Positions 1-64,000 of a stretch of 64,000 nucleotides of DNA are shown piece after piece. The notes beneath the pieces are model-generated. The model searched no databases. It had not been told where the DNA came from and saw nothing but the letters and a program-made list of their open reading frames with translations. The DNA lies in assembly GCA_035715365.1 (NCBI GenBank), contig DASTLB010000022.1, positions 336,242 to 400,241 on the forward strand, read 5' to 3'. A program made the position numbers and the translations under genes. Positions within the stretch are counted from its first letter, which is position 1. Every line of letters begins with the position of its first letter. This DNA is from Kofleriaceae bacterium (GTDB taxonomy: Bacteria > Myxococcota_A > Polyangia > Haliangiales > Haliangiaceae).

Positions 1-759
1 GCCGACCTTGCCCTTGCGCGCCTTGAACGACTCGGTGTCGCCGGCCTTGTGACGATCGAGCTCGGGACGATCGAAGCCCTTCTGCTCGATCTTGCGCATG
101 TTATCGAACCGGCCGTACTCGACCGCGCGCTCGAGCGACGCGCGCGATGCGTCGACGCCGACGGTGCGCATCACGTGATCGAGCTCGGTCACGGTGTCCG
201 CGTGCAGCTGCTCGTAGCGCACGACGTAGAACCGCTTCGGCACGTTCCGGTTCTCGGCCCAGACGTTGTAGTACGTCAGCATCGAGTCGAGGCCGCCGAT
301 CGGATGGCGGAGGAACTCGCCGGCGGTGCCGCTGAACCGGCCGCGGCGCTTCGACGCCTCGAAGTAATACGAGATGATCGCGTCGCGCGGATCGCGGACG
401 AGCAGCACGACGTCCTTCTTCGCGAACCGGCTCTTGTCGCGCTCGATCTCCTCGGGGCGCCGCAGCTGCGGGCTCGCGTCGTGGCGGACCTCGATCCGTG
501 GCACGTGCTTGCCGAGTCGCGCGAGCTCGGTGATCCGCGCCGGGTTCGCGTCGCCGAGGCCGCGCTCCTCGACGATCGCCTTGCCCATCAGCACGGTGAG
601 CCAGGTCCGGCCGCAGCCGGGAAACGACAGCACGTAGGCGTCGGTCTGCTGGTGGCTCCACCACTGACGAACGGCCTTCGTGACTTTACGAGCTCGGGCG
701 AGGTTCGCGGGCGAGTGCTCGCCGAGCTGTTGAACAACCCATTGACGCATGCGACGCAT
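1..759 (-). CDS. Sulfotransferase, 3'-truncated at the window edge (PAPS-binding P-loop FPGCGRTWL). Paralog of the sulfotransferase at 5482-6324. Not in the ORF track because it runs off the window.
   Basis: Manual translation of the minus strand from ATG at 759-757: MRRMRQWVVQQLGEHSPANLARARKVTKAVRQWWSHQQTDAYVLSFPGCGRTWLTVLMGKA...VRDPRDAIISYYFEASKRRGRFSGTAGEFLRH... This aligns at roughly 60% identity with the 5482-6324 product. The plus-strand ORF 49-762 is its antisense. Confidence 0.75.
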   Translation of the reverse strand, partial: MRRMRQWVVQQLGEHSPANLARARKVTKAVRQWWSHQQTDAYVLSFPGCGRTWLTVLMGKAIVEERGLGDANPARITELARLGKHVPRIEVRHDASPQLRRPEEIERDKSRFAKKDVVLLVRDPRDAIISYYFEASKRRGRFSGTAGEFLRHPIGGLDSMLTYYNVWAENRNVPKRFYVVRYEQLHADTVTELDHVMRTVGVDASRASLERAVEYGRFDNMRKIEQKGFDRPELDRHKAGDTESFKARKGKVG

Positions 760-837
760 TAGATGACCTCGGCTCGTACCACGTTCATTCGAGGCTGGCC
801 GGAAAACCGGTGCCGGAAACCAGTGTAGATTGCAGCG

Positions 838-1503
838 ATGCCGCTCCTGCGCCAGCTCGGAACCCTCGTCGGGAAAGGGGCCAAATCGGTCTCGCGCCAG
901 GGGATCTATTCGTTCCTCGAGGCGCAGCTCGCGCAGCTCCAGCCCGGTGAGCGCGTCCTCTCGATCGGAGCCGGCGGCGAGATCGGCACGCGCATCATCG
1001 CCGAGCGCGCGCGCGGCGTGAACATCCTCCAGCTCGACATCGACGACAAGCGCGGCGCGGACATCGTGGCGGATCTTTGCAAGTGGCGCGCGGACGAGCC
1101 GTTCGACGCGATCATCTGCTCCGAGGTGCTCGAGCACGTCTGGGCACCGCACCTCGCGGTCGAGAACATGTTCGCGAGCCTGCGCGAGGGCGGCAAGCTG
1201 ATCCTGACCGCGCCGTTCGTGCTGCCGATCCACGCCGCGCCGAACGACTTCTTTCGCTACACGCGGCACGGCCTCGAGGTCCTGCTGCGCGACTTCAAGC
1301 AGGTCACGATCGAGGATCGCAACTCGTGGGCGGAGTCGCTCGGCGTGCTCGCGGTGCGCATGGTGCGCAAGCGCAAGACGCGCGCGCTCGAGGCGACGGT
1401 CGTGCCGTTCGTCGCCGCCGGCTATCCGCTGCTGCGCGCGGTCGGCAAGCTGTTCCCGGCGAACGAGATGCCGACCGGCTACAACGTGATCGCGATCCGC
1501 TAG
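838..1503 (+). CDS. Class I SAM-dependent methyltransferase (Methyltransf_11/25-like)
   Basis: Motif I VLSIGAGGEIG, acidic loop LQLDID, and motif post-I/II DAIICSEVLEHV. Its stop overlaps the stop of the convergent 1500-2363 gene (CTAG). Confidence 0.8.
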   Translation: MPLLRQLGTLVGKGAKSVSRQGIYSFLEAQLAQLQPGERVLSIGAGGEIGTRIIAERARGVNILQLDIDDKRGADIVADLCKWRADEPFDAIICSEVLEHVWAPHLAVENMFASLREGGKLILTAPFVLPIHAAPNDFFRYTRHGLEVLLRDFKQVTIEDRNSWAESLGVLAVRMVRKRKTRALEATVVPFVAAGYPLLRAVGKLFPANEMPTGYNVIAIR

Positions 1504-2363
1504 GCGCCGTAGCCGTAGTAGCGATTGAGCGCGCCGCCGACGAGGTTGACGATCCGCTGATCGCGCTTCGGCATCTCGCGCCGCCACTTCTCGTCGAGCC
1601 GGATCGTCGAGTCCGTGCTCTTCGCCATCCGGTTGCCGCCGAGCCCGAGCCACGTGTGATCGCGGTAGCGCAGCATCTGCGGGTCGTACGCGAGCCCCAT
1701 CAGCGAGCAGATCTGCGCGAGCGTCGCCGCCGGATCCGTGACCAGGTCCTCGTACCGCACGCGCATCCAGCGGTCGCCGAACCGCGGCTGCAGCGCCATC
1801 GCGCCGGCGTTCGACTTCAGCCACTTCGACAGTCCGTAGCGCACGACCTTGTACTTCTTCGTGTACGAATGAACGATCCCGCGCGCATCGCGCACCAAGT
1901 GGACGACGCGAAGGTCGAACAACCCCGAGCGGTCCATGAGGTAGAGCTGGTGCCACGACTTCGACGCGTCGATGATCCACGGCTTGCCGGTCACCTGCGA
2001 CAGGCACTCGAGCAGCGCCGCGCGCGGCCGGGTCCACTCGGTCACGCGCTCGCGCGACCACCGCAGGAACGTCTTCACCGACGGGTGATAGAGGTCGAGG
2101 TCGGCGAAGCGCAGGTGCGTCCGCTGCTCGAAACAGCGTGCCGCCTCCTGCCACGCGGGCTCGGCGAGCACCGGGTCGTGATCGCGGATGCAGTCCTTGA
2201 GCGCCCCGAGCTCGCTGACCGCGACGCAGTCCGGATGTCCGTTCAACAACAGGCTGAGCAGCGTCGAGCCGCAGTGCCCCGCGCCGAGGATGAACAACAC
2301 GCGCTGCCGCTCGGGGCTGGTGACCACCGAGTGCTCGTACCACACGCGTCGAGAGGGGAGCAA
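1500..2363 (-). CDS. Sulfotransferase family protein (P-loop LGAGHCGSTLL; stand-alone Sulfotransfer_3-like)
   Basis: N-terminal 5'-PSB-like loop ILGAGHCGSTLLSLLL followed by RDxRG-type region LVRDARGIVHS. The start at 2363 is TTG; a GTG start (VWYEH...) about 18 nt downstream is an alternative. Confidence 0.7.
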   Translation of the reverse strand: MLPSRRVWYEHSVVTSPERQRVLFILGAGHCGSTLLSLLLNGHPDCVAVSELGALKDCIRDHDPVLAEPAWQEAARCFEQRTHLRFADLDLYHPSVKTFLRWSRERVTEWTRPRAALLECLSQVTGKPWIIDASKSWHQLYLMDRSGLFDLRVVHLVRDARGIVHSYTKKYKVVRYGLSKWLKSNAGAMALQPRFGDRWMRVRYEDLVTDPAATLAQICSLMGLAYDPQMLRYRDHTWLGLGGNRMAKSTDSTIRLDEKWRREMPKRDQRIVNLVGGALNRYYGYGA

Positions 2364-2365
2364 CG

Positions 2366-3775
2366 ATGCTAAGTTCGCCCGCGATGATCAGGTCGCTGTC
2401 GTCGGACGATGCGCCGAGCGAGATCGACACCGACGTGTGCGTGATCGGTTCGGGCGCCGCCGGCGTCGCGGTTGCCCGCGAATTTCTCGGAACCGGCACG
2501 CGCGTCACCGTGCTCGAGAGCGGCGGTCGCAAGCCGACGCCGTCGCCGGATCCGCTGTACGACCTGCAGACCTCGCACCTCCCGATCCCGACCGACTCGC
2601 GCGTGCGCTCGTTCGGCGGCACGACGACCGTGTGGTCCGGACGCTGGAAGCGCTTCGATCCGATCGACTTCGTGCCGCGCGACTGGGTGCCGCGCTCCGG
2701 CTGGCCGATCGCGTACGACGCGCTGACGCCGTACTACGAGCGCGGCGCGCGCGCGGCGAAGGTCGACGACCGGCCGAAGCCGGGCGATGTCCCCGAGCTG
2801 CTGCGGTCGTCGATCGTCGTGCCGACGGTGTTCCACACCTTGACCGAGGCCGAGCGTGACTTCGGGATCGCGACCGGGCCGCGGTTCGAGCGCGCGACCA
2901 ACGTCGAGGTGCTGCTCGACGCGCACGTCGTCGGCTACGACACCGCGAACCGCAGCGTGTCGCGCGTGCTCGTGCGCTCGGGCGCGAGGTCGATCGGCGT
3001 CCGCGCGAAGCTCGTCGTGATCGCGACCGGTGGCATCGAGAACGCGCGCCAGCTGCTGATCGCGAACGCCGGCAACGACCACGATCAGGTCGGCCGCTAC
3101 TACATGGATCACCCGAAGGCGAAGATCGGCGTGATCGAGACCTACGAGCCGATCGACACCTCGTCGTGGAAAGGCCTCGACGAGAGCGCGCCGGTCTGGG
3201 TCGGCTTCCGGCTCGCCGACGACATCCAGCGCGAGCGCCGCATCCTCAACAGCTATGCATTCCTGGCGCCCGCGTTCGAGCGCGATCTGCCGCGCCGCAT
3301 CCTGCGCCGGCTCGTCAAGCCGAAGATCTGCCGCGTGCTCGACGTCCGCAACTACCTCGAGCAAGAGCCCGATCCCGACAACCGCGTCTACCTCGGCGGC
3401 GACAGCGATCCGCTCGGCCTGCCGAAGGCGAAGGTCGCGTGGACGATCCGCGACCAGGACCGGCGCACGATCGTCGAGCTCCATCGCCTGCTCGCACGCG
3501 AGCTGCAGAAGAACAAGGTCGGCGAGCTCCACAGCCCGTTCCTCGACGGCCGCGAGCCGCCGCCGTTCCAGGATGCCTCGCACCACATGGGCACGACGCG
3601 CATGGGCACGGACCCTCGGACGTCGGTCGTCGACACCGAGTGCCGCGTCCACACCGTCGACAACCTGTTCGTCGCCGGCAGCTCGGTGTTCCCGACGAGC
3701 GGCTACGCGAACCCGACGGCCACGCTGGTCGCGCTCGCGATCCGGCTCGCCGATCACCTGAAGACCCGCCTATGA
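2366..3775 (+). CDS. GMC-family FAD-dependent oxidoreductase (glucose-methanol-choline type)
   Basis: N-terminal FAD fold DVCVIGSGAAGVAVAREF...VLESG, central ATGGIENARQLL, and C-terminal GMC signature HHMGTTRMG...VDNLFVAGSSVFPTSG. Confidence 0.85.
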   Translation: MLSSPAMIRSLSSDDAPSEIDTDVCVIGSGAAGVAVAREFLGTGTRVTVLESGGRKPTPSPDPLYDLQTSHLPIPTDSRVRSFGGTTTVWSGRWKRFDPIDFVPRDWVPRSGWPIAYDALTPYYERGARAAKVDDRPKPGDVPELLRSSIVVPTVFHTLTEAERDFGIATGPRFERATNVEVLLDAHVVGYDTANRSVSRVLVRSGARSIGVRAKLVVIATGGIENARQLLIANAGNDHDQVGRYYMDHPKAKIGVIETYEPIDTSSWKGLDESAPVWVGFRLADDIQRERRILNSYAFLAPAFERDLPRRILRRLVKPKICRVLDVRNYLEQEPDPDNRVYLGGDSDPLGLPKAKVAWTIRDQDRRTIVELHRLLARELQKNKVGELHSPFLDGREPPPFQDASHHMGTTRMGTDPRTSVVDTECRVHTVDNLFVAGSSVFPTSGYANPTATLVALAIRLADHLKTRL

Positions 3776-4788
3776 ACAACGTGCTCGTCATCGGCGCCGG
3801 CAAGCGCACGCTCGGCGCGGTGCTGCCCGCGCTGCACTGCATGCCGGATCGGTTCCGGGTCGCCGGCGTCGTCGCGCGCAGCGTCAAGCAGGTCTCGTAC
3901 GGCCTCGGCACCGTGACCACGCGCGACTCGCTCGACGGCATCGACTGGAAGGCGATCGACCTCGTCATCACCGCGGTCTCGATCAGCCAGGTGCCGCGGA
4001 TGCTCGCGAGCCTCGCGCGCCGCGACGTCGGCCACGCGGTGCTGCTGCACGACACGCCGGTGCTGCCGCCGTCGGGGCTGCCGGCCGCGCGCCACTTCGC
4101 CGCGTTTCGCCGCGCGTACATCTCCGAGGACAACATCGCGCTGCCGCCGCTGCTGCTCGCGAAGCAGCTGATCGACGACGGCGCGATCGGCCAGCTGAAG
4201 AAGATCTACTTCTTCCACAACGGCTACAAGCACCACGCGCTCGCGAGCCTCAAGCTCCTGACCGGCTCGACGATCGAGCGCATCGTCAGCCGCAAGTTCG
4301 CCGGCAAGCTGCGCCAGAAGACGATCGACTTCGCGAGCGGCGTCACCGCGCTGATGTACGAGCCGCGCGACTACGCCACCGGCCGGTTCCTGATCGAAGG
4401 CGACCGCGGCGCGATCGCGGACTACGACTACGCGAACGGCTCGGTGCGCCGCATCGGCTACGTCGTCGACGGCGACGTCTACCGCGGGCTGACGCTCGAC
4501 GGTGCGCCGGTGCCGCCGGCCGGCCTCGACGCCGACTACCTCGCGCGGATCGGCCCCGGGATCCCCGAGGCCTCGCCGATGAACACGATGAAGCTGCGCG
4601 GGCTGATGGATCTGATCGTCGGTGCGCTCGATGATCGGTCGCCGTTTCACTACACGCCCGAGGACGGCATCGCCGATCACCTCGCGATCCGGATCGTCGA
4701 TCGCGTCGGCTACGTGCCGGCGCAGCGCACGCTCGCGCGGCTCGTGCCGCTCGCGAAGCGCGTGCCGTTCGTGCAGCGCGCCCTATGA
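3772..4788 (+). CDS. Gfo/Idh/MocA-family NAD(P)-dependent oxidoreductase (sugar dehydrogenase-like)
   Basis: Start ATG at 3772 overlaps the GMC stop (ATGA). N-terminal Rossmann VLVIGAGKRTLGAVLPAL. The six-frame ORF 3166-4788 carries an R-rich spurious N-terminal extension. Confidence 0.7.
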   Translation: MNNVLVIGAGKRTLGAVLPALHCMPDRFRVAGVVARSVKQVSYGLGTVTTRDSLDGIDWKAIDLVITAVSISQVPRMLASLARRDVGHAVLLHDTPVLPPSGLPAARHFAAFRRAYISEDNIALPPLLLAKQLIDDGAIGQLKKIYFFHNGYKHHALASLKLLTGSTIERIVSRKFAGKLRQKTIDFASGVTALMYEPRDYATGRFLIEGDRGAIADYDYANGSVRRIGYVVDGDVYRGLTLDGAPVPPAGLDADYLARIGPGIPEASPMNTMKLRGLMDLIVGALDDRSPFHYTPEDGIADHLAIRIVDRVGYVPAQRTLARLVPLAKRVPFVQRAL

Positions 4789-5120
4789 ACGTCGACGAGC
4801 TCGTCACGCCGACCCTGGACCGGATGCGGTCCCGACGGAATCCGCTGATGCCGGACCGCACGTTCAAGGATCTGTTCGCCTTCATTCTGGGCCTGCTGGA
4901 AGGACTCCAGCTGACGCAACATGACGTTGCTAGCTCGCAACTCAATCGCTTCATCTGCGAGCTCGATTCGATCAAGTTTCCCCACAACTGGAAGCACGTC
5001 CTGTCTCGGCGGGCTGTCGCGGACAACGAAGCCGCGATTGCACAGTTCTTCTCGCTCTGGGAGAGCTATCGCGATACCCAGCAGGTGCCAGCCGTGCCAA
5101 GTCTGGACGACGCCGTCTAG
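4785..5120 (+). CDS. Hypothetical small protein (111 aa), coupled by ATGA overlap to the upstream oxidoreductase; markedly lower GC than neighbours
   Basis: ORF with ATG at 4785 overlapping the TGA of 3772-4788. Composition is AT-richer than the flanks. No recognisable motif. Confidence 0.35.
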   Translation: MNVDELVTPTLDRMRSRRNPLMPDRTFKDLFAFILGLLEGLQLTQHDVASSQLNRFICELDSIKFPHNWKHVLSRRAVADNEAAIAQFFSLWESYRDTQQVPAVPSLDDAV

Positions 5121-5485
5121 TCGGCCGAGATATTGCCCGCGAGCTGCCAGATCGGCCGGTAGCCGAAGTACACGGTGAACACGAGCGCCGCGACGATCGC
5201 GCCAATCGCCGCGAGGTAAATCCACAGCGGACCCGGTCGCTTCACGACGAGCCACGCGACCACGGCCGCACCGACGGTCGGCACGCCGATCAGCCACGGC
5301 GGGCGGATCGCGAAGATCGTCGCGTGCGAGATCTGCGCGTGCGGGCCCATCTCGCGATACATCGCCTCGAAGCCCGAGAACCACCACGACACGAGGCCGT
5401 GCACGGCGACGAGCAGCGCGAGCGCGCCGGTGAGCATGCCGCGGCCGAAGCCGGAGGTGTCGTCGGGTGGTGGCGGCGCCGTCAT
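5117..5485 (-). CDS. Small integral membrane protein (122 aa, about 3 TM helices), last gene of the minus-strand glycan operon
   Basis: C-terminal portion of six-frame ORF 5117-6256: MTAPPPPDDTSGFGRGMLTGALALLVAVHGLVSWWF...AAIGAIVAALVFTVYFGY. Start ATG at 5485-5483 overlaps the upstream stop (ATGA). Confidence 0.5.
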   Translation of the reverse strand: MTAPPPPDDTSGFGRGMLTGALALLVAVHGLVSWWFSGFEAMYREMGPHAQISHATIFAIRPPWLIGVPTVGAAVVAWLVVKRPGPLWIYLAAIGAIVAALVFTVYFGYRPIWQLAGNISAD

Positions 5486-6324
5486 CGCGGCGGCAGGTAC
5501 TCGGCGTAGAACGGCGACAGCGTCGACGCGATGCGCTCGTTCAGGTAGGCGATCTCGTCGGGCGACAGGTACTCGCGGAAGCCGCCGACCTTGCCCTTGC
5601 GCGTCTTGAACGACTCGGTGTCCGCGGCGTCTCCTGGCTTGAGGCGCGCGGCGGCGTCCTTCGCGGCCTGGGCCTCGAGCTTGCGCATGTTGTCGAATCG
5701 CGAGAACTCGACCGCGGCCTCGACGACCGCGCGCGGCGGGACGGTGCCAACGACGCGCAGGCAGCGCTCGACCTCGGTGACCGGATCCTTGTGGAGGTCC
5801 TCGTAGCGGACGAGCGTGAACGACCGCGGGATCGTGCGCGCCTCGGCCCACACGTTGTAGTAGGCGATGATCGTGTCGAGCGAGCCGACGTCGTGGCGCA
5901 GGAACTCGCCGGGCGTGCCGTGGAAGCGATCGCGACGGCGCGACGCCTGGAAGTAGTAGGAGATCATCGTGTCGCGCGGATCGCGGACGAGGAAGATGAT
6001 GTCCTTGCCGGCGTAGTGCGTCTTGTCGCGCTCGACCTCGTCGGGGCGCTTGAGCTGCGGATTGTCGTCGTGGGTGACGCGCATCCGCGGCAGCTGCTTC
6101 GCGTGCTGGTAGAAGCGCGCGAGGTCCATCGGGTCGATGTCGAGGTGGAGCTCGTCGGCGAGCGCCTTGCCCATCATCAGGCGCAGCCAGGTGCGGCCGG
6201 TCTTCGGGAACGAGAGTAGATACAGCGACGTGCGCTGGTGCGTGTACCAGCTCCACGCGCGCTTGCCGACGTCGGTCTCGCGGACGTACTTGCGCAGGTT
6301 CGACGGCAGTGCGGTGAGGTTCAT
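5482..6324 (-). CDS. Sulfotransferase (PAPS-dependent; P-loop SFPKTGRTWL, 3'-PB motif VRDPRDTMISYYF)
   Basis: Six-frame ORF 5482-6915 has an R-rich spurious N-terminus. The true start MNLTALP... (ATG 6324-6322) overlaps the TGA of the upstream dehydrogenase (ATGA). It shows sulfotransferase 5'-PSB and 3'-PB signatures. Confidence 0.8.
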   Translation of the reverse strand: MNLTALPSNLRKYVRETDVGKRAWSWYTHQRTSLYLLSFPKTGRTWLRLMMGKALADELHLDIDPMDLARFYQHAKQLPRMRVTHDDNPQLKRPDEVERDKTHYAGKDIIFLVRDPRDTMISYYFQASRRRDRFHGTPGEFLRHDVGSLDTIIAYYNVWAEARTIPRSFTLVRYEDLHKDPVTEVERCLRVVGTVPPRAVVEAAVEFSRFDNMRKLEAQAAKDAAARLKPGDAADTESFKTRKGKVGGFREYLSPDEIAYLNERIASTLSPFYAEYLPPR

Positions 6325-7313
6325 GCGTTCACTCGATTCCATGCCGGCTCGCCGCGCAGGATGCGGAGCGCTTCCTCGGCGGCCTTCTTGCGCATCTCGG
6401 CCATCGCCTCGAGCGAGTAGAACGCGGCGTGCGGCGTGATCACGAGCCGGTCCTGCGCCTCGGGGTGGTTCGCGAGCCACTTCGCGAGCAGCGGGTCGTC
6501 TGGATCGAGCGGCTCGGACGGCAGCACGTCGAAGCCGCCGGATGCGACGACGCCGGCGTCGAACGCCTCGCGGAATGCCGGCCAGTCGACGACCGGGCCG
6601 CGCGCGGTGTTGATCAGGACCATGCCGCGCTTCGCGGCCGCGAAGAACCGCTTGCCGATCAGGCCGCGCGTCTCGGACGTGAGCGGCGTGTGCAGGCTGA
6701 CGACGTCGCAGCTCGCCGCGAGCTCGTCGAGCGAGTGGTAGCGCGCGAGGCCGAGCGCCTTGTCCCAGCCCGCCGGGCGGTACGGATCGTAGAACCCGAC
6801 CTGCATGCCGAACGCCTTCGCGCGCAGCGCGGTCGCTGCGCCGATCCGCCCGAGCCCGACGATGCCGAGCTTCTTCTCGGTCAGCCGGAACGTGTGCGTC
6901 ACGCCCCACCGCCACTGCGCGGGGCCCGAGCGCACGGCGCGATCGTGACCCGACAGGCCGCGCGCGAGCGCGAGCAGCAGCGCCATGGCGTGATCGGCGA
7001 CGTCGTGCGTCCCGTAGTCGGGGACGTTCGCGACGACGATGTCACGCTTGCGGGCGGCCTCGAGATCGACGTTGTCGAACCCGACGCCGACCCGCACGAT
7101 CGCCTTGCACTTCGGCATCGCGGCGATCGTCGCGGCGTCCCACTTGAGGTCGTGCCACGCGAGGATCGCGTCCGCGTCCTCGATCTTCCCGGCGAGCTCG
7201 GCGTTCGTCTTCGCCTGCAGCAGCGTGACGCGCGCGAGCGTGCCGAACACGGCTTCTTCGATGTCGGCGGGCGGTGCGAGCCGGTCGGGAACGATGACGT
7301 GCCATTCAGCCAT
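6321..7313 (-). CDS. D-isomer-specific 2-hydroxyacid dehydrogenase family (glycerate/phosphoglycerate/4-phosphoerythronate dehydrogenase-like)
   Basis: NAD-binding GIVGLGRIGAATALRAKAFGMQV, catalytic region LINTARGPVVD, and HAAF near the C-terminus. ATG at 7313 lies in an 8-nt overlap with the FAH gene stop. Confidence 0.85.
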   Translation of the reverse strand: MAEWHVIVPDRLAPPADIEEAVFGTLARVTLLQAKTNAELAGKIEDADAILAWHDLKWDAATIAAMPKCKAIVRVGVGFDNVDLEAARKRDIVVANVPDYGTHDVADHAMALLLALARGLSGHDRAVRSGPAQWRWGVTHTFRLTEKKLGIVGLGRIGAATALRAKAFGMQVGFYDPYRPAGWDKALGLARYHSLDELAASCDVVSLHTPLTSETRGLIGKRFFAAAKRGMVLINTARGPVVDWPAFREAFDAGVVASGGFDVLPSEPLDPDDPLLAKWLANHPEAQDRLVITPHAAFYSLEAMAEMRKKAAEEALRILRGEPAWNRVNA

Positions 7314-8163
7314 CGCGAGACTCCTCTGCCACGTGATTGACGAGCGTGCCGATGCCCTCGATGACCATCTCGATTCGATCGCCGGGCTTCACGATCGACT
7401 GCCGCGCGCCGACCGGGGTGCCGGTCAGGATCGCGTCGCCGGGCTCGAGCGTCATGATCCGCGACGCGAGCGCGACCGCCTCGTAGGTGTCGAGCACGCG
7501 GTCGCCGGTCATCGCGTCCTGCGTCGTGCGATCGTTGATCTTCGTCGACACGCGCACGTTCGTGTCGTCGAGGCCGGTCACGAGCTCGGGGCCGAGCGGG
7601 CAGAAGCCGTCGAGGCTCTTGCTGCGCGCGAGGTGCCAGTCGCGGCCGAGGATGTTGAGCGCGGTGACGTCGTTACCGATCGTGATCCCGGCGACCACGT
7701 CGCGCGCGGCCGCGGCATCGCGCAGGTGGCGCGCACGCCGGCCGATGATCGCGGTGACCTCGACCTCGATCCACACCTCGGAAGCGGGCGGGACGTGGAT
7801 CGTGCCGCCGGGATGCGTGACGCAGTTCGGGCCCTTCAGGAACACGAGCGGCTCGAACCCGACGTCTGTGTAGTGCGCCTCGCTCTTCTTCGCGAGCGCC
7901 GCGGGGTCACCGAACAGCGACTTGTAGTTGTACGCGAGCGCGAGGATCTTCGTCGGCTCCGCCGGCGCGAGCAGCTCGACGTCCGCGAACCGGACGGTCT
8001 CGCCGGTGCGTTGCGTGCTCACCCACGGCGCCGCCGCGATCACGTGGATCGTGTCGGCCTCGCGAATGCCCCACGCCGGGCCGGCCGGAGGCGAAAGCGT
8101 CCGGCCACCCGGCACATCCGGACGATGACCGCGCGCGCCGCGAAATCGGACGTAGCGCGTCAC
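7306..8163 (-). CDS. Fumarylacetoacetate hydrolase (FAH) family protein (2-keto-acid hydratase/decarboxylase-type)
   Basis: FAH-fold motifs KILALAYNYKS, GFEPLVFLKGPN and TGTPVGA...PGDRIEMVIEGIG. GTG start at 8163 overlaps the upstream TGA (GTGA). Confidence 0.8.
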   Translation of the reverse strand: MTRYVRFRGARGHRPDVPGGRTLSPPAGPAWGIREADTIHVIAAAPWVSTQRTGETVRFADVELLAPAEPTKILALAYNYKSLFGDPAALAKKSEAHYTDVGFEPLVFLKGPNCVTHPGGTIHVPPASEVWIEVEVTAIIGRRARHLRDAAAARDVVAGITIGNDVTALNILGRDWHLARSKSLDGFCPLGPELVTGLDDTNVRVSTKINDRTTQDAMTGDRVLDTYEAVALASRIMTLEPGDAILTGTPVGARQSIVKPGDRIEMVIEGIGTLVNHVAEESRDG

Positions 8164-8897
8164 TGCTTGTCGTACGGCGTCGACGACTCGGTGAAGCCGG
8201 CGTTACGCAGGAAGTACTCGACCATCGGGAACTGCCACTCGAAGTCGACGTCGCAGCCGCCTTCCTGGTGCAGCGGGTGCACGGTCTTGCCGATCCAGCG
8301 GAACGGGATCTCGCCGCGCGAGTAGTCGAAGCAGTGCGGGCGCAGCACGAACACCGAGCAGTCGACGAAGTACGTGTCGCCCTGGCTGTCGCGATCGCAG
8401 GTCGCGCCCGCGAACGTCTCGGGATCGATGAACGGCTTGACGAGCCCGCCCTCGATCCGGCGAGCGCGCAGCGCGCTGAACATGTTGTACTTGCTGACCG
8501 AGACGGCGGAGTCGTACTCCGGGTGCTCGCGCAGCCACTTGACGCCCTCGTCGATGATGCCGGGCGTGATCGTCGCGCCGTTCGCGAATAACAGCACGAC
8601 GAACTCGATGGGTTCTTTCGCCTGGGCCACGATCTGCTCGTAGCCGTGCTTGAACGCGTCCTCGGCGAGCGCCTCGTTCGTCGCGAGGAACGCCGGGCGC
8701 TCGATGTACGTGCAACCCTGTTGCAACGCGATCTCGCGGATCGCCTCGCTGTCCGTCGAGACGAACACGTGGCTCACGGCCTTCGCATGCTTCGCCGCGA
8801 GGATCGGATACAGCGCGAGCGGACGTCCGAGGATCGGACGCACGTTCTTGTCCTTCACGCGGCTGCCTTTACGACCGATGATCAAAGTCGGGATCAC
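8160..8897 (-). CDS. Acylneuraminate/3-deoxy-manno-octulosonate-type cytidylyltransferase (CTP_transf_3, NeuA/KdsB family): CMP-sugar-acid synthetase
   Basis: Real start is GTG at 8897 (VIPTLIIGRKGSRVKDKNVRPILGRPLALYPI = the IPARxxSxRxPxKNxxxLxGKPLI signature) with an AGGAG RBS 7 nt upstream. The longer track ORF 8160-9137 has a spurious R-rich N-terminus. The GTG overlaps the HAD gene stop (GTGA). Confidence 0.75.
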   Translation of the reverse strand: MIPTLIIGRKGSRVKDKNVRPILGRPLALYPILAAKHAKAVSHVFVSTDSEAIREIALQQGCTYIERPAFLATNEALAEDAFKHGYEQIVAQAKEPIEFVVLLFANGATITPGIIDEGVKWLREHPEYDSAVSVSKYNMFSALRARRIEGGLVKPFIDPETFAGATCDRDSQGDTYFVDCSVFVLRPHCFDYSRGEIPFRWIGKTVHPLHQEGGCDVDFEWQFPMVEYFLRNAGFTESSTPYDKQ

Positions 8898-9652
8898 GAT
8901 GCAATCTCCTCTGCGTGGCGTGCGAGCGCCCGCTCCAGATCGGTGAGCTGAAGGCACGGTAACCCGCCCGCCTTCGCGTTGTGAACGTCGTCGGCGCCGA
9001 GATAGCCCCACAGCGCCAGGTGCGCGGAAATCCCGCGCTTCAGCGCCGGGAGTGCGTGGTGCGCGTAGTCGTCGAGGAAGAACACCGCGCTCGCCGGCAG
9101 CCCTCGCGCCTCGGCGGCCTCGACGAGGATCTGCCACTTCTCCTTCGTCCCCGAGCGCGGCAGCAGCGTCGGCGTGATGCCCGCGAAGTGGCCGAGGATC
9201 CGCTGGATCGAGCGATCGTCGCGCGTCGACAGGATCACGGCGTCACCGCCGAGCTTGCGAAACGCCTGCACGGCGTCGGCGAACGGCTCGATGACGGAAC
9301 ACCAGGTCGCGACGTCCTCGGACAGCTCGCCGCGTGTCGCGAAGTAGAGGTCGGTGAACGAGGCGAGCTCGGCCTTGCGCGCGTTCGCGATCGCGAGGAA
9401 CTGCTCGGTCGTCGACGGTAACTGCTCCGTCGCCAGCAGGTCGAGCAGCACCGCGTACTGCCACGGCGGACCGACCCAGTGGCGGTGCGCGAGGAACGCG
9501 GTCGCGAGCTCCGGCGTCGGCGACGCGACATCACGCCAGCGCTCGGCCGCGGGACCCGGGCGCTTCCTCGACGCCGCGTACGCGACCGCGAGGCACTCGC
9601 GCGCGGTGTCGAACAGCACGCCGTCGAAGTCGAACACGTAGAGCGGCTTCAC
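8894..9652 (-). CDS. HAD-superfamily phosphatase (DxDGV motif; KdsC / sugar-acid-phosphate phosphatase-like)
   Basis: N-terminal FDFDGVLFDT (HAD motif I), later ILSTRD and FFLDDYAHH (motifs II-IV). GTG start. Confidence 0.75.
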   Translation of the reverse strand: MKPLYVFDFDGVLFDTARECLAVAYAASRKRPGPAAERWRDVASPTPELATAFLAHRHWVGPPWQYAVLLDLLATEQLPSTTEQFLAIANARKAELASFTDLYFATRGELSEDVATWCSVIEPFADAVQAFRKLGGDAVILSTRDDRSIQRILGHFAGITPTLLPRSGTKEKWQILVEAAEARGLPASAVFFLDDYAHHALPALKRGISAHLALWGYLGADDVHNAKAGGLPCLQLTDLERALARHAEEIAS

Positions 9653-9659
9653 CGGACCC

Positions 9660-10697
9660 TCAGCGGAACAGGTCGACCGCGTCGGCGACGCGCGACGAGT
9701 AACCCCACTCGTTGTCGTACCAGAGCACGACCTTGAGCTGGCGGCCGCGGTTCAGCATCAGCCACCGCGTGTCGATGATGCAGCTGTGCTCGTCCTTCAG
9801 GTAGTCGACCGAGATCAGCGGCTCGTCGGTGATCCGCACGACGTGGCGGCCCTGCTGCGAGGCCTCGAGCGCGTGTAGCGCCTCGAGCACGGTCTGCTCG
9901 GTCGCGTCGCGCTCGAGGTGCAGCGTCATGTCGCCGCTCGACACGCATGGCGTCGGCACGCGATAGGACATGCACTTGAGGCGCCCGGCGAGCGCCGGCA
10001 GGATGCGCTCGCACGCGCTGACGACCGTCGTCGGCTTCGGGATCAGCGCGCCGACCGACGACCGGCCGAGCGGATAGTGCGAGTACGTCGCGCCCGGGTA
10101 CGCCTGCGAGCGCGCCGGACCGTCCATCAGGTTCTGGTACGACAGCCACGGGTGCAGCGTCGTGATGAAGCCGAACTCGACGCCGAACCGCTCGTCGAGC
10201 GTCTTCAGCACGGGCGCGGCGGCGATCGCGTCGCAGATGCTCGTCGACACGACGCGATGCTTCTTCGCGTCGAAACCCTGCTCGGTCGCACCGAACACGA
10301 GCGTGTAGTCCGCGCTCGGCGCGGCGTGCGTGATCAGGACCGGCGCGATCGAATCCGCGACCTTGCGCGCGTGCTTCTCGTTCAACGACGTGCCGGTCGC
10401 CTCGATCACGACGTCGACCTCGCCGTGCTGCCAGTCGACCGCGGCGATGTCGTTGACGTGCGTGACGCGGATCGACGCGTCGCCGACGTGCAGGCCCTCG
10501 TACGTCGCATCGACCTTCTGCGCGAGCCGGCCGTACGTGGTGTCGTACTTCAGCAGGTACGCGAGGTTCTCCTTGTCGACGTTCAGATCGTTGATGTGGA
10601 CGATCCGGTGCTTGCCGCTCTCGAGGAGGATCCGCGTGACCGCGCGGCCGATGCGGCCAAAGCCGTTGATCCCGATTCGCAAGGCGCGTGTGCTCAT
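9660..10697 (-). CDS. Glyceraldehyde-3-phosphate / erythrose-4-phosphate dehydrogenase family protein (divergent catalytic region)
   Basis: N-terminal RIGINGFGRIGR (GAPDH NAD-binding signature). The catalytic-Cys region reads STSICDAIAAAP rather than canonical ASCTTNCLAP. ATG at 10697 with a GGAGG RBS overlaps the upstream stop (ATGA). The track ORF 9660-11930 is a read-through artefact. Confidence 0.8.
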   Translation of the reverse strand: MSTRALRIGINGFGRIGRAVTRILLESGKHRIVHINDLNVDKENLAYLLKYDTTYGRLAQKVDATYEGLHVGDASIRVTHVNDIAAVDWQHGEVDVVIEATGTSLNEKHARKVADSIAPVLITHAAPSADYTLVFGATEQGFDAKKHRVVSTSICDAIAAAPVLKTLDERFGVEFGFITTLHPWLSYQNLMDGPARSQAYPGATYSHYPLGRSSVGALIPKPTTVVSACERILPALAGRLKCMSYRVPTPCVSSGDMTLHLERDATEQTVLEALHALEASQQGRHVVRITDEPLISVDYLKDEHSCIIDTRWLMLNRGRQLKVVLWYDNEWGYSSRVADAVDLFR

Positions 10698-11857
10698 GAT
10701 GACCTCCGGCTGCGTAGCTCGAGCAGCGTGCTGGCAATCCGATCCGCCGCCTGACCGCGATGGGCCAGGTGGCGCTCCAGAAACGAGTCGGCGCGCGGGC
10801 GCTCTCCCGCGACGAGCGCGGGCAATTCGCGCGCGAGGTTGTCGAGCGTCAGCCCGACGGCGGCGCCGCGCTCGACGTACTCGAAGATGTGGCCGTACTT
10901 CGGCAGCGCGAGTACCCCGAGCGGCAGCCCGAACGCGAGCGCCTCGAGGCCGACGGTCGACGCGAGCACGACCGCGGCCTGCCCCATCGCGAGCACCTCG
11001 AACAGCGGCTCGCTGCCGTCGAGCACCGTGACGTTTGCCTGCGGCGTGTGCTTCGCGGTGTTGCGAAACCCGGCGACGCTCTCGCGCGGGTGCAACTTGG
11101 CGACGATCGGCCGGCCTGCGAGCACCGGCGCCGCGCGCTCGAGGAACGCGTGGAACAGGTCGTACTTCTCGGCGGTCGTGCAGAAGCCCTGATCGTCGAT
11201 CGTGTTCGACAGGAACAGCAGCGGTCGCTCGGACAGGCCGAGCTTTGCTTGCAGCGCTTCGCCGCGCGCGCGCCACTGGGCGGGATCGACGTCGTCCCAG
11301 CGCGGCGTCCCGGTGATCACGACGTTCGCGCCGACCTTGCGAAAGTGCTCGGCGCTCGCCTCGCCCCACACGCACACCGCCGACGCGCCGCCGCCGCCGT
11401 ACGGCGCGCCCGCCGCCTGCTCGGTCGGCAGCGGAAACCGGATCCCCTCCTGGAGCAGCGCGAACGGCACCTCGGCGCGGCGCAGCTGCTCGGCGAGCTG
11501 GCCGTACGGGAACGCGGCATCGTTCGGCAGCACGACGACGTCGCTGCCGCGCAACAGCCAGCGCAAGCGCGGCGCGAGCACCGTGTGCCACGCGAGCTTC
11601 TGCGCCGTCGACCGCGCCGCGGCGCCGCCCGCGCCCTCGAGCCCGGCACCGACCGACGGATCCTTGCGGATCCAGCGCGGCAGCGCCTGCTTCACCGTCG
11701 TGTGCGGCACGAGCTTCGGCAGATCCGGCGTCTGGAAGCCGCGCAGCTCCGCCAGGGACACGAACCGCGTCGGCTCGCCCTGCGCCGCGAGCTTCTTCGC
11801 GACGGGCACCATCATGTCGACGTGGTGCCGCGGGTTCGTGAACACGAACGTCACCAT
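10694..11857 (-). CDS. Capsule-polysaccharide-biosynthesis-like transferase (KpsS/KpsC- or TagF-like, about 387 aa)
   Basis: Size and architecture resemble Capsule_synth/Glyphos_transf proteins: N-terminal Rossmann-like block, central LLFLSNTIDDQGF, C-terminal HPRES. Recognition is by general family resemblance only. The 7-nt ATGGTGA overlap links it to the upstream GT4. Confidence 0.45.
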   Translation of the reverse strand: MVTFVFTNPRHHVDMMVPVAKKLAAQGEPTRFVSLAELRGFQTPDLPKLVPHTTVKQALPRWIRKDPSVGAGLEGAGGAAARSTAQKLAWHTVLAPRLRWLLRGSDVVVLPNDAAFPYGQLAEQLRRAEVPFALLQEGIRFPLPTEQAAGAPYGGGGASAVCVWGEASAEHFRKVGANVVITGTPRWDDVDPAQWRARGEALQAKLGLSERPLLFLSNTIDDQGFCTTAEKYDLFHAFLERAAPVLAGRPIVAKLHPRESVAGFRNTAKHTPQANVTVLDGSEPLFEVLAMGQAAVVLASTVGLEALAFGLPLGVLALPKYGHIFEYVERGAAVGLTLDNLARELPALVAGERPRADSFLERHLAHRGQAADRIASTLLELRSRRSS

Positions 11858-12969
11858 GCCGCCGCTGCCTCGCCGAGCATCGCGCCCTGGTACTTCGCCA
11901 TCGCGGCGACAGTCGTGAACCGCTCGGCACCGCGGCGGGCGGCCTCGCTCATCCGGGCGTGGAGCTGCGCGTCGTCGAGCAAGCGCGCCGCGCGGTCAGC
12001 GAGCACGTGCGGATCGCCGACCGGCACGAGGAAGCCGGATACACCGTTCTCGATCACCTCGCGCGGCCCGAAGTCGGCATCGGTCGACACGACCGGCACG
12101 CCGCACGACATCGCCTGGATGATCCCGCCCGGCAGGCCCTCGGCGCGGCTCGCGTGGATCAGCAACTTCGAGCGCGCGAGGTACTTGAACGGGTTCGGAT
12201 CGAAGCCGTGGAACACGACGTCGTCGGCGAGGCCGAGCTGCTGCGCCTGCGCTTCGAGCTCGCGGTGCAGCGGGCCCTCGCCGAGCACGAACAGCCGGAC
12301 GCGCCGGCTCGCGCGCACGATCGCGAACGCGCGCAACATCGTGGGATAGTCCTTGATCGCGACGAGGCGGCCGATCGCGAGCAGCACCGGCACGTCGCCT
12401 CCGAACCACGGGTGGTCGACCGGCTCGGCGGCCTGGCGGCGCGTCTCGTCGTCGACGAGTGGGTTGTAGACGACGTGGACCTTCGTCTTCGCGAGGCCGA
12501 GCGCGCTGACGAGATCGTCGGCGACGCCGCGCGATACCGCGGTGACGACATCGGCGAGCCGGTAGGTCGCCATCTTCGCCGGCAACTCGATCGCCATGCG
12601 CGTCGGGCTACGATCGACGCGGCGGAGCGCGCTGCGCTCGGACACGACGAGCCGCGCCTTCGAGCGCGCGAGCACGTGCGCCATCGCCGCGACGATGTTC
12701 GCGCCGCCCTGCATCGCGAACACGACGTCGGGCCGTTCCTGGCGCAGCACGCGCGCGAGCGCCGGTACCGAGACCGCGAGCCGGCGCGTGCCGAGCTCGA
12801 TCGTCCGGACGTCCGGCGGGATCTCGCCGACGAACGAGCCCTCGCGGCGCAGCAGCGCGATCGACGGCTCGAACTTCGTGCGATCGAGGTGGCGCAGCAG
12901 CGTGATCGTCACGCGATCCGCGCCGCCCGACGCCAGCGTCGGCGTGAAGAACAGGACGCGTGTCGTCAC
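11851..12969 (-). CDS. Glycosyltransferase family 4 (GT-B, retaining)
   Basis: C-terminal EX7E-type motif [24 protein letters not shown]-terminal [21 protein letters not shown] start at 12969 overlaps the APS kinase stop (GTGA); the track start at 13014 would overlap cysC by 48 nt. Confidence 0.85.
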
Positions 12970-13496
12970 GCCAGCTCCAGCCGCTCCAGCGTGGCGATGA
13001 TCTCGCGCTCGCACTCGGCGAGTGGCTTCAGATCGGTGCGGACCTCGAGCGTCGGCGCCGGCGGCGGCTCGTACGGATCCGAGATCCCGGTGAAGCTCGC
13101 GATCTCGCCGGCCTGGGCCTTCTTGTAGAGGCCCTTCACGTCGCGCGCGATCACGGTCTCGAGCGGCGCGTTCACGAACACCTCGACGAACGGGTGCCCG
13201 GCGGCCTCGCTCGCGGCCTTGAGCTCGGCGCGCGTGTCGGCGTACGGCGAGATCGCCGCGACGAACACGAGCACGCCGTGTTTCGCGAGCAGCCGGCCGA
13301 CGTACGCGATCCGGCGGACGTTGGTGTCGCGATCGGCGCGCGAGAATCCGAGGCCCGCGGTCAGGAACATGCGGACCTCGTCGCCGTCGAGCAGCTCGAT
13401 CGGGCGCCGCGTCGCGAGGCGCTGCGAGACCGCGGTCGCGAGCGTCGACTTGCCCGCGCCCGACAGGCCGGTGAGCCAGACGATCCCGCCGCGCAT
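12966..13496 (-). CDS. cysC: Adenylyl-sulfate kinase (APS kinase; makes PAPS)
   Basis: Walker [20 protein letters not shown], and [16 protein letters not shown], a textbook CysC. ATG at 13496 (the track's 13499 is a GTG) overlaps the upstream TGA by 1 nt. Confidence 0.9.
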
Positions 13497-14704
13497 CACG
13501 CCGCTGCCTTCGGTGCGATCACCGGACGCACCACGGGCTTGCGCGCCGCAGCGGCGAGCTTGTCTTCTTCACGCAACGAGACGACGACGCCGAGCAAGAC
13601 CCACATGAGTGCAAACCGTAATCCTTGATGGGTCATGCCGTAGGCGAAGGCCGGGCCGACGACCATCCACGTCTGGAGAGGCGTTCGTTTCATGACGAAC
13701 CACATGAAGATGCCGAACAGCACCGTGCCGACGATGCCGTAGCAGAAGAACATCGTGCCGAGCGACGAGTGCAGCTCGTGCGAGCCGATCACCGTCGTGT
13801 CCTTGAACCGGCGATACGCGCCCTCGCCCGAGCCGAGCACCCAGTACTCGGGGTTGTTGACGATGCGGTCGTAGCCGCGCTCCTCGAAGAAGTCGTGCGA
13901 CTCGTCGCGATCGATGCGCTCCTGTGCGCGCTCGAGCGCGGCGGAGAACGGGTTCGGCGTCACGAGCAGGACGACGAACACGAGCGCCGCGACGATCATC
14001 GTGCGCAGCCGTCCGATCAGGATCGCGATCGCGAGCATCGCGATGCTGGCGAGCGCGGCCTTCGACGCCGACAGCAGCGCGAGGTAGCTCGCCATCGTCA
14101 CGCCCGCGAGCACCGCGACCGTCGACATCTTCGTGCGGCGCTGGCCGAGCAGCAGGATGCACGCGCACAGCAAACCGTAGTAGCCGAGCTGGTTCGGCTC
14201 GTTGAACGCGTTCGTCGAGCGCATGCGGCTCGAGCCACCGAGGCTGACGAGGATCTGCAGCCCGAGCGACACGAGGATCACGCGCGTCGTCAGCCACAGG
14301 AACTTCAGGCCGTATCGCCGGTGCAGCAGCAGGATCGTGAAGAACAGCAGCAGGTTGAAGATGTAGAACAGCGGGCTGAGGATGAAGCTGTCCTTGAGAT
14401 CGACCGAGATCTTGCCGACCCACACCGTCCACAGCAGGTTCGCGATCACCGCGTAGAGCACGAACCGCGCGAGCGCCATCAGCGTCCGGCGCGTGTCGGT
14501 CATCAGCTTGCCGTCCCACGACGCGAAGATCGACGGCATCAGCACGACGAGCAGCCACACCGCGGGCTGCGGCAGCCCGTTCGGCACGACGTAGAACGGG
14601 AAGAAGATGATGAAGAGGCTCCACGCGAGCAGCCGCGGATCGCGACAGATCGCGATCGCCTCGGCCATCGTGTGACCGAGCGAGGGAGGAACCCGGAACT
14701 TCAT
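13496..14704 (-). CDS. Wzy-like polysaccharide polymerase / O-antigen-ligase-family membrane protein (first gene of the operon)
   Basis: About 10-12 predicted TM helices and a large periplasmic loop ...[20 protein letters not shown]... typical of Wzy_C proteins. Conspicuously AT-richer (TTT/TTC codons) than neighbours. Confidence 0.6.
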
Positions 14705-14801
14705 CTGCAGAGCCGACGGTTTATAGCGTAGTTAGTCGTCGCGGCGCGCCCGAACGTTCGCGTCCACGGCGCAGGTTTGTGGCTCGTAAATTCGAGGATC
14801 T

Positions 14802-14847
14802 AGGCCCGAAAATGACGACGGGCCCGAGGCCTTGGCAGCCGCGGGCC
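14802..14847 (-). terminator. Candidate terminator hairpins after the repeat-lipoprotein gene (GGCCCG-n10-CGGGCC and GGGCCCG-n15-CGGGCCC)
   Basis: Two overlapping GC-rich inverted repeats 20-60 nt downstream of the stop at 14867 (minus strand). The minus-strand reading has a TTTT within or after the stem. Confidence 0.35.
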
Positions 14848-14866
14848 CGTCGAGCGCAGGCCGTGC

Positions 14867-17800
14867 CTACTGGCAGACGTGCGGTGCGCCGGTCACGTCG
14901 TCCGGCGGGCACACGCCGGTGCCACCGACCGACGTCGTGCACGCGATGCCCTGGCGGCGACCGATGTCGTCGGGGCACGTGATGTTGACGCCGTCGCACT
15001 TCTCCTGGCGGTCGCAGAACGTGTCCGCGTACGGCCGGCAGACCTTGCCGAGCAGCGTCGGTGCGCACACGCCGTCCGGCTGCCCGGTCAGCGTGCTCTT
15101 GCAGCTCTGGCAGTCGATCGCGTTGCCGCCGCAGGCGCTCTCGCAGCAGCGGCTGTCGACGCAGAACCCGCCGGTACCGCACTGCGCGTCCGTGCTGCAC
15201 AGGCTGCCGGTCGTCGCCGAGACCGTGATCTGGCGCGACACGACGCGGACCGTCTGCAGATCCGGGCGCTCCTTGACGTACGCGATGCGCGAGACCTTCG
15301 CCGCCGACGAATCGCCGAGCGCCGGGGTCGTCTCGTTCTCGGGGCCAGCGGAGATCACGAACTCGGGCTCGCCGACCGCACCGGTGGTGCCGATGCCGAT
15401 GCCGAAGATGTCCGAGCCGGTCGTCGCCGCATTGCGGCCGTCCTGCCACGCGACGAGGAAGCTACCGACGTTCTGCGCGACGGTCGGCGACGACTGCGCA
15501 CCGGTGGTGCCGCCGATGCCGAAGCCGCTCGGGTCGAGCACGTTCAGCGACGCGCCGGCCTGGATCCGAGCACCGAAGATGTCGCCCTCACCGTCGCTGC
15601 GACGGTCCTGCCACACCGCGAGGAAGATGCCGCCGGTGAACGCGAGGCTCGGCGTGAACTGGCTGCCAGTCGCGCCACCGCTGACCAGGACGCCGTTCGC
15701 ATCGAGCACGGTGCCCGTCGCGTCGATGCGCGCGCCGAAGATGTCGAAGTCGGTGTTGACGCGACCGTCCGACCACACGACGACCCACTGCTGGTTGTTC
15801 GTGTCGAACGCGACCGCGGGGCGGTTCTGATCACCGGCGGCGTCGCAGATCACGATGTCGTTCTTGATGATGTTGCCGCTCGCGTCGAGCAGCGCGCCCA
15901 TAATGTCGAAGCTCGTGCCGCGACGGTCCTGCCAGACCACGAGCGCGGCACCGGCAGCGGTGCCACCCGGGTTCGACACCGCGACGGCCGGCGTCAGCTG
16001 ATCGCCCGCGGCCTGCGCGAGCGGCGTACCGGCCGCGCTCGTCACCGAGCCATCGGTGTTGATCTTCGTCATGAACAGATCGGCGTCGACGCCGCTGCGC
16101 GTGTCGGACCAGATCGCGAACATCTGCGTGCCGCCCGAGCTCGAGATCGCCGGCGCGAACTGCGCGTTCGCGGAGCCGTTGAGCGTCAGCGCGTTCGCGT
16201 CGAGCTTCGTCAGGCCGTTGAACCGCACGAACATCACGTCGGTCGAGTCGTTGCTGCGGCTATCGGTCCACGCGACGACGTGCGTGTTGCCGGCGTGGCC
16301 GACCGCGGGGTTGAACTCGCGGTTGTTGCCGGTGACGAGCCGCAGGTTCGCGCCGACCGCACCCGCCGCCGAGACGGCCGAGCCGAACACGGTCTGGATG
16401 CGCGCGTCGCGCGAGTCGTGCCACACGCTGAAGAAGTTCGAGCCGTCGGTCGCGACCGCCGGCGCCTGCTGCGCCTGGTTCGCCGTCGCGATCTGGAGCT
16501 CGCCGCCCGCGAGCGTGAAGTCCGGGTTCAGGCGCTGGCCGAAGATGTCGAAGCTCGCGGTCGCGAAGTTGCGACGCTCGCGCCACACGACGAGGCAGGT
16601 CGCCGCGGTGCACGCGATCTTCGGCTGCTCCTGGCTATCGGCCGCGGTCGTGACCGGCACGCCACCGACGGTGAGCGTGTTCTCGACGCGCGTGTCGAGC
16701 ACCGCGCCCGCGGTCGTGACGCGCGTGCCGAAGATGTTGAGGCCGCCGTTGTTGTTGCTCCACGCGACCATGAAGTTCGTGCCGTTGAACGCGACCGTCG
16801 GGTCGAACTGGCGGTTCGCCGCGGCCGAGATGTCGAACGCCGCGCCGACCGAGCCGCCGGTCGTCACGATCGAGCCGCGCAGGTTCGCATCGGTCTGCGC
16901 GCCTTCCGACCACGCGACGAGGAACCCGGTCCCGGGCGCGCCCGCGACCGCCGACTGGATCTCGACGTTCGCCGAGGCCGCGACGTTGAACGGTGCGCCG
17001 AACGTGGTGCCGTTGAAGATCGCGCCCTGGATGTTCGCGGCGCCAACCGTCCACGTCAGCAGGCCCGTGCCGCCGGCGCTACCGAGCGCGGGCTCGGTCT
17101 CGCTCGTCGTGGTGCCCGCGATCGTGCCGAGCTGGGTGACCGCACCCGCGGACGACACGCGCGCAGCGACGATGTCGGACTCGGTGCCGTCGGTGACCTT
17201 GAAGTCCTCCCACGCGACGACGTACGTGCCGCCGGCGAACGTGACGGTCGGGTGGGTCTGGATGCCGGGGCCCGAGCCGATTAGGATGCCATCGGCGTCG
17301 AGGATCGTGCCCGACGGTGAGATCCGCGTGCCGAAGATGTCGGCATCGGTCGAGAGCCGGCGATCCGACCACACGACGAGGTAGTTCGTGCCGTCGGACG
17401 CGATCGCGGCCTGATTCGCGCCGGTGCCGGTACCGCCGTTGACCGGCGCATCGACCGCGACCTCGGCGGTGACCGTCGGATCGAGGACGGCCGGGAACGT
17501 CGAGGACTTCACGATGTCCTCGGGAACCGTCATGACGATCTGGCCATCGACGTAGCGCGCGTCGATCGGCCACGTCGTGCCCTTCGCATCGACCCACGTC
17601 GCGTCGCTGTAGCGGAAGCCGAGCGCGGTCGGCGACTTGAAGTGGAGGCCGGTCGCGGTGTCCGCGACGAACGTCTGGCCGACCACCGAGACGGAGACGA
17701 CGAGATCGCCATCGGCGAGCGGCGCGCTATCGAAGCGCCACGCCTGCTCGATGCCGTCCTCGCGGTTCGTGATCGTCTCGATCGCCGCGCCGCGCGTGGT

Positions 17801-18178
17801 CTCGGTGATGCCGTTGACGAGCGTCGTCGCGACCGGGCCGTCGATCGACGTGTCACCCATGGTGATCGTGCCGGTGCGCAGCGCCATCGCGCCGCCGGTG
17901 ATCTTCGTCGTGCCGTCGTAGTGATACGGCGTGACCTCGACGAAGCCCTCGGACACCTTCACGTCGTGCGTCAGGTAGCCCGCGCGATACGTGCCGCTGT
18001 CGTTGCGGAACGCGGTGATCGCCTTCTGCGCGAGCAGCTGGAGATCCCGCTCGGGGCCCGCCACCAGCGTACCGGTCTCCGTCGGCGCCGGCTCCGTCGG
18101 CTGGGTTGGCTTATCGGAGCCCTGGCAAGCCGCAAGTCCGGCTACCAGCGCCAACTGGAAGAAGCGTGTGCTGTTCAT
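14867..18178 (-). CDS. Large secreted lipoprotein with about 14 tandem 50-aa repeats ([FYL]xVxWxDxRxxxxDIFGxR...) and a C-terminal Cys-rich domain of Myxococcus type
   Basis: Lipoprotein signal MNSTRFFQLALVAGLAAC|QG (start ATG 18178; the track start 18208 is upstream). The repeats are visible by eye. The C-terminal CSTDAQCGTGGFCVDSRCCESACGG...C-x-C pattern resembles the myxobacterial Cys-rich repeat. Confidence 0.7.
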   Translation of the reverse strand: MNSTRFFQLALVAGLAACQGSDKPTQPTEPAPTETGTLVAGPERDLQLLAQKAITAFRNDSGTYRAGYLTHDVKVSEGFVEVTPYHYDGTTKITGGAMALRTGTITMGDTSIDGPVATTLVNGITETTRGAAIETITNREDGIEQAWRFDSAPLADGDLVVSVSVVGQTFVADTATGLHFKSPTALGFRYSDATWVDAKGTTWPIDARYVDGQIVMTVPEDIVKSSTFPAVLDPTVTAEVAVDAPVNGGTGTGANQAAIASDGTNYLVVWSDRRLSTDADIFGTRISPSGTILDADGILIGSGPGIQTHPTVTFAGGTYVVAWEDFKVTDGTESDIVAARVSSAGAVTQLGTIAGTTTSETEPALGSAGGTGLLTWTVGAANIQGAIFNGTTFGAPFNVAASANVEIQSAVAGAPGTGFLVAWSEGAQTDANLRGSIVTTGGSVGAAFDISAAANRQFDPTVAFNGTNFMVAWSNNNGGLNIFGTRVTTAGAVLDTRVENTLTVGGVPVTTAADSQEQPKIACTAATCLVVWRERRNFATASFDIFGQRLNPDFTLAGGELQIATANQAQQAPAVATDGSNFFSVWHDSRDARIQTVFGSAVSAAGAVGANLRLVTGNNREFNPAVGHAGNTHVVAWTDSRSNDSTDVMFVRFNGLTKLDANALTLNGSANAQFAPAISSSGGTQMFAIWSDTRSGVDADLFMTKINTDGSVTSAAGTPLAQAAGDQLTPAVAVSNPGGTAAGAALVVWQDRRGTSFDIMGALLDASGNIIKNDIVICDAAGDQNRPAVAFDTNNQQWVVVWSDGRVNTDFDIFGARIDATGTVLDANGVLVSGGATGSQFTPSLAFTGGIFLAVWQDRRSDGEGDIFGARIQAGASLNVLDPSGFGIGGTTGAQSSPTVAQNVGSFLVAWQDGRNAATTGSDIFGIGIGTTGAVGEPEFVISAGPENETTPALGDSSAAKVSRIAYVKERPDLQTVRVVSRQITVSATTGSLCSTDAQCGTGGFCVDSRCCESACGGNAIDCQSCKSTLTGQPDGVCAPTLLGKVCRPYADTFCDRQEKCDGVNITCPDDIGRRQGIACTTSVGGTGVCPPDDVTGAPHVCQ

Positions 18179-18271
18179 GGATGCTCCCATGCAAGATCGA
18201 ATGCTCATGATACTCGCTTCCCGGTCGTCTGGAGTCGACCATACCCCGTTGTTATCCGACTGCTTTGTGGT

Positions 18272-19390
18272 CTAGGTCTCTCGTGTAATGGCCGAGAGCA
18301 CCCGGTCCTGATCAGCAATTCCGAGCGACGAGCCACTCGGCAGACACACGCCATGGCGAAACAGTGATTCGGCCACCTCGCCGCGAACGGTGGGTGCGCC
18401 GGCAAAGGCTGGCTGTAGGTGCAGCGGCTTCCACACCGGCCGCGCCTCGATGTCGGCGGCGGCGAGCCGCGTCAGGAGCGCGTCGCGATCCTCGCCGTGG
18501 GCCGGATCGATCGTCGCGCAGGTCAGCCAGAACGTCGCGCGGCCGAACTTCGCCTCGGGCATGAACGACCACCCGGGCCGGCCGGCGAGCGCCTCGCGGT
18601 AGCGGCGGTTGATCGCGCGGCGCGCCTCGACGCGGCGGTCGAGGTCGGCGAGCTGCGCGCGCCCGACCGCAGCGAGCAGGTTCGAGAGCCGGTAGTTGTA
18701 GCCGACGACCTTGTGCTCGTAGTGCGCGACCGGCTCGCGCGCCTGGGTCGCGAGGTGACGCGCGCGATCGATCAACGCCTGATCGCGGCCGAGCAGCATG
18801 CCGCCGCCCGACGTCGTGATGATCTTGTTGCCGTTGAACGACAGGATCGAGAGCTCGCCGAACGATCCGGCGGGACGGCCGCCATAGGTTGCCCCGAGCG
18901 CCTCGGCCGCATCCTCGACGAGGATCACGCCATGCCGGCGGCACGCGGTGACGATCGGCTCGTAGTCAGCGCACTGGCCGTAGAGATCGACCGCGATCAG
19001 CGCCTTCGGCAGGCTGTTCGTGCGCGCCGCGCGGTCGAGCTCCTCGACGACGAGGCCGGGATCGAGGTTCCAGCTCGCGGTGTCGCTGTCGACGAACACC
19101 GGCGTCGCGCCGACGTACGCGATCGCGTTCGCGGTCGCCGCGAACGTCAGCGTCGAGCACCACACGCGATCGCCGGCCCCGATGCCGAGCGCGAGCAGCG
19201 CGAGGTGGAGCGCGGCGGTGCCACTCGCGGTCGCGAGCGCGTGCGGCATGTCGAGCCGCGACGTGATCTCGCGCTCGAACGCGTCGACCTCGGGACCGAG
19301 CGGCGCGATCCAGCCCGATGCGAGCGCCTCGGTCAGGCGCTGGAGCTCGGCGCCCGATAGCTCGGGAGGAGACAGGTAGATCCGAGCCAT
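18272..19390 (-). CDS. DegT/DnrJ/EryC1/StrS-family PLP-dependent sugar aminotransferase (PglE/WecE-like)
   Basis: Motifs LSFNGNKIITTSGGGMLL (PLP-Lys region), VGYNYRLSNLLAAVGRAQL and GVCLPSGSSL. Confidence 0.9.
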   Translation of the reverse strand: MARIYLSPPELSGAELQRLTEALASGWIAPLGPEVDAFEREITSRLDMPHALATASGTAALHLALLALGIGAGDRVWCSTLTFAATANAIAYVGATPVFVDSDTASWNLDPGLVVEELDRAARTNSLPKALIAVDLYGQCADYEPIVTACRRHGVILVEDAAEALGATYGGRPAGSFGELSILSFNGNKIITTSGGGMLLGRDQALIDRARHLATQAREPVAHYEHKVVGYNYRLSNLLAAVGRAQLADLDRRVEARRAINRRYREALAGRPGWSFMPEAKFGRATFWLTCATIDPAHGEDRDALLTRLAAADIEARPVWKPLHLQPAFAGAPTVRGEVAESLFRHGVCLPSGSSLGIADQDRVLSAITRET

Positions 19391-19399
19391 CGTCCTCGC

Positions 19400-21313
19400 T
19401 CAGGCTCCGACGACCAGTTGCGATCCGGTGGTGGCCTCGACCCGGCGGGGCTTCGTCTCGCGCGGCAGCTCGGGCGCGCCCGTGTACTCGGGCACGAGCG
19501 CGTGCAGCGCGTGGCGGATCCGATCACCGTCGAGCTCGACCGACGCGATCAGCTCGTCGACGCTGCGCGAGGCCTCGGCCCAGCCGACCGGCGCGATCCG
19601 GCCGATGAAGATCTTCGGGTGCTTCGTCTTGGACGCGTGCTCGGTATCGGTCGACAGCTCCTCGAACAGCTTCTCGCCCGGGCGGATGCCGGCGAACTCG
19701 ATCGCGATGTCCTCGTCGGGGCGCAGGCCGGAGAGCCGGATCAGGTCGCGCGCGAGGTCGACGATCTTCACGGGCTCGCCCATGTCGAGGATGAAGATCT
19801 CGCTGCCCTCGCCCATCGCGCCGGCCTGGAGCACGAGCTGGCTCGCCTCCGGGATCGTCATGAAGTAGCGCTTCATCTCGGGGTGCGTGACCGTGACCGG
19901 GCCGCCGCGCGCGATCTGCTCCTTGAAGATCGGGATCACCGAGCCGTTGCTGCCGAGCACGTTGCCGAACCGCACGGTCACGAACCGCGTCTTGCTGCGC
20001 TGGCCGAGCGCCTGCGTGTAGATCTCGGCGACGCGCTTCGTCGCGCCCATCACCGACGTCGGGTTGACCGCCTTGTCCGTCGACACGAGCACGAAGCGAT
20101 CGACCTCGTACTTGTCGGCGAGCGTCGCGAGCACGCGCGTGCCGCCGACGTTGTTCTTCACGGCCTCGCCCGGGTTCGCCTCCATCATCGGCACGTGCTT
20201 GTGCGCGGCGGCGTGGAACACGACGTTCGGGCGGTGCTCGGCGAACACCTGATCCATCCGCTTGGCATCGGTGACGTCGGCGATGCACGGCTCGATCGCG
20301 AGCGTCGGGTGCTCCTTGCGCAGCTCGCGATGGATCTCGAACAGCGCGTTCTCGAACCGCTCGACGAGCACGAGCCGCTTCGGCGCGAACCGGCAGACCT
20401 GGCGGCAGAGCTCGCTGCCGATGCTGCCACCGGCCCCGGTGACGACGACGATCTCGTTGCGGATCGAGTGATTGATCGAGACCTCGTCGAGCTGGACCGG
20501 CTCGCGGCCGAGGAGGTCCTCGATCGCGACCTCGCGGATCCGCGACAGGTTCACGCGATCGTCGACGATCTCGTAGATGCCCGGGATGATCTTGGTGTCG
20601 AGGTTCGCTTCCTTGCACGCCATCGCGATCCGGCGGATCTCCGAGCCACCGGCGTTCGCGATCGTGATGAGGACGCGGGCGATCCGCTTGCGCTGCGCGA
20701 CCTCGACGAGCTGTGCCGTCGTGCCGAGCACCGGCAGGCCGCCGATGTTCGCGCCGACCTTCAGCTTGTCGTCGTCGAGAAAGCCGACCGCCTGCAGCCC
20801 GAGGTCCGGGCGGCGAGCGATCTCGCGCGCGACCATGACGCCGGCCTCGCCGGCACCGATCAGCAGCACGCGCTTCTTGTGACGATCCTTGCCGCGGCGC
20901 TTCTTGTCGCGCGCCTCGACGTAGCCGCGCCGGGTCGCGCGCACACCGACGAGCGCGCCGATCGCGAGCACGAGGTTCGCGCATAGCACGCCGAGCGGGA
21001 GGAACAGGAACTCGAGCGCGATCCCGTCGAGCAGGCGCGGGATCAGCAGCAAGCTCGACGCGACCGTCATCGCGAGCACGACCGTCGCGGCTTCCTTGAA
21101 GCTGATGTAGCGCCACGCGTACTTCGGGACGCCGAAGACGACGAGCGCGCCGTACTCGAGACCGAGCACGAACGGCCAGCTGATCGACGCGATCTGGAGC
21201 CAGTAGCTCGGGATCGAGAACTCGAAGCGGATCAGGAAGGCCAGCCAGAACGCCGCCGACAGCACCCCGAGATCGACCGCGATCTGCAGACCTCTAGTAA
21301 GAAAGCGGGGCAT
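19400..21313 (-). CDS. Membrane-anchored UDP-sugar 4,6-dehydratase (CapD/PglF/WbpM family)
   Basis: Four N-terminal TM helices, then two Rossmann/SDR-like domains with VLLIGAGEAG and VTGAGGSIGSEL plus the catalytic region VSTDKAVNPTSVMGATKR. Confidence 0.9.
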   Translation of the reverse strand: MPRFLTRGLQIAVDLGVLSAAFWLAFLIRFEFSIPSYWLQIASISWPFVLGLEYGALVVFGVPKYAWRYISFKEAATVVLAMTVASSLLLIPRLLDGIALEFLFLPLGVLCANLVLAIGALVGVRATRRGYVEARDKKRRGKDRHKKRVLLIGAGEAGVMVAREIARRPDLGLQAVGFLDDDKLKVGANIGGLPVLGTTAQLVEVAQRKRIARVLITIANAGGSEIRRIAMACKEANLDTKIIPGIYEIVDDRVNLSRIREVAIEDLLGREPVQLDEVSINHSIRNEIVVVTGAGGSIGSELCRQVCRFAPKRLVLVERFENALFEIHRELRKEHPTLAIEPCIADVTDAKRMDQVFAEHRPNVVFHAAAHKHVPMMEANPGEAVKNNVGGTRVLATLADKYEVDRFVLVSTDKAVNPTSVMGATKRVAEIYTQALGQRSKTRFVTVRFGNVLGSNGSVIPIFKEQIARGGPVTVTHPEMKRYFMTIPEASQLVLQAGAMGEGSEIFILDMGEPVKIVDLARDLIRLSGLRPDEDIAIEFAGIRPGEKLFEELSTDTEHASKTKHPKIFIGRIAPVGWAEASRSVDELIASVELDGDRIRHALHALVPEYTGAPELPRETKPRRVEATTGSQLVVGA

Positions 21314-21526
21314 TGCGCGTGGGGGATTAGTGGATGGTCAGCCAAGGACCGTTCACGGCGAAACGTCGCGCACCCTAACATGGGCGTCCTGATTTGCGCC
21401 TGTGAATCCGAGCACTTCCACCGCGCTGGCCGTGAGGGCACGGTAAGCCGGGCAAACTGCGCGAACGAACGAGAAATCCGGACGGACCGGTCACGATCTG
21501 ATGAATGTTCATTCGCGGAACGGAAA

Positions 21527-21556
21527 CAGCCCGGGGGAGGCCATCCCGCCGGGCTG
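21527..21556 (-). terminator. Candidate intrinsic terminator after the TSP3/LamG lipoprotein gene (8-bp stem CAGCCCGG/CCGGGCTG, extendable to about 11 bp, followed by UUUCCGUU)
   Basis: Inverted repeat seen 22 nt downstream of the stop at 21578 on the minus strand. The U-tract is imperfect. Confidence 0.4.
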
Positions 21557-21577
21557 CATCGATCGATCGGAGCTTGG

Positions 21578-23326
21578 CTACGGGCAGACGCCGTTCGCGC
21601 TGCCGAAGATCTGCGCGACCTCGCCCGCGGTGATCGCGCGCGAGAACACGTTCACGTCGTCAAGCGAGCCGTTGTAGCGCAGGTTCTCGGCGCGGTTGAC
21701 GCCGAGCTTGAGCGCGCTGAACGACAGCGTCGGGCCGGTCCACACCGCGGCGTTCGTCTGCACGCCGTCGAGGTAGACGACGAGGTTCGAGCCACCGTCG
21801 TAGGTGACGACGATGTGCTGGAACGCGGTCGTGCTCGCGTTGCCGATGTTGACGGCGAGGTTCGGCGCGGTCGTGCCGCCGACCTTGAGGCGATAGCCCT
21901 TCGTGCCGTTCCAGTCGACCTGGAACGTGTCGGTCGTCGCGACGTTGCCCTCGGTCGACGACACGAGGCCGGTGTTCGCGGACTGGAACGCGTTCGCCTT
22001 CGCCCAGAACGAGACCGAGAACGCGCCCGTGCGATCGAACGCGGCGGCCTTCATGAAGTTCGTGCCGTCGAACGCGAACGCCTGGCCGAGCTGGCCGGCG
22101 CCGAACAGCGCGCTGCCGGAGAACGTGCCGTTCGCGCCGCCGATGCTGTCGTTCGCGTTGCCGTCGCCGGCCCAGTGACCGATCGCGCCGGGAACGATCG
22201 CGCAGTTCGTATCGCACGCGTCGCCGATGCCGTCGTTGTCGGCGTCCGCCTGGTCCGCGTTCGCGGTCGTCGGGCAGTTATCGACGTTGCCACACACGCC
22301 GTCGCCGTCGACGTCGTTCGCGGCATCGAGCGGGCACGCATCGCACGCGTCGCCGGTGCCGTCCGCGTCGCTGTCCGCCTGGTCCGCGTTCGCCGCCGCC
22401 GGGCAGTTGTCGACGTTGCCGCACACGCCATCGCCGTCCGCGTCGTTCGCGGCGTCGGCGGGGCACGCATCGCACGCGTCGCCGATGCCGTCGAGATCGC
22501 CGTCGAGCTGGTCGGAGTTCGCGACCGTCGGGCAGTTGTCGACGCTGCCGCACACGAGGTCGCCGTCGACGTCGTTCGTCGGATCGGTCGAGCACGCGTC
22601 GCACGCATCGCCGATCCCGTCGGCGTCGAAGTCCGCCTGGTCCGGGTTCGGGTTCGCCGGGCAGTTGTCGACGCCGTCCGCGACGCCGTCGTTGTCGGTG
22701 TCGACGATGTCGCACGCATCGCCGATCCCGTCGGCGTCGGCGTCCGCCTGGTCCGCGTTCGCGACGAAGTCGCAGTTGTCGACGTGGCTCAGCACGCCGT
22801 CACCGTCCGGATCGAGGTTCTCGAGCCGGAACGCGATCGTCGTGTTCGCGCCGAGGCCCCACTTCTTGTAGCCCGCGGGCGCGACCGACGTCGTGCCGGT
22901 CGGCAGCACCTGGACGTCGCGGAAGCCGAGCGCCGCGCCGTCGAGCCGCGGGATCACGCGATAGCACTGGTTCAGCGTGTACGGCGGACTCGACACGTTG
23001 AGGTTGACCTTGTACTGCTGGCTCGTCGGATAGACGAACACGGTCGAGAACGTCTGCACGACGTTGCCGACGATGCCCGCGTTGTTGCAGTCGACGTCGT
23101 GCACCGTGATCGTCAGCCGCTTCTGGAAGCTGCCGTCGAACGTGCCCGGAAACGTCGGCGGTGGATCGCCGAGCGGTGCCAGGAAGAAGAACCCCGGAGT
23201 CCCACCCGTCGTCGCGTCGCTGACGAGTGCTTGATCGGCGGCGGATAGCTCGTCCCCTGACGACGCGCACCCGGCAACCAGCACGACCCCTAACAGCCCT
23301 GTTACGCCATGAATGATCTGTTTCAT
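21578..23326 (-). CDS. Lipoprotein with thrombospondin type-3 (calcium-binding) repeats and a C-terminal LamG/concanavalin-like domain
   Basis: Signal/lipobox MKQIIHGVTGLLGVVLVAGC|AS (ATG 23326). Eight or more DxDxDGxxDxxDNCPxxxNxDQxDxDxDGxGDACD repeats. The C-terminal approx. 200-aa beta-sandwich-like segment ends ...LDDVNVFSRAITAGEV. The track fuses it into a 1364-aa read-through ORF (21578-25672). Confidence 0.75.
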   Translation of the reverse strand: MKQIIHGVTGLLGVVLVAGCASSGDELSAADQALVSDATTGGTPGFFFLAPLGDPPPTFPGTFDGSFQKRLTITVHDVDCNNAGIVGNVVQTFSTVFVYPTSQQYKVNLNVSSPPYTLNQCYRVIPRLDGAALGFRDVQVLPTGTTSVAPAGYKKWGLGANTTIAFRLENLDPDGDGVLSHVDNCDFVANADQADADADGIGDACDIVDTDNDGVADGVDNCPANPNPDQADFDADGIGDACDACSTDPTNDVDGDLVCGSVDNCPTVANSDQLDGDLDGIGDACDACPADAANDADGDGVCGNVDNCPAAANADQADSDADGTGDACDACPLDAANDVDGDGVCGNVDNCPTTANADQADADNDGIGDACDTNCAIVPGAIGHWAGDGNANDSIGGANGTFSGSALFGAGQLGQAFAFDGTNFMKAAAFDRTGAFSVSFWAKANAFQSANTGLVSSTEGNVATTDTFQVDWNGTKGYRLKVGGTTAPNLAVNIGNASTTAFQHIVVTYDGGSNLVVYLDGVQTNAAVWTGPTLSFSALKLGVNRAENLRYNGSLDDVNVFSRAITAGEVAQIFGSANGVCP

Positions 23327-23400
23327 CGGACGCCCTGGGTAACACGCGGACGTGCGCGCGATGGGGTATCCGTGGGGTGCTGTCGGGCGAGGAGAGATCT

Positions 23401-25746
23401 CTACTCGTAGCGGCGCAGTGACTGCAGCAGCCACGATCGATTCGGTGCGCGCGTCGCGATCGGACGCAGCACCGCAGCCGCTCCGGAGCGATCCCCGAGC
23501 GCGGCGAGCAGCGCGGCGTGCTCGCATGCGGCCCACGTCGCGACGAACGGCACGTGATACGCGGCGTAGAAGTCGAGCGGCGCGCGATACGCCGCCTCGA
23601 GTGCCCGATCCGGGTGCGTCGCCGGATCCGGCGCGGCGATGCACGCACCGCCGAAGAACGTCGCGCGCGCTCGCACGAGCTGCGCGAGCGACGCCGGGGC
23701 ACCGTACGCCGGCCTGACGTCGGTCGCCTCGGCCGCGAGCTTGTCGAGCTCGGCGGCGACCTCGGGCGCGCGCGCCGGCTCGATCACGCCGGCGACGAAC
23801 AGGCACGCGCCGCGCTCGCGCACCGCCGCGTCGCTGCCGCCCGGCAAGCACGGCGCGACGGTCTTCGCGGCCTCGGGGTCGCCGTCGATCCACTGCAGCA
23901 GCGCGAGCGCCGCACGCCTCACCGGCCGCCGCGATGCGCCCGCGCGCTCGAGCGAGCGCTGGTAGAGCTCCTTCGCGCGCTTGCGATCGCCGGACAGCGC
24001 GACGACCTTCGCGAGCCCGGCGAGCGTGTCCTCGCCCTCGGCGAGCCGCAGCGCTTCCTCGGCCGCGGCGATCGCCTCGTCGAACTTGCCCACCGCCGCG
24101 AGCGTCGTCGCGTAGACGCCGACCGCATCGGCCTCGCCCGGGAACGCGTCGCGATACAGCGTGCCGACGCGCAGCGCCTCGTCCGGCTCGTCGAGGTAAA
24201 GCAGCACCGCGGAGTCGTGATCGTAGATCCGGCCGCGCAGCGCGGTCGCCGGATCGGCGAGCAGCGCGCGGTACTCGTCGCGTGCGATCGCGTAGTGGCC
24301 CGCGCGGTAGTCGAGCTCCGCGGCCCAGAACGCGAGCTCGCGATCCGCCGGCTCGACGATCGCGGCGCGCGCCGCCGCCGGTCCGCGATCGACGAGCGCG
24401 ATCGCCGCATCGAGCAGCGTGCGGTCCTTGCCGGTCGCGGCGTCGCGCGCGCGCCCCGCCGCCGCCCGCGCCTGCGCGAGATCGGACTCCGAGCCGCCGC
24501 CGAACAGGATCATGTACGCGTTCGCGCGCGGATGATCCGGCGCGACCCGGAGCGCGGCGCGCAGCGACGACAGCGCCTTGTCGTTGTAGAACACGTCGTA
24601 CTCGGCGAGCGCGCGCGTGACGTACTCGTCGCCGGGGCGCACCGGCTCGGTGCGATGCGAGCGCCACCACCAGAGCGCGACGACCGCCGCAATCGCGAGC
24701 ATCGCGGCCGCGACCGCGATCGGCCACCGGCGCGCCGGCGGTGCGAACAGTCGCTTGCGCTCGGCCGCGACCGCATCGCGCAGCGCGCGCATCGTCGGCC
24801 ACCGCTCGGCCCGGGCCTTCGCCATCGCGCGATGCACGATCGCCTCGATGCGATTCGGGACGTCCGGCAGCGGCGGCGGCGCGTCCTTGACGATCTGCTG
24901 GAACAGCGCGTCGATCGTCTGTGCCGCGTACGGCGGCTTGCCGGTCAGGATCTCGAACGCGAGCACGCCGACCGAGAACACCTCGGTCTGCTCGTCGGGC
25001 ATCGCGCCGCCGACCTGCTCGGGCGCCATGTAGAGCGGCGTGCCGAGCAGCTGACCCGCCTGCGTCCGATACGTATCGATCGGTCCGCGCGGCGAGCGCG
25101 CTGGATCCGAGCGCACCGTCGCGTCGAGCGAGGCATCGGCCGGCCGCACCGTCGCGTCGAGCGACGCATCGGCCACCGGCCCCGAGCGCACGGTCGCGTC
25201 GAGCGATCCGTCGGGCGTCGCGACTGCGGCGGCGCGCCGCTCGCCCGGCGGGATCGTGACCGGGCCTTCGTGCAGCAGCTTCGCGAGCCCGAAGTCGAGG
25301 ATCTTCACGCCGTCGCCGGAGATCATGATGTTCGCGGCCTTGATGTCGCGATGCAGGATGCCGCGCGCGTGCGCCGCGACGAGCGCATCGCAGATCTCGT
25401 GGATCCAGCGCAGTGCCGTCTCGAGCTGCGGCGGCCCATCCCTGTGCAGCGTGTCCGACAGCGTGCGGCCCTCGACGAGCTCCATCACGAGGATGTCGGT
25501 GCCGCGATGGGCGACGATGTCGAACAGCGTGACGACGTGCGCGTGGCGAACCGCCGCGGCCGCGCGAGCCTCGCGCAGCATCCGGGCGCGCAGCTCGAGC
25601 TCGCCCGCGTCCTGCTCGGGCAGCACCTTGATCGCGACGTCGCGATCGAGCCGCTCGTCGCGCGCGCGCCACACCTCGCCCATCGCGCCCTTGCCGAGCT
25701 GCGAGATCAGTCGGTACGGACCGATCAGATCACCGGGCTCGACCAT
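23401..25746 (-). CDS. Ser/Thr protein kinase with a single TM segment and a C-terminal TPR-like helical repeat domain
   Basis: Hanks kinase motifs GKGAMGEVWRA, VAIK, HRDIKAANIM, DFGLA and GTPLYMAPE. A TM segment WPIAVAAAMLAIAAVVALWWW is followed by an Ala-rich helical repeat region. Confidence 0.85.
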   Translation of the reverse strand: MVEPGDLIGPYRLISQLGKGAMGEVWRARDERLDRDVAIKVLPEQDAGELELRARMLREARAAAAVRHAHVVTLFDIVAHRGTDILVMELVEGRTLSDTLHRDGPPQLETALRWIHEICDALVAAHARGILHRDIKAANIMISGDGVKILDFGLAKLLHEGPVTIPPGERRAAAVATPDGSLDATVRSGPVADASLDATVRPADASLDATVRSDPARSPRGPIDTYRTQAGQLLGTPLYMAPEQVGGAMPDEQTEVFSVGVLAFEILTGKPPYAAQTIDALFQQIVKDAPPPLPDVPNRIEAIVHRAMAKARAERWPTMRALRDAVAAERKRLFAPPARRWPIAVAAAMLAIAAVVALWWWRSHRTEPVRPGDEYVTRALAEYDVFYNDKALSSLRAALRVAPDHPRANAYMILFGGGSESDLAQARAAAGRARDAATGKDRTLLDAAIALVDRGPAAARAAIVEPADRELAFWAAELDYRAGHYAIARDEYRALLADPATALRGRIYDHDSAVLLYLDEPDEALRVGTLYRDAFPGEADAVGVYATTLAAVGKFDEAIAAAEEALRLAEGEDTLAGLAKVVALSGDRKRAKELYQRSLERAGASRRPVRRAALALLQWIDGDPEAAKTVAPCLPGGSDAAVRERGACLFVAGVIEPARAPEVAAELDKLAAEATDVRPAYGAPASLAQLVRARATFFGGACIAAPDPATHPDRALEAAYRAPLDFYAAYHVPFVATWAACEHAALLAALGDRSGAAAVLRPIATRAPNRSWLLQSLRRYE

Positions 25747-25780
25747 CGCCGGTCATAGTAGCCGCGATCGATCGCCGCGA

Positions 25781-27217
25781 TCAGGGCGTCGCGGTCGACT
25801 TCGGCCCGACCGGCCGCGCGCGCATCGGCACGAGCTTGACGCCCCGGCACGCCGCGCGCTGGGTCGCCGGGCCATCGGACTGGATGTCGTCGAAGCCGTC
25901 TGGCTTGCCCTTGCACTCGACGCTCGTCGGGGTCTTCGGCGCCTGGTTGCCGCCGACCTCGACGCGCCGGATCACGTGCTGTGCGTTCTTCACCGAGACG
26001 ATCGCGCCGGCATCGCCGGTGACCTCGTTGTCGGTGACCGCAACGTCCTCGACATCGGCGAACACCGCGACGACGTTCACGATCGGCATCCCGCGGTCCG
26101 CACCGGTGTACGTGATCTTGTTGCGCCGCACGCTGACCCCGCCGACCGACGTCATGTTGACGACGATCGCCGGCGTCTCCTGACGGACGACGTTGTCCTC
26201 GAACGCGATGCCGTGCGGGACATGCTTCGCGAGGTGCGTCGCCGCGAGCACCGGGCCGGCCTCGGCGCCGGCGGGCCGCGTGATCGTGTTCTTCGCGATC
26301 CGGACGTTCGCCACGCGCCGCATGATGTTGATCGTCGGCGCCTTGTTGCGCGCGCCGTAGTCGATCGTGTTGCGCAGCAGCACGACGTCCTCGGCATCGA
26401 TCATCCGGATCCCGCCGCCCTCGATCTTCGAGTCGACGACCGTGATCCGGCGCGCCGGATACGGGCCATGGCCGCCGATCGTGATCGCGTCGGAGCCCTG
26501 CGCTGTCGGGTCGTGCTTCACGGTGACGCGGCTGATCACGACGTCCTCGATCGAGCCCTTGCCGGTCGGCTCGAAGTCGATGCCCTGATCGCCGGTGCGC
26601 TCGAACGTGTCGTTCGCGATCACGATCCGGCGCAGCGACCGCTGCAGCGAGATCCCCGAGCGATCGCAGTCGACGAACTTCGTGTTCACGATCGTGACGT
26701 CCTCGACCTCGCCACCGAGCTTGCCGAGGATGCGGATGCAGTCGCCGCCGATGCCCTTGCCGATCGGCTGTCCCGGCTTGCGCATCGGCCCGAGCGCCAT
26801 GTTCGCGATCGTGATGTCGCTCGACTCCGGCGCGATCTCGATCAGGTGCGTCTGCTCCTCGGTGTCGTACGCGTCGAGCCCGTCGATCTTGAAGTCGTGC
26901 AGGTACACGCCGCCGGTGCGCAGGATCCGGATCGCGCGCCAGTCGTCGTGGCCGCCCGAGCCGGTCATCCGCAGCACGGTCTCGGGTCCGGTGCCGTAGA
27001 TCTCGACCGGCCCCTTCGAGATCAACAGCGACGCGAACTCGCGCACCTTCTCGACGTGGAACACGCCCTTGCCGAGGCAGACCTTGCCGCCCTTCGCGGC
27101 GGCCGCATCGATCGCCTTCTGGATCGCGTCGGTGTCCGGCTTGCCGTCATTGGCGACGGCACCGTAGGTCGACGGGTCGATACAGCTGGCAGCGGCGGTC
27201 AGAAGCGCGAGCAGCAT
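25781..27217 (-). CDS. Secreted lipoprotein with a right-handed parallel beta-helix (pectate-lyase-superfamily / glycoside-hydrolase-28-like)
   Basis: Signal MLLALLTAAASC. DTDAIQKAIDAAAAKGGKV is the hallmark N-terminus of pectate_lyase_3/tailspike-like beta-helix proteins. Repeated short beta-strand-rich segments follow. Confidence 0.65.
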   Translation of the reverse strand: MLLALLTAAASCIDPSTYGAVANDGKPDTDAIQKAIDAAAAKGGKVCLGKGVFHVEKVREFASLLISKGPVEIYGTGPETVLRMTGSGGHDDWRAIRILRTGGVYLHDFKIDGLDAYDTEEQTHLIEIAPESSDITIANMALGPMRKPGQPIGKGIGGDCIRILGKLGGEVEDVTIVNTKFVDCDRSGISLQRSLRRIVIANDTFERTGDQGIDFEPTGKGSIEDVVISRVTVKHDPTAQGSDAITIGGHGPYPARRITVVDSKIEGGGIRMIDAEDVVLLRNTIDYGARNKAPTINIMRRVANVRIAKNTITRPAGAEAGPVLAATHLAKHVPHGIAFEDNVVRQETPAIVVNMTSVGGVSVRRNKITYTGADRGMPIVNVVAVFADVEDVAVTDNEVTGDAGAIVSVKNAQHVIRRVEVGGNQAPKTPTSVECKGKPDGFDDIQSDGPATQRAACRGVKLVPMRARPVGPKSTATP

Positions 27218-27282
27218 GGTGGTTAGTGGCCCGAACAGGGCTCGGGTTCAGCCGGGAAACGATAAAGATTTCGCAAGGACCG

Positions 27283-27669
27283 CTATTCCGCGGCGGTCAC
27301 GGCGACGACGACCTGGTCCATCGCGAGCCCGCACAGCCCACTCGCCCTCGCGCGCAGCGTCGCGGTCGGTGTCGTGACCGAGATCGCGTCGAACACCACG
27401 AGTCCCGCGCTGTCGGCTGCCGCCTCGTAGGTGTCGACGAGCCGCGCATCGGGCCCGAACACCTCGAGCTCGACGGTCTCTCCCTCGCGCAGCGAGGTCT
27501 GGACCTCGACGTCCGCCTGGACCCCCGCCGCGACCGGATCGACATCGCCCGTGATCTGCGAGGTCTCGATCGCGAGCGTCACCGGCCCCGTGCACTCGGG
27601 CACGTCCTCGCACGCGGCGGCGCACGACAGCACCACCACGATGGCTGCGAGCCCGGGTTTGCCCATCAT
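27283..27669 (-). CDS. Small putative lipoprotein (128 aa)
   Basis: Signal peptide with Cys-containing lipobox-like LSCAAAC. No other motif. Confidence 0.4.
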   Translation of the reverse strand: MMGKPGLAAIVVVLSCAAACEDVPECTGPVTLAIETSQITGDVDPVAAGVQADVEVQTSLREGETVELEVFGPDARLVDTYEAAADSAGLVVFDAISVTTPTATLRARASGLCGLAMDQVVVAVTAAE

Positions 27670-27687
27670 GCAAATCGTATCAACCCA

Positions 27688-28527
27688 TCACCGCGACAGG
27701 AAGTCCAGGACCGCCTTCGTGAACGTCGTCGGGTCCTGCCAGTGCGCGAAGTGGCTCGTGTCCTCGAACACGACGAGCTTCGCGTTCGGGATCAGCTGGG
27801 CCATCTCCTTGATGTGCGCCAGCTCGATCAGCTCGTCGTGCTCGCCGTCGGCGATCACCGTCGGCGCCTGGATCGAGCGCAGCTCGGCCTTCGTGTAGCC
27901 CTTCGAGCTCCGCCACAGCGGCAGCAGCGAGTCGACGACCTCGTCGTAGAGCGCGGCGTCGGCGGCGAGCTTCTTGTAGTCGGCGCGGCACTTCGCCATG
28001 TAGGCCGAGAACGTCGCGGTCGTGCCCTTGCGCGGCTTGCTGCCCGAGGCGTCGTAGTTCGCGGCGAACACGAACAGCTTCGTGACGCGGTCGGCGTGGT
28101 GGATGCCGAGGTCGAGCGCGACCTCGCCGCCGTCGGACCAGCCGACGATCGCGGCGCGCTCGAGCTGCAGCGCGTCCATCACCGCGACGACATCGTTCGC
28201 CATCGTCGGGTAGCTGACCTTCGTCTTCGCGTACGTGCTGCGGCCCTGGTTGCGGCTATCGATCACGATCACGCGATACTTCGCGGCGAGCTCGGGAACC
28301 TGGAACGCCCAGTGATCCGAGTTGCCGAGCCCGCCGTGCAGCAGGATCACCGGATCGCCCTTGCCGTAGCTGCCCCACCAGATCTTCGCGTCGCCGACGG
28401 TCACCGTGCCCGCGCTCGCCGGCTTCGGCATCGCGGGAGGCAACGGCAGCATCTGCCAGCGCGGCTTCGCGTGCGCGGTGCCGACCGGCAAGATGCCGAG
28501 GACCAGGCCGAGCACGAGCGCGCGCAT
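27688..28527 (-). CDS. Secreted alpha/beta-hydrolase-fold protein
   Basis: Signal peptide MRALVLGLVLGILPVGTAHA (start 28527; the track start 28647 has a junk extension). HGGLGNSDHW oxyanion region, nucleophile elbow GWSDGG, and a C-terminal His in SHFAHWQDP. Confidence 0.75.
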   Translation of the reverse strand: MRALVLGLVLGILPVGTAHAKPRWQMLPLPPAMPKPASAGTVTVGDAKIWWGSYGKGDPVILLHGGLGNSDHWAFQVPELAAKYRVIVIDSRNQGRSTYAKTKVSYPTMANDVVAVMDALQLERAAIVGWSDGGEVALDLGIHHADRVTKLFVFAANYDASGSKPRKGTTATFSAYMAKCRADYKKLAADAALYDEVVDSLLPLWRSSKGYTKAELRSIQAPTVIADGEHDELIELAHIKEMAQLIPNAKLVVFEDTSHFAHWQDPTTFTKAVLDFLSR

Positions 28528-28565
28528 CCTTCGATCATGCGGCAGACCGCGCGCGAAGGCGAGTC

Positions 28566-29855
28566 TCAGCTCGACTTCAGGACGAGCGCGATCTTGAACG
28601 CCGCGTCGGTCGGCTCGCCGTTCTGCTTCGGCTGCGGGAACCGCCACTTCGCCATCTGACCGGCGATGCAGCCATCGACGCCGGATGTCAGGCCGTGCGC
28701 GGACACCTCCGACGTCGCGCCCTGCTCGGTGACCGTGAACTCGATGTCGACGCGACCACCGAGCCCCGCATCGCCGGTCAGCCCGAGCCGGTAGCAGCGC
28801 TGCAGCCCCGCCATGTACGACTCGTTGATCCGGCGGATCACCATCTCGGCGGTCAGCGTCGAGTCCGGGGGACCGGGCGGATGCTTCGGCGGGACGAGCG
28901 TGATCCGGATCGGCGGCGCATCCTCGTGCTTCGGCGACACGTGCTCGCCGACCGGCGCGTCGATCGTCGGGCCGGGCGGGCCATTGCCGATCCGCGTCGG
29001 CAGCTCGCGCGTCGTGTGGCTCGGATCGCCGATCTCGAGGTTGCGCTCGCGAACGTCGCGGATCTGGCTGTCGAGCGCGGCGCCGGGGATCCGGTTACTG
29101 ATCTCGGGCTGGCCGTTCGGGCCCGACTCGTTGCCCGCCATCACGCGCGCCCACGCGGTCGGGTCCTCGTTCGACGGCATGCGGTCGTTGCGCACGCGTC
29201 CCGGGGTGCGGTTCGGCACGATCGGCGTCGCGGTCTGCGACGGAGCGACCGGCGCCGCGATGCCCGGTTCCGACGACGGCGCGGTCGGCGCATCCGGAAC
29301 GAGGTCACCGACGAACAGGTCGTACTTCGGCGGCTCGTACGCGGCGAGCGCCTCGGGGCTCGACGGATCGCGCTCGAGCTCGGTCATCCACGCCCAGGTC
29401 GCGATCCCGATGTGCGCGAGCAGCGACGCCGCGACGATCACCGCGAGCCGGCGGTCGACGCGATCGAGCAGCGAGCCGCGCACCGACGGCGGCAGCTGCG
29501 GGCGAGGCGCGGCGATCGGCGCGGCGATCTCCTGGAACAGCAGCGTCGCGCTGCCGAGCACGAGCTTGCCGCGCGCGCCGCGCTCGAGGACGATGTCACC
29601 GGCCGGCAGCTCGGTGCGGATCGTGCCCGCCTGGGCGAGCCGGCCGCTCGCGGATCTCGGCACGCGCAGGATCACGCGGCCTTGATCGGGGGCGAACAGC
29701 AGGTGCTCGTGAGGCACGCCGTCGACGGGGATCGACAGCTGACAGCGCAGCGACTGCCCGATCGAGACCGGGCTGTTCGCCGCGAACACACGCTCCTCGA
29801 CGAGGTTGTCGCCGAGGAGCACACCGACGCGGAGGGCTCGTGGAGAGGACGCCAT
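28566..29855 (-). CDS. Glt/Nfs-type motility-complex protein: cytoplasmic FHA-like domain, one TM, periplasmic Pro-rich linker, C-terminal TonB-C/AgmX-PglI-like domain (GltJ/GltG-like)
   Basis: ALRVGVLLGDNLVEERVF...VSIGQSLRCQLSIPVDGVPHEHLLF (FHA-like), TM VIVAASLLAHIGIATWAW, C-terminal INESYMAGLQRCY...VDIEFTVTEQG. Paralogous in architecture to 29952-31349. ATG 29855 preferred over the track's TTG 29900, which lies inside a terminator hairpin. Confidence 0.55.
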   Translation of the reverse strand: MASSPRALRVGVLLGDNLVEERVFAANSPVSIGQSLRCQLSIPVDGVPHEHLLFAPDQGRVILRVPRSASGRLAQAGTIRTELPAGDIVLERGARGKLVLGSATLLFQEIAAPIAAPRPQLPPSVRGSLLDRVDRRLAVIVAASLLAHIGIATWAWMTELERDPSSPEALAAYEPPKYDLFVGDLVPDAPTAPSSEPGIAAPVAPSQTATPIVPNRTPGRVRNDRMPSNEDPTAWARVMAGNESGPNGQPEISNRIPGAALDSQIRDVRERNLEIGDPSHTTRELPTRIGNGPPGPTIDAPVGEHVSPKHEDAPPIRITLVPPKHPPGPPDSTLTAEMVIRRINESYMAGLQRCYRLGLTGDAGLGGRVDIEFTVTEQGATSEVSAHGLTSGVDGCIAGQMAKWRFPQPKQNGEPTDAAFKIALVLKSS

Positions 29856-29898
29856 GGGTTGCAAACGCACGCCTCGGACGTCCGATCTGATTTCGGGC

Positions 29899-29931
29899 AA
29901 AAAAAGACCCGCGGGCCCAAGCGCGCGGGTC
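29899..29931 (-). terminator. Rho-independent terminator (8-bp GC stem, 10-nt loop, U7 tail) downstream of the GltG-like gene
   Basis: Minus strand reads GACCCGCG-cgcttgggcc-CGCGGGTC followed by TTTTTTT. Seen directly in the sequence. Confidence 0.7.
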
Positions 29932-29951
29932 GATGCGGGGTTAGGCCGCGC

Positions 29952-31349
29952 TCAGTCCGGAACCAGCTGCAGCGTGATCGCGAAGCTCGCCTCGGTCGCC
30001 TCGCCGTCCTTGTCCTTCGGGATCGGGAACCGCCAGCCGCCCATCTGCGCGCTGATGCAGTCGTCGACCTCGCCGGCGAAGCCGTTCGCCTTGCCGTTCA
30101 CCGTGCGGCCGGTCGCGTTGACCGTCAGCGACAGCGTGACCTTGCCGCGCGCGCTCGCGTCCTTGTTCAGGTAGTTCTTGTAGCAGCGCTTCAGGCCGGC
30201 CATGTAGGCGGTCTGGATCTTCGACAGCACGAGGTCCGGCGTCAGCGTCGACTCGTCGAACGACTGCTTGTCGCTCACCGAGATGCGACCCGAGGGGCCC
30301 TTCTCGACGGTCTTGCCGCCACCCGCGCTGTCGATGCCACCGGGGCCATCGATCTTCGGGCCGTTGCCGGTACCGACGCGCGCATCGCCGTCACCACGCG
30401 AGCCGCGGCCGGCGCCGCCACCGACGGCGACCGTCTTGTTGCCCTCGCGGACGTTGTTGATCTCGGTCTCGAGGTCGGCGCCCGGACGGCGGCTCGACAT
30501 GTCGCCGGCGTCGGTGCCGTTCGGGCCGTCGAACGCGAGCTTGTTCGCGAACGCCGCGGCGTCGTCCTCGGTCATCGCGACGTTGTCCTTGTCGCTGCGA
30601 CCACCGCTCTTGCCGGCGTCCTTCGTCGGCTTCTTGTCGTCGCCCTTGTTCTTCTGCTCCGCCGCACTGCCCGCTGCCGAGCCGCCATCGGCGACCGGCT
30701 CGGGCTCGGGCGTGATGTCGACCTGGTACTTCTCGGGCTCGAAGGTCTGCTCGTAGGCCTTCTCGGCCATGCCTTCCTTCTCGATGTCGCCCATCCACGC
30801 GACGATCACGACCGCGAAGTGCAGGATGATCGACGCGCCGAGGATCACGAACAGCCGCGGATCGAAGCGGTCCGCGAACGTGCCGCGCACCGACGCCGGC
30901 AGCATCGGCTTGGGCTGCCGCGGCGGCTCGGTGACGAACTGGAACAGGATCGTCAGGTCGCCGAGCGACAGCTTGCCGCGCGCGCTCTCGGACAGCGGCA
31001 CCTGCCAGTAGTCACCGTGGCTGTGCGCGCCCTTTGCCTTGAGCGCGTCGAGCGTGTTGACCTGGCCGCCGGAGTCGCTGAGCCGGCCGTCCATCTTGTT
31101 GAGGAACCGCAGCGAGTAGCGGCCCTCGTCGAGCGCGAACAGCGTGAACTCGAGCGGCAGCCCCTCGATCGGGATCGAGAAGGTGTTCTTCATCGACTGG
31201 CCGATCGAGACCGCGGTGCGCTCGCGGATCAGCCGCTCCTCGACGATCTTGCCGCCGAGCAGGATGCCGATGCGCAGGATGCGAGGACGCGGCCCGTTGC
31301 CACCGGGCTGCGGCTGCTGCGGAGGACGCGGTTTGTTCGGAGCCGCCAT
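29952..31349 (-). CDS. Glt/Nfs-type motility-complex protein (GltG/AgmX-PglI-like): FHA-like N-terminus, one TM, Gly/Asp/Lys-rich periplasmic linker, TonB-C-like C-terminus
   Basis: ILRIGILLGGKIVEERLI...VSIGQSMKNTFSIPIEGLPLEFTLF, TM LFVILGASIILHFAVVIVAW, C-terminal IQTAYMAGLKRCY...VTLSLTVNATG. ATG 31349 overlaps the upstream stop (ATGA). Confidence 0.55.
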   Translation of the reverse strand: MAAPNKPRPPQQPQPGGNGPRPRILRIGILLGGKIVEERLIRERTAVSIGQSMKNTFSIPIEGLPLEFTLFALDEGRYSLRFLNKMDGRLSDSGGQVNTLDALKAKGAHSHGDYWQVPLSESARGKLSLGDLTILFQFVTEPPRQPKPMLPASVRGTFADRFDPRLFVILGASIILHFAVVIVAWMGDIEKEGMAEKAYEQTFEPEKYQVDITPEPEPVADGGSAAGSAAEQKNKGDDKKPTKDAGKSGGRSDKDNVAMTEDDAAAFANKLAFDGPNGTDAGDMSSRRPGADLETEINNVREGNKTVAVGGGAGRGSRGDGDARVGTGNGPKIDGPGGIDSAGGGKTVEKGPSGRISVSDKQSFDESTLTPDLVLSKIQTAYMAGLKRCYKNYLNKDASARGKVTLSLTVNATGRTVNGKANGFAGEVDDCISAQMGGWRFPIPKDKDGEATEASFAITLQLVPD

Positions 31350-31669
31350 CAGAAGGGCTCTTTCTTCACGGTCGCGATGATGAGCGGCATGAAGTCCTGC
31401 TTCAGGCTCTCCCACTCGTACGTGATGTCTTTGGCCGTGAGCACGTAGACCACGCTCGGACGCGGAACCTTGCCGCACACCGAGACGACGGTGTCGATCA
31501 CGGTGACCGGCTTGCCGTTGACGTACTCGATGTGGAACTTGCCCTGCTTCTTCTCGCCGGTCTCGGCGGCGTCATCGGGGCAACCCTCGGCGCGCGCCTT
31601 CGCCGGCAGCGCCGTGACCAGCGTGGCCGCGGTCAGCGCGATCAGAGACAGAGGTCCGAGTGCTCGCAT
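31349..31669 (-). CDS. Small secreted protein (106 aa) in GltF/NfsF position
   Basis: Signal peptide MRALGPLSLIALTAATLVTALPAKA and a GGGAGA RBS. Position between TPR lipoprotein and GltG-like gene matches gltF/nfsF. Confidence 0.45.
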   Translation of the reverse strand: MRALGPLSLIALTAATLVTALPAKARAEGCPDDAAETGEKKQGKFHIEYVNGKPVTVIDTVVSVCGKVPRPSVVYVLTAKDITYEWESLKQDFMPLIIATVKKEPF

Positions 31670-31688
31670 GGGGTCTCCCTAGTATGAC

Positions 31689-32816
31689 TCAGGGGTTCTT
31701 CGGTGCAGGCGTCTTCGCGTTCGTCTTGCTGTTCTTCTTCTGTTTCTTCTGTTCGCGCTTGATCGCCTTGTCGACATCCTTCATGCGCTGGTCGTACAGC
31801 TTGATGTCCACGCCCGGCATGTTCTTGTACTGATCGAAGTACGACTTCGCGGCGTTCAGGCGCTGCAGCTCGTCGGTGATGCCCGGATACGGCGACGTAT
31901 CGAGGTAGAGCAGGCCGAGGTTGTAGTAGGCCGGCCCATAGTTCGGGTTCGCTGCGAGTGCGCGCTTGTAGGCAGCCTCGGCGGTGCGCACGAACTGATC
32001 GCGCTCGGCCGCGCCCTGCGGATACTCCGCCGACCGGCCGCGATACGACGAGCCGAGCGACGTGAGCGTGATCGCATCGTTGCGGCCGAACTCCTTCGTC
32101 AGCCGCTCGAACGTCTGCTGCGCCTCGGCGTACTGGCTGTTCTTCAGCTGGTGGACGCCGAGGTTGACGAGCGCGCTCGCGTGCTTGCCGTCGAGCTCGA
32201 CCGCCTTCTGGTAGGCGACGCGCGCCTTCTCCGGGCGGTTCGTCTTGTCGTAGACGAGGCCGTAGACGTAGTAGACGTTCGCGTTCTGCTTCGCCGCCTC
32301 GCGCCGGAACAGATCGTCGAGCACGAGCTCGGCCGTGTCGTAGAGCTTCTTGTGGTAGTACGCGAACGCGACGTACGAAGCAGCTTCGATGTTCGCGGCG
32401 TCGATCGCGAGCGCGGCGCGCGCCTCGCGCAGCGCGGTGTCGGCATCCGGGTTCGCCTGCGACAGCGCGTTCTTCGCGATCACCAGGTGCGCGTCGACCT
32501 GGGTCTTCGCCTGCGCCGGATCGGGATCGAGGTTCGGCGGCACGACCGGCGGGCCGTCACTCGAGCCCGCGCCCGTGCCCCCGGTATCGCCGGTGCCGCC
32601 GGTGCCGCCCGGACCGCCGGGACCGCCGGCACTGCCGGTGCCCGGACCGCCCGGCTCGCCCTTGTCGTTCATCGACTGCGAGTCACCCGAGCCGGTCTTG
32701 TTCGTGTCCGGAGTCGTCTTGCCCTTCTTGCCACCGCCGCACGCAACGAGCGCGAGGCCGAGCAGGAGGGCGGCGAACCGGGACGACATATAGATCGATA
32801 CGCGCGACGCGGTCAT
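31689..32816 (-). CDS. TPR-repeat lipoprotein (GltE/AglT- or NfsE-like)
   Basis: Lipobox LLLGLALVAC|GG after ATG 32816 with a strong GAGGAGA RBS. Gly-rich linker, then TPR-like repeats (AYYNLGLLYLD...). Confidence 0.55.
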   Translation of the reverse strand: MTASRVSIYMSSRFAALLLGLALVACGGGKKGKTTPDTNKTGSGDSQSMNDKGEPGGPGTGSAGGPGGPGGTGGTGDTGGTGAGSSDGPPVVPPNLDPDPAQAKTQVDAHLVIAKNALSQANPDADTALREARAALAIDAANIEAASYVAFAYYHKKLYDTAELVLDDLFRREAAKQNANVYYVYGLVYDKTNRPEKARVAYQKAVELDGKHASALVNLGVHQLKNSQYAEAQQTFERLTKEFGRNDAITLTSLGSSYRGRSAEYPQGAAERDQFVRTAEAAYKRALAANPNYGPAYYNLGLLYLDTSPYPGITDELQRLNAAKSYFDQYKNMPGVDIKLYDQRMKDVDKAIKREQKKQKKNSKTNAKTPAPKNP

Positions 32817-32827
32817 CGGGTCTCCTC

Positions 32828-35800
32828 TCACGGGGCCTCGGTGCCCTGGACGATCTCCTGGCGCAGCACCGTGAATTCCTGCGGGAACTCGCGTCCGAGA
32901 TTCTCCTGCGCGAGCCGGCTCCACTTGTTCGAGATGCCACCCTTCTTGGCCGCGTCGAGCACCGCGATCCACTGCGCCTTCGCCTCGTCGAGGTACTTCT
33001 TGACGTTCGCGTCGAGCTGGGCCTGGTACTTCTCGAGGATCTCCGGGTTCGAGGCGTTCGCGACCGGCGTCGGGATCGGCGCGTTCGCGAGCTTCGTCGC
33101 GTACGAGTACTGGATCTCGGCGTAGCGGACCTTCGCCGCCATCGACATCTCGGCGACGCCGTACTGATCGAGCTTGAGGTACTGGTCCTCGGCCTTCGTC
33201 TTCTCGGCCTGCAGCGCCTTACCCTGGGCCTCGGCTTCCTTGATGTTCTTCGCCGCCTTCTTGATCTCGTACGGCTCCCACTTGCTCGCGTAGTAGTCCT
33301 CGGCGAACGAGAGCTCCCACTCACCGGCCAGCTTCGCGCCGGCGCTGCCCTTCGTCGCGCCGAGCCGCTTCCACTCCTTGATCGTGTCCTCGCCCGCCTT
33401 CTTCGCGGCGACGGTCTGGCCCTTCTTCTTGCGCAGCGCCGCGGCGTCGTAATAGGTCTGCACCGAGAAGTCGGCGTTCTCGGGCGAGTCCTTCGCGTAG
33501 CGCGCGCGCCACTTCGCGTACGTCTCCTCCATCGAGTTGACGTCGCCGGACTGCCGGTAGATGCCGCCGATCGACTTCAGCGCGCGATCGAGCTTGGTGC
33601 GATCCTTCTCCTCGTTGCCGTACTGCTTGTAGAGGTCGATCGCCTTCTTGAAGTCGCGGTTGAGCTCGGACGCGAGCGCGGCGTTGTACAGCGCGTCGAG
33701 TCCGATCTGATCGAGCGTACGCGGCTGCTCGCCCGGCAGCGGCTCGGGCGGCTTGATCTTGAGCTGCTTCGCCTTCTTCACCGTGGCGTGCAGATCGAGG
33801 TACGTGCGAACCGCGTTGTTGTAGTCGAACGCGGCCTGGTACGTCGATGCCTGCAGCCGGAGCGCGTCGAGGTAGTACGGGCTCTCGCGGAAGTTCTTCG
33901 CCGGGTTCGCGGCGAACTCCTTGAACAGCGAGATGGCCGTCTTCGGACGATCCGCGAGCTTGTAGCTGACCGCGGCGTTGTAGAGCGCGACCGGCAGATC
34001 CGGATCGGTCGGCGGCGCGGTCTTGTAGAACCGGTAGAACGCCTCGGCCGCCTGCGTGTACTGCTTCTCGGCGTACAGCGCATTCGCGCGCGAGAAGTTC
34101 AGCGACCGGTTCTGCGCGATCGCCGCGTCGAGCGTCGCCTTGTCACCGCACTTCGCGTTGATGAAGCGCTTGTTCGTGGCCTCGATCGCGTCGAAGTTCG
34201 ACTGCGCCTCGTAGATCGCGAGGATGCCGTCCTTCGCCTTCGCGGCGTACGCCTGGCCGCAGAACTTGTCCATCACCTTCGTGAACCGCGCGATCGCGTC
34301 GTCGATGTGGAAGTACGCGAGGCTGATCAGCGCCGCGTTCGTGCCCTGCTGCGGTGCCGCGGCCGGATCGTTGACGACGTTCTGGTAGTTGTCGTACTCG
34401 GCCTGCAGCTTGAGGTAGATGTCCGGGATCGGCTGCGGCTGCCACGGCTGCGGCAGCGCCTTGAGCTCGGCGCTCGTCGGGATCTTGAGCGGCTGGAGCT
34501 TGCCCTCGGCGACGAGCTTCTGCGCCTCGGCCTCGTACGACTGCACGATCGAGCGCGCGGCGTCGATGTAGAACGCGGTGCCGAGATCGCGGTGATCGCG
34601 AACCCACGTGTACGCGACGATCGCCTCGGGGTAGCGCTCGCTCCAGTACAGCGCCTCGCCCTGGTTGTACGTGAACTCGTACGTGTAATCGGACTCCGGG
34701 TACGTGTTGACGAACTGGCGGTACAGATCGACCGCCTTCGCGTACATCGCGAGGTACTCCTGCTTCGCGGCGGGGTCCTTGCTCTTCGCCGCCTCGTAGT
34801 CCTTACGCATCTGGGTTGCAGCTGCATGCGTGTTGCGGGCAGCCGCGTACAGCGCGCGCTCGGCGATCCGGCGCTGGTTGTCCATCGCGACGCGGTCGTG
34901 CTCGTTCGCCTGGCACCACGCCGTGCCCGGGCACGCGTACTTGGTCGCGAGCTCGGCGGCCGCGTTGTCCGCGGCGTACTTGTCGCCCTTGAGCTCGAAG
35001 ACGTTGACGATCTCCTGGTGGACGACCGGGTTGTTCGGGTGGAGCTCCCACGGTGGGCCGATCGCGATCCGGTACGCGTCGACCGCCTGGTCCCACGCCT
35101 GGAGCTCGGCGAACGCCTTGCCCATCGCGACCCAGACGTCGCGCACGTGCGGCTCGTTCTCGCGTCCCTTGTAGAACGCTTTGGCGCGCTCCATCGCCTT
35201 GACCGGGTTCGTGTCGGTCTCGCCCTCCCACGGATCGGTCATCGCGACCGAGATGTACTGGATCGACTCGTCGCGCAGCTCCAGCGCCGGGATGCCGCCC
35301 TGGGCGACGATCTGATCGTAGAGCTTGACGCTCTGATCGAAGCGCTTGATCGAGTCCTCGAGCTTGTCGCGCTTGTAGTAGCTCCACGCGAGCTTGTAGA
35401 GCGACTCGGCATAGAGCTTCGAGTCCTGGCCACCCTCGGCGACCTTGAGGTACGCCGCGATCGCCTCGTCGAGCTCGCCCGGGACCGTGAAGTGATAGTC
35501 GGCGATGCCGCGCACCCACGCGTGGCGGATCAGCTCGACCTCGCTGTTCGGGTACGGCTGGCAGGTCGCGTACGGATCGCGGAGCTGCTTGCGCTCGACG
35601 CGCTTGAGCGCCTCCTCGCGCGTCGGCGGCTTCGGCGGCGCGCCGTTCCACTTGTACTGGTTCGCGCACGCGAGCGCGAGGAACACCTGGAGCGACTTGC
35701 GCTCGTCCTTCGTCTTGCCGTAGTAGGCGAGCAGGTAGAGCGTCGACGGCGTCTGCCGGTAGTTCGGGAACTTCGTCAGGATCTGTTCCCACAGCGCGAG

Positions 35801-36505
35801 CGACTTCGAGTAGTCCGCGGTGATCGCGGTCTGCTCGGGCGCGTTCGGATCGGGCGGCGCCTTCTCGTTCGCGGCGAGCCGCGCCTCGACCTCCTCGTCG
35901 GCCTGATCGAGGTAGAGGTCGGCCAGCCGGAACATCGCGTCCGGCGTGAACGTCTCGTGCGCCGGGTGGTTCTGGAGGAACGCCTCGAGCAGCGCGATCG
36001 TGTCGCCGTGGTGCTTGCTGCGCGACGCCTCGATCTTCGCGATCCGGTCGGCGTACTTGTTGTTGAGATCGGTCGTGCGGGTGTCGAACTCGCGCTTGGC
36101 GATCGTTCGCATCCGCGTGTCCTGCTCGTTCGCGGCCTGGATGAAGCGCTCGTACTCGCCCTCGATATCCTTGAGCGCCTCGAGCTCCTTCGCGTTGAGC
36201 GTCAGCGGCTTGATATCGACGGGCTTCGCCGGCTGCGTCGGCTGGGTCGGGACCGGCTGCTTGCCGAGCCCTGGACCGTTCGGCGCATCCTGGACCGGGA
36301 CCGGGTTCGCCGAGCCCGAGCCGTTGCCGGTCGGTGCCGGCGGCGTCGTTGTCGTCGGTGCAGAACCACTGCCGCTGCCGGTCGGCGCCGGTGCGCTGCC
36401 GCTGTCGGTGGTCGTCGGCGTCGAGCCCGGCTGCGCGATCGCGAGCGTCGAGGCGACCGTCGTCGCGATCAGCGCGGCGAGCACCGCGCGAGTGCGTGAC
36501 TTCAT
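32828..36505 (-). CDS. Large (1225 aa) secreted TPR-rich protein, same size and architecture as AgmU/GltD (NfsD)
   Basis: Signal peptide MKSRTRAVLAALIATTVASTLAIA, Thr/Pro/Gly-rich linker, then extended TPR-like helical repeats throughout. ATG 36505 overlaps the upstream stop (ATGA). Confidence 0.55.
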   Translation of the reverse strand: MKSRTRAVLAALIATTVASTLAIAQPGSTPTTTDSGSAPAPTGSGSGSAPTTTTPPAPTGNGSGSANPVPVQDAPNGPGLGKQPVPTQPTQPAKPVDIKPLTLNAKELEALKDIEGEYERFIQAANEQDTRMRTIAKREFDTRTTDLNNKYADRIAKIEASRSKHHGDTIALLEAFLQNHPAHETFTPDAMFRLADLYLDQADEEVEARLAANEKAPPDPNAPEQTAITADYSKSLALWEQILTKFPNYRQTPSTLYLLAYYGKTKDERKSLQVFLALACANQYKWNGAPPKPPTREEALKRVERKQLRDPYATCQPYPNSEVELIRHAWVRGIADYHFTVPGELDEAIAAYLKVAEGGQDSKLYAESLYKLAWSYYKRDKLEDSIKRFDQSVKLYDQIVAQGGIPALELRDESIQYISVAMTDPWEGETDTNPVKAMERAKAFYKGRENEPHVRDVWVAMGKAFAELQAWDQAVDAYRIAIGPPWELHPNNPVVHQEIVNVFELKGDKYAADNAAAELATKYACPGTAWCQANEHDRVAMDNQRRIAERALYAAARNTHAAATQMRKDYEAAKSKDPAAKQEYLAMYAKAVDLYRQFVNTYPESDYTYEFTYNQGEALYWSERYPEAIVAYTWVRDHRDLGTAFYIDAARSIVQSYEAEAQKLVAEGKLQPLKIPTSAELKALPQPWQPQPIPDIYLKLQAEYDNYQNVVNDPAAAPQQGTNAALISLAYFHIDDAIARFTKVMDKFCGQAYAAKAKDGILAIYEAQSNFDAIEATNKRFINAKCGDKATLDAAIAQNRSLNFSRANALYAEKQYTQAAEAFYRFYKTAPPTDPDLPVALYNAAVSYKLADRPKTAISLFKEFAANPAKNFRESPYYLDALRLQASTYQAAFDYNNAVRTYLDLHATVKKAKQLKIKPPEPLPGEQPRTLDQIGLDALYNAALASELNRDFKKAIDLYKQYGNEEKDRTKLDRALKSIGGIYRQSGDVNSMEETYAKWRARYAKDSPENADFSVQTYYDAAALRKKKGQTVAAKKAGEDTIKEWKRLGATKGSAGAKLAGEWELSFAEDYYASKWEPYEIKKAAKNIKEAEAQGKALQAEKTKAEDQYLKLDQYGVAEMSMAAKVRYAEIQYSYATKLANAPIPTPVANASNPEILEKYQAQLDANVKKYLDEAKAQWIAVLDAAKKGGISNKWSRLAQENLGREFPQEFTVLRQEIVQGTEAP

Positions 36506-39012
36506 GGCGTACCTCCGCCCGTCTTCGGCTGCGTCGTCGTCTTCTTGGCCGGCGTCTTGGCCGGCGCCTTCTTCGGCTGCGTCGTCGTATCGCCGGGCTT
36601 CACGGTCGGCTGCGCGGGCGTCTTGTCGCCCTCGCCGCCGGGCTTGATCCGACCCTCGCCGTTGCCCTTGTCGGGGCTGCCGGCGGGCGGCTTCGGCTCG
36701 GTGCCGGGCTCGGTCGTCGGCGCCGGCTTCGGCGTCGGCTGCAGCACGGTCGCGGGCTGGAGCACGTCGCGGAACTCGTCCTTGAGCTGCTTGAGCTCGC
36801 GGGCGCGCGACAGGTTCAGCCGCTTCAGATCGTCGTCGTCATCTTCCTTCTGGGCCCAGCTGACGTCGACGTTGCCGACGTCGGTGCGGATCACGATGTC
36901 GTAGAACTTGTCCTTGACGTCCTTGAAGCTCGCGCCGAGCACGGTGCCACCGATCGAGCGCGACTCCGCGGACAGCTCGTCGAGCTCGCGCTTCATCCCG
37001 CCGAGGCTCGCCTTCTCCTGCGCGAGCGAGGTCTTGACCTGCTGCATGCCGGTGTCGACCGCGGCGTCGATCGCGGCCTCGGTGCGGTCGAGATCGTCGG
37101 CGAGCCGAGCCGCGCGCTCCGCGAGCTGCGCCGCCTTGCCGCTGCCGCGCAGCGACTTGAATTCCGCGTCCTCGGCGGCCTTGACCTGCGTGCGCAGATC
37201 GCGCGCCTTCTTCGTGTTCTCGTCGCCGACCGCGGCGAGGTCGCGGCCGAGCACGATCTCGCGCTGGACATCCTGGATCTCGTCCTCGATCGCCTGCGCT
37301 TCCTTCGCCGCCTCGTCGAGCGACTTGATGAGGTTCGTCTTCGCGGTCGCGTCCATCGCCGGCTTCGCGTCGGTTGCGTACTTGCGCATCGCGACCGCCA
37401 TCGCCTGCGTCGAGTCGATCGCGCTCGACACCTCGCCGGCCGCGGTCTCGACCGCGTCGTAGTCCGCCTGTGCCTTCGAGATCATGTCGACGCGCGCCTG
37501 CTCGGCGTTCGGCATCGCGAGGTACTGACCGACGAGCGCCTTGCGATTGGCGTCGCTGCCGCCCAGCTGATCGTGGAGATCGCTGCGCAGCTTGATCAGC
37601 TCGCGCTGCATCTCGCCGATCCGCGACCGCCGCGTCTGCAGCGCCGGATAGACCGCGGTGCGATCGTTCGCGGCGAGCACGCCCTCGAGCCGCGCGATGA
37701 TCGCCTCGGACTGCGCGATGTTCGACTCGACCTCGCCGAGATCGGTCTCGACCTCGAGCGCGCGCTGGACCTCGGGCTCCTCGCGCAGGTACTGCGCGGC
37801 GGCCTCGGGCATCGGCGCGGTGGTCTGGAACACGTGCGCGTTGCGGCCCGCGAGCTGCGAGAGGTACTGGCCCGCGTCGGCCTTCGTGTCGACCATCTGC
37901 GCGAGCGCCTCGTACGACGGCGCGTACATGTCGTGGGTCTCGGTGAAGACCTTGTTCGCCTTGTCGTACTCGGCGGCGGGGTCCGCGTTGCGGACGTTGA
38001 CGTCGAGCGTGCCGATGATCTGCGCCTGGCGGATCATCTGCGCCTTGCGGATCCGCAGGTTGCCCTCGAGGATGCGCACGGTCGGCGTCTTGTGCGACTC
38101 GGGCTCGGACTGCGCGAGCAGCTCGAGCGCGCGCAGCGCCTTGTCGTACTGCTTGCTCTTCACGTAGACCCACGCGACCTCGTACAGCGCGTCCGGGAAC
38201 AGATCGCTGTGGCGATCGACGAGCAGGTAGCTGTCGATCGACTTCGAGGGCTGGTTCTGCTCGTAGTAGAGCCGGCCGAGCGCGAGCTGCGACAGCTCGA
38301 TGATCCGGCGATCCTGCGCGGTCTTCGGCTTGCGGCCGACGAGATCGACGTAGATCTCGGTCGCCTTCGCGAGCTCCTTCTTCGCGACGAGCGTCGTCGC
38401 GGTGTAGTACGCGGCCTGCATCTCGTGCTCGTTGCCCTTCGGCACGAGCGCGAACGCGGCGAGCGCGTCGTCGAGCTTGCCCTCGTTGAACGCGAGCTTG
38501 CCCTTGACGTACGCGACGTCGGTCGCGTGCGGACCGCTCGCCATGCCGTTGAGCTGCGAGACGTACGGCGCGACCGCCTGGGTATCGCGCTGCGCGATCC
38601 CGATCTCGACGATGCGCAGCACCGCGGTCTGGTAGTACTTGCCGCCCGCGTTGTTCTGACCGGCGAGCTGCTCGAAGTACGTGCGCGCGCCGCCGCGATC
38701 GCCCTTCTGGTACAGCGACTCGGCGAGGTAGTACGTCGCGGTCTCCTGATCGGGCCCGGGCTTGCTCGCGAGATCGAACAGTGCGAGCGCCGCCTCGTCG
38801 TAATCACCGAGCGAGAACGCGATCTGCGCGTCGACGAGCTTGCGCTGATGCTGCGCACCGGACAGCTGGTTCGGCGTCGGCAGATCGGTACCGAGCTGGC
38901 GCGCTTCGGACTCGAGCGCGGTCAGGCGTTGTTCGGCGTCGGCGCCGGCCGTGCTCGGCAGGCACAGCGCGCCCAACGTACCCAGGAGGAACGACGCAAG
39001 CCTGCGATGCAT
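36502..39012 (-). CDS. TPR/coiled-coil periplasmic protein (836 aa; GltC/NfsC-like) with a Pro/Thr/Lys-rich C-terminal tail
   Basis: Signal peptide MHRRLASFLLGTLGALCLPSTAGA, N-terminal TPR repeats, a long coiled-coil middle, and C-terminal PTPKPAPTTEPGTEPKPPAG... low-complexity tail. Confidence 0.5.
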   Translation of the reverse strand: MHRRLASFLLGTLGALCLPSTAGADAEQRLTALESEARQLGTDLPTPNQLSGAQHQRKLVDAQIAFSLGDYDEAALALFDLASKPGPDQETATYYLAESLYQKGDRGGARTYFEQLAGQNNAGGKYYQTAVLRIVEIGIAQRDTQAVAPYVSQLNGMASGPHATDVAYVKGKLAFNEGKLDDALAAFALVPKGNEHEMQAAYYTATTLVAKKELAKATEIYVDLVGRKPKTAQDRRIIELSQLALGRLYYEQNQPSKSIDSYLLVDRHSDLFPDALYEVAWVYVKSKQYDKALRALELLAQSEPESHKTPTVRILEGNLRIRKAQMIRQAQIIGTLDVNVRNADPAAEYDKANKVFTETHDMYAPSYEALAQMVDTKADAGQYLSQLAGRNAHVFQTTAPMPEAAAQYLREEPEVQRALEVETDLGEVESNIAQSEAIIARLEGVLAANDRTAVYPALQTRRSRIGEMQRELIKLRSDLHDQLGGSDANRKALVGQYLAMPNAEQARVDMISKAQADYDAVETAAGEVSSAIDSTQAMAVAMRKYATDAKPAMDATAKTNLIKSLDEAAKEAQAIEDEIQDVQREIVLGRDLAAVGDENTKKARDLRTQVKAAEDAEFKSLRGSGKAAQLAERAARLADDLDRTEAAIDAAVDTGMQQVKTSLAQEKASLGGMKRELDELSAESRSIGGTVLGASFKDVKDKFYDIVIRTDVGNVDVSWAQKEDDDDDLKRLNLSRARELKQLKDEFRDVLQPATVLQPTPKPAPTTEPGTEPKPPAGSPDKGNGEGRIKPGGEGDKTPAQPTVKPGDTTTQPKKAPAKTPAKKTTTQPKTGGGTP

Positions 39013-39015
39013 GAT

Positions 39016-39846
39016 TCACTTCCCCGGCGGTGGAGTGGTGGTTCCGGTGGGCGTCGGCGCGGGCGGAGTCGGCGCGGGCTTGTCCGGCACGACCTCGGTC
39101 ACCTTGCACTCGACCGCGGCGCGCTTCTCGAGCGGCACGGTCGGGCCACCCTTCTCGTAGCCCTTGCAGTCGACCTTCTGGACCTTGCCCTCGCCGGCGA
39201 CGAACGACTGCGCGCCCTTCGCGGTGAACGTGTACTTCGAGAGGTACTCGAACACGCCGTAGCCGTGACCGCGGTAGATCGCGACGACGCTGAGGTTGTG
39301 GTTGCCCGGCGCGATCGGCCCCGAGAAGATGTCGAAGCTCTTCGTCTTGTAGAGGCTCTCGCCGGTCTCGTCGGTGCGCGCGAACACCTGCGTACCGTCG
39401 AGCGAGTAGATCAGCTTCGTCAGCCGGAACGAGCTGCCCATCTCGTTCGAGTGCGTGACGAGCGTCTGCGCGCCGACGCCACCGCCGAGCATCTGCTCCT
39501 TGAGCATCTGCACGCGCGCCTTGAGCTGCCACGCGCGCTCCTTGAGCGCCTGCGTCTTCTGCTCGAGCCGGCGCATCCGCACCGCGGTCGGCATATCCGC
39601 GGGCGGCACCGTCGACGGATCGGTCTTCGCGACGGGCGTCGGAGCCGGCGTGTTCGACGCGGTCGGTCCCGCGCTACCGGTGTCCGATCCGCTACCGGTC
39701 GCCGGCGCCTTGTCCTTCGAGGGCGTGCCCTTCGCCGGGGTCTTGGCAGTCGTCCCCGTGCCCTTCTTGTCCGCCGCTGGCTGCGCCGTGACAGCGCCCG
39801 CGATCAACAGCGACGACATGACCACAACACTCGAAGTAGCTCGCAT
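39016..39846 (-). CDS. Secreted protein (276 aa), first gene of the Glt/Nfs-like operon; Thr/Pro-rich N-terminal region, short coiled coil, C-terminal globular domain
   Basis: Signal peptide MRATSSVVVMSSLLIAGAVTA. No recognisable catalytic motif. Confidence 0.45.
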   Translation of the reverse strand: MRATSSVVVMSSLLIAGAVTAQPAADKKGTGTTAKTPAKGTPSKDKAPATGSGSDTGSAGPTASNTPAPTPVAKTDPSTVPPADMPTAVRMRRLEQKTQALKERAWQLKARVQMLKEQMLGGGVGAQTLVTHSNEMGSSFRLTKLIYSLDGTQVFARTDETGESLYKTKSFDIFSGPIAPGNHNLSVVAIYRGHGYGVFEYLSKYTFTAKGAQSFVAGEGKVQKVDCKGYEKGGPTVPLEKRAAVECKVTEVVPDKPAPTPPAPTPTGTTTPPPGK

Positions 39847-39991
39847 GCCTGGCTCTCCAACCGGCTCTCACCGGTTCTTGATTTGCGCTGGATGTACCGT
39901 GTCTCTCAGCGCAGTTTTTCCGTTTGGAATGGCCCGGTTGTAACACCCGGTTCCGGGCTTCTCAAGCAGACCGCTCCTCGGTTTTCGCATC

Positions 39992-41014
39992 TCACCCGTG
40001 CCTCTTGTCGCCGGGCCTCACGAGATGGGACCACAACGTCTCCAAGATCACAGCGATCCCTTCGCCGGTCGCTGCGGACATCGTGAATAGCTTCACGCCG
40101 ATCGCCTCGAACGCGGCCACGATCTCGTCGATCCGATCACGCTCGAGCGCATCGACCTTGTTGAGCGCGACGACTTGTGGCTTGTCCGCGAGGTGCGGGG
40201 CAAACCGCCCCAGCTCCGCATTGATCACGTGGAAGTCGCGCACCGGATCGCGATCCGGTCCGGTCGTGAACGTCGCGTCGATGATGTGCAGCAGCACGCG
40301 GCAGCGCTCGACGTGGCGCAGGAACTGGAGCCCGAGCCCCGCGCCCTCGGCCGCGCCTTCGATCAGCCCGGGGATGTCGGCGATCACGAAGTTGCGCTCG
40401 TCGGACAGCGGCACGACGCCGAGGTTCGGCACGAGCGTCGTGAACGGATAGTCCGCGATCTTCGGCCGCGCGCGCGACACGTGCGAGATGAACGTCGACT
40501 TGCCGACGTTGGGAAACCCGAGCAGCCCGACGTCGGCGAGCAGCTTGAGCTCGAGCCGCACCGTGCGCTCCTCGCCGGGAGTTCCGGGCTCGGCGTCGCG
40601 CGGCGCCTGGTTCCACGGCGTCTTGAAGTGGATGTTGCCGCGCCCGCCCTTGCCACCCTGCGCGAGCACGAACGACGCGCCATCCTCGGCGAGATCGGCG
40701 AGGGGCGTCTCGCTGCCCTCCTCGAAGATCATCGTGCCGACCGGGACCTTCAGCGTGAGATCCTCGCCGCGCGCGCCGTATTGATCCTTGTTGCGGCCGT
40801 CCTCGCCGCGATCGGCCTTGTAGTGCCGGCGATACTTGAAGTCGAGCAGCGACGACAGCCGTGAGTCGGCGAGCACGATCACGCTGCCGCCATCGCCACC
40901 GTCGCCGCCGGAGGGCCCACCGCGCGGCACACCATCCTCGCGCCGGAACGCAGCGGACCCGTTGCCGCCGTCCCCGGCCTTCACGTGGATGAGGGCCTCG
41001 TCGATGAACTGCAT
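39992..41014 (-). CDS. obg: GTPase ObgE/CgtA
   Basis: Obg fold N-terminus FIDEALIHVKAGDGGNG...GGDGGDGG. G-domain motifs GFPNVGKST (G1), DIPGLIEGA (G3), NKVD (G4). Confidence 0.95.
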   Translation of the reverse strand: MQFIDEALIHVKAGDGGNGSAAFRREDGVPRGGPSGGDGGDGGSVIVLADSRLSSLLDFKYRRHYKADRGEDGRNKDQYGARGEDLTLKVPVGTMIFEEGSETPLADLAEDGASFVLAQGGKGGRGNIHFKTPWNQAPRDAEPGTPGEERTVRLELKLLADVGLLGFPNVGKSTFISHVSRARPKIADYPFTTLVPNLGVVPLSDERNFVIADIPGLIEGAAEGAGLGLQFLRHVERCRVLLHIIDATFTTGPDRDPVRDFHVINAELGRFAPHLADKPQVVALNKVDALERDRIDEIVAAFEAIGVKLFTMSAATGEGIAVILETLWSHLVRPGDKRHG

Positions 41015-41161
41015 CAGCCGATCGAGATCTATGGCTGATCCTCGACGCGATCGCCAGCGCGGATGCCACGTGAAACGGTTGCCTGCACGAGCGCGCCTCC
41101 GTCATGCAGATCACGCGCGTTGCGCGATTGTCGGATCTGCAGTTTTCGGTAACGTGCATGC

Positions 41162-42382
41162 ATGCCCGCGCGCGACGCCGCGAGCGATCCGCAGCCGCCG
41201 AAGGTCGCGAGCGAACCGCCGAAGGGGATCGCGCGTCCGCCGATGACGACGACCGGCGTCGTCGCGCTGCTGCACGGCCGCGTCGCGCCGATCGTGCTAT
41301 CGCGCGCCGCTCGTGCGCGCTGGCTCGATGTGTGGACGCGCGCGGTGATCGTGCCAGCGTGGCGCCGCGCCTCCGCCGTGTGGGTCGGCACCGCGATCGT
41401 CGCAGCGGTCATCTTCGGCCCGACCGGCATGAGCCCCGGCGATCTCACCGGGCTCGCGCTGCACAACCCCGGCGTCGGCGCGATGCTCGGCACGACGTGG
41501 CTGCTCGTGTTCGCACCGACCGCGCGCCTGCTCGTGCGCGGCGATGCCGCGAGCTACCTGCGGTCGCTGCCCGGCCCGACCGTGGCGCCGATCGTGCTCG
41601 CCGTCGCAGCGCTCGTCGGGCTCCAGCTGCCGTGGCTCCTGCTCTGGGTGATCGGCGAGGGCCTGCTCGGGCTCGGCGTCGTCGCCGCGCTCACCGCGGT
41701 GATCCTCGTGCTCGCGCGCTGGCGCCCGCCGCAGCTGCGCGCGAGGTGGCCGGGCTGGAAGCGCGATGGCGAGGCGCTGCGGGCGATCCATGTCCGCGCG
41801 CTGCGCCGGCGCGCCGGCGACGCGATCGTGCGCGGCGCGGGCCTCTCGATCCTCGCGGGCGTCGCGGCCGGCCTGTTCATCCGCAACAACGCGCTCGCGG
41901 GCGCGGACGCCGCGACGATCGGCGCCTCGGTGATCGTGATCGTGCTCGTCCCCGCGCAGGTCGGCGTGCTGCTCGTGATTTTGGCGACCCATCGCTCGAC
42001 CGCGTGGCTCGCGAGCTCGCTCGGGATCTCGCACGCCGCGCGCGTCGCCGCCGTGCTCTACGCGATCCTCGTCGTCGAGCTTGTCGCGACCGCGATCGCC
42101 GTCGGTGCTGCGTGCGTGCTCGTCGAGCCCGATCCGCGGACCGCGACGTGGCTCGCGTCGACCGCGGGCGTCGTCGCGGTCGCCTCGGCGATGGCGACCA
42201 CGCGCGTGCTGCTCGGCGACGAGGCCTCGGTCACGATCGCGTCGCGCGCGGTCGCCGGCTCGGTCCTCGTCGCCGCGATCGCCGTGCTCTGCCTCGGCAC
42301 GTTCGGCGAGCTCGGCGCGATCGCGTTCGTCGCGACCGCCGCGCTCGCGCTGTTCACGGTCAAGCCCGTGGTGCCCGCATGA
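41162..42382 (+). CDS. Polytopic membrane protein, probable ABC-transporter permease partner (start uncertain; an alternative ATG is at about 41243)
   Basis: Ten or more hydrophobic helices. Stop overlaps the start of the downstream ABC ATPase (ATGA). Confidence 0.55.
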   Translation: MPARDAASDPQPPKVASEPPKGIARPPMTTTGVVALLHGRVAPIVLSRAARARWLDVWTRAVIVPAWRRASAVWVGTAIVAAVIFGPTGMSPGDLTGLALHNPGVGAMLGTTWLLVFAPTARLLVRGDAASYLRSLPGPTVAPIVLAVAALVGLQLPWLLLWVIGEGLLGLGVVAALTAVILVLARWRPPQLRARWPGWKRDGEALRAIHVRALRRRAGDAIVRGAGLSILAGVAAGLFIRNNALAGADAATIGASVIVIVLVPAQVGVLLVILATHRSTAWLASSLGISHAARVAAVLYAILVVELVATAIAVGAACVLVEPDPRTATWLASTAGVVAVASAMATTRVLLGDEASVTIASRAVAGSVLVAAIAVLCLGTFGELGAIAFVATAALALFTVKPVVPA

Positions 42383-42996
42383 GCCTGCTCGACCTCGAAC
42401 GGCTCACGATCCGGCGCGGCGGCCGCACGATCGTCGACGACATGGCGCTCGCACTCGCGCCCGGCGAGATCCTCGGCGTCGTCGGCAAGAACGGCTGCGG
42501 CAAGACCACGTTGCTGTCGTGCATCGCCGGCGTCCTGCCTCCGCACGACGGCCGCGTGCTCGTCGACGGCGCCTCGGTGTGGGGCTCGCGCCGCGAGCGT
42601 CAGCGCGCCCGCCACACGCTCGGCTACGTCCCCGAGGCTGCGGACCCGCCCGGGTTCTTGCTCGGCACCGAGCTGTGGTCGCTGTGCGCCGCCGTGCGCG
42701 ATGCCGGCCCGCCGTCGCAATCGCTGCGCGACGCGCTCGGCCTCGACGAGTTGCGCGACGTCGCGCTCGAACGGATGTCGCTCGGCCAGCGCCGCCGCGC
42801 GTGCCTCGGCGCCGCGTTCGTCGGACCGCCGAAGCTGCTCGTGCTCGACGAGCCGGACAATGGTCTCGACATCAAGCGGCTCGACGCGATCGTCACGCTG
42901 ATCAAGGCGCACGCCGACGATGGCGGCGCCACGATCCTCGCGTCGCACGATGCGGCGCTGCTCGATCAGCTCGGCGCGCGCATCGTGACGATGTAG
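42379..42996 (+). CDS. ABC transporter ATP-binding protein
   Basis: Walker A GKNGCGKTT, signature LSLGQRRR, and Walker B LLVLDEPDNGLD. True start MSLLDLERL; the track ORF 41104-42996 has a spurious N-terminus. Confidence 0.85.
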   Translation: MSLLDLERLTIRRGGRTIVDDMALALAPGEILGVVGKNGCGKTTLLSCIAGVLPPHDGRVLVDGASVWGSRRERQRARHTLGYVPEAADPPGFLLGTELWSLCAAVRDAGPPSQSLRDALGLDELRDVALERMSLGQRRRACLGAAFVGPPKLLVLDEPDNGLDIKRLDAIVTLIKAHADDGGATILASHDAALLDQLGARIVTM

Positions 42997-42999
42997 CGC

Positions 43000-44790
43000 T
43001 CAGCGCACGAGCTGCATCAGGTGCCAGCGCTGCGCGTGCACGCGATCTTGCGCCGCCTCCTGCGCCTGCTGCGAGGTTCGCGTCACCATCACCGTCAGCG
43101 TGAACTGCGCGCCGATCACGAGCGACAGCACGAGCGCGGTCACGAGCGGCGTCAGCTCGAGCGTCCACGATTGCAGCACGAGCTGGCCGCCGCGCGTCGT
43201 GAACGTCGACGGCAGCACGCCGACGAGCTCGAGCCCGATGAGCAACACGAACGGCGCGAGGTGGCCGGCGACGGTGACCGCTGCGGAGTAGCGCACCGGT
43301 TGCGACAGGAACACGCCGAGCGATCCGATCAGCAGGATCGGCATCGCGAGCAGCGGACCGAAGATCAGGCCGGCGCCGATCAGCAGCAGGCTGTTGAGGC
43401 CGAGCAAGACGAGGTACCACGGCGTGCGCATCGAGCGCGGCGCGCGTGCGACGTACGCCGTCGTCACGGCCATGACGAGGCACAGCCCGATCGTCGAGAG
43501 GATTGGCCACACCGCGTGCGTTGGCATCAGCAGCAGGATCGAGGCGAGCGCGGCGATCCCGATGTAGCTCGCGACGCCGAGGCGCAGCGCGTGCTGGCGT
43601 GCGATCGCGCGCTCGTGGTCGGCAGCGGCGAGCGCCTCGGCCGGGACCGTTTCGGGCGCGTCGATCAGCAGGCGCGCGAGCACCTGCTGGGCATCCTGGT
43701 TCGTCGCGTCGAGCGCGATCGCGCGGCCGGCCTCGCGCATCGCGAGCGCGCGCGCGTCGTCGCCGGCGCGGGTCATCGCGTCGCGGGCGAGCCGCGCGTG
43801 CTCGGCCGCGAGCTCGCGCCGGCGCGTCGTGTCGCGATCGCCGTCGAGATAGGCCTGGATACCGTCGGCGAGCTCGCGCGCGGTCGGCCGTGCGGCGGGA
43901 TCGAGCGCGGTCGCGCGCGCACACAGCGCGTCGAGCTCGGGCGGCACGTCGGGCGAGCGTTCGCCCGGACGGTGGCACGTGGCCTCGAGGACCGCGGTGA
44001 TGCCCGCGGCTCCGCGCGGCAACGCGGCGCTGCCGGCCACGATCTCGTAGAGCACGAGCCCGAGCGAGAACACGTCGGCCGGGGGGCCGACCGTGCCACC
44101 GCGCGCTTGCTCCGGCGCCATGTAGCCCGGCGTACCGAGCAGCTCGCCCTCGGCGGTGTGCGTATCATCGAGCGGCAGCACCGGACGAGCCGCGCGCGGC
44201 TTGCCCGGGATCGAGGAGTCGCCGTCGCGCTTCGCGAGGCCCCAGTCGAGGACGTAGACCTCGCCGAAGTCGCCGAGCATGATGTTCGATGGCTTGACGT
44301 CACGATGGATGATGCCGCGCGTGTGCGCGAGCTCGAGCGCGAGCGCGACGTCGACGAGCCGGCCGAGCAGCAGGCGGCGCGGCCAGCGCGCGTCGCCGTC
44401 GAGCAGCGCGTCGGCGAGCGTCGTGCCGGCGAGCCGCTTCATGACGAAGAACGGCGTGCCGTCGCGATCGACGCCGAGATCGTGGACCGGCACGATCGCG
44501 GGATGCTCGAGCGCGCCCTGAAGCTGGGCTTCGCGGACGAACCGCGCAGCGATCACGCGATCGCGCATGTCGTCGCGCAGTCGCTTCACCGCGACCTCGC
44601 GATCCATCCGCAGATCGCGCGCGGCGCGGACCTCGCCCATGCCGCCGCGACCGAGCACGGGGCCGAGGTCGTAGCGAGCGCCGTCGTCGCCGGCGATCAG
44701 CGACGCCAGCGAGGTCCGCGACGTCGTCGACGGTGACGCCGGCGTGCCCTCGGCAGCCAGCGTCTCGGGAAGCGTATCGTCTTCGCTCAC
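43000..44790 (-). CDS. Ser/Thr protein kinase with a C-terminal polytopic membrane domain
   Basis: Motifs GRGGMGEVRAA, VAVK, HRDVKPSNIM, DWGLA and GTPGYMAPE. About 5 C-terminal TM helices. Confidence 0.85.
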   Translation of the reverse strand: MSEDDTLPETLAAEGTPASPSTTSRTSLASLIAGDDGARYDLGPVLGRGGMGEVRAARDLRMDREVAVKRLRDDMRDRVIAARFVREAQLQGALEHPAIVPVHDLGVDRDGTPFFVMKRLAGTTLADALLDGDARWPRRLLLGRLVDVALALELAHTRGIIHRDVKPSNIMLGDFGEVYVLDWGLAKRDGDSSIPGKPRAARPVLPLDDTHTAEGELLGTPGYMAPEQARGGTVGPPADVFSLGLVLYEIVAGSAALPRGAAGITAVLEATCHRPGERSPDVPPELDALCARATALDPAARPTARELADGIQAYLDGDRDTTRRRELAAEHARLARDAMTRAGDDARALAMREAGRAIALDATNQDAQQVLARLLIDAPETVPAEALAAADHERAIARQHALRLGVASYIGIAALASILLLMPTHAVWPILSTIGLCLVMAVTTAYVARAPRSMRTPWYLVLLGLNSLLLIGAGLIFGPLLAMPILLIGSLGVFLSQPVRYSAAVTVAGHLAPFVLLIGLELVGVLPSTFTTRGGQLVLQSWTLELTPLVTALVLSLVIGAQFTLTVMVTRTSQQAQEAAQDRVHAQRWHLMQLVR

Positions 44791-44845
44791 ATCGACGAGC
44801 TTAGGCGGAGCGCCGGCTCGGACGTGAAGAAACGACGCGCGGGAA

Positions 44846-45118
44846 TCAGGCAGCGGCGGCGGCGGCGGCCGGGTAGACCGCGACGCGCGTGCGCGACTTG
44901 CCGTGACGCTCGAACTTGACGACGCCGTCGACCTTCGCGAACAGCGTCCAGTCGCGGCCGATGCCGACGTTCTCGCCCGCGTGGTACTTCGTGCCGACCT
45001 GGCGAACGAGGATCGAGCCCGCGGTGACCTGCTCGCCGGCGAACCGCTTCACGCCGCGCATCTTGGGCGCCGAGTCGCGCCCGTTCCGAGTGGAGCCTTG
45101 TCCTTTTTTGTGTGCCAT
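44846..45118 (-). CDS. rpmA: 50S ribosomal protein L27 (with a short poly-Ala C-terminal tail)
   Basis: [16 protein letters not shown]...GSILVRQRGTKYHAG signature. Confidence 0.95.
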
Positions 45119-45131
45119 GACGCGTGTGCCT

Positions 45132-45449
45132 CTAGCTCTGGATGTCCGCGATCTTCACCGCGGTGTAGTCCTGACGATGCCCGTTGCGACGGACGTAGTT
45201 CTTGCGGCGGCGGAACTTGAACACGACGAGCTTGTCGCCGCGGCCCTGCTCGACGATCTGACCGGTGACCTTCGCGCCGGCGACCATCGGCTTGCCGACG
45301 TTGACGTTGCCGCCGTCTCCCGTCGACACGAGCAGCACCTGGTCGAACACGACCTGGGCGCCCTCGTCGCCGGCGAGCTTCTCGACCACGACAGTCTTGC
45401 CGGGCTCGACTCGATACTGCTTTCCACCCGTCTGGATCACCGCGTACAT
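45132..45449 (-). CDS. rplU: 50S ribosomal protein L21
   Basis: [17 protein letters not shown]...VKIADI signature. Confidence 0.95.
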
Positions 45450-45482
45450 GACATTGCTCCGAAAACGCTTTTGGGAACGCGC

Positions 45483-45511
45483 ACTTTACTTATCGGCGCT
45501 CCGCCGTCAAG
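45483..45511 (-). promoter_or_regulatory. Sigma70-type promoter of rplU-rpmA: -35 CTTGAC (45511-45506), 17-nt spacer, -10 TAAAGT (45488-45483)
   Basis: Read on the minus strand about 35-60 nt upstream of the rplU ATG, in an AT-richer intergenic stretch. Confidence 0.45.
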
Positions 45512-45561
45512 CGCGACGCGCGACCCTGGCATGGATCGCCCGAAGATCAAGCGCTTAGCGC

Positions 45562-47019
45562 CTACCGGCCGAGACGTTTTCGCAGCAGATCCGACGTCAT
45601 GATCGGGTTCGCCCGGCCTTGCGTCTGCTTCATGACCTGGCCGACGAAGAACCCGAACAGCCCGTCCTTGCCCGCGGCGTACGCCTCGGCCTGCTTGGGA
45701 TTCGCGCTGACGACGCGATCGATGATCTCCCACAGCTGCGGCTCGTCGGAGATCTGCTGCACGCCGCGGCGCTCGACGATGTCGCGCGGCGGCTCGCCGG
45801 TCTGGTAGCTCTCGGCGAAGATCTCCTTGCCGATCTTGCCGCTGATCGTGCCGTCCTCGACGAGCACGACGAGCGCGGCGATCGTCGCGGGCGGCATCGG
45901 TGACTGCGTGATGTCCTTGCCGTCGGCGTTGAGCGCGCCGAGCAGCTCGGTCAGCATCCAGTTCGCGATCGTGCGGCCGCCGCGCTCGCTCGGGTGCGCC
46001 TCGCACGCTGCGTCGAAGTACTCGGCCATCGCGCGCTCGGAGACGAGCGTGCGCGCGTCGTCGGGCGATACGCCGTGCACGCGCTGATAGCGCTCGAACC
46101 GCGCGACCGGCAGCTCGGGCATGCCGCGCAGCGTGCTCGCCATCAGCTCGCCGTCGACGACGAGCGGCGGCAGATCGGGATCGGGAAAGTAGCGATAGTC
46201 GTTCGCCTCTTCCTTCGAGCGCAGCGGCGCGCTCTGTCCGATCGTCGCGTCCCACAGGCGGGTCTCGCGCTCGATCCGCCCGCCACCGTCGACGATCCGC
46301 AGCTGCCGCACGATCTCGTGATCGACCGCGTTCTGGACGAACCGGAACGAGTTGATGTTCTTCAGCTCGGTGCGCGTGCCGAGTCGATCCTCACCGCGCA
46401 TCCGCACGCTGACGTTCGCGTCGCAGCGCAGCTGGCCCTTTTCCATGTCGGCCTCGGAGATGTCGAGCCAGCGCACGAGCCGGTGCAGCGAGCGCATGAA
46501 CTCTGCCGCTTCTTCGGCCGACGTCAGCTCGGGCGCCGACACGACCTCGACGAGCGGCACGCCCGCGCGGTTGAGATCGACGTGCGACAGCGTGCCGACG
46601 TGCGTGTTCTTGCCCGCGTCTTCCTCGAGGTGGATCCGCGTCAGCTTCACGCGCTTGACCGCGCCTGCGATGATCAGATCGAGGTGGCCGTGCTCGCACA
46701 GCGGCTCGTCGTACTGCGAGATCTGATAGCCCTTCGGCAGATCGGGATAGAAGTAGTGCTTGCGCGCGAACCGCGAGCGCGCGCGGATCTGCGATTCGGT
46801 CGCGACACCGAGCCGGAGCGCGAGCTCGAGCGCGGCGCGATTGAACACCGGCAGCGCGCCGGGCAGGCCGAGCACGATCGGATCGGTCAGCGAGTTCGGT
46901 GGCTCGCCGAACCGGGTCGCGCTCGGCGAGAACGCCTTGCTCTTCGTCGCGAGCTGGACGTGGACCTCGAGGCCGATCACCGGCTCCCAGTCCGCGAGCA
47001 TCTCGGGGACCGATCTCAT
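45562..47019 (-). CDS. gatB: Asp-tRNA(Asn)/Glu-tRNA(Gln) amidotransferase subunit B
   Basis: [13 protein letters not shown]..., GatB/YqeY C-terminal domain. ATG 47019 overlaps the gatA stop (ATGA). The track ORF 45562-48045 is a read-through artefact. Confidence 0.95.
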
Positions 47020-48473
47020 GCGATCCCTCGTGGCCGGCGGTCGACGACGTCCGCGGTCTGCTCGATCACGCGGCCGACGCGGAGCAGCGTCGCCTCGTCG
47101 AGCGGCTTGCCGAGCAGCTGCGCGCCGATCGGCAGCCCTTCGCGCGACAGCGCGCACGGCACGCTGATCCCCGGCAGCCCGGCGAGGCTGCACGCGAGCG
47201 TGAACACGTCGGCGAGGTACATGTCGAGCGGCGTCGTCTTCGCGCCGAACGCGAACGCGACGGTCGGGGTCGTCGGCGTGAGCAGGACATCGACCGCCTG
47301 GAACGCGGCGTCGAAGTCGTGCTTGATCAGCGACCGTACCTGCTGCGCCTTCTTGTAGTACGCGTCGTAGTAGCCGGAGCGCAGCGCGTAGGTGCCGAGC
47401 ATGATCCGGCGCTTGACCTCGGGGCCAAAGCCCGCGCCGCGTGTGCGCCGGTACAGCTCGAGCAGGTTGTCGGTGTCGACGCGCTTGCCGTAGCGCACGC
47501 CGTCGTAGCGCGCGAGGTTCGACGACGCCTCGGCCGGCGCGACGACGTAGTACGCGGGCAGCGCGAGGCTCGTGTGTGGCAGCGACACCTCGGACACGAT
47601 CGCGCCCTGGTCGCGCAGCGCGCTGACCGTGCGCTCGAGTGCGGCGCGGACGTCGGCGTCGAGCGTGCCCGCGTAGTACTCGCGCGGCAGGCCGATCTTG
47701 AGCCCCGCGACGCCGGCATCGAGCGTGCGCGCGTAGTCGGGCACCGGGACGTCGAGCGACGTCGCGTCGCGCGGATCGTGGCCGGCGATCGCCTGCAGCA
47801 TCGCCGCGGCATCGCCGACGGTGCGCGCGAGCGGACCGACCTGATCGAGCGACGACGCGAACGCGATCACGCCCCACCGCGACACCCGGCCGTACGTCGG
47901 CTTGAGCCCGACGACACCGGAGAACGCCGCGGGCTGGCGGATCGAGCCGCCGGTGTCGGTGCCGAGGCTCGCGGTGCACAGCCCGGCCGCGACCGCGGCG
48001 GCGCTGCCGCCCGAGCTGCCGCCGGGCACGCGCGAGGTGTCCCACGGGTTCTTCGTCTTCCGGACGCTCGAGGCTTCGGTCGAGCTGCCCATGCCGAACT
48101 CGTCGAGGTTCGTCTTGCCGATCACGATCGCGCCGGCCGCGCGCAGCTTCTCGACGACGGTCGCGTCGTACGGCGGGATCCAGCCCGCGAGGATCTGCGA
48201 GGCCGCGGTCGTCGCGATCCCGCGCGTCACGAGGTTGTCCTTGAGCGCGACCGGGACGCCGGCGAGCGGCCCCAGCGGCTCGCCCGCCGCGCGCTTGCGA
48301 TCGAGCTGCGCGGCCGCGTCACGCGCGCCGGCCTCGTCGAGCGCGAGGTACGCGCCGAGCTCGCCATCGATGCTCGCGATCCGCGCGAACATCGCGTCGA
48401 CGATCCGGACCGCGGTCGTCTCACCGGCGGCGATCCGGCGCGCGATGTCGGCGGCCGTCCAGTACTCGGTCAT
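47016..48473 (-). CDS. gatA: Asp-tRNA(Asn)/Glu-tRNA(Gln) amidotransferase subunit A (amidase signature family)
   Basis: Amidase signature [32 protein letters not shown]. Confidence 0.95.
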
Positions 48474-48769
48474 TCGCTGCCCGGAATGATCGCCGGCACG
48501 ACGATCAGATCGCCATCGCGCTTCGGTGCGCCGCGCAGCGCGTCCGCGACCGCCAGCGACGGCTCGGGCGTGTCCGACCGCAGCGCCATGTCCATCGGCA
48601 CGGCGTGCGTCATCGGCGCGACGGCCGTGGTGTCGACCGCCGCGAGCGCGCCGAAGCTCTCGAGGATCACGCCCAGCTCGGCGCGCATGCGCTCGAGCTC
48701 CTCGTCGTCGAGATGCAGCCGCGCGAGGAGCGCGATCTCCTCGACTTCCTGGCGCGTCAGCGTCGGCAT
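48470..48769 (-). CDS. gatC: Asp-tRNA(Asn)/Glu-tRNA(Gln) amidotransferase subunit C
   Basis: [39 protein letters not shown], 99 aa, ATGA-coupled to gatA. Confidence 0.85.
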
Positions 48770-48779
48770 CGCTCGGAGA

Positions 48780-49523
48780 TTATTCGAAGGCGGGCAACGG
48801 TTGCGGCTGGAGCTCGGGCTTTCCGCCCATCCGTCCGGCGAGCTCGGCGCCCATGCGCAGGTAGTCGTCGGCGACGCGACCCGCGGTCGCGGCATCGCCC
48901 TTCTCGAGCGCCGCGATCAGCTCGCGGTGGTGCTTGCGGACCGAGTCGCCGGGCGCCGCGAGGTTCGCGAGCAGCGGCATGAACCCGCGCACGCCGTCGC
49001 GCACGGTGTTGATCAACAGCAGCATGACCTGGTTGCCGGACAGCTGCGCGACCGCGACGTAGAAGTCGAAGTCGAGCTCGAACAGCTCGAGCGCGCCGGT
49101 CACCTGATCCGCGCGATCGGCGAGCGCGCGCAGCTTCGCGAGCCCGTCCTTGTCGGTGTTGCTGCGTGCCGCGGCCAGCCGCGCGAGCTCGCGCCCGAAG
49201 ATCCGCCGGAACTCGAGCAGGTCGCGGATCAGCTCGGGCTTGCCGCCGCCGAGCGGGAGCAGGTGCTGCACGAGCTCGATGCCGCCGGTCTCCATGAAGT
49301 TCTGGACCCGCGTGCCATCGCCCTGGCGGATGCGCACCAGCCCGAGGTGCTCGAGCTTCTTCAGCGCTTCTCGCAGCGACGCGCGATTGACGCGCAACCG
49401 CTTCGACAGCTCGCGCTCGGGTGGGAGCTTGGAGCCAGGTGGGTACTGTCCGCCGAGGATGAGTGATCGCAGTTGCTCGGCGATCTCCTCGGCGACGCGT
49501 TGCTTCTCGACCGGCTTGAGCAT
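48780..49523 (-). CDS. GntR-family transcriptional regulator (FadR-type FCD effector domain)
   Basis: Winged HTH PGSKLPPERELSKRLRVNRASLREALKKLEHLGLV plus a C-terminal all-helical FCD-like domain. True start MLKPVEKQ (ATG 49523). Confidence 0.8.
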   Translation of the reverse strand: MLKPVEKQRVAEEIAEQLRSLILGGQYPPGSKLPPERELSKRLRVNRASLREALKKLEHLGLVRIRQGDGTRVQNFMETGGIELVQHLLPLGGGKPELIRDLLEFRRIFGRELARLAAARSNTDKDGLAKLRALADRADQVTGALELFELDFDFYVAVAQLSGNQVMLLLINTVRDGVRGFMPLLANLAAPGDSVRKHHRELIAALEKGDAATAGRVADDYLRMGAELAGRMGGKPELQPQPLPAFE

Positions 49524-49535
49524 CCGCTTGCGTGA

Positions 49536-49595
49536 GGTTAACCCACCGCGGCGATTCCTAGAAGCCTTGAGGGCGCAATCACCTGCATGGTAACC
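49536..49595. promoter_or_regulatory. Two GntR-type GGT-n-ACC palindromes (GGTTAACC 49536-49543; GGTAACC 49589-49595) in the divergent gntR / small-ORF intergenic region
   Basis: Perfect palindromes matching the GT-Nx-AC core of FadR-subfamily GntR operators. The second overlaps the RBS/start region of the 49603 ORF. Confidence 0.45.
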
Positions 49596-49602
49596 GAGAG
49601 GC

Positions 49603-49899
49603 ATGTCGAGCACGGCCGCGCTGAGCGAAGCCTCGCCATCGCGCGTGCTGGTGGTCGCGGGCGACGACGGCCAGGCCCACGACGTGTTCGATCTGCTCGG
49701 GATCTCCGACGGCGTGGCCCGGGTCCGCTCGCCGTTTCTGTTCGAGGTCGGCGAGGAGCTGCCGGTCCGGATCGAGCAGGACGGGGCGGTCTCCGAGGCG
49801 GTCGCACGGGTCCGCGCCCACGTCGGGCCCGACGATGCCAGGATCACCGAGCTCGAGCTGTGCGATCGCACCGAGCCCCGCCGGCCGGCGAAGCCCTGA
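49603..49899 (+). CDS. Hypothetical protein (98 aa), divergent from gntR
   Basis: ORF with a GAGAGG just upstream. Coupled (TGATG) to the following ORF. No motif. Confidence 0.4.
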   Translation: MSSTAALSEASPSRVLVVAGDDGQAHDVFDLLGISDGVARVRSPFLFEVGEELPVRIEQDGAVSEAVARVRAHVGPDDARITELELCDRTEPRRPAKP

Positions 49900-50174
49900 T
49901 GCTGGTCGCCGACCTCGACGACGTCACCTACGACCTCGAGGTCGATGGCGAGCAGGTGCGCCGCCAGCTCCAGCGCAAGGTGTGGGAGCGCCACGGCTGG
50001 GCGACGGTCGCGATCCTGTTCGAGGAGCGCGACCGCGATGGCACGTCGTGGAAGCCACCGAAGCTCGCGCTGATCCGGCTGCAGCACGTCCGCGAGGCGT
50101 GGAAGAAGCACGCCGCGATCACGCTGTCGATCGACGAGGCGCGCGAGCTCGGCGCGTGGATCGCGGCCGAGTAG
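49899..50174 (+). CDS. Hypothetical protein (91 aa)
   Basis: MLVADLDDVTYDLEVDGEQVRRQLQRKVWERHGWATVAILFEERDRDGTSWKPPKLALIRLQ... Balanced charged composition, unlike R-rich artefact ORFs. Confidence 0.4.
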   Translation: MLVADLDDVTYDLEVDGEQVRRQLQRKVWERHGWATVAILFEERDRDGTSWKPPKLALIRLQHVREAWKKHAAITLSIDEARELGAWIAAE

Positions 50175-52124
50175 CTAGCGCCGGAGGCGGGATTCGAGCA
50201 GGCGCGCCTCGGTCGCGGCCTCGACGTGCTGCGGCTCGAGGCGCAGCACCTCCTTGAACAGCCGGAGCGCATCGGCATCGCGGCCGAGCATGCGCTCGAC
50301 CCGGCCGAGCAGGAACCGCGGGGTCACGGCGCGCACCGACCGGTTCATCGCCTTCGTCAGCGCGCCGCGGGTCGCGGTCGCGACCAGGGACTTGTCGGGC
50401 GCGGCGCAGAACTGCGACCAGGCGTGGAGCGCGTGGTAGTCGGGCTCCTCGGGGTTGAGCTCGACCGCGCGTGCGAACTCGGCGATCGCGGCCGGGAGAT
50501 CGTTGCGCCGCATCGCCTGCTCGCCGCGCAGGTAGGCGTCCTCGGCCTCGACGATCTTCTGGGCGAGCTGCTCGGCCTTCTGCTGCTCGGCGCGCACCGC
50601 GGCCTCACCGCCGCGCTTGAGGATGTCGGTGTAGTGCTCGCGGCGCTTCGCATCGGACAGCACGGCGAACGCGGTGTTGACCTGCGCGAACAGTCGCTGC
50701 GCGTCGCGGTTGTCGTCGGCGATGCTCAGCGCGGCGAGCCGATCCGGGTGGAGCTGGCGGGCGAGCGCGAAGTACGCCTTGCGGATGTCCTCGGGCTTGG
50801 CGTCCTGGGCCACGCCGAGCATCGCGTAGTGATCGGCGCCGGTCTTGAGCAGCTGCATGCGCTGGGCGATCAGCGCGCGGACGTCGGCGGCCTGCGCGGA
50901 CTCGGTCTTCTTGCGCTGCGGGATCGGCGTCGAGCTGCCGTGCCGACCACGCGCGAGCGGCGGTGGCTCGCTCGGCGCGCGGTCGCGGATCGCGGGAGGC
51001 TCGAGACGCTTGCCGTCACCGCGTGGCAGGGACTGGGTGCCCGGGGTGCCGAGCGGCGGCAGCTGGCCACTGCTGCGGCGATCCATGCGCGCGTGGCTGT
51101 GCGACTCCGCCGACGACGATGCGGGCACGCGCGCGACCGGCGTGTCGATCGTGGGCCGGACGAGCGGCTGCATGTCCGACGACGACCGCCGCGTCAGCAC
51201 GGGCACCTCGGTGCTCGCCTGGCGGACGACCGGATCGGCGGTGCGGCGAGGAACGCGCGAGGGCGCGTCGGCGGCGGGCGCGCCGGCGTCGTCGCTCGGG
51301 TCGATCAGATCCCGCGTCGCGCGGCGCGGCGGCACCGGCAAGCCCTTGCGATGGAGCGACGCGGCCTTCGCGACCTCGGTCGGCACGCTGGCCGGCGGCA
51401 CCGCGAGCGGCCGTCCCGGGACCTCGACCTCGCACGCGTTGCACGACACGAGCGCGTACACCGTCGAGCGCACGAGGCGCTGCTCGCCGCACTTCTCGAG
51501 CTCGCCGAGCGTCGCGCCCTGCAGCAGACGATCGATCACCGGCCGCTCCTGATCGCCGAAGCCGTACTGCGGCAGGTCCTCGAACGCCTCCGGCCGCAGC
51601 CGGAACCAGATGCCGAACTTGCCGAGATCGGAGGCGAGCCGCGCCTCGGACAGGTACTGGCGCGCGCCGAGATAGATCACCGCGCGGATGTCGAGCTCGC
51701 TGCCGGCGATGCACGGCACGGTGATCTCCTCGTCGATCACGAACTCGCCGCGATCGATCGAGAACGTGCGCGCGGCCCGCTGCGCGACGCACCGCCGGCG
51801 CAGCCGGATCGCCTGCTCCGGGGTCAGCCGCACGAGCTCGGCGATCACGTCGATCTCGTCGCGCTCCGGTGCCGCCGCCATCCGCCGCGCGACGTCCGCG
51901 GCGTGCGTCGACGACACGAGGCCGCCGGTCAGAGCGATTCGTACGGCGGCATCGGCCGCGAGCGGCGAGTGGGCACCGACGATCGCGCCGTACGAGAACC
52001 CGATGTGATAGCGCTTACCGTCGGACGCGAGGGTCAGCTGGCCGGTGACGCCGCGCAGGCCCAGCGTGCCGACGGTCCGCCCCCAGGGCCGATCTGCGAT
52101 CGTGCCGCGTGCGAGCTCGGCCAC
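50175..52124 (-). CDS. Multidomain J-domain protein: N-terminal DUF (about 230 aa, myxobacterial-type), Pro/Ser/Arg-rich linker, DnaJ J-domain, C-terminal TPR
   Basis: J-domain DHYAMLGVAQDAKPEDIRKAYFALARQLHPDR (HPD motif). C-terminal TPR-like LRGEQAMRRNDLPAAIAEFARAVELNPEEPDYHALHAW. Confidence 0.75.
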   Translation of the reverse strand: MAELARGTIADRPWGRTVGTLGLRGVTGQLTLASDGKRYHIGFSYGAIVGAHSPLAADAAVRIALTGGLVSSTHAADVARRMAAAPERDEIDVIAELVRLTPEQAIRLRRRCVAQRAARTFSIDRGEFVIDEEITVPCIAGSELDIRAVIYLGARQYLSEARLASDLGKFGIWFRLRPEAFEDLPQYGFGDQERPVIDRLLQGATLGELEKCGEQRLVRSTVYALVSCNACEVEVPGRPLAVPPASVPTEVAKAASLHRKGLPVPPRRATRDLIDPSDDAGAPAADAPSRVPRRTADPVVRQASTEVPVLTRRSSSDMQPLVRPTIDTPVARVPASSSAESHSHARMDRRSSGQLPPLGTPGTQSLPRGDGKRLEPPAIRDRAPSEPPPLARGRHGSSTPIPQRKKTESAQAADVRALIAQRMQLLKTGADHYAMLGVAQDAKPEDIRKAYFALARQLHPDRLAALSIADDNRDAQRLFAQVNTAFAVLSDAKRREHYTDILKRGGEAAVRAEQQKAEQLAQKIVEAEDAYLRGEQAMRRNDLPAAIAEFARAVELNPEEPDYHALHAWSQFCAAPDKSLVATATRGALTKAMNRSVRAVTPRFLLGRVERMLGRDADALRLFKEVLRLEPQHVEAATEARLLESRLRR

Positions 52125-52331
52125 GTCATCGCCCCCGTCGCCACAGCCGACGGGCCACGTAGGTCACGGCGGCGAGCACAATCACGACGACGACGATCAG
52201 TACGCCCGTCCGATTGCCCTCGGCGTATCCCCACATTGACTACAGAATGGAAGGATCGGAGACCCGAGTCAATCGGCGCGGGTCCGTGACTGGCTCGCGC
52301 TCGTGATGGTGGGCTACAATTTGCACGAATC

Positions 52332-53119
<788 letters not shown>

Positions 53120-53123
<4 letters not shown>

Positions 53124-53473
53124 AGGCGCTCGTCGTCGTGCTCGCGCTCGTCGCCGGCTGCAGCAAGCAGGAAGACGCGCCGAAGAAGCAGACCAAGCCG
53201 CCGGCGATCCCGGCCGTCGAGCTCCAGCGCGGCACCGACGCGTGCAACGACTACGTCAAGCGCGCGTGCGCGTGCGCCGAGACCGTGCCGGCCGCGAAGG
53301 AGGCATGCGCGCTCGGCAAGGCGCTGCCCGAGGCGATCGACATCGCGAAGCGGCTCGCCACGAATCCCGACGCCGACGACGAGGATTCGCACCAGGCCGC
53401 GGACAGCATCCGCAAGACCGTCAAGAACTGCATCGAGCAGACGGCGAAGCTACCGGCGCTCGGCTGTCCCTGA
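53120..53473 (+). CDS. Small Cys-rich lipoprotein, ATGA-coupled to the PP2C phosphatase
   Basis: MKALVVVLALVAGC|SK lipobox plus 8 further Cys. The track ORF 52751-53473 has a junk N-terminus. Confidence 0.45.
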
Positions 53474-54869
53474 GCCGGTGTAGCGGCGGGCCCTCGGTCT
53501 CGGCGAGCAGCGCCCGGCTGATCTCCGGGCAGATCGGCGCGAGCGCCTCGGCCGCGGCACGGGCGAGCGCGATCGGGGTCGCGAGCGCGCGGGCCGCCGC
53601 GGCGCGATCGGTCCTCGCGAGCCGCCACGGCGCCGTCTGATCGAGCAGCCGGTTCGCGGTATCGGCGACGTCGACGATCGCGGCCGCCGCCTCGTCGATG
53701 CAGAACGCGTCGAGCGCGGCGTCGATCCGCCCCGGCAGCGCGACGGCCTCGGGCGGGGGCGCGACGTCGACGCGGCCGACGCTCGCCGCGAGCGTGCGCG
53801 TGCGATGCACGAGGTTGCCGAGCCGGTCGACGAGGTCGCCGTCGTGCGCGGCGACGATCGCGTCGCGCGTGACGTCGGAATCGGCGCGCGTCCGGCAGCG
53901 CCGCGCGAAGAACCAGCGCAGCGCATCGCGGCCGACGTCGGCGACGACCGGCTCGACCGCGAACCCGCGGCCGGACTTCGCGATCTTCTCGCCGTCGACG
54001 GTGAGGTAGCCGTGGACGAAGATCCGGTCCGGCAGTGGCAGGTTCGCCGCCAGCAGGAACGCCGGCCAGTACACCGCGTGAAACCGCGTGATGCCCTTGC
54101 CGATCACGTGCGTGACCTCGGCGTCGCGCCACCAGCGCTCGACGAGTGGCGCGTCGCCGCCGAGCGACAGTGCGGACAGATAGTTCGCGAGCGCGTCGAA
54201 CCACACGTAGATCACCTGCGACGGATCGCCCGGGACCGGGATGCCCCAGCCCGAGCCGGCGCGGGTGGCGTCGCGCGACACGCTGAGATCGCGGACCTCG
54301 CCGTCGAGAAACGCGAGCGTCTCGGCGCGCGCCGCGTCGGGGACGATCGTCAGCCGGCCGCTCGCGATCGCGTCGCGGATCGGCGCGCGGTAGCGCGACA
54401 GCCGGAAGAACCAGTTGTCCTCGACGACGCGCTCGGGCGCGGTGCCATGCTCGGCGCACGGCGCGGCGCTGTCGACGAACGCCTCGCAGCCGACGCAGTA
54501 GTGGCCCTCCCAGGCACGGCGGTAGAGATCGCCGGCGCACGCGCGCCACAGGTGCTCGACGGCGACGCGGTGCCGCGGATCGCGCGACGTCCGCACGAAG
54601 TCGTCGATCGACAGCCCGAGCAGGTCGCCGAGCTGCGCGAACGCCGCGGCGTTGCGCTCGACGAGCGCGGCGGTCGCGAGGCCCTCGCGGGCCGCGGCGC
54701 GCACGTTCTTGAGGCTGTGATCGTCGGTGCCGGCGACGAGCTTCACCGCATCGCCGCGGCGCCGGCGATGGCGCGCGAGGATGTCGGCGAGCACGAGCTC
54801 GTAGGCGAACCCGAGGTGTGGGGTGGCGTTGACGTAGGGAATGGCGGTGGTGATGAACGACGTCGTCAT
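53421..54869 (-). CDS. Class I aminoacyl-tRNA-synthetase, methionyl-tRNA-synthetase-like (short form) with non-canonical HLGF and KIAKS motifs
   Basis: AIPYVNATPHLGFAYELVLADILARHRR resembles the MetRS PYANGxxHLGH region. WFDALANY and a KMSKS-position GEKIAKSG are present. About 480 aa with no C-terminal dimerisation/tRNA-binding extension. Confidence 0.6.
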   Translation of the reverse strand: MTTSFITTAIPYVNATPHLGFAYELVLADILARHRRRRGDAVKLVAGTDDHSLKNVRAAAREGLATAALVERNAAAFAQLGDLLGLSIDDFVRTSRDPRHRVAVEHLWRACAGDLYRRAWEGHYCVGCEAFVDSAAPCAEHGTAPERVVEDNWFFRLSRYRAPIRDAIASGRLTIVPDAARAETLAFLDGEVRDLSVSRDATRAGSGWGIPVPGDPSQVIYVWFDALANYLSALSLGGDAPLVERWWRDAEVTHVIGKGITRFHAVYWPAFLLAANLPLPDRIFVHGYLTVDGEKIAKSGRGFAVEPVVADVGRDALRWFFARRCRTRADSDVTRDAIVAAHDGDLVDRLGNLVHRTRTLAASVGRVDVAPPPEAVALPGRIDAALDAFCIDEAAAAIVDVADTANRLLDQTAPWRLARTDRAAAARALATPIALARAAAEALAPICPEISRALLAETEGPPLHRLRDSRAPVASPSARCSS

Positions 54870-55107
54870 GGCAGTCCTCCTCGCCGGAGGCCGCCCTCGC
54901 GTCACACGCCGCGCGCTGCCACGAGGGCAGCCGTCGGCCGTTTGATCAGATCGCGCGCACGGATGCCCGACTCCCGAAGGAGCTATCGACAGGCATCGAC
55001 ATTCGCGTCGCGCGGTTCACGAGCTGACCATAGCCGATCGCGCGCGTCCGGCCGAGCGGTTCGTGCGCGCGCTGGCCAACTGCGCGGAGAAGCGGCAGGA
55101 TCGAGGC

Positions 55108-55470
55108 ATGCGGATGCTCGTGCTCGCCCTGCCCTTCGCGCTCGGTTGCAGCCGCGGTGCCCCCGACGTCGACTGCGCGAGCGTCGGCAACGGTGTCCGG
55201 AAGTTCTGGACCGAGAAGGCGCGGACCGCCGAGACGCCCGAGGATCGCGCCGAGGCCGAGGCGATGGGCAAGCGGTCGGCCGAGCGGCTCGAGCGCCACT
55301 GCAAGGCCGACGGCTGGTCGGCGGACTTCATCATCTGCGCGCGTGCCGCGGTGCAGCCCGAGGAAGCCGGCTGCATGAAGTACCTGAGCCGCGAGCAGTC
55401 CGGAAAGCTGATGATGGATCCGGTCGATCAGACGCCGCAGACGCCCGGCGGCCTCAACGTCGGCGGCTGA
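55108..55470 (+). CDS. Small Cys-containing lipoprotein (120 aa)
   Basis: MRMLVLALPFALGC|S lipobox. The track start 55063 is upstream. Confidence 0.45.
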   Translation: MRMLVLALPFALGCSRGAPDVDCASVGNGVRKFWTEKARTAETPEDRAEAEAMGKRSAERLERHCKADGWSADFIICARAAVQPEEAGCMKYLSREQSGKLMMDPVDQTPQTPGGLNVGG

Positions 55471-55471
55471 G

Positions 55472-56431
55472 CTACGTGAGGATCGGTTCGGTCGGGGACG
55501 CCGTCACCGTCGCGCCGGCCCACACGACCGCGTTCGCGACCGACGCACGGACGTCGGCGCCGTCGCCGATCACGGCGTTCGGACCGACGGTGACGCCCGC
55601 GGCGATCCGCGCGCCGGCACCGATCTTGACCGGCGCGACGATCGTCGCGGTCGCCGCGATCCGCGCGGTCGGATCGACGCCGACGAGCTGACCGGGCGGG
55701 TGGCGCAGCCGCGTCCCGCCGAGCAGCGCGAGGTTCGAGGCGACGTAGCGCTCCGGCGTCGAGTGCTCGGCGAAATAGCCACCGATGTGCTCGTACGCGG
55801 CGACCCGCTCGCCGGCGCGCAGCCACGGCAGGTAGCCCTGGCGGATCGAGTCGCTCTCGCCGTCGGGCAGCCGGCGCATCACCGACGGCCGCGTCACGTG
55901 GACGCCGCAGAACATGTGCTCGCCGTCGCCGAGGATGTTGACGACGTGCGGGCCGCGCGCGTCGTGGCGGACGTCGACCGCGCCCCACGCGACCGCATCG
56001 GGCACGCGCTGCACGACCATCATGCCGAGGATCGGACCGCGCTGCTCCTCGGCGCGATACGCGGCGAGCAGCGCGGCGACGTCGAGATCGAAGATCAGCT
56101 TGCCGTTGTGCGAGACGAACGGCTCGTCGGTGCCGTCGGGATCGAGGAGCGCGAGCGCGTGCTTGAGCCCGCCTCCGGTGCCGAGCAACGTCGGCTCGTA
56201 CGTGTACTGGATGCGCGCGCCGAGGTGGCGGCCGTCGCCGATCTCGGTCGTGATCAGGTCGCGCTTGTGATGCGTGTTGATCACGATGTCGCGGATGCCG
56301 TGCGCGACGAGGTTCGCGATCCCGTACGCGACGATCGGGATGCCGCACACCGGCAGCAACGGCTTGGGTCGCTCGGCTCCGATCGCGCCGAGCCGGGTCG
56401 ACAGCCCGGCGCACAGCATCATCGCGCGCAT
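55472..56431 (-). CDS. Sugar-1-phosphate nucleotidyltransferase with a C-terminal left-handed beta-helix (GlmU/MurU/mannose-1-P guanylyltransferase-like)
   Basis: N-terminal MLCAGLSTRLG...KPLLPVCGIPIV (G-x-G-T-R-L signature). C-terminal hexapeptide repeats (VKIGAGARIAAGVTVGPNAVIGDGADV). Confidence 0.8.
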   Translation of the reverse strand: MRAMMLCAGLSTRLGAIGAERPKPLLPVCGIPIVAYGIANLVAHGIRDIVINTHHKRDLITTEIGDGRHLGARIQYTYEPTLLGTGGGLKHALALLDPDGTDEPFVSHNGKLIFDLDVAALLAAYRAEEQRGPILGMMVVQRVPDAVAWGAVDVRHDARGPHVVNILGDGEHMFCGVHVTRPSVMRRLPDGESDSIRQGYLPWLRAGERVAAYEHIGGYFAEHSTPERYVASNLALLGGTRLRHPPGQLVGVDPTARIAATATIVAPVKIGAGARIAAGVTVGPNAVIGDGADVRASVANAVVWAGATVTASPTEPILT

Positions 56432-56505
56432 GACGCCACCGTGGCACAGCTCGCGCGGTCGAGCGACAAACTCGCGCGCGCCGGCGGCGGTGCTAGCGTC
56501 GAGGC

Positions 56506-57386
56506 ATGCGCGTCGGCCCGATCGATCGCTCGCAGCTCGCCGCGGCCGAGCTCGTGCTCGCGGACGCCTGTGCGTTCGACCGCGCCACCGAGGTCGCCGA
56601 CGAGAAGCTGTTCGAGCCGGGCCCGACCGCGCCCGCGCTCGCGTTCGGCGCATGGGACGGCAACGAGCTCGTCGGGGTCGCGGCGGTGTCGGCTCGCTGG
56701 CTGCGCGTCCTCGCGGTCGTCCCGCGGTTCCGCCGGCGCGGCGCCGGCTCGACGCTGCTCGCGGCGTGCGAGGCGACCGCGCGCGATGCCGGCGAGACCC
56801 GGCTCCGCACGCTCGACCAGCCCGGCAACTACCTCGCGCCCGGCATCGACGAGCGCAACACGTACGCGATCGGCTGGCTCGAGCGCCGCGGCTGGCAGCG
56901 CCACGACGAGCGCCGCCACGACGTCCTGATCGACGTCCGCACGAACCCGCGCGTGTCCGCCGACCGCGCGGACGAGCTCGCGACCGCGGCCGCCGCGAAG
57001 GGCTACGAGATCCGGCGCGCGCGTGCCGACGAGCATCCGCTGCTCGACGCGGTCGCGGCCGAGTTCGGCGGCGCCTGGCCGTTCGAGCTCGCGCGCGCGC
57101 TCGGTCACGATCCGCCCGGCGTCCACGTCGCGGTGCGCGACGGCGCGTACTGCGCGTTCGCGGCGCACGACGGCAACAACCGCGGGCTCGGCTGGTTCGG
57201 CCCGACCGGCACGTGGCCGGCGCACCGCGGCCAGGGCCTCGGCGAGGCGCTGCTCGTCGCGTGTCTCGTCGACGTCGGCCGTGACCACCCGCGCTGCGAG
57301 GTCGCGTGGATCGGCCCGCGCCCGTTCTACGACAAGGTCGCCGGCATCGCCGAGGACCGCTACTTCGTGCTGCTGACGCGCGACCT

Positions 57387-57390
<4 letters not shown>
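56506..57390 (+). CDS. Tandem GNAT-family N-acetyltransferase (MshD-like two-domain architecture)
   Basis: Two acetyl-CoA motif-A-like segments, VVPRFRRRGAGSTLL and HRGQGLGEALL. Confidence 0.75.
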
Positions 57391-60353
<2,963 letters not shown>

Positions 60354-60465
60354 CCCGCGAGTTACTCACGCCGGACCCTGCCGTGCAACGTCGACCGTCG
60401 AGCCGCGGCGGTTTGCGCGAAGCGTGAACGCGCCTGCGCGAATGGACCCGAGAGGCCCGCAGACG

Positions 60466-61245
60466 CTACGCGACCGGCGGCGGGCCGTACGACAGCGTGA
60501 TCCAGCTCGACAGGTTCGTCGCCGACCACCCGACGCCGTACAGCCGCGGATAGATCACGCGCGGCTCGTCGCGCTCGACCGCGGCCAGGATCCGCCGCGC
60601 GAGCTCCTCGGGATCGCCGGTCGGCGCGAACCGACCGAGCAGCCCGCCACCGCCGTAGGCGTCGCGCGCGCCCTGCTCGAGCGCCGAGCGCACCGGCCCG
60701 GGATACACGGTCACGACCTGGACGCCGTGCGGCGCGAGATCGGCACGCGCGATCTCCGACGCCATCGCGAGCCCGGCCTTCGACGCGCCGTAGTACGCGC
60801 AGCCCTTGAGCGGCACCTTGCCGGCCATGCTCGCGACGTTGACGATCAGGCCGCGCCGGCGCTCGACCATCCCGCGCACGACGAGATCCTGCAGCCGCAG
60901 CGGCGCGAGCAGGTCGATCGCGACGAGGTCCTGCGCCTCCTGCCATTCCCACGTGTGCAGCTGCTGCACGCGCATCACGCCCGCACAGTTGACGAGACCG
61001 TCGAGCGCGCCGCCGGCTGCGACGACGGCTTCGACCAGCGACGGTAGCGTCTCGAGCGCGCGCAGATCGACCTCGTGGACGGTGACGTCCCCGCCGAGCT
61101 CGCTCGCGAGTTGCTCGATCGCCGGACGCTCGCGATCGAGCAGCGCGAGGCGCGCCGCCGGCCACGCGCGCCGCATCTGCCGCGCGAGCGCACCGCCGAT
61201 CGCGCCGGCCGCGCCGGTGATCAGCACGTGGTCGCGTGCGGTCAC
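60466..61245 (-). CDS. Short-chain dehydrogenase/reductase (SDR)
   Basis: VLITGAAGAIGGALA (TGxxxGxG), NCAG (NAG), and YYGASKAG (YxxxK). GTG start at 61245 overlaps the upstream TGA (GTGA). Confidence 0.8.
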   Translation of the reverse strand: MTARDHVLITGAAGAIGGALARQMRRAWPAARLALLDRERPAIEQLASELGGDVTVHEVDLRALETLPSLVEAVVAAGGALDGLVNCAGVMRVQQLHTWEWQEAQDLVAIDLLAPLRLQDLVVRGMVERRRGLIVNVASMAGKVPLKGCAYYGASKAGLAMASEIARADLAPHGVQVVTVYPGPVRSALEQGARDAYGGGGLLGRFAPTGDPEELARRILAAVERDEPRVIYPRLYGVGWSATNLSSWITLSYGPPPVA

Positions 61246-61781
61246 GAAAGCCTCGCGTCGAGCGCGAACCACAGCACGAGCGTCTTGTCGTCACCGCGCT
61301 TCCACATCGCGGGGCCGAGGAACAGCCCCGGCGAGATCTCGCGGATCTCGTCGTGGATCCGCCGGATGTAGCCGGGGTTGACGTCGAGGTCGTAGTCGAG
61401 CACGAGCGTCGGCTTGCCGTCGATCGCCGAGGCTCCGAAGCTCGTCTCGAACGGGAACAGGTTCTGGCGGCCGAATACGCCGGGCACGAACACGCGGTTG
61501 TGGCCGACGCCCCGTGTGTCGCTCGCCGCCTGGAACGTCTTGCCCTCCCACACGAACGAGCGCGACGCGGCGAATCGCTGGAGCGGCCCGCGCAGCGCTG
61601 CGGGCACGCCGCGGATCGCGAGCATGCGGCCGACGAGCTGGCCGTCCGCGGCGTGCATCGAGGACGAGACCGCGCCGGCGCGATACAGCGCGTCGAGCTC
61701 GTCGAGCGAGCGCTCCGCGAGCGTGTCGAGCGTGTGGACCGAGCGGGAAGTAGGCTGAGACTGGGCCTGCGTCGAGAGCAT
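61242..61781 (-). CDS. Hypothetical protein (about 179 aa) between the TetR regulator and SDR genes
   Basis: Start MLSTQAQSQP... The track ORF 61242-62072 has an R-rich junk N-terminus. No motif recognised. Confidence 0.4.
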   Translation of the reverse strand: MLSTQAQSQPTSRSVHTLDTLAERSLDELDALYRAGAVSSSMHAADGQLVGRMLAIRGVPAALRGPLQRFAASRSFVWEGKTFQAASDTRGVGHNRVFVPGVFGRQNLFPFETSFGASAIDGKPTLVLDYDLDVNPGYIRRIHDEIREISPGLFLGPAMWKRGDDKTLVLWFALDARLS

Positions 61782-61936
61782 GGTCGGGTTCCTTTCGTGG
61801 GCGGTAGCGAGCGTCGACGATCGGGCGGGGGTCGGCGCGGAGCGGGATCGGTTCTGACGGATGTCTTGCGGTCCGGAGTCCGGATGAGGTCGGAGGGGAT
61901 TCGGAGTGGATTCGAAGTGGCTGGTGGGAGGGCGGA

Positions 61937-62631
61937 CTAGCGAGAGCGGGCGCGCGGCAGGTCGGCGGAGATCATGCGCCAGCACGCGCGACCGGCCTCG
62001 GCGAGCCCCTTGTCGTCGAGCTGGAGGTAGCCGAGTCGGCTCGCCTTGATCACGCCGACGAACGCGCCCCACAGCAGCGCGATCAGGATCTCGACCGACG
62101 GTGACGGCGCACGCTCGCGCAGCTGCTTGCCGGCGACGAACAGCGGCGCGATCACGCTGAGCTCGAGCTGGCGGCTCTCGGCATCGAGGTACGCGACGTG
62201 ATCCTGCATCTCGAGGAACCGGAACGCCGCCGGCTCCGCGCGCGCGAACGCTCCGAGCCGCCGCCAGATCTCGTCGAACCAGCGCTGCGCGGAGTCGCCG
62301 TGGTAGCGATCCGGGCTCGCGACGCCATCGAGCAGCGCCGCGCGCAGCCGGAGCTTCGCGTCGCGATACACCTCGTTGACGAGCGCCTCCTTGTGCTCGA
62401 AGTACCGGTACAGCGTACCGGTGCCGACCTTCGCGGCCGCGGCGACTTCCGGAACCGACGTTCCGTGAAACCCGCGCTCCGCGAACATCTCGAGGGCCGC
62501 GTCGAGGATGATCCGGCGCTTGTCATCGACCAGCGGACGTCCCCGGCGGGCAGGCTTCGCCGTTCCGACCGGCGGCGACGAGCCACGCGCCGCCCGGGTC
62601 GCGCTCTTTGCCTTTCCGGACTGAACGTTCA
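61937..62631 (-). CDS. TetR/AcrR-family transcriptional regulator
   Basis: N-terminal HTH RIILDAALEMFAERGFHGTSVPEVAAAAKVGTGTLYRYFEHKEALV. Start MNVQSGK. The coordinate is +/-1 nt because the printed sequence and the track frame disagree near 62760. Confidence 0.75.
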
Positions 62632-62681
62632 TTCCGAAATATGTAGTGGACGGCGGGCCGGCTGTCAACCGCCGATCGAGA

Positions 62682-63440
62682 TCAGCGCGTGCGCAGCAGC
62701 AGCAGGTACTCGACGTTGCCGGCGGGTCCGGTGATCGGTGACTCGACGTGGTCGCCCGAGACAAAGCCGTTCGCCTCGGCCCAGGTCCGGATCTTGTGGA
62801 CGGCACCGAGCCGCGTCGCCTCGTCGCGCACGACGCCGCCCTTGCCGACCTGCTCGCGGCCGACCTCGAACTGCGGCTTGACGAGCACGACGATCGGCTT
62901 GCCGGCGGGTGGACGCAGCAGCTCGGCGACGCGCGGCAGCACGAGCGTCAGCGAGATGAACGACACATCGATCACCGCGAGGTCGCATGGCTCGGGCACG
63001 AGCGCGAGCTCGATGTTGCGCACGTTCTGACGCTCGAGGACGACGACGCGCGGATCCTGGCGCAGCGACCACGCGAGCTGGCCGTAGCCGACATCGATCG
63101 CGTACACGCGCGTCGCGCCGCGACGCAGCAGCACGTCGGTGAAGCCGCCGGTCGAGGCCCCGATGTCGAGCGCGACCTTGCCGGCAGGATCGATCGCGAA
63201 GCTGTCGAGGCCCTTCACGAGCTTGAGCGCGCCGCGCGAGACGTACGGATGATCTTCCTCGCGCAGCGCGAGCTCGACGGTCGGATCGAGCATCGTGCCC
63301 GGCTTGGTCTCGGGCTGACCGCGCACGAGCACGGCGCCGCTCATCACGAGCGCGTTCGCCCGCTCGCGGCTGGCGACGAGGCCGCGCTCGACGAGCAGCT
63401 TGTCGAGCCGCTGCTTCGCGCCGGGTTTGCCGCCTGCCAT
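62682..63440 (-). CDS. tlyA: TlyA-family rRNA 2'-O-methyltransferase (hemolysin-A-like; S4 + FtsJ fold)
   Basis: S4 domain RLDKLLVERGLVASRERANALVMSG. SAM motif ALDIGASTGGFTDVLLRRGATRVYAIDVG. Catalytic K in VLVKPQFE. Confidence 0.85.
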   Translation of the reverse strand: MAGGKPGAKQRLDKLLVERGLVASRERANALVMSGAVLVRGQPETKPGTMLDPTVELALREEDHPYVSRGALKLVKGLDSFAIDPAGKVALDIGASTGGFTDVLLRRGATRVYAIDVGYGQLAWSLRQDPRVVVLERQNVRNIELALVPEPCDLAVIDVSFISLTLVLPRVAELLRPPAGKPIVVLVKPQFEVGREQVGKGGVVRDEATRLGAVHKIRTWAEANGFVSGDHVESPITGPAGNVEYLLLLRTR

Positions 63441-63508
63441 CGCGCAAGCTTGGCGACTCGGCGCGATCGCATCAAGCGATCGCGTCGGCAACCGCGCGCC
63501 GCCGGCCG

Positions 63509-64000
63509 TCACGGCATCGTGCAGGCGCGCTGCAGCTCCGCGAGCGCGTCGGCGACCGGCGCCGACCACCGGCGCTCGCCGCTGCGAATCGCGAGCGAAC
63601 CGTCCGTCAGCTCGCGATCGCCGATCACGATCGCGAACGGGATGCCGTCCTGGTGGGCGCGCAGGATCCGCCTCGACAGCGTCGCGTCGTCGTCGAGCCG
63701 CGCGCGCATTCCAGCCGCGGCGAGCGCTTGCCGGACCTCGCGCGCGCGGTCGGCGTGCGCGGGGCCGACCGGCAGGACCGCGATCTGATCGGGCGCGAGC
63801 CACGCCGGCAGCGAGCCGCCGTGATGCTCGAGCAAGATGCCCAGGAAGCGCTCGATCGAGCCGAACAGCGCGCGATGCAGCATCACGACGTGGCGCGATT
63901 CGCCCGCGTCGCCGGTGTAGCGGACGTCGAACCGCTGCGGCATCACGAAGTCGAGCTGGATCGTGCCGCACTGCCACGCGCGGCCGCGGCGATCGCGCAG
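63509..64000 (-). CDS. thrS: Threonyl-tRNA synthetase, C-terminal part (5' end beyond the window)
   Basis: HRALFGSIERFLGILLEHHGGSLPAWLAPDQIAVLPV... is the class-II motif-3 / anticodon-binding-domain junction characteristic of ThrRS. Confidence 0.75.
   Translation of the reverse strand: MRDRRGRAWQCGTIQLDFVMPQRFDVRYTGDAGESRHVVMLHRALFGSIERFLGILLEHHGGSLPAWLAPDQIAVLPVGPAHADRAREVRQALAAAGMRARLDDDATLSRRILRAHQDGIPFAIVIGDRELTDGSLAIRSGERRWSAPVADALAELQRACTMP

What the first reader, a model, noticed from the sequence alone, without database searches (positions are those of the whole stretch)
1..14704. Candidate sulfated-glycan biosynthesis system: three sulfotransferases of two families plus a dedicated APS kinase inside a Wzy/GT4 polysaccharide operon
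An 11-gene, tightly coupled minus-strand operon (14704->5117) contains a Wzy-like polymerase, APS kinase (cysC-type, the PAPS supplier), GT4, a capsule-synthesis-like transferase and a terminal sulfotransferase. A further sulfotransferase of a different family (1500-2363) and a truncated paralog (1-759) flank it, with a methyltransferase and two sugar oxidoreductases. Bacterial PAPS-dependent glycan sulfation is uncommon (rhizobial Nod-factor/LPS, mycobacterial sulfolipid, cyanobacterial EPS). A myxobacterial-type locus with three sulfotransferases and its own PAPS-forming kinase is not a described system as far as I know. No sulfate adenylyltransferase (cysDN/sat) is present in the window, so PAPS supply must begin elsewhere.
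Basis: partly seen in the sequence, partly recalled or inferred. Interest (0 to 1): 0.8.

Follow-up and report, generated by a model that had tools for sequence, protein, structure and literature searches.

The report
Sulfated polysaccharide locus with unknown CMP-acid module
This stretch of an uncultured soil myxobacterium (Kofleriaceae) carries a surface-polysaccharide gene cluster with three sulfate-adding enzymes and its own PAPS-forming kinase, a kind of cluster already seen in rhizobia, cyanobacteria and actinomycetes; its least ordinary part is an embedded, widely conserved five-gene pathway for an unidentified CMP-activated acid.

Summary
Window 1-14704 encodes three PAPS-type sulfotransferases (two Sulfotransfer_1 paralogs, one Sulfotransfer_3), a standalone APS kinase, a GT4 glycosyltransferase and a distant Wzy_C-family membrane protein. 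Eleven overlapping minus-strand genes run from 14704 to 5117. A PglF-like dehydratase and a DegT aminotransferase lie just upstream.

Related uncultured Myxococcota repeat the gene set and place cysN-cysD next to it, so a sulfated, Wzx/Wzy-type polysaccharide is the best reading (confidence 0.72).

The claim that this system is undescribed does not hold. The S. meliloti pSymB nodP2-smb21248 cluster has nodP2Q2, three sulfotransferases, glycosyltransferases and Wzx. The Synechocystis xss (synechan) cluster and the Actinoplanes wps-1 cluster are close parallels.

That middle is a cassette of a GAPDH-like enzyme, a HAD phosphatase, a NeuA/KdsB-type cytidylyltransferase, an FAH-family enzyme and a 2-hydroxyacid dehydrogenase. 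A new GT-B protein sits beside it. The cassette recurs in at least nine phyla, with no annotation or paper found. It probably supplies an unknown CMP-activated acid residue.

I rate it a new variant of a known kind, interest 0.5.

The parts
1..750 (-). ST1b: Sulfotransfer_1-family sulfotransferase. Its 3' end lies beyond the left edge of the window (full length 284 aa).
   Evidence: Pfam Sulfotransfer_1 at 52.3 bits. Identical to P0036. 52% identical to ST1a. The PSB loop reads PGCGRTW, with Gly where the conserved Lys normally sits.
838..1503 (+). SAM-dependent methyltransferase
   Evidence: Methyltransf_23 at 2.9e-11. Orthologs at 50-69% identity sit next to sulfotransferase and GMC orthologs in L001 and L091-L094.
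1500..2363 (-). ST3: Sulfotransfer_3-family sulfotransferase (the Pfam family of NodH)
   Evidence: Sulfotransfer_3 at 67.2 bits. 61% ortholog in L001. 27% identical to a pSymB sulfotransferase and 24% to a pSYSM xss-cluster sulfotransferase.
2366..3775 (+). GMC-family FAD oxidoreductase
   Evidence: GMC_oxred_C at 6.2e-29 plus an FAD-binding N-terminus. Orthologs at 63-66% identity sit beside sulfotransferase orthologs in L091-L094.
3772..4788 (+). Conserved 338-aa protein of unknown function that travels with the GMC, methyltransferase and sulfotransferase genes
   Evidence: No Pfam, NCBIfam or PDB match. Single-sequence model has pLDDT 38.8. Orthologs at 62-65% identity in L091 and L094.
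4785..5120 (+). 111-aa protein of unknown function with lower GC3
   Evidence: Gene call by GC3 phase. No family match.
5117..5491 (-). 124-aa membrane protein, the last gene of the operon
   Evidence: GC3 phase. Three hydrophobic segments. No family match.
5482..6324 (-). ST1a: Sulfotransfer_1-family sulfotransferase. Its start overlaps the stop of the 2-Hacid_dh gene.
   Evidence: Sulfotransfer_1 at 72.2 bits. Carries PKTGRTW, RDPRDTMIS and RKGKVG motifs, and His85 is invariant in 119 of 120 homologs. Nearest solved structures are cytosolic SULTs (SOT18, 5e-11).
6321..7313 (-). D-2-hydroxyacid dehydrogenase (PGDH/GhrB-like), part of the cassette
   Evidence: 2-Hacid_dh_C at 1.6e-47. All NCBIfam equivalogs fall below cut-off. 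Adjacent to the cytidylyltransferase in 60 of 80 related loci and fused to it in L051.
7306..8163 (-). FAH-family enzyme (HpcE/HpaG-like), part of the cassette
   Evidence: FAA_hydrolase at 6e-45 and Rv2993c-like_N. PDB 1gtt at 1.2e-46.
8160..8897 (-). NeuA/KdsB-type cytidylyltransferase, part of the cassette
   Evidence: CTP_transf_3 at 45.8 bits. PseF model scores 65.6 against a cut-off of 205.7. NeuA structures only reach 3.5e-12. Orthologs up to 87% identical.
8894..9652 (-). HAD-superfamily hydrolase, a putative phosphatase, part of the cassette
   Evidence: Pfam Hydrolase at 30.6 bits; DFDGV motif. The ortholog cluster hits HAD_2.
9660..10697 (-). GAPDH-family dehydrogenase with remodelled anion sites, part of the cassette
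   Evidence: Gp_dh_N at 2e-30 and Gp_dh_C at 1.3e-28. Cys149, His176 and Arg231 are kept, while S148I, T150D and T179L are changed relative to 1vc2.
10694..11857 (-). TRF: GT-B-fold protein of an unannotated family. It is either the putative transferase for the cassette product or a NeuC-like 2-epimerase.
11851..13014 (-). GT4 glycosyltransferase. The likely true start is the GTG at 12966.
   Evidence: Glycos_transf_1 at 1.4e-35 and Glyco_transf_4 at 1.3e-18. 55% ortholog in L001.
12966..13499 (-). Standalone APS kinase (CysC type)
   Evidence: APS_kinase at 183.6 bits. Synechocystis APS kinase 5cb6 at 7.6e-52, with P-loop, LDGD, ISPY and [11 protein letters not shown] motifs aligned. Orthologs at 76% identity sit beside the cassette in L006 and L017.
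13496..14704 (-). Distant Wzy_C-superfamily membrane protein, a putative polymerase and the first gene of the operon
   Evidence: No Pfam hit itself. 15 of 38 homologs hit Wzy_C. At least 7 hydrophobic segments, and a loop at residues 250-318 holding the invariant R276, E294, H312.
14867..18208 (-). 1113-aa predicted lipoprotein with internal repeats and a Cys-rich C-terminus, conserved within the locus
   Evidence: Sequence. No Pfam match. A 44% ortholog lies between GT4 genes in L001.
18272..19390 (-). DegT/PglE-type sugar aminotransferase
   Evidence: DegT_DnrJ_EryC1 at 4.1e-96.
19400..21313 (-). PglF/CapD-type membrane-anchored NDP-HexNAc 4,6-dehydratase
   Evidence: Polysacc_synt_2 at 6.4e-122. 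N-terminal hydrophobic segments. 42% identical to the pSymB homolog.

Best explanation
The region is the right-hand part of a Wzx/Wzy-type surface-polysaccharide locus of a Kofleriaceae (Myxococcota) MAG. It makes a sulfated, probably methylated, acidic heteropolysaccharide.

Proposed mechanism:
1. ATP sulfurylase, encoded elsewhere here and adjacent in relatives, makes APS. The operon's APS kinase converts APS to PAPS.
2. The PglF-like dehydratase and DegT aminotransferase make an NDP-4-amino-4,6-dideoxy-HexNAc. GT4 and other glycosyltransferases build a lipid-linked repeat unit on the cytoplasmic face.
3. The five-gene cassette (GAPDH-like, 2-hydroxyacid dehydrogenase, FAH, HAD phosphatase, cytidylyltransferase) turns a phosphorylated central metabolite into a CMP-activated 2-keto or hydroxy acid (ulosonic-type) residue. 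The GT-B protein TRF probably adds this residue.
4. The three soluble sulfotransferases, the methyltransferase and the GMC oxidoreductase tailor the unit in the cytoplasm.
5. Wzx, expected just left of the window, flips the unit. The Wzy_C-like protein polymerises it.

Shown here: family membership, motifs, operon coupling and conserved synteny. Inferred: every substrate, the order of the steps, the identity of the CMP-acid, and sulfation of a glycan rather than another acceptor.
For: - Sulfotransferase, APS kinase, GT4, DegT and PglF HMM matches lie far above cut-offs.
- PAPS-binding and catalytic motifs are conserved.
- The sulfotransferases and the kinase lack membrane segments, so they are cytoplasmic.
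- Eleven genes overlap or nearly abut.
- Orthologs of ST1a/ST1b lie beside Wzx, glycosyltransferases, PglF/DegT/PglD and APS kinase in L001, L003, L091 and L094.
- In L006 and L017 the order is APS kinase, TRF, cassette, then cysN-cysD.
- An APS_kinase-Sulfotransfer_1 fusion sits directly upstream of a cytidylyltransferase homolog in L032 and L034.
- The Wzy-like family overlaps Wzy_C.
- Homologous sulfation loci exist on pSymB and pSYSM.
- The cassette is conserved as a block in polysaccharide loci of many phyla, and a CTP_transf_3-2-Hacid_dh fusion occurs in L051.
Against: - There is no chemistry. The organism is an uncultured MAG, and no product, sulfate content or enzyme activity is known.
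- No Wzx, priming transferase, Wza/Wzc or ATP sulfurylase is in the window.
- The nearest solved relatives of the ST1 family are small-molecule cytosolic SULTs and glycopeptide sulfotransferases, not carbohydrate sulfotransferases.
- One homolog, in L005, lies outside any glycan context.
- ST1b lacks the conserved PSB lysine.
- In L091 and L094 the sulfotransferase/GMC/methyltransferase/Wzx module has no glycosyltransferase nearby.
- No NeuB/KdsA-type synthase accompanies the cytidylyltransferase here.
- By fold, TRF is closest to 2-epimerases, not to known CMP-sugar transferases.
Confidence: 0.72

Rival explanations
1. The sulfotransferases, or at least the ST1a/ST1b pair with the GMC oxidoreductase, the methyltransferase and the 338-aa protein, modify a non-polysaccharide acceptor such as a lipid, a small metabolite or a lipid-linked monosaccharide. 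Their placement beside glycan genes would then reflect shared export or regulation.
For: - The closest solved structures are small-molecule SULTs and the glycopeptide sulfotransferases TEG12, Teg14 and StaL.
- The module ST1a-unk338-MT-GMC-ST1b-Wzx recurs in L091 and L094 without any glycosyltransferase within 10 kb, next to an EamA transporter and an aldo-keto reductase/kinase fusion.
- L005 shows a lone homolog in an unrelated context.
Against: - In the window, L001 and L003 the same sulfotransferases are interleaved with GT4 genes, Wzx, PglF/DegT/PglD and Wzy-like genes.
- A MOP-family flippase directly follows ST1b orthologs, which points to a lipid-linked glycan.
- No PKS, NRPS or lipid-synthesis genes are in the window.
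Confidence: 0.13
2. The APS-kinase homolog is not a PAPS supplier. It would be a Cj1415-like 3'-kinase acting on the cytidine nucleotide made by the neighbouring cytidylyltransferase, as in the C. jejuni O-methyl-phosphoramidate pathway (recalled from the literature, not retrieved here).
For: - The kinase sits next to the TRF-cassette block in the window, L006 and L017.
- APS-kinase homologs occur near the cytidylyltransferase family in 7 of 80 loci, including a pyruvate-kinase-APS_kinase fusion in L023.
Against: - It aligns end to end with bona fide APS kinases (5cb6 at 7.6e-52; human PAPSS kinase domains at about 1e-45), with the APS and ATP motifs intact. It is 49% identical to the NodQ kinase domain.
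- It co-occurs with sulfotransferases (window, L003) and with cysN-cysD (L006, L017).
- In L032 and L034 the homolog is fused to a Sulfotransfer_1 domain.
- None of the other MeOPN enzymes (glutamine kinase, amidohydrolase, LicC-type transferase) appears among the operon's Pfam matches.
- The cassette occurs without any APS kinase in L007/L009, L010 and L015.
Confidence: 0.05
3. The APS kinase is simply the cell's general assimilatory cysC that happens to lie in this operon, so there is no dedicated PAPS supply. The locus would still make a sulfated glycan.
For: - In L006 and L017 the kinase lies within about 7 kb of cysN-cysD, which could be the housekeeping sulfate-activation genes.
- Only 64 kb of a 620-kb contig is visible, so a second copy cannot be excluded or shown.
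Against: - The gene overlaps its neighbours on both sides inside a polysaccharide operon.
- In L003 its ortholog directly follows a sulfotransferase.
- Rhizobia show the precedent of a second, polysaccharide-linked nodP2Q2 copy.
Confidence: 0.25

Closest known systems
Sinorhizobium meliloti pSymB nodP2-smb21248 cluster (about 30 kb; predicted sulfated surface polysaccharide; PMC5498481)
   Same: Both place sulfate-activation genes and three sulfotransferases inside a polysaccharide locus that also holds GT4s, a PglF-like protein, a DegT aminotransferase, an O-antigen-ligase-domain protein and a chain-length determinant. There is direct homology: ST1a/ST1b 31%, ST3 27%, APS kinase 49% (to NodQ) and PglF-like 42% identity.
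   Different: pSymB carries the full activation set (cysD, bifunctional nodQ, cysQ), whereas the window has only a standalone APS kinase. pSymB has no GAPDH/HAD/cytidylyltransferase/FAH/2-Hacid_dh cassette in the 40 kb examined. The phylum differs. The pSymB product is itself uncharacterised.
Synechocystis PCC 6803 xss cluster (synechan; PMC8205485)
   Same: A Wzx/Wzy-dependent EPS cluster with sulfotransferases of two subfamilies acting on the repeat unit. ST3 is 24% identical (E 1e-14) to one pSYSM sulfotransferase.
   Different: xss has two sulfotransferases, eight glycosyltransferases and no PAPS-forming gene in the cluster. It has no SULT-like Sulfotransfer_1 pair and no cytidylyltransferase cassette. 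Synechan sulfation is experimentally shown, unlike here.
Actinoplanes missouriensis wps-1 cluster (PMC13390465)
   Same: A Wzx/Wzy/Wzz cluster with two sulfotransferases from different families plus a SAM methyltransferase and a protein kinase, predicted to make a sulfated EPS. The window also has a methyltransferase and a Ser/Thr kinase nearby (23401-25746).
   Different: Sequence similarity was not tested here. No APS kinase or CMP-acid cassette is reported there. The host is Gram-positive.
CMP-ulosonic acid pathways (Kdo: KdsA/KdsC/KdsB; sialic, legionaminic and pseudaminic acids: NeuB/phosphatase/NeuA-type)
   Same: The cassette has a HAD phosphatase plus a CTP_transf_3 cytidylyltransferase, followed by a GT-B protein with faint similarity to Kdo, sialyl and 'surface carbohydrate' transferase families. 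In other phyla a LIC12162-family protein, annotated elsewhere as a putative nonulosonic-acid transferase, takes that place.
   Different: There is no PEP-condensing synthase (NeuB/KdsA) in the cassette. Instead there are a GAPDH-like enzyme, an FAH-family enzyme and a 2-hydroxyacid dehydrogenase. The cytidylyltransferase falls far below the PseF and KdsB equivalog cut-offs. The product is unknown.

Membership tests
PAPS-dependent sulfotransferase, Pfam Sulfotransfer_1 (ST1a 5482-6324; ST1b 1-750) | Profile match above the curated cut-off | tested here: met
   72.2 and 52.3 bits against a cut-off of 22.
PAPS-dependent sulfotransferase, Pfam Sulfotransfer_1 (ST1a; ST1b) | 5'-phosphosulfate-binding loop PKxGTTW with the conserved lysine | tested here: inconclusive
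   ST1a has PKTGRTW (met). ST1b has PGCGRTW, with Gly for Lys. The same change occurs in 18 of 120 homologs, so it marks a subclade and not a one-off defect.
PAPS-dependent sulfotransferase, Pfam Sulfotransfer_1 (ST1a; ST1b) | 3'-phosphate-binding motif (RxPxDxxxS), C-terminal RKGxxG, and a conserved catalytic histidine | tested here: met
   RDPRDTMIS / RDPRDAIIS and RKGKVG are present in both. His85 is invariant in 119 of 120 homologs.
PAPS-dependent sulfotransferase, Pfam Sulfotransfer_1 (ST1a; ST1b) | Sulfuryl transfer from PAPS to a defined acceptor | not testable with these tools
   Needs an enzyme assay.
Sulfotransfer_3 (NodH-type) sulfotransferase (ST3 1500-2363) | Profile match above the cut-off and P-loop-like PSB and 3'PB motifs | tested here: met
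   67.2 bits against 27 over the whole profile. GAGHCGSTLL and VRDARGIVHS are visible in the sequence. NodH is placed in PF13469 by PMC11625862.
APS kinase (CysC) | Full-length APS_kinase domain with P-loop, LDGD, ISPY and FTGI(D/S)DPYE motifs | tested here: met
   183.6 bits, profile positions 2-151 of 152. Motif-by-motif alignment to 5cb6.
APS kinase (CysC) | A standalone gene, not a fragment of CysN/C or Sat/CysC | tested here: met
   177 aa with its own start and stop, flanked by the Wzy-like and GT4 genes. No CysN or CysD homolog is in the window.
Wzy / O-antigen-ligase superfamily (13496-14704) | Match to Pfam Wzy_C | tested here: inconclusive
   No hit for the window protein even at E 10. 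15 of 38 family members hit Wzy_C, best E 3.7e-8.
Wzy / O-antigen-ligase superfamily (13496-14704) | Polytopic membrane protein with a large loop carrying conserved Arg and His | tested here: met
   At least 7 hydrophobic segments. A hydrophilic stretch at about residues 250-318 holds the invariant R276, Y278, E294, E310, H312.
Wzx/Wzy-dependent polysaccharide pathway | Wzx flippase, priming phosphoglycosyl transferase and PCP/OPX export proteins in the locus | tested here: inconclusive
   None is in window 1-64000. The locus runs off the left edge. Wzx directly follows ST1b orthologs in L091 and L094 and lies in L001 and L003. Wzc lies in L006.
Sulfated-polysaccharide cluster of the xss / pSymB type | Sulfotransferase genes embedded among glycosyltransferase and polymerisation genes | tested here: met
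Sulfated-polysaccharide cluster of the xss / pSymB type | Ester sulfate in the polysaccharide product | not testable with these tools
   The organism is an uncultured MAG.
CMP-ulosonic acid (Kdo / nonulosonic acid) biosynthesis | CTP_transf_3 cytidylyltransferase plus a HAD phosphatase | tested here: met
   45.8 bits (cut-off 22.6) and 30.6 bits (cut-off 26.4).
CMP-ulosonic acid (Kdo / nonulosonic acid) biosynthesis | PEP-dependent synthase (NeuB or KdsA) and an equivalog-level match to KdsB, NeuA or PseF | tested here: not met
   There is no NeuB or KdsA among the window genes. PseF scores 65.6 against 205.7, and the KdsB models score 25 or less against 193 or more.
C. jejuni MeOPN pathway (Cj1415-1418) | Glutamine kinase, LicC-type cytidylyltransferase and gamma-glutamyl-CDP-amidate hydrolase beside the APS-kinase homolog | tested here: not met
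   None of these domains appears in the Pfam results for the 11 operon genes or their flanks. Direct comparison with Cj1415 was not possible.

The most novel reading that the evidence does not exclude
The five-gene cassette (GAPDH-like, HAD, FAH, NeuA/KdsB-type cytidylyltransferase, 2-hydroxyacid dehydrogenase) is a previously undescribed route to a new CMP-activated acidic residue, one that does not depend on a NeuB/KdsA synthase. It may work by oxidising a phosphorylated aldehyde or aldonate to a 2-keto acid, which is then dephosphorylated and cytidylylated. The residue would be built into surface polysaccharides across at least nine bacterial phyla. In this Kofleriaceae lineage it has been joined to a PAPS/sulfotransferase module, giving a doubly anionic glycan.
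Probability: 0.4. Interest if true: 0.72.

Novelty: new variant of a known kind. Interest (0 to 1): 0.5.

Why it matters
Sulfated polysaccharides are industrially and medically valuable, and proven bacterial producers are few. Sulfotransferase-bearing Wzx/Wzy loci with in-operon PAPS supply recur in uncultured soil Myxococcota, with homologs on rhizobial megaplasmids. This supports the view that bacterial glycan sulfation is wider than the literature's 'cyanobacteria only' picture, and it supplies new SULT-like sulfotransferase families to test.

The cytidylyltransferase cassette is a cleanly delimited, highly conserved set of genes: up to 87% identity for the cytidylyltransferase, and gene fusions link its steps. 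No function has been assigned to it. Identifying its product would add a new nucleotide-activated building block to bacterial glycobiology. This is directly testable in vitro with five soluble enzymes.

Tried and rejected
- Exact-protein look-ups of ST1a and ST1b to recover the source contig and the left flank failed, because the TPA MAG is not indexed.
- A metagenome scan with ST1b gave relatives at 68% identity or less, but not the same contig.
- Single-sequence AlphaFold of the 338-aa protein 3772-4788 was unusable (pLDDT 38.8). PDB sequence search gave nothing.
- A profile of the TRF family against PDB sequences gave no significant hit. hhalign of TRF against a LIC12162-like protein was weak (probability 14%).
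- The afdb50 fold library was unavailable.
- NCBIfam named none of the cassette enzymes above cut-off.
- Literature searches for the cassette's gene combination, and for myxobacterial polysaccharide sulfation, found nothing relevant.
- A phosphonate origin was considered for the GAPDH-like/PGDH-like pair, as in valinophos. I rejected it because no PEP-mutase motif occurs in any ORF of 80 related loci.
- A CysN/C-fragment reading of the kinase was rejected.
- Promoter and terminator scans of 4600-15200 were uninformative: 0 promoters, and 8 weak terminator-like hairpins against 3.3 expected.
- No Rfam families or tRNAs are in the window.
- The beta-helix protein 25781-27217 is not an ortholog of the Pel9A-like proteins in L001 and L003.

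Full report
SOURCE AND GENE CALLS. The window is about 70% G+C, so raw ORF lists are full of spurious frames. I called genes from the phase of third-position GC and checked the translations. ST1a, the cytidylyltransferase and TRF are 100% identical to proteins of a 'MAG TPA: Kofleriaceae bacterium' on a 620,131-bp contig. Kofleriaceae belongs to Myxococcota, order Haliangiales. The glycan locus occupies window 1 to about 21,300 and continues beyond the left edge. The rest of the window holds secreted, TPR and kinase proteins and housekeeping genes such as obg, gatA/gatB and metG. It contains no tRNA and no Rfam family.

OBSERVATION CHECK. Three sulfotransferases are real and score well above the curated cut-offs:
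- ST1a, 5482-6324(-), Sulfotransfer_1, 72.2 bits.
- ST1b, 1-750(-), Sulfotransfer_1, 52.3 bits.
- ST3, 1500-2363(-), Sulfotransfer_3, 67.2 bits.

ST1b is not truncated in the genome. It equals the 284-aa protein P0036 and is cut only by the window edge. It is 52% identical to ST1a.

Gene 12966-13499(-) is a complete standalone APS kinase of 177 aa (183.6 bits). Its best solved relative is the Synechocystis APS kinase 5cb6 (7.6e-52), and the P-loop, LDGD, ISPY and [11 protein letters not shown] motifs all align.

GT4 (11851-13014), the methyltransferase (838-1503) and the GMC oxidoreductase (2366-3775) are confirmed. The 'Wzy-like' protein (13496-14704) has no Pfam hit of its own. It does belong to a family of 1,632 cluster representatives, and 15 of 38 sampled members hit Wzy_C. 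It is polytopic, with a loop that carries invariant Arg, Glu and His residues.

The eleven genes from 14704 to 5117 overlap by 1-10 nt or are separated by 7 nt, which fits one operon. Other corrections are listed under the observation check. The real gene there is a GAPDH-family protein at 9660-10697.

The centre of the operon is a block of six genes:
- TRF (10694-11857), a GT-B protein.
- A GAPDH-like dehydrogenase (9660-10697).
- A HAD hydrolase (8894-9652).
- A CTP_transf_3 cytidylyltransferase (8160-8897).
- An FAH-family enzyme (7306-8163).
- A D-2-hydroxyacid dehydrogenase (6321-7313).

All of these fall far below every NCBIfam equivalog cut-off, so they are divergent members with unassigned specificity.

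The block is conserved:
- In L006, a JGI soil contig that also carries the ST1a ortholog 7 kb away, the order is APS kinase, TRF, GAPDH, HAD, CTP, FAH, 2HADH and then convergent cysN-cysD. Identities run from 58% to 85%.
- L017 shows the same arrangement.
- L007/L009, L010 and L015 carry the block beside PglF/DegT, Wzy_C, Wza and Wzc but without an APS kinase or sulfotransferases.

A scan of one genome per species found 357 loci encoding the cytidylyltransferase family. In the best 80 loci, GAPDH-like co-occurs in 21, FAH in 18 and 2-Hacid_dh in 60. The full five-gene core occurs in Myxococcota, Bdellovibrionota/Oligoflexia, KSB1, Omnitrophota, Elusimicrobia, Fibrobacterota, Thermodesulfovibrionales, Rhodothermales and Vicinamibacterales. 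It is often followed by a LIC12162-like protein of about 600 aa in place of TRF.

Gene fusions tie steps together. L051 has a CTP_transf_3-2-Hacid_dh fusion, and L032 and L034 have an APS_kinase-Sulfotransfer_1 fusion directly upstream of the cytidylyltransferase homolog.

CLUES TO THE CASSETTE CHEMISTRY.
- The GAPDH-like enzyme keeps Cys149, His176 and Arg231 but carries S148I, T150D and T179L, so its inorganic-phosphate site is remodelled. It is probably a non-phosphorylating aldehyde dehydrogenase acting on a phosphorylated aldehyde. This is inference.
- The 2-hydroxyacid dehydrogenase family includes 2-ketoaldonate reductases (GhrB and KguD, established knowledge). Its fusion to the cytidylyltransferase suggests that it creates the 2-keto (ulosonic) function just before CMP activation. 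This is inference.
- A HAD phosphatase plus a cytidylyltransferase mirrors KdsC/KdsB. No NeuB or KdsA is present, and no PEP-mutase motif occurs in related loci.
- I could not identify the product, and no paper describing this gene set was found.

TRF.
- The TRF model is confident (pLDDT 92.9).
- Sequence profiles give only faint hits to Capsule_synth, DUF6716, polysialyltransferase and 'surface carbohydrate biosynthesis' models.
- QEG(136-138), H256 and E259 are invariant. They resemble the D/E-D/E-G and HP motifs of bacterial sialyl and nonulosonic-acid transferases (PMC6388019), although the Pro is kept in only 39 of 59 members.
- Transferase is my favoured role, at about 60%. A NeuC-like hydrolysing epimerase is the alternative.

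A SECOND CONSERVED MODULE. ST1a, ST1b, the GMC oxidoreductase, the methyltransferase and the 338-aa unknown protein recur together at 55-69% identity in L091-L094. A MOP-family flippase (Polysacc_synt_3) sits directly downstream of ST1b in L091 and L094. Wzx therefore probably lies just left of the window.

The ST1 family carries the PSB loop, the 3'PB motif, RKGxxG and an invariant His. ST1b-type paralogs form a recurrent subclade with Gly in place of the PSB lysine (18 of 120 homologs), and they co-occur with ST1a-type genes.

COMPARISON WITH KNOWN SYSTEMS.
- tblastn against plasmids placed homologs of both sulfotransferase types about 14 kb apart on Sinorhizobium pSymB.
- That pSymB region holds two sulfotransferases, DegT, GT4s, an O-antigen-ligase-domain protein, a chain-length determinant, a pectate lyase, a PglF-like protein and cysQ-nodQ-cysD.
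- It is the nodP2-smb21248 cluster, which has been proposed to make a sulfated surface polysaccharide with three sulfotransferases (PMC5498481).
- Identities to the window proteins are 27-49%.
- ST3 is also 24% identical to a sulfotransferase of the synechan xss cluster on pSYSM (PMC8205485).
- Actinoplanes wps-1 has two sulfotransferases of different families plus a methyltransferase in a Wzx/Wzy cluster (PMC13390465). A Pontiella cluster (PMC7356697) is a further parallel.
- A 2024 review states that six bacterial genera are now reported to make sulfated polysaccharides (PMC11625862).

The architecture is therefore a known kind. What is new is the phylum, the SULT-like sulfotransferase pair with its GMC/methyltransferase partners, and the physical coupling to the cassette.

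MECHANISM AND RIVALS. The best explanation and three rivals are given in their own sections. In brief:
- The soluble sulfotransferases must act in the cytoplasm, where PAPS is available, on a lipid-linked repeat unit before Wzx/Wzy processing, as proposed for synechan.
- The rival that the kinase is a Cj1415-like cytidine-nucleotide 3'-kinase is disfavoured by its motif conservation, its association with cysDN and sulfotransferases, and the APS_kinase-sulfotransferase fusion.
- The rival that the sulfotransferases act on a non-glycan acceptor keeps some weight. The ST1 family resembles small-molecule SULTs, and the module can occur without nearby glycosyltransferases.

VERDICT. The finding is real, and its functional reading is reasonable but chemically untested. 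As a sulfation system it is a new phylogenetic instance of a described architecture, not a new system. The uncharacterised, cross-phylum CMP-acid cassette raises the interest. I score interest at 0.5 and rate it a new variant of a known kind.

Noticed in passing
window 1-750 (ST1b); homologs P0031, P0032, P0036 and others: A recurrent subclade of the SULT-like sulfotransferase family has Gly instead of the conserved lysine of the 5'-phosphosulfate-binding loop (PG[CS]GRTW, 18 of 120 homologs). It keeps the invariant His, the 3'PB motif and RKGxxG. It co-occurs on the same contigs with a Lys-bearing paralog, which may mean a regulatory or heteromeric partner or an altered mechanism.
   Followed up: partly
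L051 4244-6181; L032 8531-9970 and L034 8533-9972; L023 15629-17278: Three fusion proteins occur in related loci. One joins CTP_transf_3 to 2-Hacid_dh. One joins APS_kinase to Sulfotransfer_1 directly upstream of a cytidylyltransferase homolog. One joins a pyruvate-kinase barrel to APS_kinase in an Omnitrophota MAG; I cannot explain this last one.
   Followed up: partly
window 14867-18208: A 1113-aa predicted lipoprotein (LAAC lipobox) has a dozen or more repeats of about 50 aa ending in a 'D.DIFG.R'-like motif, and a Cys-rich C-terminal domain. It has no Pfam match. A 44% ortholog lies between GT4 genes in the related polysaccharide locus L001, so it may be a glycan-associated surface protein.
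   Followed up: partly
L091 and L094 (also L092, L093): In a GC-richer lineage, the compact module ST1a / 338-aa unknown / methyltransferase / GMC oxidoreductase / ST1b / Wzx-like flippase stands without glycosyltransferases. It sits next to a GH25 lysozyme, an aldo-keto-reductase-AAA_33 kinase fusion, an EamA transporter and, in L091, a sulfatase.
   Followed up: partly
L012, L014, L021 (Oligoflexia, KSB1): The five-gene cassette often lies beside a separate NeuB gene plus a second cytidylyltransferase. These loci therefore seem to make two different CMP-activated acids.
   Followed up: no
window 25781-27217 and 21578-23104: A right-handed beta-helix (pectate-lyase-like) protein and a thrombospondin-type-3/LamG secreted protein lie just beyond the glycan genes. 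Related sulfation loci (L001, L003, pSymB) also carry pectate-lyase-like proteins, but these are not orthologous to the window's protein.
   Followed up: partly
window 30000-40000: AT skew on the + strand is strongly negative (down to -0.36) across a run of large minus-strand TPR-repeat genes (32828-36505, 36502-39012). No cause was sought.
   Followed up: no

Follow-up and report, generated by a model that had tools for sequence, protein, structure and literature searches.

Pairing of dehydrogenases of the kind discussed here has established precedents in Epd/PdxB, GAPDH/SerA and KguD. In vitro, HpcH-family aldolases can use hydroxypyruvate as nucleophile towards glyceraldehyde or erythrose (PMC7610986), and CDP-glycerate is a real metabolite (PMC12275187). 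The window analysed here is a 64-kb stretch of a 620-kb contig from a Kofleriaceae bacterium. All five genes of the module placed at 6321-10697 by a preliminary description were found there on the minus strand, encoding a GAPDH-like dehydrogenase, a HAD phosphatase, a cytidylyltransferase, an FAH-fold enzyme and a 2-hydroxyacid dehydrogenase. Our best model, held with a little less than even confidence, is that they form a self-contained cassette for a CMP-activated 2-oxo (ulosonic-type) sugar acid, made without a PEP-dependent NeuB/KdsA synthase.

The start and stop codons of the five genes overlap or nearly abut, and overlapping start and stop codons run on from a gene for a Wzy-like polytopic membrane protein (13496-14704) to a sulfotransferase gene (5482-6342; Sulfotransfer_1, 6.1e-20), all on the minus strand, as one operon. 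The Wzy-like gene, an APS kinase gene (12966-13499; APS_kinase, 3.1e-54) and a GT4 glycosyltransferase gene (11851-12969; Glycos_transf_1, 1.3e-35) make up its upstream part. The start of the sulfotransferase gene overlaps the stop of the 2-hydroxyacid dehydrogenase gene (ATGA at 6321-6324); it belongs to the cassette operon and probably serves in glycan tailoring. Also on the minus strand, genes for a DegT aminotransferase (18272-19390; DegT, 4.1e-96) and a PglF/CapD-type membrane 4,6-dehydratase (19400-21313; Polysacc_synt_2, 6.4e-122) form the head of the polysaccharide locus. In two other loci, L004 and L005, homologues of these two lie directly upstream of the cassette and of the gene for G7, a GT-B fold protein, and homologues of the Wzy-like gene lie 3' of the cassette.

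The cassette is conserved in at least six phyla (Myxococcota, Bdellovibrionota, Fibrobacterota, Elusimicrobiota, Campylobacterota and Bacteroidota), and all of its loci are polysaccharide or flagellar/flagellin-glycosylation loci, which bears out the earlier view of the genes as one pathway unit. The full five-gene set recurs in Myxococcota, Oligoflexia/Bacteriovoracaceae, Fibrobacterota, Elusimicrobia and an Arcobacter-like genome. In Bacteroidota the cassette lacks both FAH and aldolase genes, which counts against our model. A parallel cassette in L013 and L022 combines an SIS or Gfo/Idh/MocA protein with a 2-hydroxyacid dehydrogenase, a phosphatase and a CTP_transf_3 enzyme. All instances are MAG or metagenome sequences. 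A full-text literature search found no paper describing the cassette, which is apparently unstudied so far.

The GAPDH-like protein (9660-10697, minus strand; 345 aa; Gp_dh_N, 2e-30; Gp_dh_C, 1.3e-28) carries the divergent active-site segment reported before, STSICDAIAAAP. This segment aligns residue for residue with SNASCTTNSLAP of Thermus GAPDH, so that the catalytic Cys149 is retained, and the same alignment places the catalytic His176 in TTLHPW; loss of this pair, considered earlier, is thus not seen. Relative to Thermus GAPDH there are S148I, T150D and T179L changes and a 10-aa insertion. Throughout the clade Cys, His and the NAD-site residues are kept and C-D is invariant while phosphate-site residues are changed, the three substitutions replacing residues of both phosphate sites. 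The S-I-C-D signature is invariant or nearly so among 117 homologues and was seen only in cassette-type loci, and the clade is monophyletic against housekeeping GAPDH. The protein's scores fall short of the cut-offs of both the type I GAPDH model (246.5 bits; cut-off 367.2) and the Epd model (222 bits; cut-off about 530-539). In L020 the GAPDH-like gene adjoins genes for a glycerate kinase and an NTP transferase (NTP_transf_3). Together with the altered phosphate sites, this glycerate kinase argues that the product is not 4-phosphoerythronate but an unphosphorylated compound at the level of glycerate. We propose that this NAD-dependent aldehyde dehydrogenase carries out non-phosphorylating oxidation of a triose-level aldehyde to glycerate or 3-phosphoglycerate.

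The cytidylyltransferase (8160-8897, minus strand; 245 aa) matches CTP_transf_3 in its N-terminal half only (8.6e-12, 45.8 bits; cut-off 22.6). It lies below every NCBIfam equivalog cut-off and far below those for KdsB, NeuA and PseF (at most 24.9 bits on KdsB models with cut-offs of 193 or more, and 65.6 bits on the PseF model with a cut-off of 205.7), in agreement with the earlier opinion that it is no ordinary KdsB. Its AF2 model (pLDDT 86) predicts a CMP-ulosonate synthetase fold, the top 38 Foldseek matches in the PDB all being CMP-Neu5Ac, CMP-Pse, CMP-Kdn or CMP-Kdo synthetases. At E<=1e-30 its family falls into 68 clusters (50% identity); the motifs G-R-x-x-S...K-N and G-x-D-x-D are invariant, and the proposed reaction is CTP + 2-ulosonic acid to CMP-ulosonate + PPi. 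Between cassette groups the cytidylyltransferases are strongly divergent while the two dehydrogenases are constant, which fits a constant 3-carbon donor joined to variable acceptors. Against our model, non-orthologous gene displacement alone could produce the same divergence.

The HAD phosphatase (8894-9652, minus strand; 252 aa; PF00702, 5.4e-07) had been called KdsC-like, but it has no KdsC match and is of the capped HAD-IA type (faint TIGR01509 match). No sequence match to it was found in the PDB. Motif I (DFDGV) and motif IV (DD) are conserved among the HADs of the cassettes, its gene adjoins the GAPDH-like gene in most loci, and we propose that it dephosphorylates some pathway intermediate. 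The 2-hydroxyacid dehydrogenase (6321-7313, minus strand; 330 aa; 2-Hacid_dh; 2-Hacid_dh_C, 1.6e-47) had been taken as PdxB-like, but by profile score it is closest to PGDH (238.6 bits), followed by glyoxylate reductase (197.1 bits), with PdxB at 111.8 bits, all three scores being under the model cut-offs. In the PDB it is best matched by M. tuberculosis PGDH and CtBP. The proposed reaction of this D-2-hydroxyacid dehydrogenase is glycerate or 3-phosphoglycerate to hydroxypyruvate or hydroxypyruvate phosphate.

The FAH-fold enzyme (7306-8163, minus strand; 285 aa; FAA_hydrolase, 6e-45, plus an Rv2993c-like_N domain) is closest to HpcE/HpaG decarboxylase-isomerases and to Rv2993c-like proteins and structures, not to the hydratases with which it had been grouped. 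The E-x-E and D motifs, of metal-binding type, are conserved; at the position of NYADH in FAHD1 the sequence is NYK(S/G)L. L021, L022, L023 and the P0213 contig have, in place of the FAH enzyme, an HpcH/HpaI class II pyruvate aldolase of the HpaI/GarL/RhmA type (152-161 bits on the HpaI model). FAH- and aldolase-type loci share an orthologous 2-hydroxyacid dehydrogenase (51% identity between the window and L021), and in the GAPDH-like tree the two types interleave, L023 being sister to L013 and P0213 sister to L019. This replacement in four independent loci, with the interleaving, suggests that the FAH enzyme probably performs the 2-oxo-acid enolate (C-C) step, most likely Mg2+-stabilised C3-enolate chemistry with aldol bond formation.

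No NeuB, KdsA/DAHP-synthase-type or HpcH gene was found by Pfam among the high-GC3 ORFs of the whole window, nor NeuB or HpcH by tblastn. The earlier remark that a ulosonate synthase is lacking thus stands by homology; functionally it is probably wrong, since the four sister aldolases make it likely that synthase function is present in the cassette after all, through the FAH enzyme. Two points weigh against this assignment. We know of no FAH-fold enzyme that catalyses aldol addition, and C3 epimerisation or decarboxylation would also explain the enolate chemistry shared by FAH enzyme and aldolase. Against the model as a whole, three of the four aldolase-type cassettes have no HAD gene.

From these features we infer the substrates, products, step directions and FAH aldolase activity of the following route, from triose(-phosphate) through glycerate and hydroxypyruvate to aldol extension and CMP activation. 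The GAPDH-like enzyme and the HAD phosphatase would together produce D-glycerate from glyceraldehyde 3-phosphate or glyceraldehyde, with hydrolysis and not phosphorolysis of the thioacyl-enzyme. The PGDH-like dehydrogenase would oxidise glycerate to the 2-oxo acid hydroxypyruvate; the HAD phosphatase may act at other points. The FAH enzyme, or the HpcH/HpaI class II aldolase in sister cassettes, would bind the 2-oxo acid through Mg2+, form the C3 enolate and add it to an aldehyde, giving a 3,4-dihydroxy-2-oxo acid long enough for cyclisation; hydroxypyruvate and glyceraldehyde, for example, would give a hex-2-ulosonic acid. The CTP_transf_3 enzyme would then join CMP to the anomeric hydroxyl, and a neighbouring transferase would place the activated sugar onto a sulfated surface polysaccharide. 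This model has its own difficulties. NAD+ oxidation of 2-hydroxy acids is thermodynamically unfavourable, so the dehydrogenase may run in the reductive direction; given the abundance of 3-phosphoglycerate, the need for a dedicated GAPDH-like step from glyceraldehyde 3-phosphate is not obvious; and free glyceraldehyde is an uncommon metabolite.

An unlikely but serious alternative is a linear oxidative route, in which the GAPDH-like enzyme converts an aldose phosphate (erythrose 4-phosphate, or a pentose or hexose phosphate) to an aldonate phosphate, from which the 2-hydroxyacid dehydrogenase forms a 2-keto-aldonate phosphate, followed by HAD dephosphorylation and CMP activation, the FAH enzyme or aldolase merely enolising C3 as an epimerase/tautomerase. 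The dehydrogenase pairs named at the outset are precedents for it, the Epd and PdxB models do match, though under cut-off, the parallel L013/L022 cassette is naturally read this way, and the Bacteroidota cassette does without FAH or aldolase. The preliminary description had preferred its C4 form, from Epd to PdxB, which we consider less likely: a C4 2-oxo acid should be unable to form the cyclic hemiketal common to every characterised CTP_transf_3 substrate and would thus offer no anomeric hydroxyl, and both phosphate sites of the GAPDH-like enzyme are altered. Repeated recruitment of HpaI/GarL-type aldolases fits an epimerase role poorly, a constant substrate predicts conserved cytidylyltransferases instead of the divergent ones seen, and the L020 neighbour is a glycerate kinase.

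Rather improbable is a route with pyruvate as donor, in which hydroxypyruvate, formed by the two dehydrogenases and the HAD phosphatase, tautomerises to tartronate semialdehyde, the FAH enzyme or aldolase adds pyruvate (the GarL reaction), and the product, 2-keto-3-deoxy-glucarate or -galactarate (a C6 3-deoxy-2-ulosaric acid, a small Dha analogue), is CMP-activated. GarL scores of the sister aldolases (139-151 bits) come close to their HpaI scores, a glycerate kinase with a hydroxypyruvate reductase-type enzyme marks the glycerate/tartronate semialdehyde node, all enzymes are used and the product can cyclise. Its fixed product, however, again predicts conserved cytidylyltransferases, the need for the GAPDH-like step is equally doubtful, and to our knowledge no glycan contains a sugar of this type.

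We give equally little credence to a nonulosonic-acid-like pathway, in which the PglF/CapD and DegT enzymes make a 4-amino-6-deoxy-hexosamine nucleotide, G7 acts as a NeuC/LegG-like hydrolysing epimerase, the FAH enzyme replaces NeuB and a C9 acid is activated. Here the GAPDH-like enzyme, its Asp150 holding the nucleophile in position, would pass a 3-phosphoglyceroyl thioester to the amine, and action of the HAD phosphatase would then leave an N-glyceroyl group. G7, DegT and CapD are missing near non-Myxococcota cassettes (e.g. L001, L002, L013 and L021), the profile comparison of G7 with NeuC was insignificant, the role of the 2-hydroxyacid dehydrogenase goes unexplained, and we know of no precedent for aminolysis by a GAPDH-type enzyme.

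A simple hydroxy acid donor of the CDP- or CMP-glycerate type, for phosphoglycerate or glycerate decoration, is very unlikely. It would resemble the CDP-glycerate made by Caulobacter CpgD, a compound that does exist (PMC12275187), and L020 pairs the GAPDH-like gene with glycerate kinase and an NTP_transf_3 enzyme. The predicted cytidylyltransferase fold is, however, that of a CMP-ulosonate synthetase and not CpgD/TagD-type, the cassette phosphatase conflicts with the need for a phosphorylated substrate, and there would be no need for the FAH enzyme or aldolase or for the 2-hydroxyacid dehydrogenase. That the cytidylyltransferase is an ordinary KdsB/NeuA among unrelated metabolic genes, with its synthase encoded outside the window on the longer contig, is hardly credible given five-gene synteny maintained across phyla, its low KdsB, PseF and NeuA scores, a GAPDH-like signature confined to such loci, and translational coupling of the cassette genes.

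In the model that we prefer, transfer of the activated sugar may fall to G7 (10694-11857, minus strand; 387 aa), which always adjoins the cassette in Myxococcota. It had been described as a Capsule_synth-like transferase, but at 17.5 bits against a Pfam cut-off of 20 it is better regarded as a generic GT-B fold protein; it is a candidate for the transfer step, or possibly an NDP-sugar hydrolase of the NeuC/LegG kind. In L013 and L022 the cassette lies beside transferases that are MptE/Maf-like or faintly WaaZ-Kdo-like. The flanking genes of the Bacteroidota sister cassette likewise include sulfotransferases.

A run of minus-strand genes whose start and stop codons overlap or almost touch extends from 14704 to about 5117 in the window, which has a G+C content of about 70%. 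The run begins with a Wzy-like membrane protein (13496-14704) and continues with an APS kinase (12966-13499), a GT4 glycosyltransferase (11851-12969) and the GT-B protein G7 (10694-11857). The five cassette genes follow, encoding a GAPDH-like dehydrogenase (9660-10697), a HAD protein (8894-9652), a CTP_transf_3 cytidylyltransferase (8160-8897), an FAH-fold protein (7306-8163) and a D-2-hydroxyacid dehydrogenase (6321-7313). The operon ends with a sulfotransferase (5482-6342) and a small membrane ORF of about 121 amino acids (5117 to about 5485). The other sulfotransferase of the locus is located at 1500-2363 on the minus strand, and a DegT aminotransferase and a PglF/CapD-type dehydratase lie farther upstream than the gene run. 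Because this polysaccharide locus has two sulfotransferases and its own APS kinase, its glycan is probably sulfated. Between the Wzy-like gene and the DegT gene is a 1113-aa protein (14867-18208, minus strand) for which Pfam gave no match; its N-terminus resembles a signal peptide, its long repeats are rich in Thr, Ala and Gly, and its C-terminus is rich in Cys.

All five families named in the preliminary description were confirmed by Pfam, and none of the five proteins reached an NCBIfam equivalog cut-off. The absence of an ulosonate synthase was also borne out: Pfam searches of the high-GC3 ORFs over the whole 64 kb found no NeuB, KdsA-type or HpcH protein, and tblastn of the window with NeuB and HpcH sequences from sister loci gave no match. 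No sister locus contained a PEP-dependent synthase (NeuB/KdsA) inside the cassette.

The GAPDH-like protein scored 246.5 bits against type I GAPDH (TIGR01534, cut-off 367.2) and 221.9 and 222.5 bits against Epd (TIGR01532, cut-offs 530.55 and 539), below the cut-off in each case. It has the GxGxxG, N-D and WYDNEWGYS motifs of the NAD-binding fold. The catalytic pair Cys149/His176, whose possible loss had been raised in the preliminary description, is kept when the protein is aligned with Thermus GAPDH (1vc2), and both residues are invariant in 117 homologues (43-100% identity). The same alignment showed the changes S148I, T150D, T179L and G209T at the phosphate sites and a 10-residue insertion after the D-G-P segment, while Arg231 and one Arg of the 195 region are retained. 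A signature, S-I-C-D-A...P plus T-T-L-H-P-W-L-x-Y-Q-N-L-x-D-G-P, is invariant or nearly so in the 117 homologues. In a neighbour-joining tree the cassette proteins, which we call the S-I-C-D clade, are monophyletic with respect to the housekeeping GAPDHs, which read SNASCTTNCLAP. We take the Pi site to be formed by Ser148, Thr150 and Thr208/Gly209 and the Ps site by Thr179 and Arg231, so that the changed residues line both sites. Given established GAPDH enzymology, these changes at both phosphate sites suggest a non-phosphorylating dehydrogenase. Its substrate is possibly an unphosphorylated aldehyde, and the invariant Asp beside the Cys may activate water or another nucleophile.

One sister locus, L020 (9001-15073), contains an S-I-C-D GAPDH-like gene without FAH or 2-hydroxyacid dehydrogenase genes. 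There the GAPDH-like gene is followed by genes for a glycerate kinase, an SDR, an NTP_transf_3 nucleotidyltransferase (best match inositol-1-phosphate cytidylyltransferase), a DHQ-synthase/Fe-ADH-like protein, a glyoxalase-fold protein and a PHP phosphatase. L020 could encode a CDP-glycerate-type donor pathway. Since the glycerate kinase and the NTP transferase adjoin the S-I-C-D dehydrogenase, the arrangement suggests that the product of this dehydrogenase is glycerate-like and unphosphorylated.

The HAD protein matched only PF00702 and, faintly, HAD-IA v3. The cassette HADs conserve motif I (DFDGV) and motif IV (DD) of the HAD phosphatase superfamily, and motifs I and II are separated by an insert of about 110 amino acids, an arrangement seen in capped HAD-I enzymes. 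No match was found to the KdsC/YrbI models, which describe capless tetrameric HAD-IIIA enzymes including Kdo-8-P phosphatase, and a sequence search of the PDB returned no relative. The phosphatase, earlier called KdsC-like, is thus of the capped HAD-IA type. The D-2-hydroxyacid dehydrogenase belongs to the 2-Hacid_dh domain family and scored 238.6 bits against PGDH (TIGR01327, cut-off 454), 197.1 bits against glyoxylate reductase and 111.8 bits against PdxB (cut-off 434), with the PGDH and PdxB scores both below their cut-offs. CtBP was also among the nearest families, and the enzyme is nearer to these three than to PdxB, to which it had been likened.

The cytidylyltransferase matched Pfam CTP_transf_3 with 45.8 bits (gathering score 22.6) and fell below the equivalog cut-offs for PseF (65.6 versus 205.7 bits) and KdsB (at most 24.9 versus at least 193). 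NeuA sequences from the PDB align with its N-terminal 150 residues only. Its structural model (pLDDT 86) matched over the full length, with TM scores of 0.6-0.76, and the top 38 Foldseek hits in the PDB were all CMP-Neu5Ac, CMP-Pse, CMP-Kdn or CMP-Kdo synthetases. The G-R-x-x-S...K-N loop and the G-x-D-x-D motif are retained. To our knowledge, all characterised members of this fold use cyclic 2-keto sugar acids, and by this analogy the cassette product should be able to cyclise and hence have at least five carbons. The C4 acid expected from the Epd-to-PdxB route of the preliminary description cannot cyclise. Among 1.84 billion representative proteins, the family comprised 68 clusters at E<=1e-30 and 462 at E<=1e-10. 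The cassette cytidylyltransferases form three groups with about 35-85 bits between groups, no higher than with NeuB-associated paralogues; unlike them, both dehydrogenases are orthologous in all cassettes. Orthologous dehydrogenases beside divergent cytidylyltransferases fit a constant three-carbon building block joined to variable acceptors.

About 18 independent loci underlie the neighbourhood statistics, and all instances are from MAGs or metagenomes. The full five-gene set was found in Myxococcota MAGs (L004, L005, L006, L008, L010), where G7 is adjacent and DegT and CapD are often present, and in Oligoflexia and Bacteriovoracaceae (L003/L009, L007, L011), Fibrobacterota (L002), Elusimicrobia (L017) and two metagenome contigs (L001 and L019). 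It also occurs in an Arcobacter-like genome (L013), within a flagellin-glycosylation island that has Maf/MptE-like transferases. In Bacteroidota (L015/L016) the cassette lacks FAH and is located amid sulfotransferases. Close homologues of the cytidylyltransferase also carried the source labels Omnitrophica and Solimonas. Among genome contigs nine close relatives of this enzyme were found, all of them MAGs, with no cultured carrier of known glycan structure. A metagenome scan with the generic GAPDH peptides WYDNEWG and INGFGRIGR returned housekeeping GAPDH in 79 of 80 loci, and the S-I-C-D signature only in L023. The reading of an ordinary KdsB amid unrelated metabolic genes was set aside, because the cassette recurs across phyla.

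Several loci contain additional genes. An SDR 'epimerase/dehydratase' is in or attached to several cassettes outside Myxococcota (L001 6552-8486; L002 6515-8478; L003 12549-13490), a methyltransferase of about 333 amino acids is also inserted in L001 and L002, and the L017 cassette has an extra radical-SAM enzyme and a CmcI-type methyltransferase. These additions suggest that the product is tailored in some loci, by methylation or epimerisation. Three sulfotransferases surround the L015/L016 cassette (3784-5755 and 16114-16968), an APS kinase lies near the cassette in L012, and the giant glycosyltransferase of L021 carries a sulfotransferase domain as well. A second synthase-less cassette stands beside the first in L013 (4329-9368) and L022 (11549-17101). 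That of L013 encodes a GmhA-sized SIS isomerase, a Gfo/Idh/MocA protein, a 2-hydroxyacid dehydrogenase, an IMPase phosphatase, CTP_transf_3 and an MptE-like transferase; that of L022 encodes Gfo/Idh/MocA, a methyltransferase, a 2-hydroxyacid dehydrogenase, HAD, a PMT_2-like membrane protein and the start of a CTP_transf_3 protein, with no SIS gene listed. This second cassette resembles a linear pathway that would oxidise a ketose phosphate and lead to a further CMP-activated 2-keto acid.

G7 had been described as Capsule_synth-like, after the KpsS/KpsC beta-Kdo transferases. Its match to Capsule_synth (PF05159) was 17.5 bits, below the Pfam gathering score of 20, and covered residues 233-321 only. 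Structure searches gave a generic GT-B fold with NeuC/LegG, UDP-GlcNAc 2-epimerases and TagF as nearest relatives, and G7 may be a transferase or an NDP-sugar hydrolase. BLAST among the unannotated cassette-flanking proteins of 400-650 amino acids from different phyla found no common transferase except the MptE-like proteins of L013 and L022.

The FAH-fold protein matched FAA_hydrolase (6e-45) and conserves the E-x-E and D motifs of metal-binding acidic residues. It scored below all characterised subfamilies: HpaG (123.7 versus 276.4 bits), L-rhamnonate diketo hydrolase (87.8 versus 500) and MhpD hydratase (15.4 versus 350). The name hydratase given to it earlier does not suit it, its nearest relatives being HpcE/HpaG decarboxylase-isomerases and Rv2993c-like proteins. 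In four independent loci (L021, L022, L023 and the P0213 contig) the same slot holds an HpcH/HpaI-family protein. The L021 cassette of this type directly follows flagellin and hook-associated genes, and that of L022 adjoins an MptE/WaaZ-like transferase and an ABC-transporter O-antigen system. The slot proteins scored 152-161 bits against HpaI, 139-151 against GarL and 124 against RhmA, and by sequence are true class II pyruvate aldolases of the 2-keto-3-deoxy-acid type. Loci of the two types interleave in the GAPDH-like tree, where L023 is sister to L013 and P0213 to L019, and the 2-hydroxyacid dehydrogenases of the window and of the aldolase-type L021 share 51% identity. Such repeated non-orthologous displacement implies that the two have a function in common.

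FAH and HpcH enzymes alike use a divalent metal to bind a 2-oxo acid and stabilise its C3 enolate, and the two folds are alternatives in sugar-acid catabolism. Aldol addition, C3 epimerisation and oxaloacetate decarboxylation all depend on such C3 enolisation of a 2-oxo acid. Because the constant partners in this biosynthetic cassette are an aldehyde dehydrogenase, a 2-oxo-acid-forming dehydrogenase and an enzyme with the CMP-ulosonate-synthetase fold, C-C bond formation is the most economical reading for the slot. On this reading the 'missing' synthase is probably there after all, in a different form. We know of no FAH-fold aldolase, nor of a description of aldol addition by this fold. The cassette FAHs read NYK(S/G)L at the position of NYADH in human FAHD1, and since they lack this His, which we take to be part of the hydrolase dyad, a hydrolase role seems unlikely. 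Catabolic cleavage, in which an aldolase with an aldehyde dehydrogenase alternates with a diketo-hydrolase as in L-rhamnose catabolism, was rejected because the GAPDH-like gene is found with FAH as well as with the aldolase and because the context is a biosynthetic one. Oxaloacetate decarboxylation as the common function was rejected because pyruvate production would be purposeless in a glycan cassette.

The model that we consider best is further shaped by the neighbours in L020, the divergence of the cytidylyltransferases and the in-vitro chemistry of HpcH enzymes with hydroxypyruvate. In vitro, HpcH-family aldolases use hydroxypyruvate as nucleophile with glyceraldehyde, lactaldehyde or erythrose and form 3,4-dihydroxy-2-oxo acids (PMC7610986). 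In the cassette, the GAPDH-like enzyme and HAD would convert triose phosphate or glyceraldehyde to D-glycerate, and the 2-hydroxyacid dehydrogenase would oxidise D-glycerate to hydroxypyruvate. The FAH protein, or the aldolase, would then add hydroxypyruvate to an aldehyde to give a 3-hydroxy-2-ulosonic acid (with glyceraldehyde, a hex-2-ulosonic acid), which the cytidylyltransferase would convert to a CMP-donor. A neighbouring GT-B enzyme would transfer the sugar to a polysaccharide that, given the two sulfotransferases and the APS kinase, would also be sulfated. That the cassette makes a CMP-2-oxo-sugar-acid independently of a synthase is, as a general statement, slightly favoured. The specific scheme from glycerate through hydroxypyruvate and aldol addition to the CMP-donor, with its inferred substrate assignments, is quite doubtful. 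Taken as a whole, with a compromise between these two, the explanation falls just short of an even chance. Rather doubtful, too, is a widespread PEP-independent route in which a dedicated GAPDH-like 'Cys-Asp' enzyme and a 2-hydroxyacid dehydrogenase supply hydroxypyruvate, and an FAH-fold enzyme or, interchangeably, a class II aldolase joins it to an aldehyde to form 3-hydroxy-2-ulosonic (Ko-like) or ulosaric acids undescribed in glycans.

Linear oxidation of an aldose phosphate, as proposed in the preliminary description, would agree with the parallel cassette of L013/L022 (SIS or Gfo/Idh/MocA, 2-hydroxyacid dehydrogenase, phosphatase, CTP_transf_3), which reads in this way, and with the Bacteroidota cassette, which lacks both FAH and aldolase; we regard it as unlikely, as it leaves the recruitment of an aldolase, the altered phosphate sites of the GAPDH-like protein and the divergence of the cytidylyltransferases unexplained. 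A GarL-type variant, in which pyruvate and tartronate semialdehyde would give a six-carbon 3-deoxy-ulosaric acid, appears improbable. The probability is also low that G7 is the NeuC-like enzyme of a nonulosonate-type pathway to which the GAPDH-like/HAD pair adds an N-glyceroyl group: the synteny in Myxococcota speaks for it, as does the fact that the genetics of N-glyceroyl nonulosonic acid is not known (PMC5378307), but beyond Myxococcota it does not hold. A CDP-glycerate-type donor like that of Caulobacter CpgD (PMC12275187) is very improbable in view of the fold of the window cytidylyltransferase and the phosphatase in the cassette.

Like the CMP-Kdo (KdsD-KdsA-KdsC-KdsB) and CMP-nonulosonate (NeuB/PseI/LegI, NeuA/PseF/LegF) pathways, the proposed synthase-independent cassette would end with a sugar acid, its phosphate sometimes removed by a HAD enzyme, being activated by a CTP_transf_3-fold enzyme and delivered to a surface glycan. 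Its cytidylyltransferase model superposes on the CMP-Neu5Ac, CMP-Pse, CMP-Kdn and CMP-Kdo synthetases, and its loci are likewise glycan or flagellin-glycosylation islands. It differs in lacking the PEP-dependent NeuB/KdsA synthase that defines those pathways, in having instead a GAPDH-like enzyme, a 2-hydroxyacid dehydrogenase and an FAH-fold protein or HpcH aldolase, in a cytidylyltransferase below all equivalog cut-offs, and in a HAD of type IA rather than of KdsC type. In Epd-PdxB (E. coli pyridoxal phosphate) and GAPDH-SerA (serine), a GAPDH-family enzyme is also followed by a D-2-hydroxyacid dehydrogenase, from hydroxy-aldehyde to 2-oxo acid. The cassette enzymes score well under the Epd, PdxB and SerA cut-offs, the GAPDH-like protein has substitutions at its phosphate sites (S148I, T150D, T179L), and the genes stand in glycan loci with a cytidylyltransferase, the product not being passed to an aminotransferase. 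HpcH/HpaI/GarL/RhmA and the FAH families (HpcE, the FAHD1/Cg1458 oxaloacetate decarboxylases, 2,4-diketo-3-deoxy-L-rhamnonate hydrolase) share C3-enolate chemistry and alternate in one slot of the cassette, whose context is biosynthetic rather than catabolic.

CpgD, the CTP:phosphoglycerate cytidylyltransferase of Caulobacter, makes CDP-glycerate (PMC12275187) and resembles the cassette in that an acid, here a three-carbon hydroxy acid, is activated by a cytidine nucleotide as donor for an envelope molecule. It belongs to another enzyme family (a nucleotidyltransferase, likened to TagD), uses a phosphate-ester substrate and has no dehydrogenase/FAH/aldolase cassette. The HpcH aldol synthesis from hydroxypyruvate and a 2-hydroxyaldehyde to a 3,4-dihydroxy-2-oxo acid (de Berardinis 2017, reviewed in PMC7610986) is the same chemistry as proposed here, known as a promiscuous biocatalytic activity only, with no physiological pathway assigned. 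No description of the cassette was found in the full-text literature covered, which excludes most subscription journals, and neither the SugarBase preprint nor the Geobacillus flagellin-island paper mentions it.

The cassette is present in at least six phyla, including the Arcobacter-like flagellin-glycosylation islands, and mining based on NeuB/KdsA therefore misses a group of donors. CMP-activated ulosonic acids (Kdo, sialic, pseudaminic, legionaminic) are key surface determinants, and they are now predicted from genomes through NeuB/KdsA synthases. The cassette also defines a GAPDH clade, so far uncharacterised, whose active site has an invariant Cys-Asp, gives hydroxypyruvate/pyruvate aldolase chemistry, otherwise known from biocatalysis only, a natural setting, and offers concrete enzymes for the discovery of a new nucleotide sugar. 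If the PEP-independent reading is true, it would reveal a class of sugars new to bacterial surfaces and flagellins, the first physiological role of hydroxypyruvate aldolases and the first aldolase function of the FAH fold.

Elsewhere in the window, a GMC oxidoreductase gene (2366-3775) is followed, according to codon-position GC, by a plus-strand gene of about 336 amino acids (about 3780-4788), which had no Pfam match, and a 111-aa ORF (4785-5120). These plus-strand genes converge on the minus-strand membrane ORF of about 121 amino acids, and long opposite-strand ORFs within 2366-5485 are artefacts of high G+C. The AT skew is strongly negative (-0.19 to -0.36) over 30001-40000, coinciding with two very large minus-strand TPR-repeat proteins (32828-36838 and 36502-39015). 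Two eukaryotic-type Ser/Thr protein kinases and a PP2C phosphatase, encoded at 23401-25752 (minus), 43000-45048 (minus) and 52290-53123 (plus), appear to have no relation to the cassette; such proteins are typical of myxobacterial genomes.

Follow-up and report, generated by a model that had tools for sequence, protein, structure and literature searches.

Beta-propellers are known from several systems with which the protein considered here can be compared. The PropLec7C lectins BP39L and CV39L (PDB 6gxr and 6gxs), of a class marked by fucose/mannose binding, are soluble seven-bladed propellers with blades of ~52 aa, and every lectin blade carries the motif [IV]G-x-DG-x-aYLV-x-WQD. The Friedel-Crafts alkylating enzyme CylK (PDB 7ron) has unusually long blades in its C-terminal propeller, and its N-terminal domain, a Ca2+-binding RTX beta-roll, packs against that propeller (PMC8916777). 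In Vibrio cholerae, the propeller of Bap1 and RbmC binds the cell's own exopolysaccharide, with a second, outward-facing module alongside (PMC10102183). The protein analysed here is encoded in a 64,000-nt stretch of Kofleriaceae DNA (the whole stretch analysed, hereafter the window). We hold the architecture, fold and family assignment set out below with high confidence, and the function proposed for it with considerably less.

The ORF occupies positions 14867..18208 of the minus strand (1113 codons plus the stop codon at 14867-14869), as read from the frame itself and from orthologues of ~1100 aa that are colinear with it at 38–64% identity. An earlier sequence-only reading of the window had ended the gene at 18178. 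The ORF itself opens at 18208, and 18178 is its internal Met11, but Met11 is probably the true start, giving a protein of 1103 rather than 1113 aa. It is the likelier start because GGGAG precedes the ATG at 18178 by 6 nt and because initiation there yields a normal 17-residue signal peptide. Just 3′ of the stop codon, a GC-rich hairpin was predicted by RNA folding on the same strand (14816..14852), followed by UCAUUUUC. Its folding energy of −46.5 kcal/mol (z −4.07) was equalled by none of 200 shuffled sequences, which makes the modelled structure terminator-like; a search by simple consensus returned no terminator there. A six-frame scan found no further copy of the gene elsewhere in the window.

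That the product is a lipoprotein, as had been proposed, is borne out by its N terminus. The signal peptide (residues 11–27) and the lipobox Cys28 (LAAC/Q) are encoded at 18125..18178 of the minus strand, and the region FFQLALVAGLAAC28 fits the pattern [LVI][ASTVI][GAS]C. Cys28 and the following Gln29 are conserved in at least 90% of 67 orthologues, and the lipobox pattern is present in 95 of 117. A Pro/Thr/Glu-rich tether follows (residues 29–45; 18074..18124, minus strand; pLDDT <50), and the orthologues also have Pro-rich, acidic linkers. We predict a lipid-anchored envelope protein that is probably displayed at the cell surface, the choice of surface over periplasm being made by analogy with T9SS- and MYXO-CTERM-anchored relatives only.

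Between the tether and the repeats lies a domain that the earlier list had overlooked. Residues 46–262 (217 aa; 17423..18073, minus strand) form a predicted galactose-mutarotase-like beta-supersandwich, which in structural comparison superposes on members of that fold. The matches are almost exclusively carbohydrate-active enzymes, in which the fold serves as the accessory sandwich of GH38, GH65, GH15, GH31, PL35 and heparinase-like enzymes. Word-indexed homologue searches, run with this domain and also with the blade profile, yielded nothing but fragments without informative names. Residues invariant specifically among the orthologues are E144, Q155, W157, H189 and Y200, and further on D554, R662, D868 and R881.

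The repeats that follow are ~52 aa long and are marked by an invariant Trp at residues 280, 333, 386, 433, 483, 542, 596, 647, 700, 759, 812, 866 and 921, with Trp-to-Trp spacing of 47–59 aa. These 13 clear copies and a degenerate 14th at residues 961–1000, with Tyr in place of Trp, agree with the previous estimate of about 14. A blade HMM built from five other proteins detected 12 blades in the window protein with 359.6 bits; the top score among 200 shuffles was 4.5 bits. The AlphaFold2 model (pLDDT 86.1) has four strands per repeat, and its top Foldseek matches are tandem seven-bladed propellers. Seven-bladed propellers superpose on either half of the predicted structure, which therefore comprises two tandem propellers, as the sequence-only reading had suggested. 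By Trp positions, blade HMM, AlphaFold2 and Foldseek, propeller 1 (blades 1–7) spans residues 263–629 (16322..17422, minus strand) and propeller 2 (blades 8–14) residues 630–1000 (15209..16321, minus strand). The two are not equivalent, because blades 2–5 of propeller 1 have lost the W-x-D-x-R motif; propeller 2 keeps both W-x-D-x-R and DIFG-x-R in blades 8–13, blade 14 being degenerate.

Whole-protein searches of Pfam, NCBIfam and PDB sequences gave nothing meaningful. No Pfam propeller family (WD40, Kelch, PQQ, YVTN/lactonase, NHL, FG-GAP, PD40, SBBP or BNR) matched the window protein at E≤1, and none matched six canonical relatives at E≤0.01. Since no Pfam propeller matched, no hit to an established family contradicts the view that the repeat falls outside the named ones. 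Weak Pfam matches to DUF3659, DUF5620 and GH43 fell on the G-x-V-L-D-x-x-G loop or had no stretch passing by itself, and were set aside as compositional. The ‘Bagel’ designer propellers match only 12 residues (SPAIGQDGTIYV), which shows merely a propeller-like A-strand motif.

Judged by its sequence, the window repeat is a diverged form of an extracellular repeat that is very abundant but has no name; the canonical consensus of the latter is QxxPAVAFDGTNYLVVWxDxRxxxxDIYGARVSxxGxVLDPxGIxIS. The repeat profile retrieves 24,362 protein clusters (at 50% identity) from many phyla, and 130 of the 150 top-scoring clusters have exactly 13 detectable repeats. The description of the repeat as novel thus holds in so far as it has no family name, but not in the sense of rarity or complete isolation: it is abundant, its canonical form is partly recognised by the NCBIfam model TIGR04275, and it has a motif in common with CV39L. 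The accessible portion of the propeller survey of Pereira and Lupas (PMC9218822) makes no mention of it. The 13+1-blade cassette is near-universal in the family, and it depends on the lineage whether a T9SS C-terminal domain, MYXO-CTERM or a lipobox holds it to the cell. In their tails the relatives have sorting signals of the T9SS or MYXO-CTERM type together with modules of the PKD, Big_9, cadherin-like or Cys-rich kind, which speaks for an extracellular location. Carriers include the candidate phyla WOR-3, Eisenbacteria, Zixibacteria and KSB1 as well as Actinomycetota and Myxococcota; the proteins are presently named only by their sorting tags or as ‘hypothetical’, and several genomes have numerous paralogues. 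Among cultivable myxobacteria, homologues occur in Sandaracinus amylolyticus (WP_236605710.1), Hyalangium versicolor and Anaeromyxobacter soli. Canonical members have near-uniform blades without a unique site. The same residues occur in every blade, yet 39% of identical-residue codons differ synonymously, which suggests that selection acts alike on all blades, as it would if the repeated sites were equivalent. Between distant family members no blade-by-blade orthology was found.

The C-terminal module (residues 1001–1113; 14870..15208, minus strand) had been described as a Myxococcus-type Cys-rich domain with 14 Cys in about 130 residues. The Cys-rich tail is present, but with 16 Cys in residues 1004–1112, all of them invariant among 67 orthologues. 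The Myxococcus-type assignment is not upheld: searches of Pfam and NCBIfam gave no match to TIGR02232 or to PF13948 (DUF4215) at E≤1, and these models do work, because both match the relative P0127. Its sequence pattern instead makes the tail disintegrin-like. PF00200 matches it at E 0.0019 with 19.4 bits, below the 35.1-bit gathering cutoff, over model positions 6–75 of 75, and is the only or best match in all 10 orthologue and relative tails compared (16–28 bits, all below threshold). The likeness to ADAM and snake-venom disintegrins lies in this end-to-end model match and in the Cys framework CR-x6-CD-xx-E-x-C-x-G-x4-CP-x-D, present in the tail as CRPYADTFCDRQEKCDGVNITCPDD. The differences are that the window tail is bacterial, scores below the cutoff, has 16 Cys, extends further at its C terminus and lacks an RGD-type loop.

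Directly upstream on the same strand is the pglF/pglE-like pair already recognised from the sequence and confirmed by Pfam: a PglF-like 4,6-dehydratase (19400-21313, minus strand; Polysacc_synt_2, E 6e-122) and a DegT/PglE-like aminotransferase (18272-19390, minus strand; DegT_DnrJ_EryC1, E 4e-96). Downstream, same-strand polysaccharide genes extend over 5482..14704 (minus strand), beginning with a polytopic membrane protein without a Pfam match (13496-14704) and a GT4 glycosyltransferase (11851-13014). They continue, in order and also on the minus strand, with a gene without assignment and genes for GAPDH-like, HAD, cytidylyltransferase, FAA-hydrolase, 2-hydroxyacid dehydrogenase and sulfotransferase proteins. 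One orthologue locus (L001) has the same downstream gene order. Although gene order differs between them, the window and all six orthologue loci that were compared (41–57% identity) share an EPS/CPS cluster setting, the clusters variously containing DegT, PglF-like, PglD-like, GT4, sulfotransferase, Wzx, Wzy_C, Wzz/BY-kinase and Wza genes. The Kofleriaceae cluster is of the Wzx/Wzy type and serves an amino-sugar polysaccharide, which is probably sulfated.

Since the gene sits among genes for the synthesis of a sugar polymer in every case (the window and the six loci), the protein may well bind that polymer; that the association survives rearrangements points to a functional connection with the polymer. 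For the function we tentatively prefer, giving it somewhat less than an even chance, a surface glycan-binding scaffold for the cluster's own polysaccharide. The propellers and the sandwich would together form a multivalent, non-catalytic scaffold that would retain or organise the polysaccharide at the outer membrane, and the disintegrin-like knob would face outward as a second contact, a mode of action akin to that of the ‘double-sided tape’ adhesins Bap1 and RbmC. In favour of such a scaffold are the fold of the N-terminal domain, the CV39L motif, the EPS/CPS neighbourhood, the equivalent blades and the Bap1/RbmC precedent. On the other side, the conserved W/D/R residues may be purely structural, an enzyme, CylK, is the closest match in structure, blades 2–5 lack the motif, and the similarity to CV39L is short. 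The protein is acidic throughout (pI 4.45; orthologues 4.3–4.8), so that no conserved basic surface is available to an anionic polymer. Binding a polymer that is sulfated or acidic would be awkward for so acidic a protein unless the contact were metal-bridged.

The disintegrin-like knob is typical of adhesins, as are the PKD, cadherin-like and Cys-rich domains that accompany the cassette in relatives, and the protein could be a surface adhesin or glycoprotein with an external ligand (prey, substrate or other cells). Its place in the cluster would then reflect glycosylation by the cluster's products, or co-regulation with them, as with S-layer genes beside glycan clusters. We consider this unlikely but a serious contender. 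The low-complexity Pro/Thr-rich tether after the lipobox agrees with it, as do the many paralogues and the occurrence in the clusters of PglF/PglE(/PglD)-type genes and of Wzy_C-family proteins, a family that includes O-oligosaccharyltransferases. The clusters, however, also have Wzz/BY-kinase and Wza export genes for a high-molecular-weight polymer, which protein glycosylation would not need, and the persistence of the cluster link through rearrangements suggests a tie to the polymer instead.

Dedicated glycanases are frequent in EPS operons, and the fold shared by the N-terminal domain with the accessory sandwiches of carbohydrate-active enzymes is what one might expect if the protein were a polysaccharide-processing enzyme (a lyase, hydrolase or other modifier) that trims or remodels the polymer. 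Catalysis would take place where sandwich and propeller meet or on one face of a propeller. No CAZy-type Pfam family is matched by sequence, however, the blades of the canonical relatives offer no unique site, and the clusters already contain a beta-helix or Pel9A-like candidate enzyme, all of which make this reading distinctly improbable. Least credible, and in our estimate very improbable, is a periplasm-facing outer-membrane lipoprotein forming a structural part of the export machinery, such as a bridge from Wza/OPX to the outer membrane: Gln at +2 of the lipobox and the conserved position among Wzx/Wzy/Wza/Wzz genes would suit it, but relatives with the same cassette are T9SS-exported or MYXO-CTERM-tagged, which points outside the outer membrane, Wza is not adjacent to the gene in most loci, and no OPX partner is known to have this fold.

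Beyond the glycan-binding scaffold proposed for the window protein, the sandwich and 14-blade cassette might define a major unnamed superfamily of surface glycan-binding proteins, a new class of lectins or adhesins. It would span more than a dozen bacterial phyla and at least one archaeal genome, with the blade number held at 14, with blades more alike within than between proteins, and with the Kofleriaceae branch as a dedicated sulfated-exopolysaccharide anchor. We regard this wider proposal as doubtful, though worth stating. Tens of thousands of predicted surface proteins have the cassette and are now barely named, and annotation would gain broadly from a family definition that sets out the fold of two seven-bladed propellers, the usual partner domain and a function open to testing. 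Function is most readily approached in the Kofleriaceae branch, where the conserved gene neighbourhood centres on a single polysaccharide pathway. The family is also instructive for the study of propeller evolution: its blade count is fixed at 14, although individual blade positions are not separately conserved.

Among curated models, TIGR04275 (beta_prop_Msarc, a 40-aa beta-propeller repeat) is the only one that recognises the canonical repeat. It matches all six canonical relatives (E 7e-5 to 7.6e-38, 22–128 bits), of which one, P0127, passes the 85-bit cutoff; it gives no match in the window protein even at E≤1, and it spans about 33 of the ~52 blade residues. CylK is the best structural match, at 12% identity, and shares with the window protein a seven-bladed propeller with long blades; the blade profile gave no sequence-profile match to it. 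The catalytic residues of CylK are Arg105, Asp440 and Tyr473, and Ca2+ sites lie at its blade junctions. CylK differs in having one propeller rather than two, an RTX beta-roll rather than a galactose-mutarotase-like supersandwich as its N-terminal domain, and a natural-product rather than a polysaccharide cluster as its setting. Leaving aside the designer propellers, the CV39L lectin is the sole solved protein that the blade profile matches by sequence (E 2e-7 and 1.7e-6). The match touches all seven CV39L blades over a 12–18-residue motif only, in which the lectin motif aligns to VAFDGtnYLVVWqD of the repeat, and the similarity is confined to strands A and B (~15 residues). BP39L itself was not matched by the blade profile, nor was CV39L recovered by single-sequence phmmer of the canonical relative P0181 against PDB. 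The lectins share the seven-bladed propeller and the blade length, but they are single 39-kDa propellers without lipid anchor, sandwich, second propeller or Cys-rich knob, whereas 14 blades, three additional modules and a lipid anchor make up the window protein. Bap1 and RbmC are secreted and are not known to be lipid-anchored. To them we draw a functional analogy only and claim no homology: like these adhesins, the window protein is predicted to bind the exopolysaccharide of its own cell.

The propeller gene is a single minus-strand ORF of 1113 codons running from 18208 to 14867, and residues are counted here from 18208. The sequence-only reading had ended the gene at 18178; the ORF is in fact open to 18208, and position 18178 corresponds to Met11, which is probably the true start because GGGAG lies 6 bases upstream and initiation at this Met gives a signal peptide of normal length (17 residues). 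The N-terminal sequence from Met11, MNSTRFFQLALVAGLAAC28-Q, is a lipobox. Across 67 aligned full-length orthologues, conservation of Cys28 and Gln29 is at least 90%, and the lipobox pattern is present in 95 of 117 orthologues, which bears out the earlier description of a lipoprotein. A Pro/Thr/Glu-rich tether with low pLDDT follows (residues 29-45). Within 18065-18208 the identical deposited protein from a Kofleriaceae MAG (P0001, 1065 aa) has its annotated start 48 residues inside the ORF, so that the signal peptide and lipobox are lost, though orthologues conserve them.

About 14 regular repeat copies had been proposed, and we found 13 clear units and a degenerate 14th (residues 961-1000). 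The invariant Trp occurs at residues 280, 333, 386, 433, 483, 542, 596, 647, 700, 759, 812, 866 and 921; the consensus of the 13 units is Q-x-x-P-a-V-A-x-x-G-x-x-x-L-V-V-W-x-D-x-R-x(4-7)-D-I-F-G-x-R-x-x-x-x-G-x-v-L-D. The D-x-R motif is absent from blades 2-5 and retained in blades 8-13. A blade HMM trained exclusively on five proteins of unrelated lineages recovers 12 blades in the window protein with 359.6 bits (best of 200 shuffles, 4.5 bits). The AlphaFold2 model computed from the 67-sequence alignment (mean pLDDT 86.1, pTM 0.72) is all-beta, with four strands per repeat, i.e. one propeller blade, and the best Foldseek matches in the PDB are tandem seven-bladed propellers (Elp2, GH74, Utp21, EML1). 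Prediction and matches both support the suggested pair of seven-bladed propellers; from the superpositions and the strand count, the predicted 7+7 split falls at residues 263-629 and 630-1000. The original observation thus holds and its interpretation was mostly right, the exceptions being the novelty of the repeat, the type of tail and a CAZyme-type N-terminal sandwich, which is present in the protein and had been overlooked.

As for the family, the remark that no propeller family could be named agrees with searches of Pfam, NCBIfam and PDB sequences, none of which gave a usable match to the window protein. When a profile of its 13 repeats was searched against 1.84 billion representative proteins, 24,362 matched at E ≤ 1e-3, of which 3,508 reached E ≤ 1e-30; the repeat is abundant. 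The best matches define a canonical repeat, QxxPAVAFDGTNYLVVWxDxRxxxxDIYGARVSxxGxVLDPxGIxIS, to whose blades the window repeats align with 99.6% hhalign probability. Among the 150 best matches, 130 have exactly 13 detectable repeats over ∼680 residues, 57 have the same sandwich directly before the repeats and 10 have the same Cys-rich tail. Their C termini carry T9SS type A sorting domains or MYXO-CTERM-like GCGC-helix-RRRR signals; other C-terminal modules are PKD, Big_9, cadherin-like and ephrin-receptor-like Cys. Even canonical members have no Pfam model for the cassette. The 40-aa 'beta-propeller repeat' of NCBIfam (TIGR04275) matches all six members tested, one of them above cutoff, and public names derive solely from the accessory modules ('T9SS type A sorting domain-containing', 'PKD domain-containing') or are 'hypothetical', as for Sandaracinus amylolyticus WP_236605710.1.

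When a single genome was scanned for each species, at least 576 stretches were confirmed as matches. The 80 loci retained belong to candidate phyla (WOR-3, Eisenbacteria, Edwardsbacteria, Stahlbacteria, Zixibacteria, TA06), Actinomycetota (Gaiellales, Thermoleophilia, Acidimicrobiia), Myxococcota, including the cultured Hyalangium versicolor and Anaeromyxobacter soli, Gemmatimonadota, Nitrospiraceae, Spirochaetales, Parcubacteria and one Thermoplasmata archaeon. Several single genomes (for example a Gaiellales MAG, WOR-3 bins, Edwardsbacteria and Stahlbacteria MAGs; loci L005-L083) have three to five separate cassette loci, and therefore paralogue expansion. Given the abundant matches, wide spread, lack of a Pfam model and names taken from accessory parts, the repeat lacks a name but is not rare, and the window protein is one of its diverged members. 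We rate the protein as an extracellular tandem propeller made from an undescribed blade family.

In canonical proteins blade i is no closer to blade i of another protein than to any other blade: the best cross-protein match has the same index in ∼1/13 cases, and mean scores are 98-171 within one protein versus 91-142 between proteins. Even so, nearly all of them have 13+1 blades. The same residues are retained in every blade, with 39% of identical-residue codons differing synonymously. This pattern may stem from gene conversion or from amplification that repeatedly arrived at exactly 14 blades. The window protein shows the opposite trend (58 within, 66-84 to other proteins), with differentiated blades and colinear orthologues.

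The Cys-rich tail (residues 1001-1113) has 16 Cys, all invariant in orthologues, rather than the 14 counted earlier in the last ∼130 residues. The Myxococcus-type assignment fails too: the Myxococcus Cys-rich repeat models TIGR02232 and DUF4215 match a relative (P0127) but not the window protein, and the tail alone gives an end-to-end match to Pfam Disintegrin of 19.4 bits, below the 35.1 cutoff. Such sub-cutoff end-to-end matches were seen for 10 of 10 tails (nine orthologues, one distant relative), and CRPYADTFCDRQEKCDGVNITCPDD has the ADAM-type CR..CD..E.C.G....CP.D pattern; the tail is, by these matches, disintegrin-like. Another relative from the repeat-profile search (P0143, 2303 aa) contains the whole series of sandwich, 14 blades, disintegrin-like tail and MYXO-CTERM twice, with lipobox-like MRAVVLAAVVAAGCG between the two copies, and is probably two tandem paralogous genes fused by gene calling.

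The minus-strand gene order confirms that the gene lies immediately downstream of a pglF/pglE-like pair: PglF-like dehydratase, DegT/PglE-like aminotransferase, the propeller gene with a stable hairpin directly 3′ of its stop codon, a 402-aa membrane protein (13496-14704; at least eight hydrophobic segments, blank in Pfam), GT4, an unknown gene, a GAPDH-like gene (9660-11930), HAD, cytidylyltransferase, FAA-hydrolase, 2-hydroxyacid dehydrogenase and sulfotransferase (5482-6915). The GAPDH-like and sulfotransferase domains begin at residues 418 and 231 of their long ORFs, so the listed starts are too far upstream. The membrane protein may be a Wzy-type polymerase; a 408-aa counterpart occupies the same position in orthologue locus L001. 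Upstream of the pglF-like gene, also on the minus strand, are a Ser/Thr kinase with TPRs (23401-25746) and a right-handed beta-helix protein (25781-27217); L001 has a beta-helix gene at the corresponding position, and L085 and L086 have Pel9A-like beta-helix genes.

Elsewhere in the window, three consecutive TPR proteins (31689-39012, minus strand; 427, 1225 and 836 aa) lie where the AT skew is strongly negative (−0.19 to −0.36 over 30-40 kb), a feature unrelated to the propeller gene. Long ORFs antisense to that gene (801 aa and 442 aa, including 14879-17284, plus strand) and a similar 622-aa Arg/Val-rich ORF (21380-23248, plus strand) look like artefacts of high GC rather than genes. The 827-aa ORF at 45562-48045 (minus strand) probably starts well downstream of its listed start, since its GatB domains are not reached until residue 356.

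Each of the six orthologue loci examined (41-57% identity) is in a polysaccharide cluster; these clusters variously hold Wzx, Wzy_C, Wzz/BY-kinase, Wza, GT4s, sulfotransferases, methyltransferases, a PglD-like acetyltransferase and a Pel9A-like beta-helix protein. Gene order varies, and the survival of the association through rearrangement is good evidence for a functional link to the cluster's polymer. Since relatives are T9SS-exported or MYXO-CTERM-sorted, the cassette probably functions beyond the outer membrane.

The anchor signal, domain order, fold, family and neighbourhood are established by the results above. As to function, we tentatively infer, at somewhat below even chances, that the window protein is a multivalent glycan-binding scaffold: it would bind glycan and so retain or organise the cluster's polysaccharide, while the disintegrin-like knob would make a second, outward-facing contact. 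The relatives' export, the CAZyme-typical sandwich fold and the uniform canonical blades argue for this proposal, as does the only match of the blade profiles among PDB sequences, the lectin CV39L (6gxs; E 2e-7 and 1.7e-6). CV39L has [IV]G-x-DG-x-aYLV-x-WQD in all seven blades with a period of ∼52 residues and, with BP39L, makes up the PropLec7C lectin class, whose listed ligands are L-fucose and mannose (PMC11186620). Against the proposal count the acidity of the protein (pI 4.45) and the shortness of the CV39L motif, the likeness being limited to strands A and B. An adhesin or glycoprotein that is itself a substrate of the cluster is an unlikely though credible reading. That the best structural neighbour, CylK, is an enzyme also counts against a scaffold, and a polymer-processing enzyme is a slightly more doubtful alternative; in CylK, whose blades are long, Ca2+ sites lie where blades join and the active site is formed between an N-terminal RTX domain and the propeller top face (PMC8916777), and the window protein differs from it in having no RTX domain. 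A periplasmic export scaffold is improbable, the cassette's probable site of action being outside the outer membrane. For the proposed polysaccharide scaffold with its second outward contact, Bap1/RbmC would be the functional analogue (PMC10102183).
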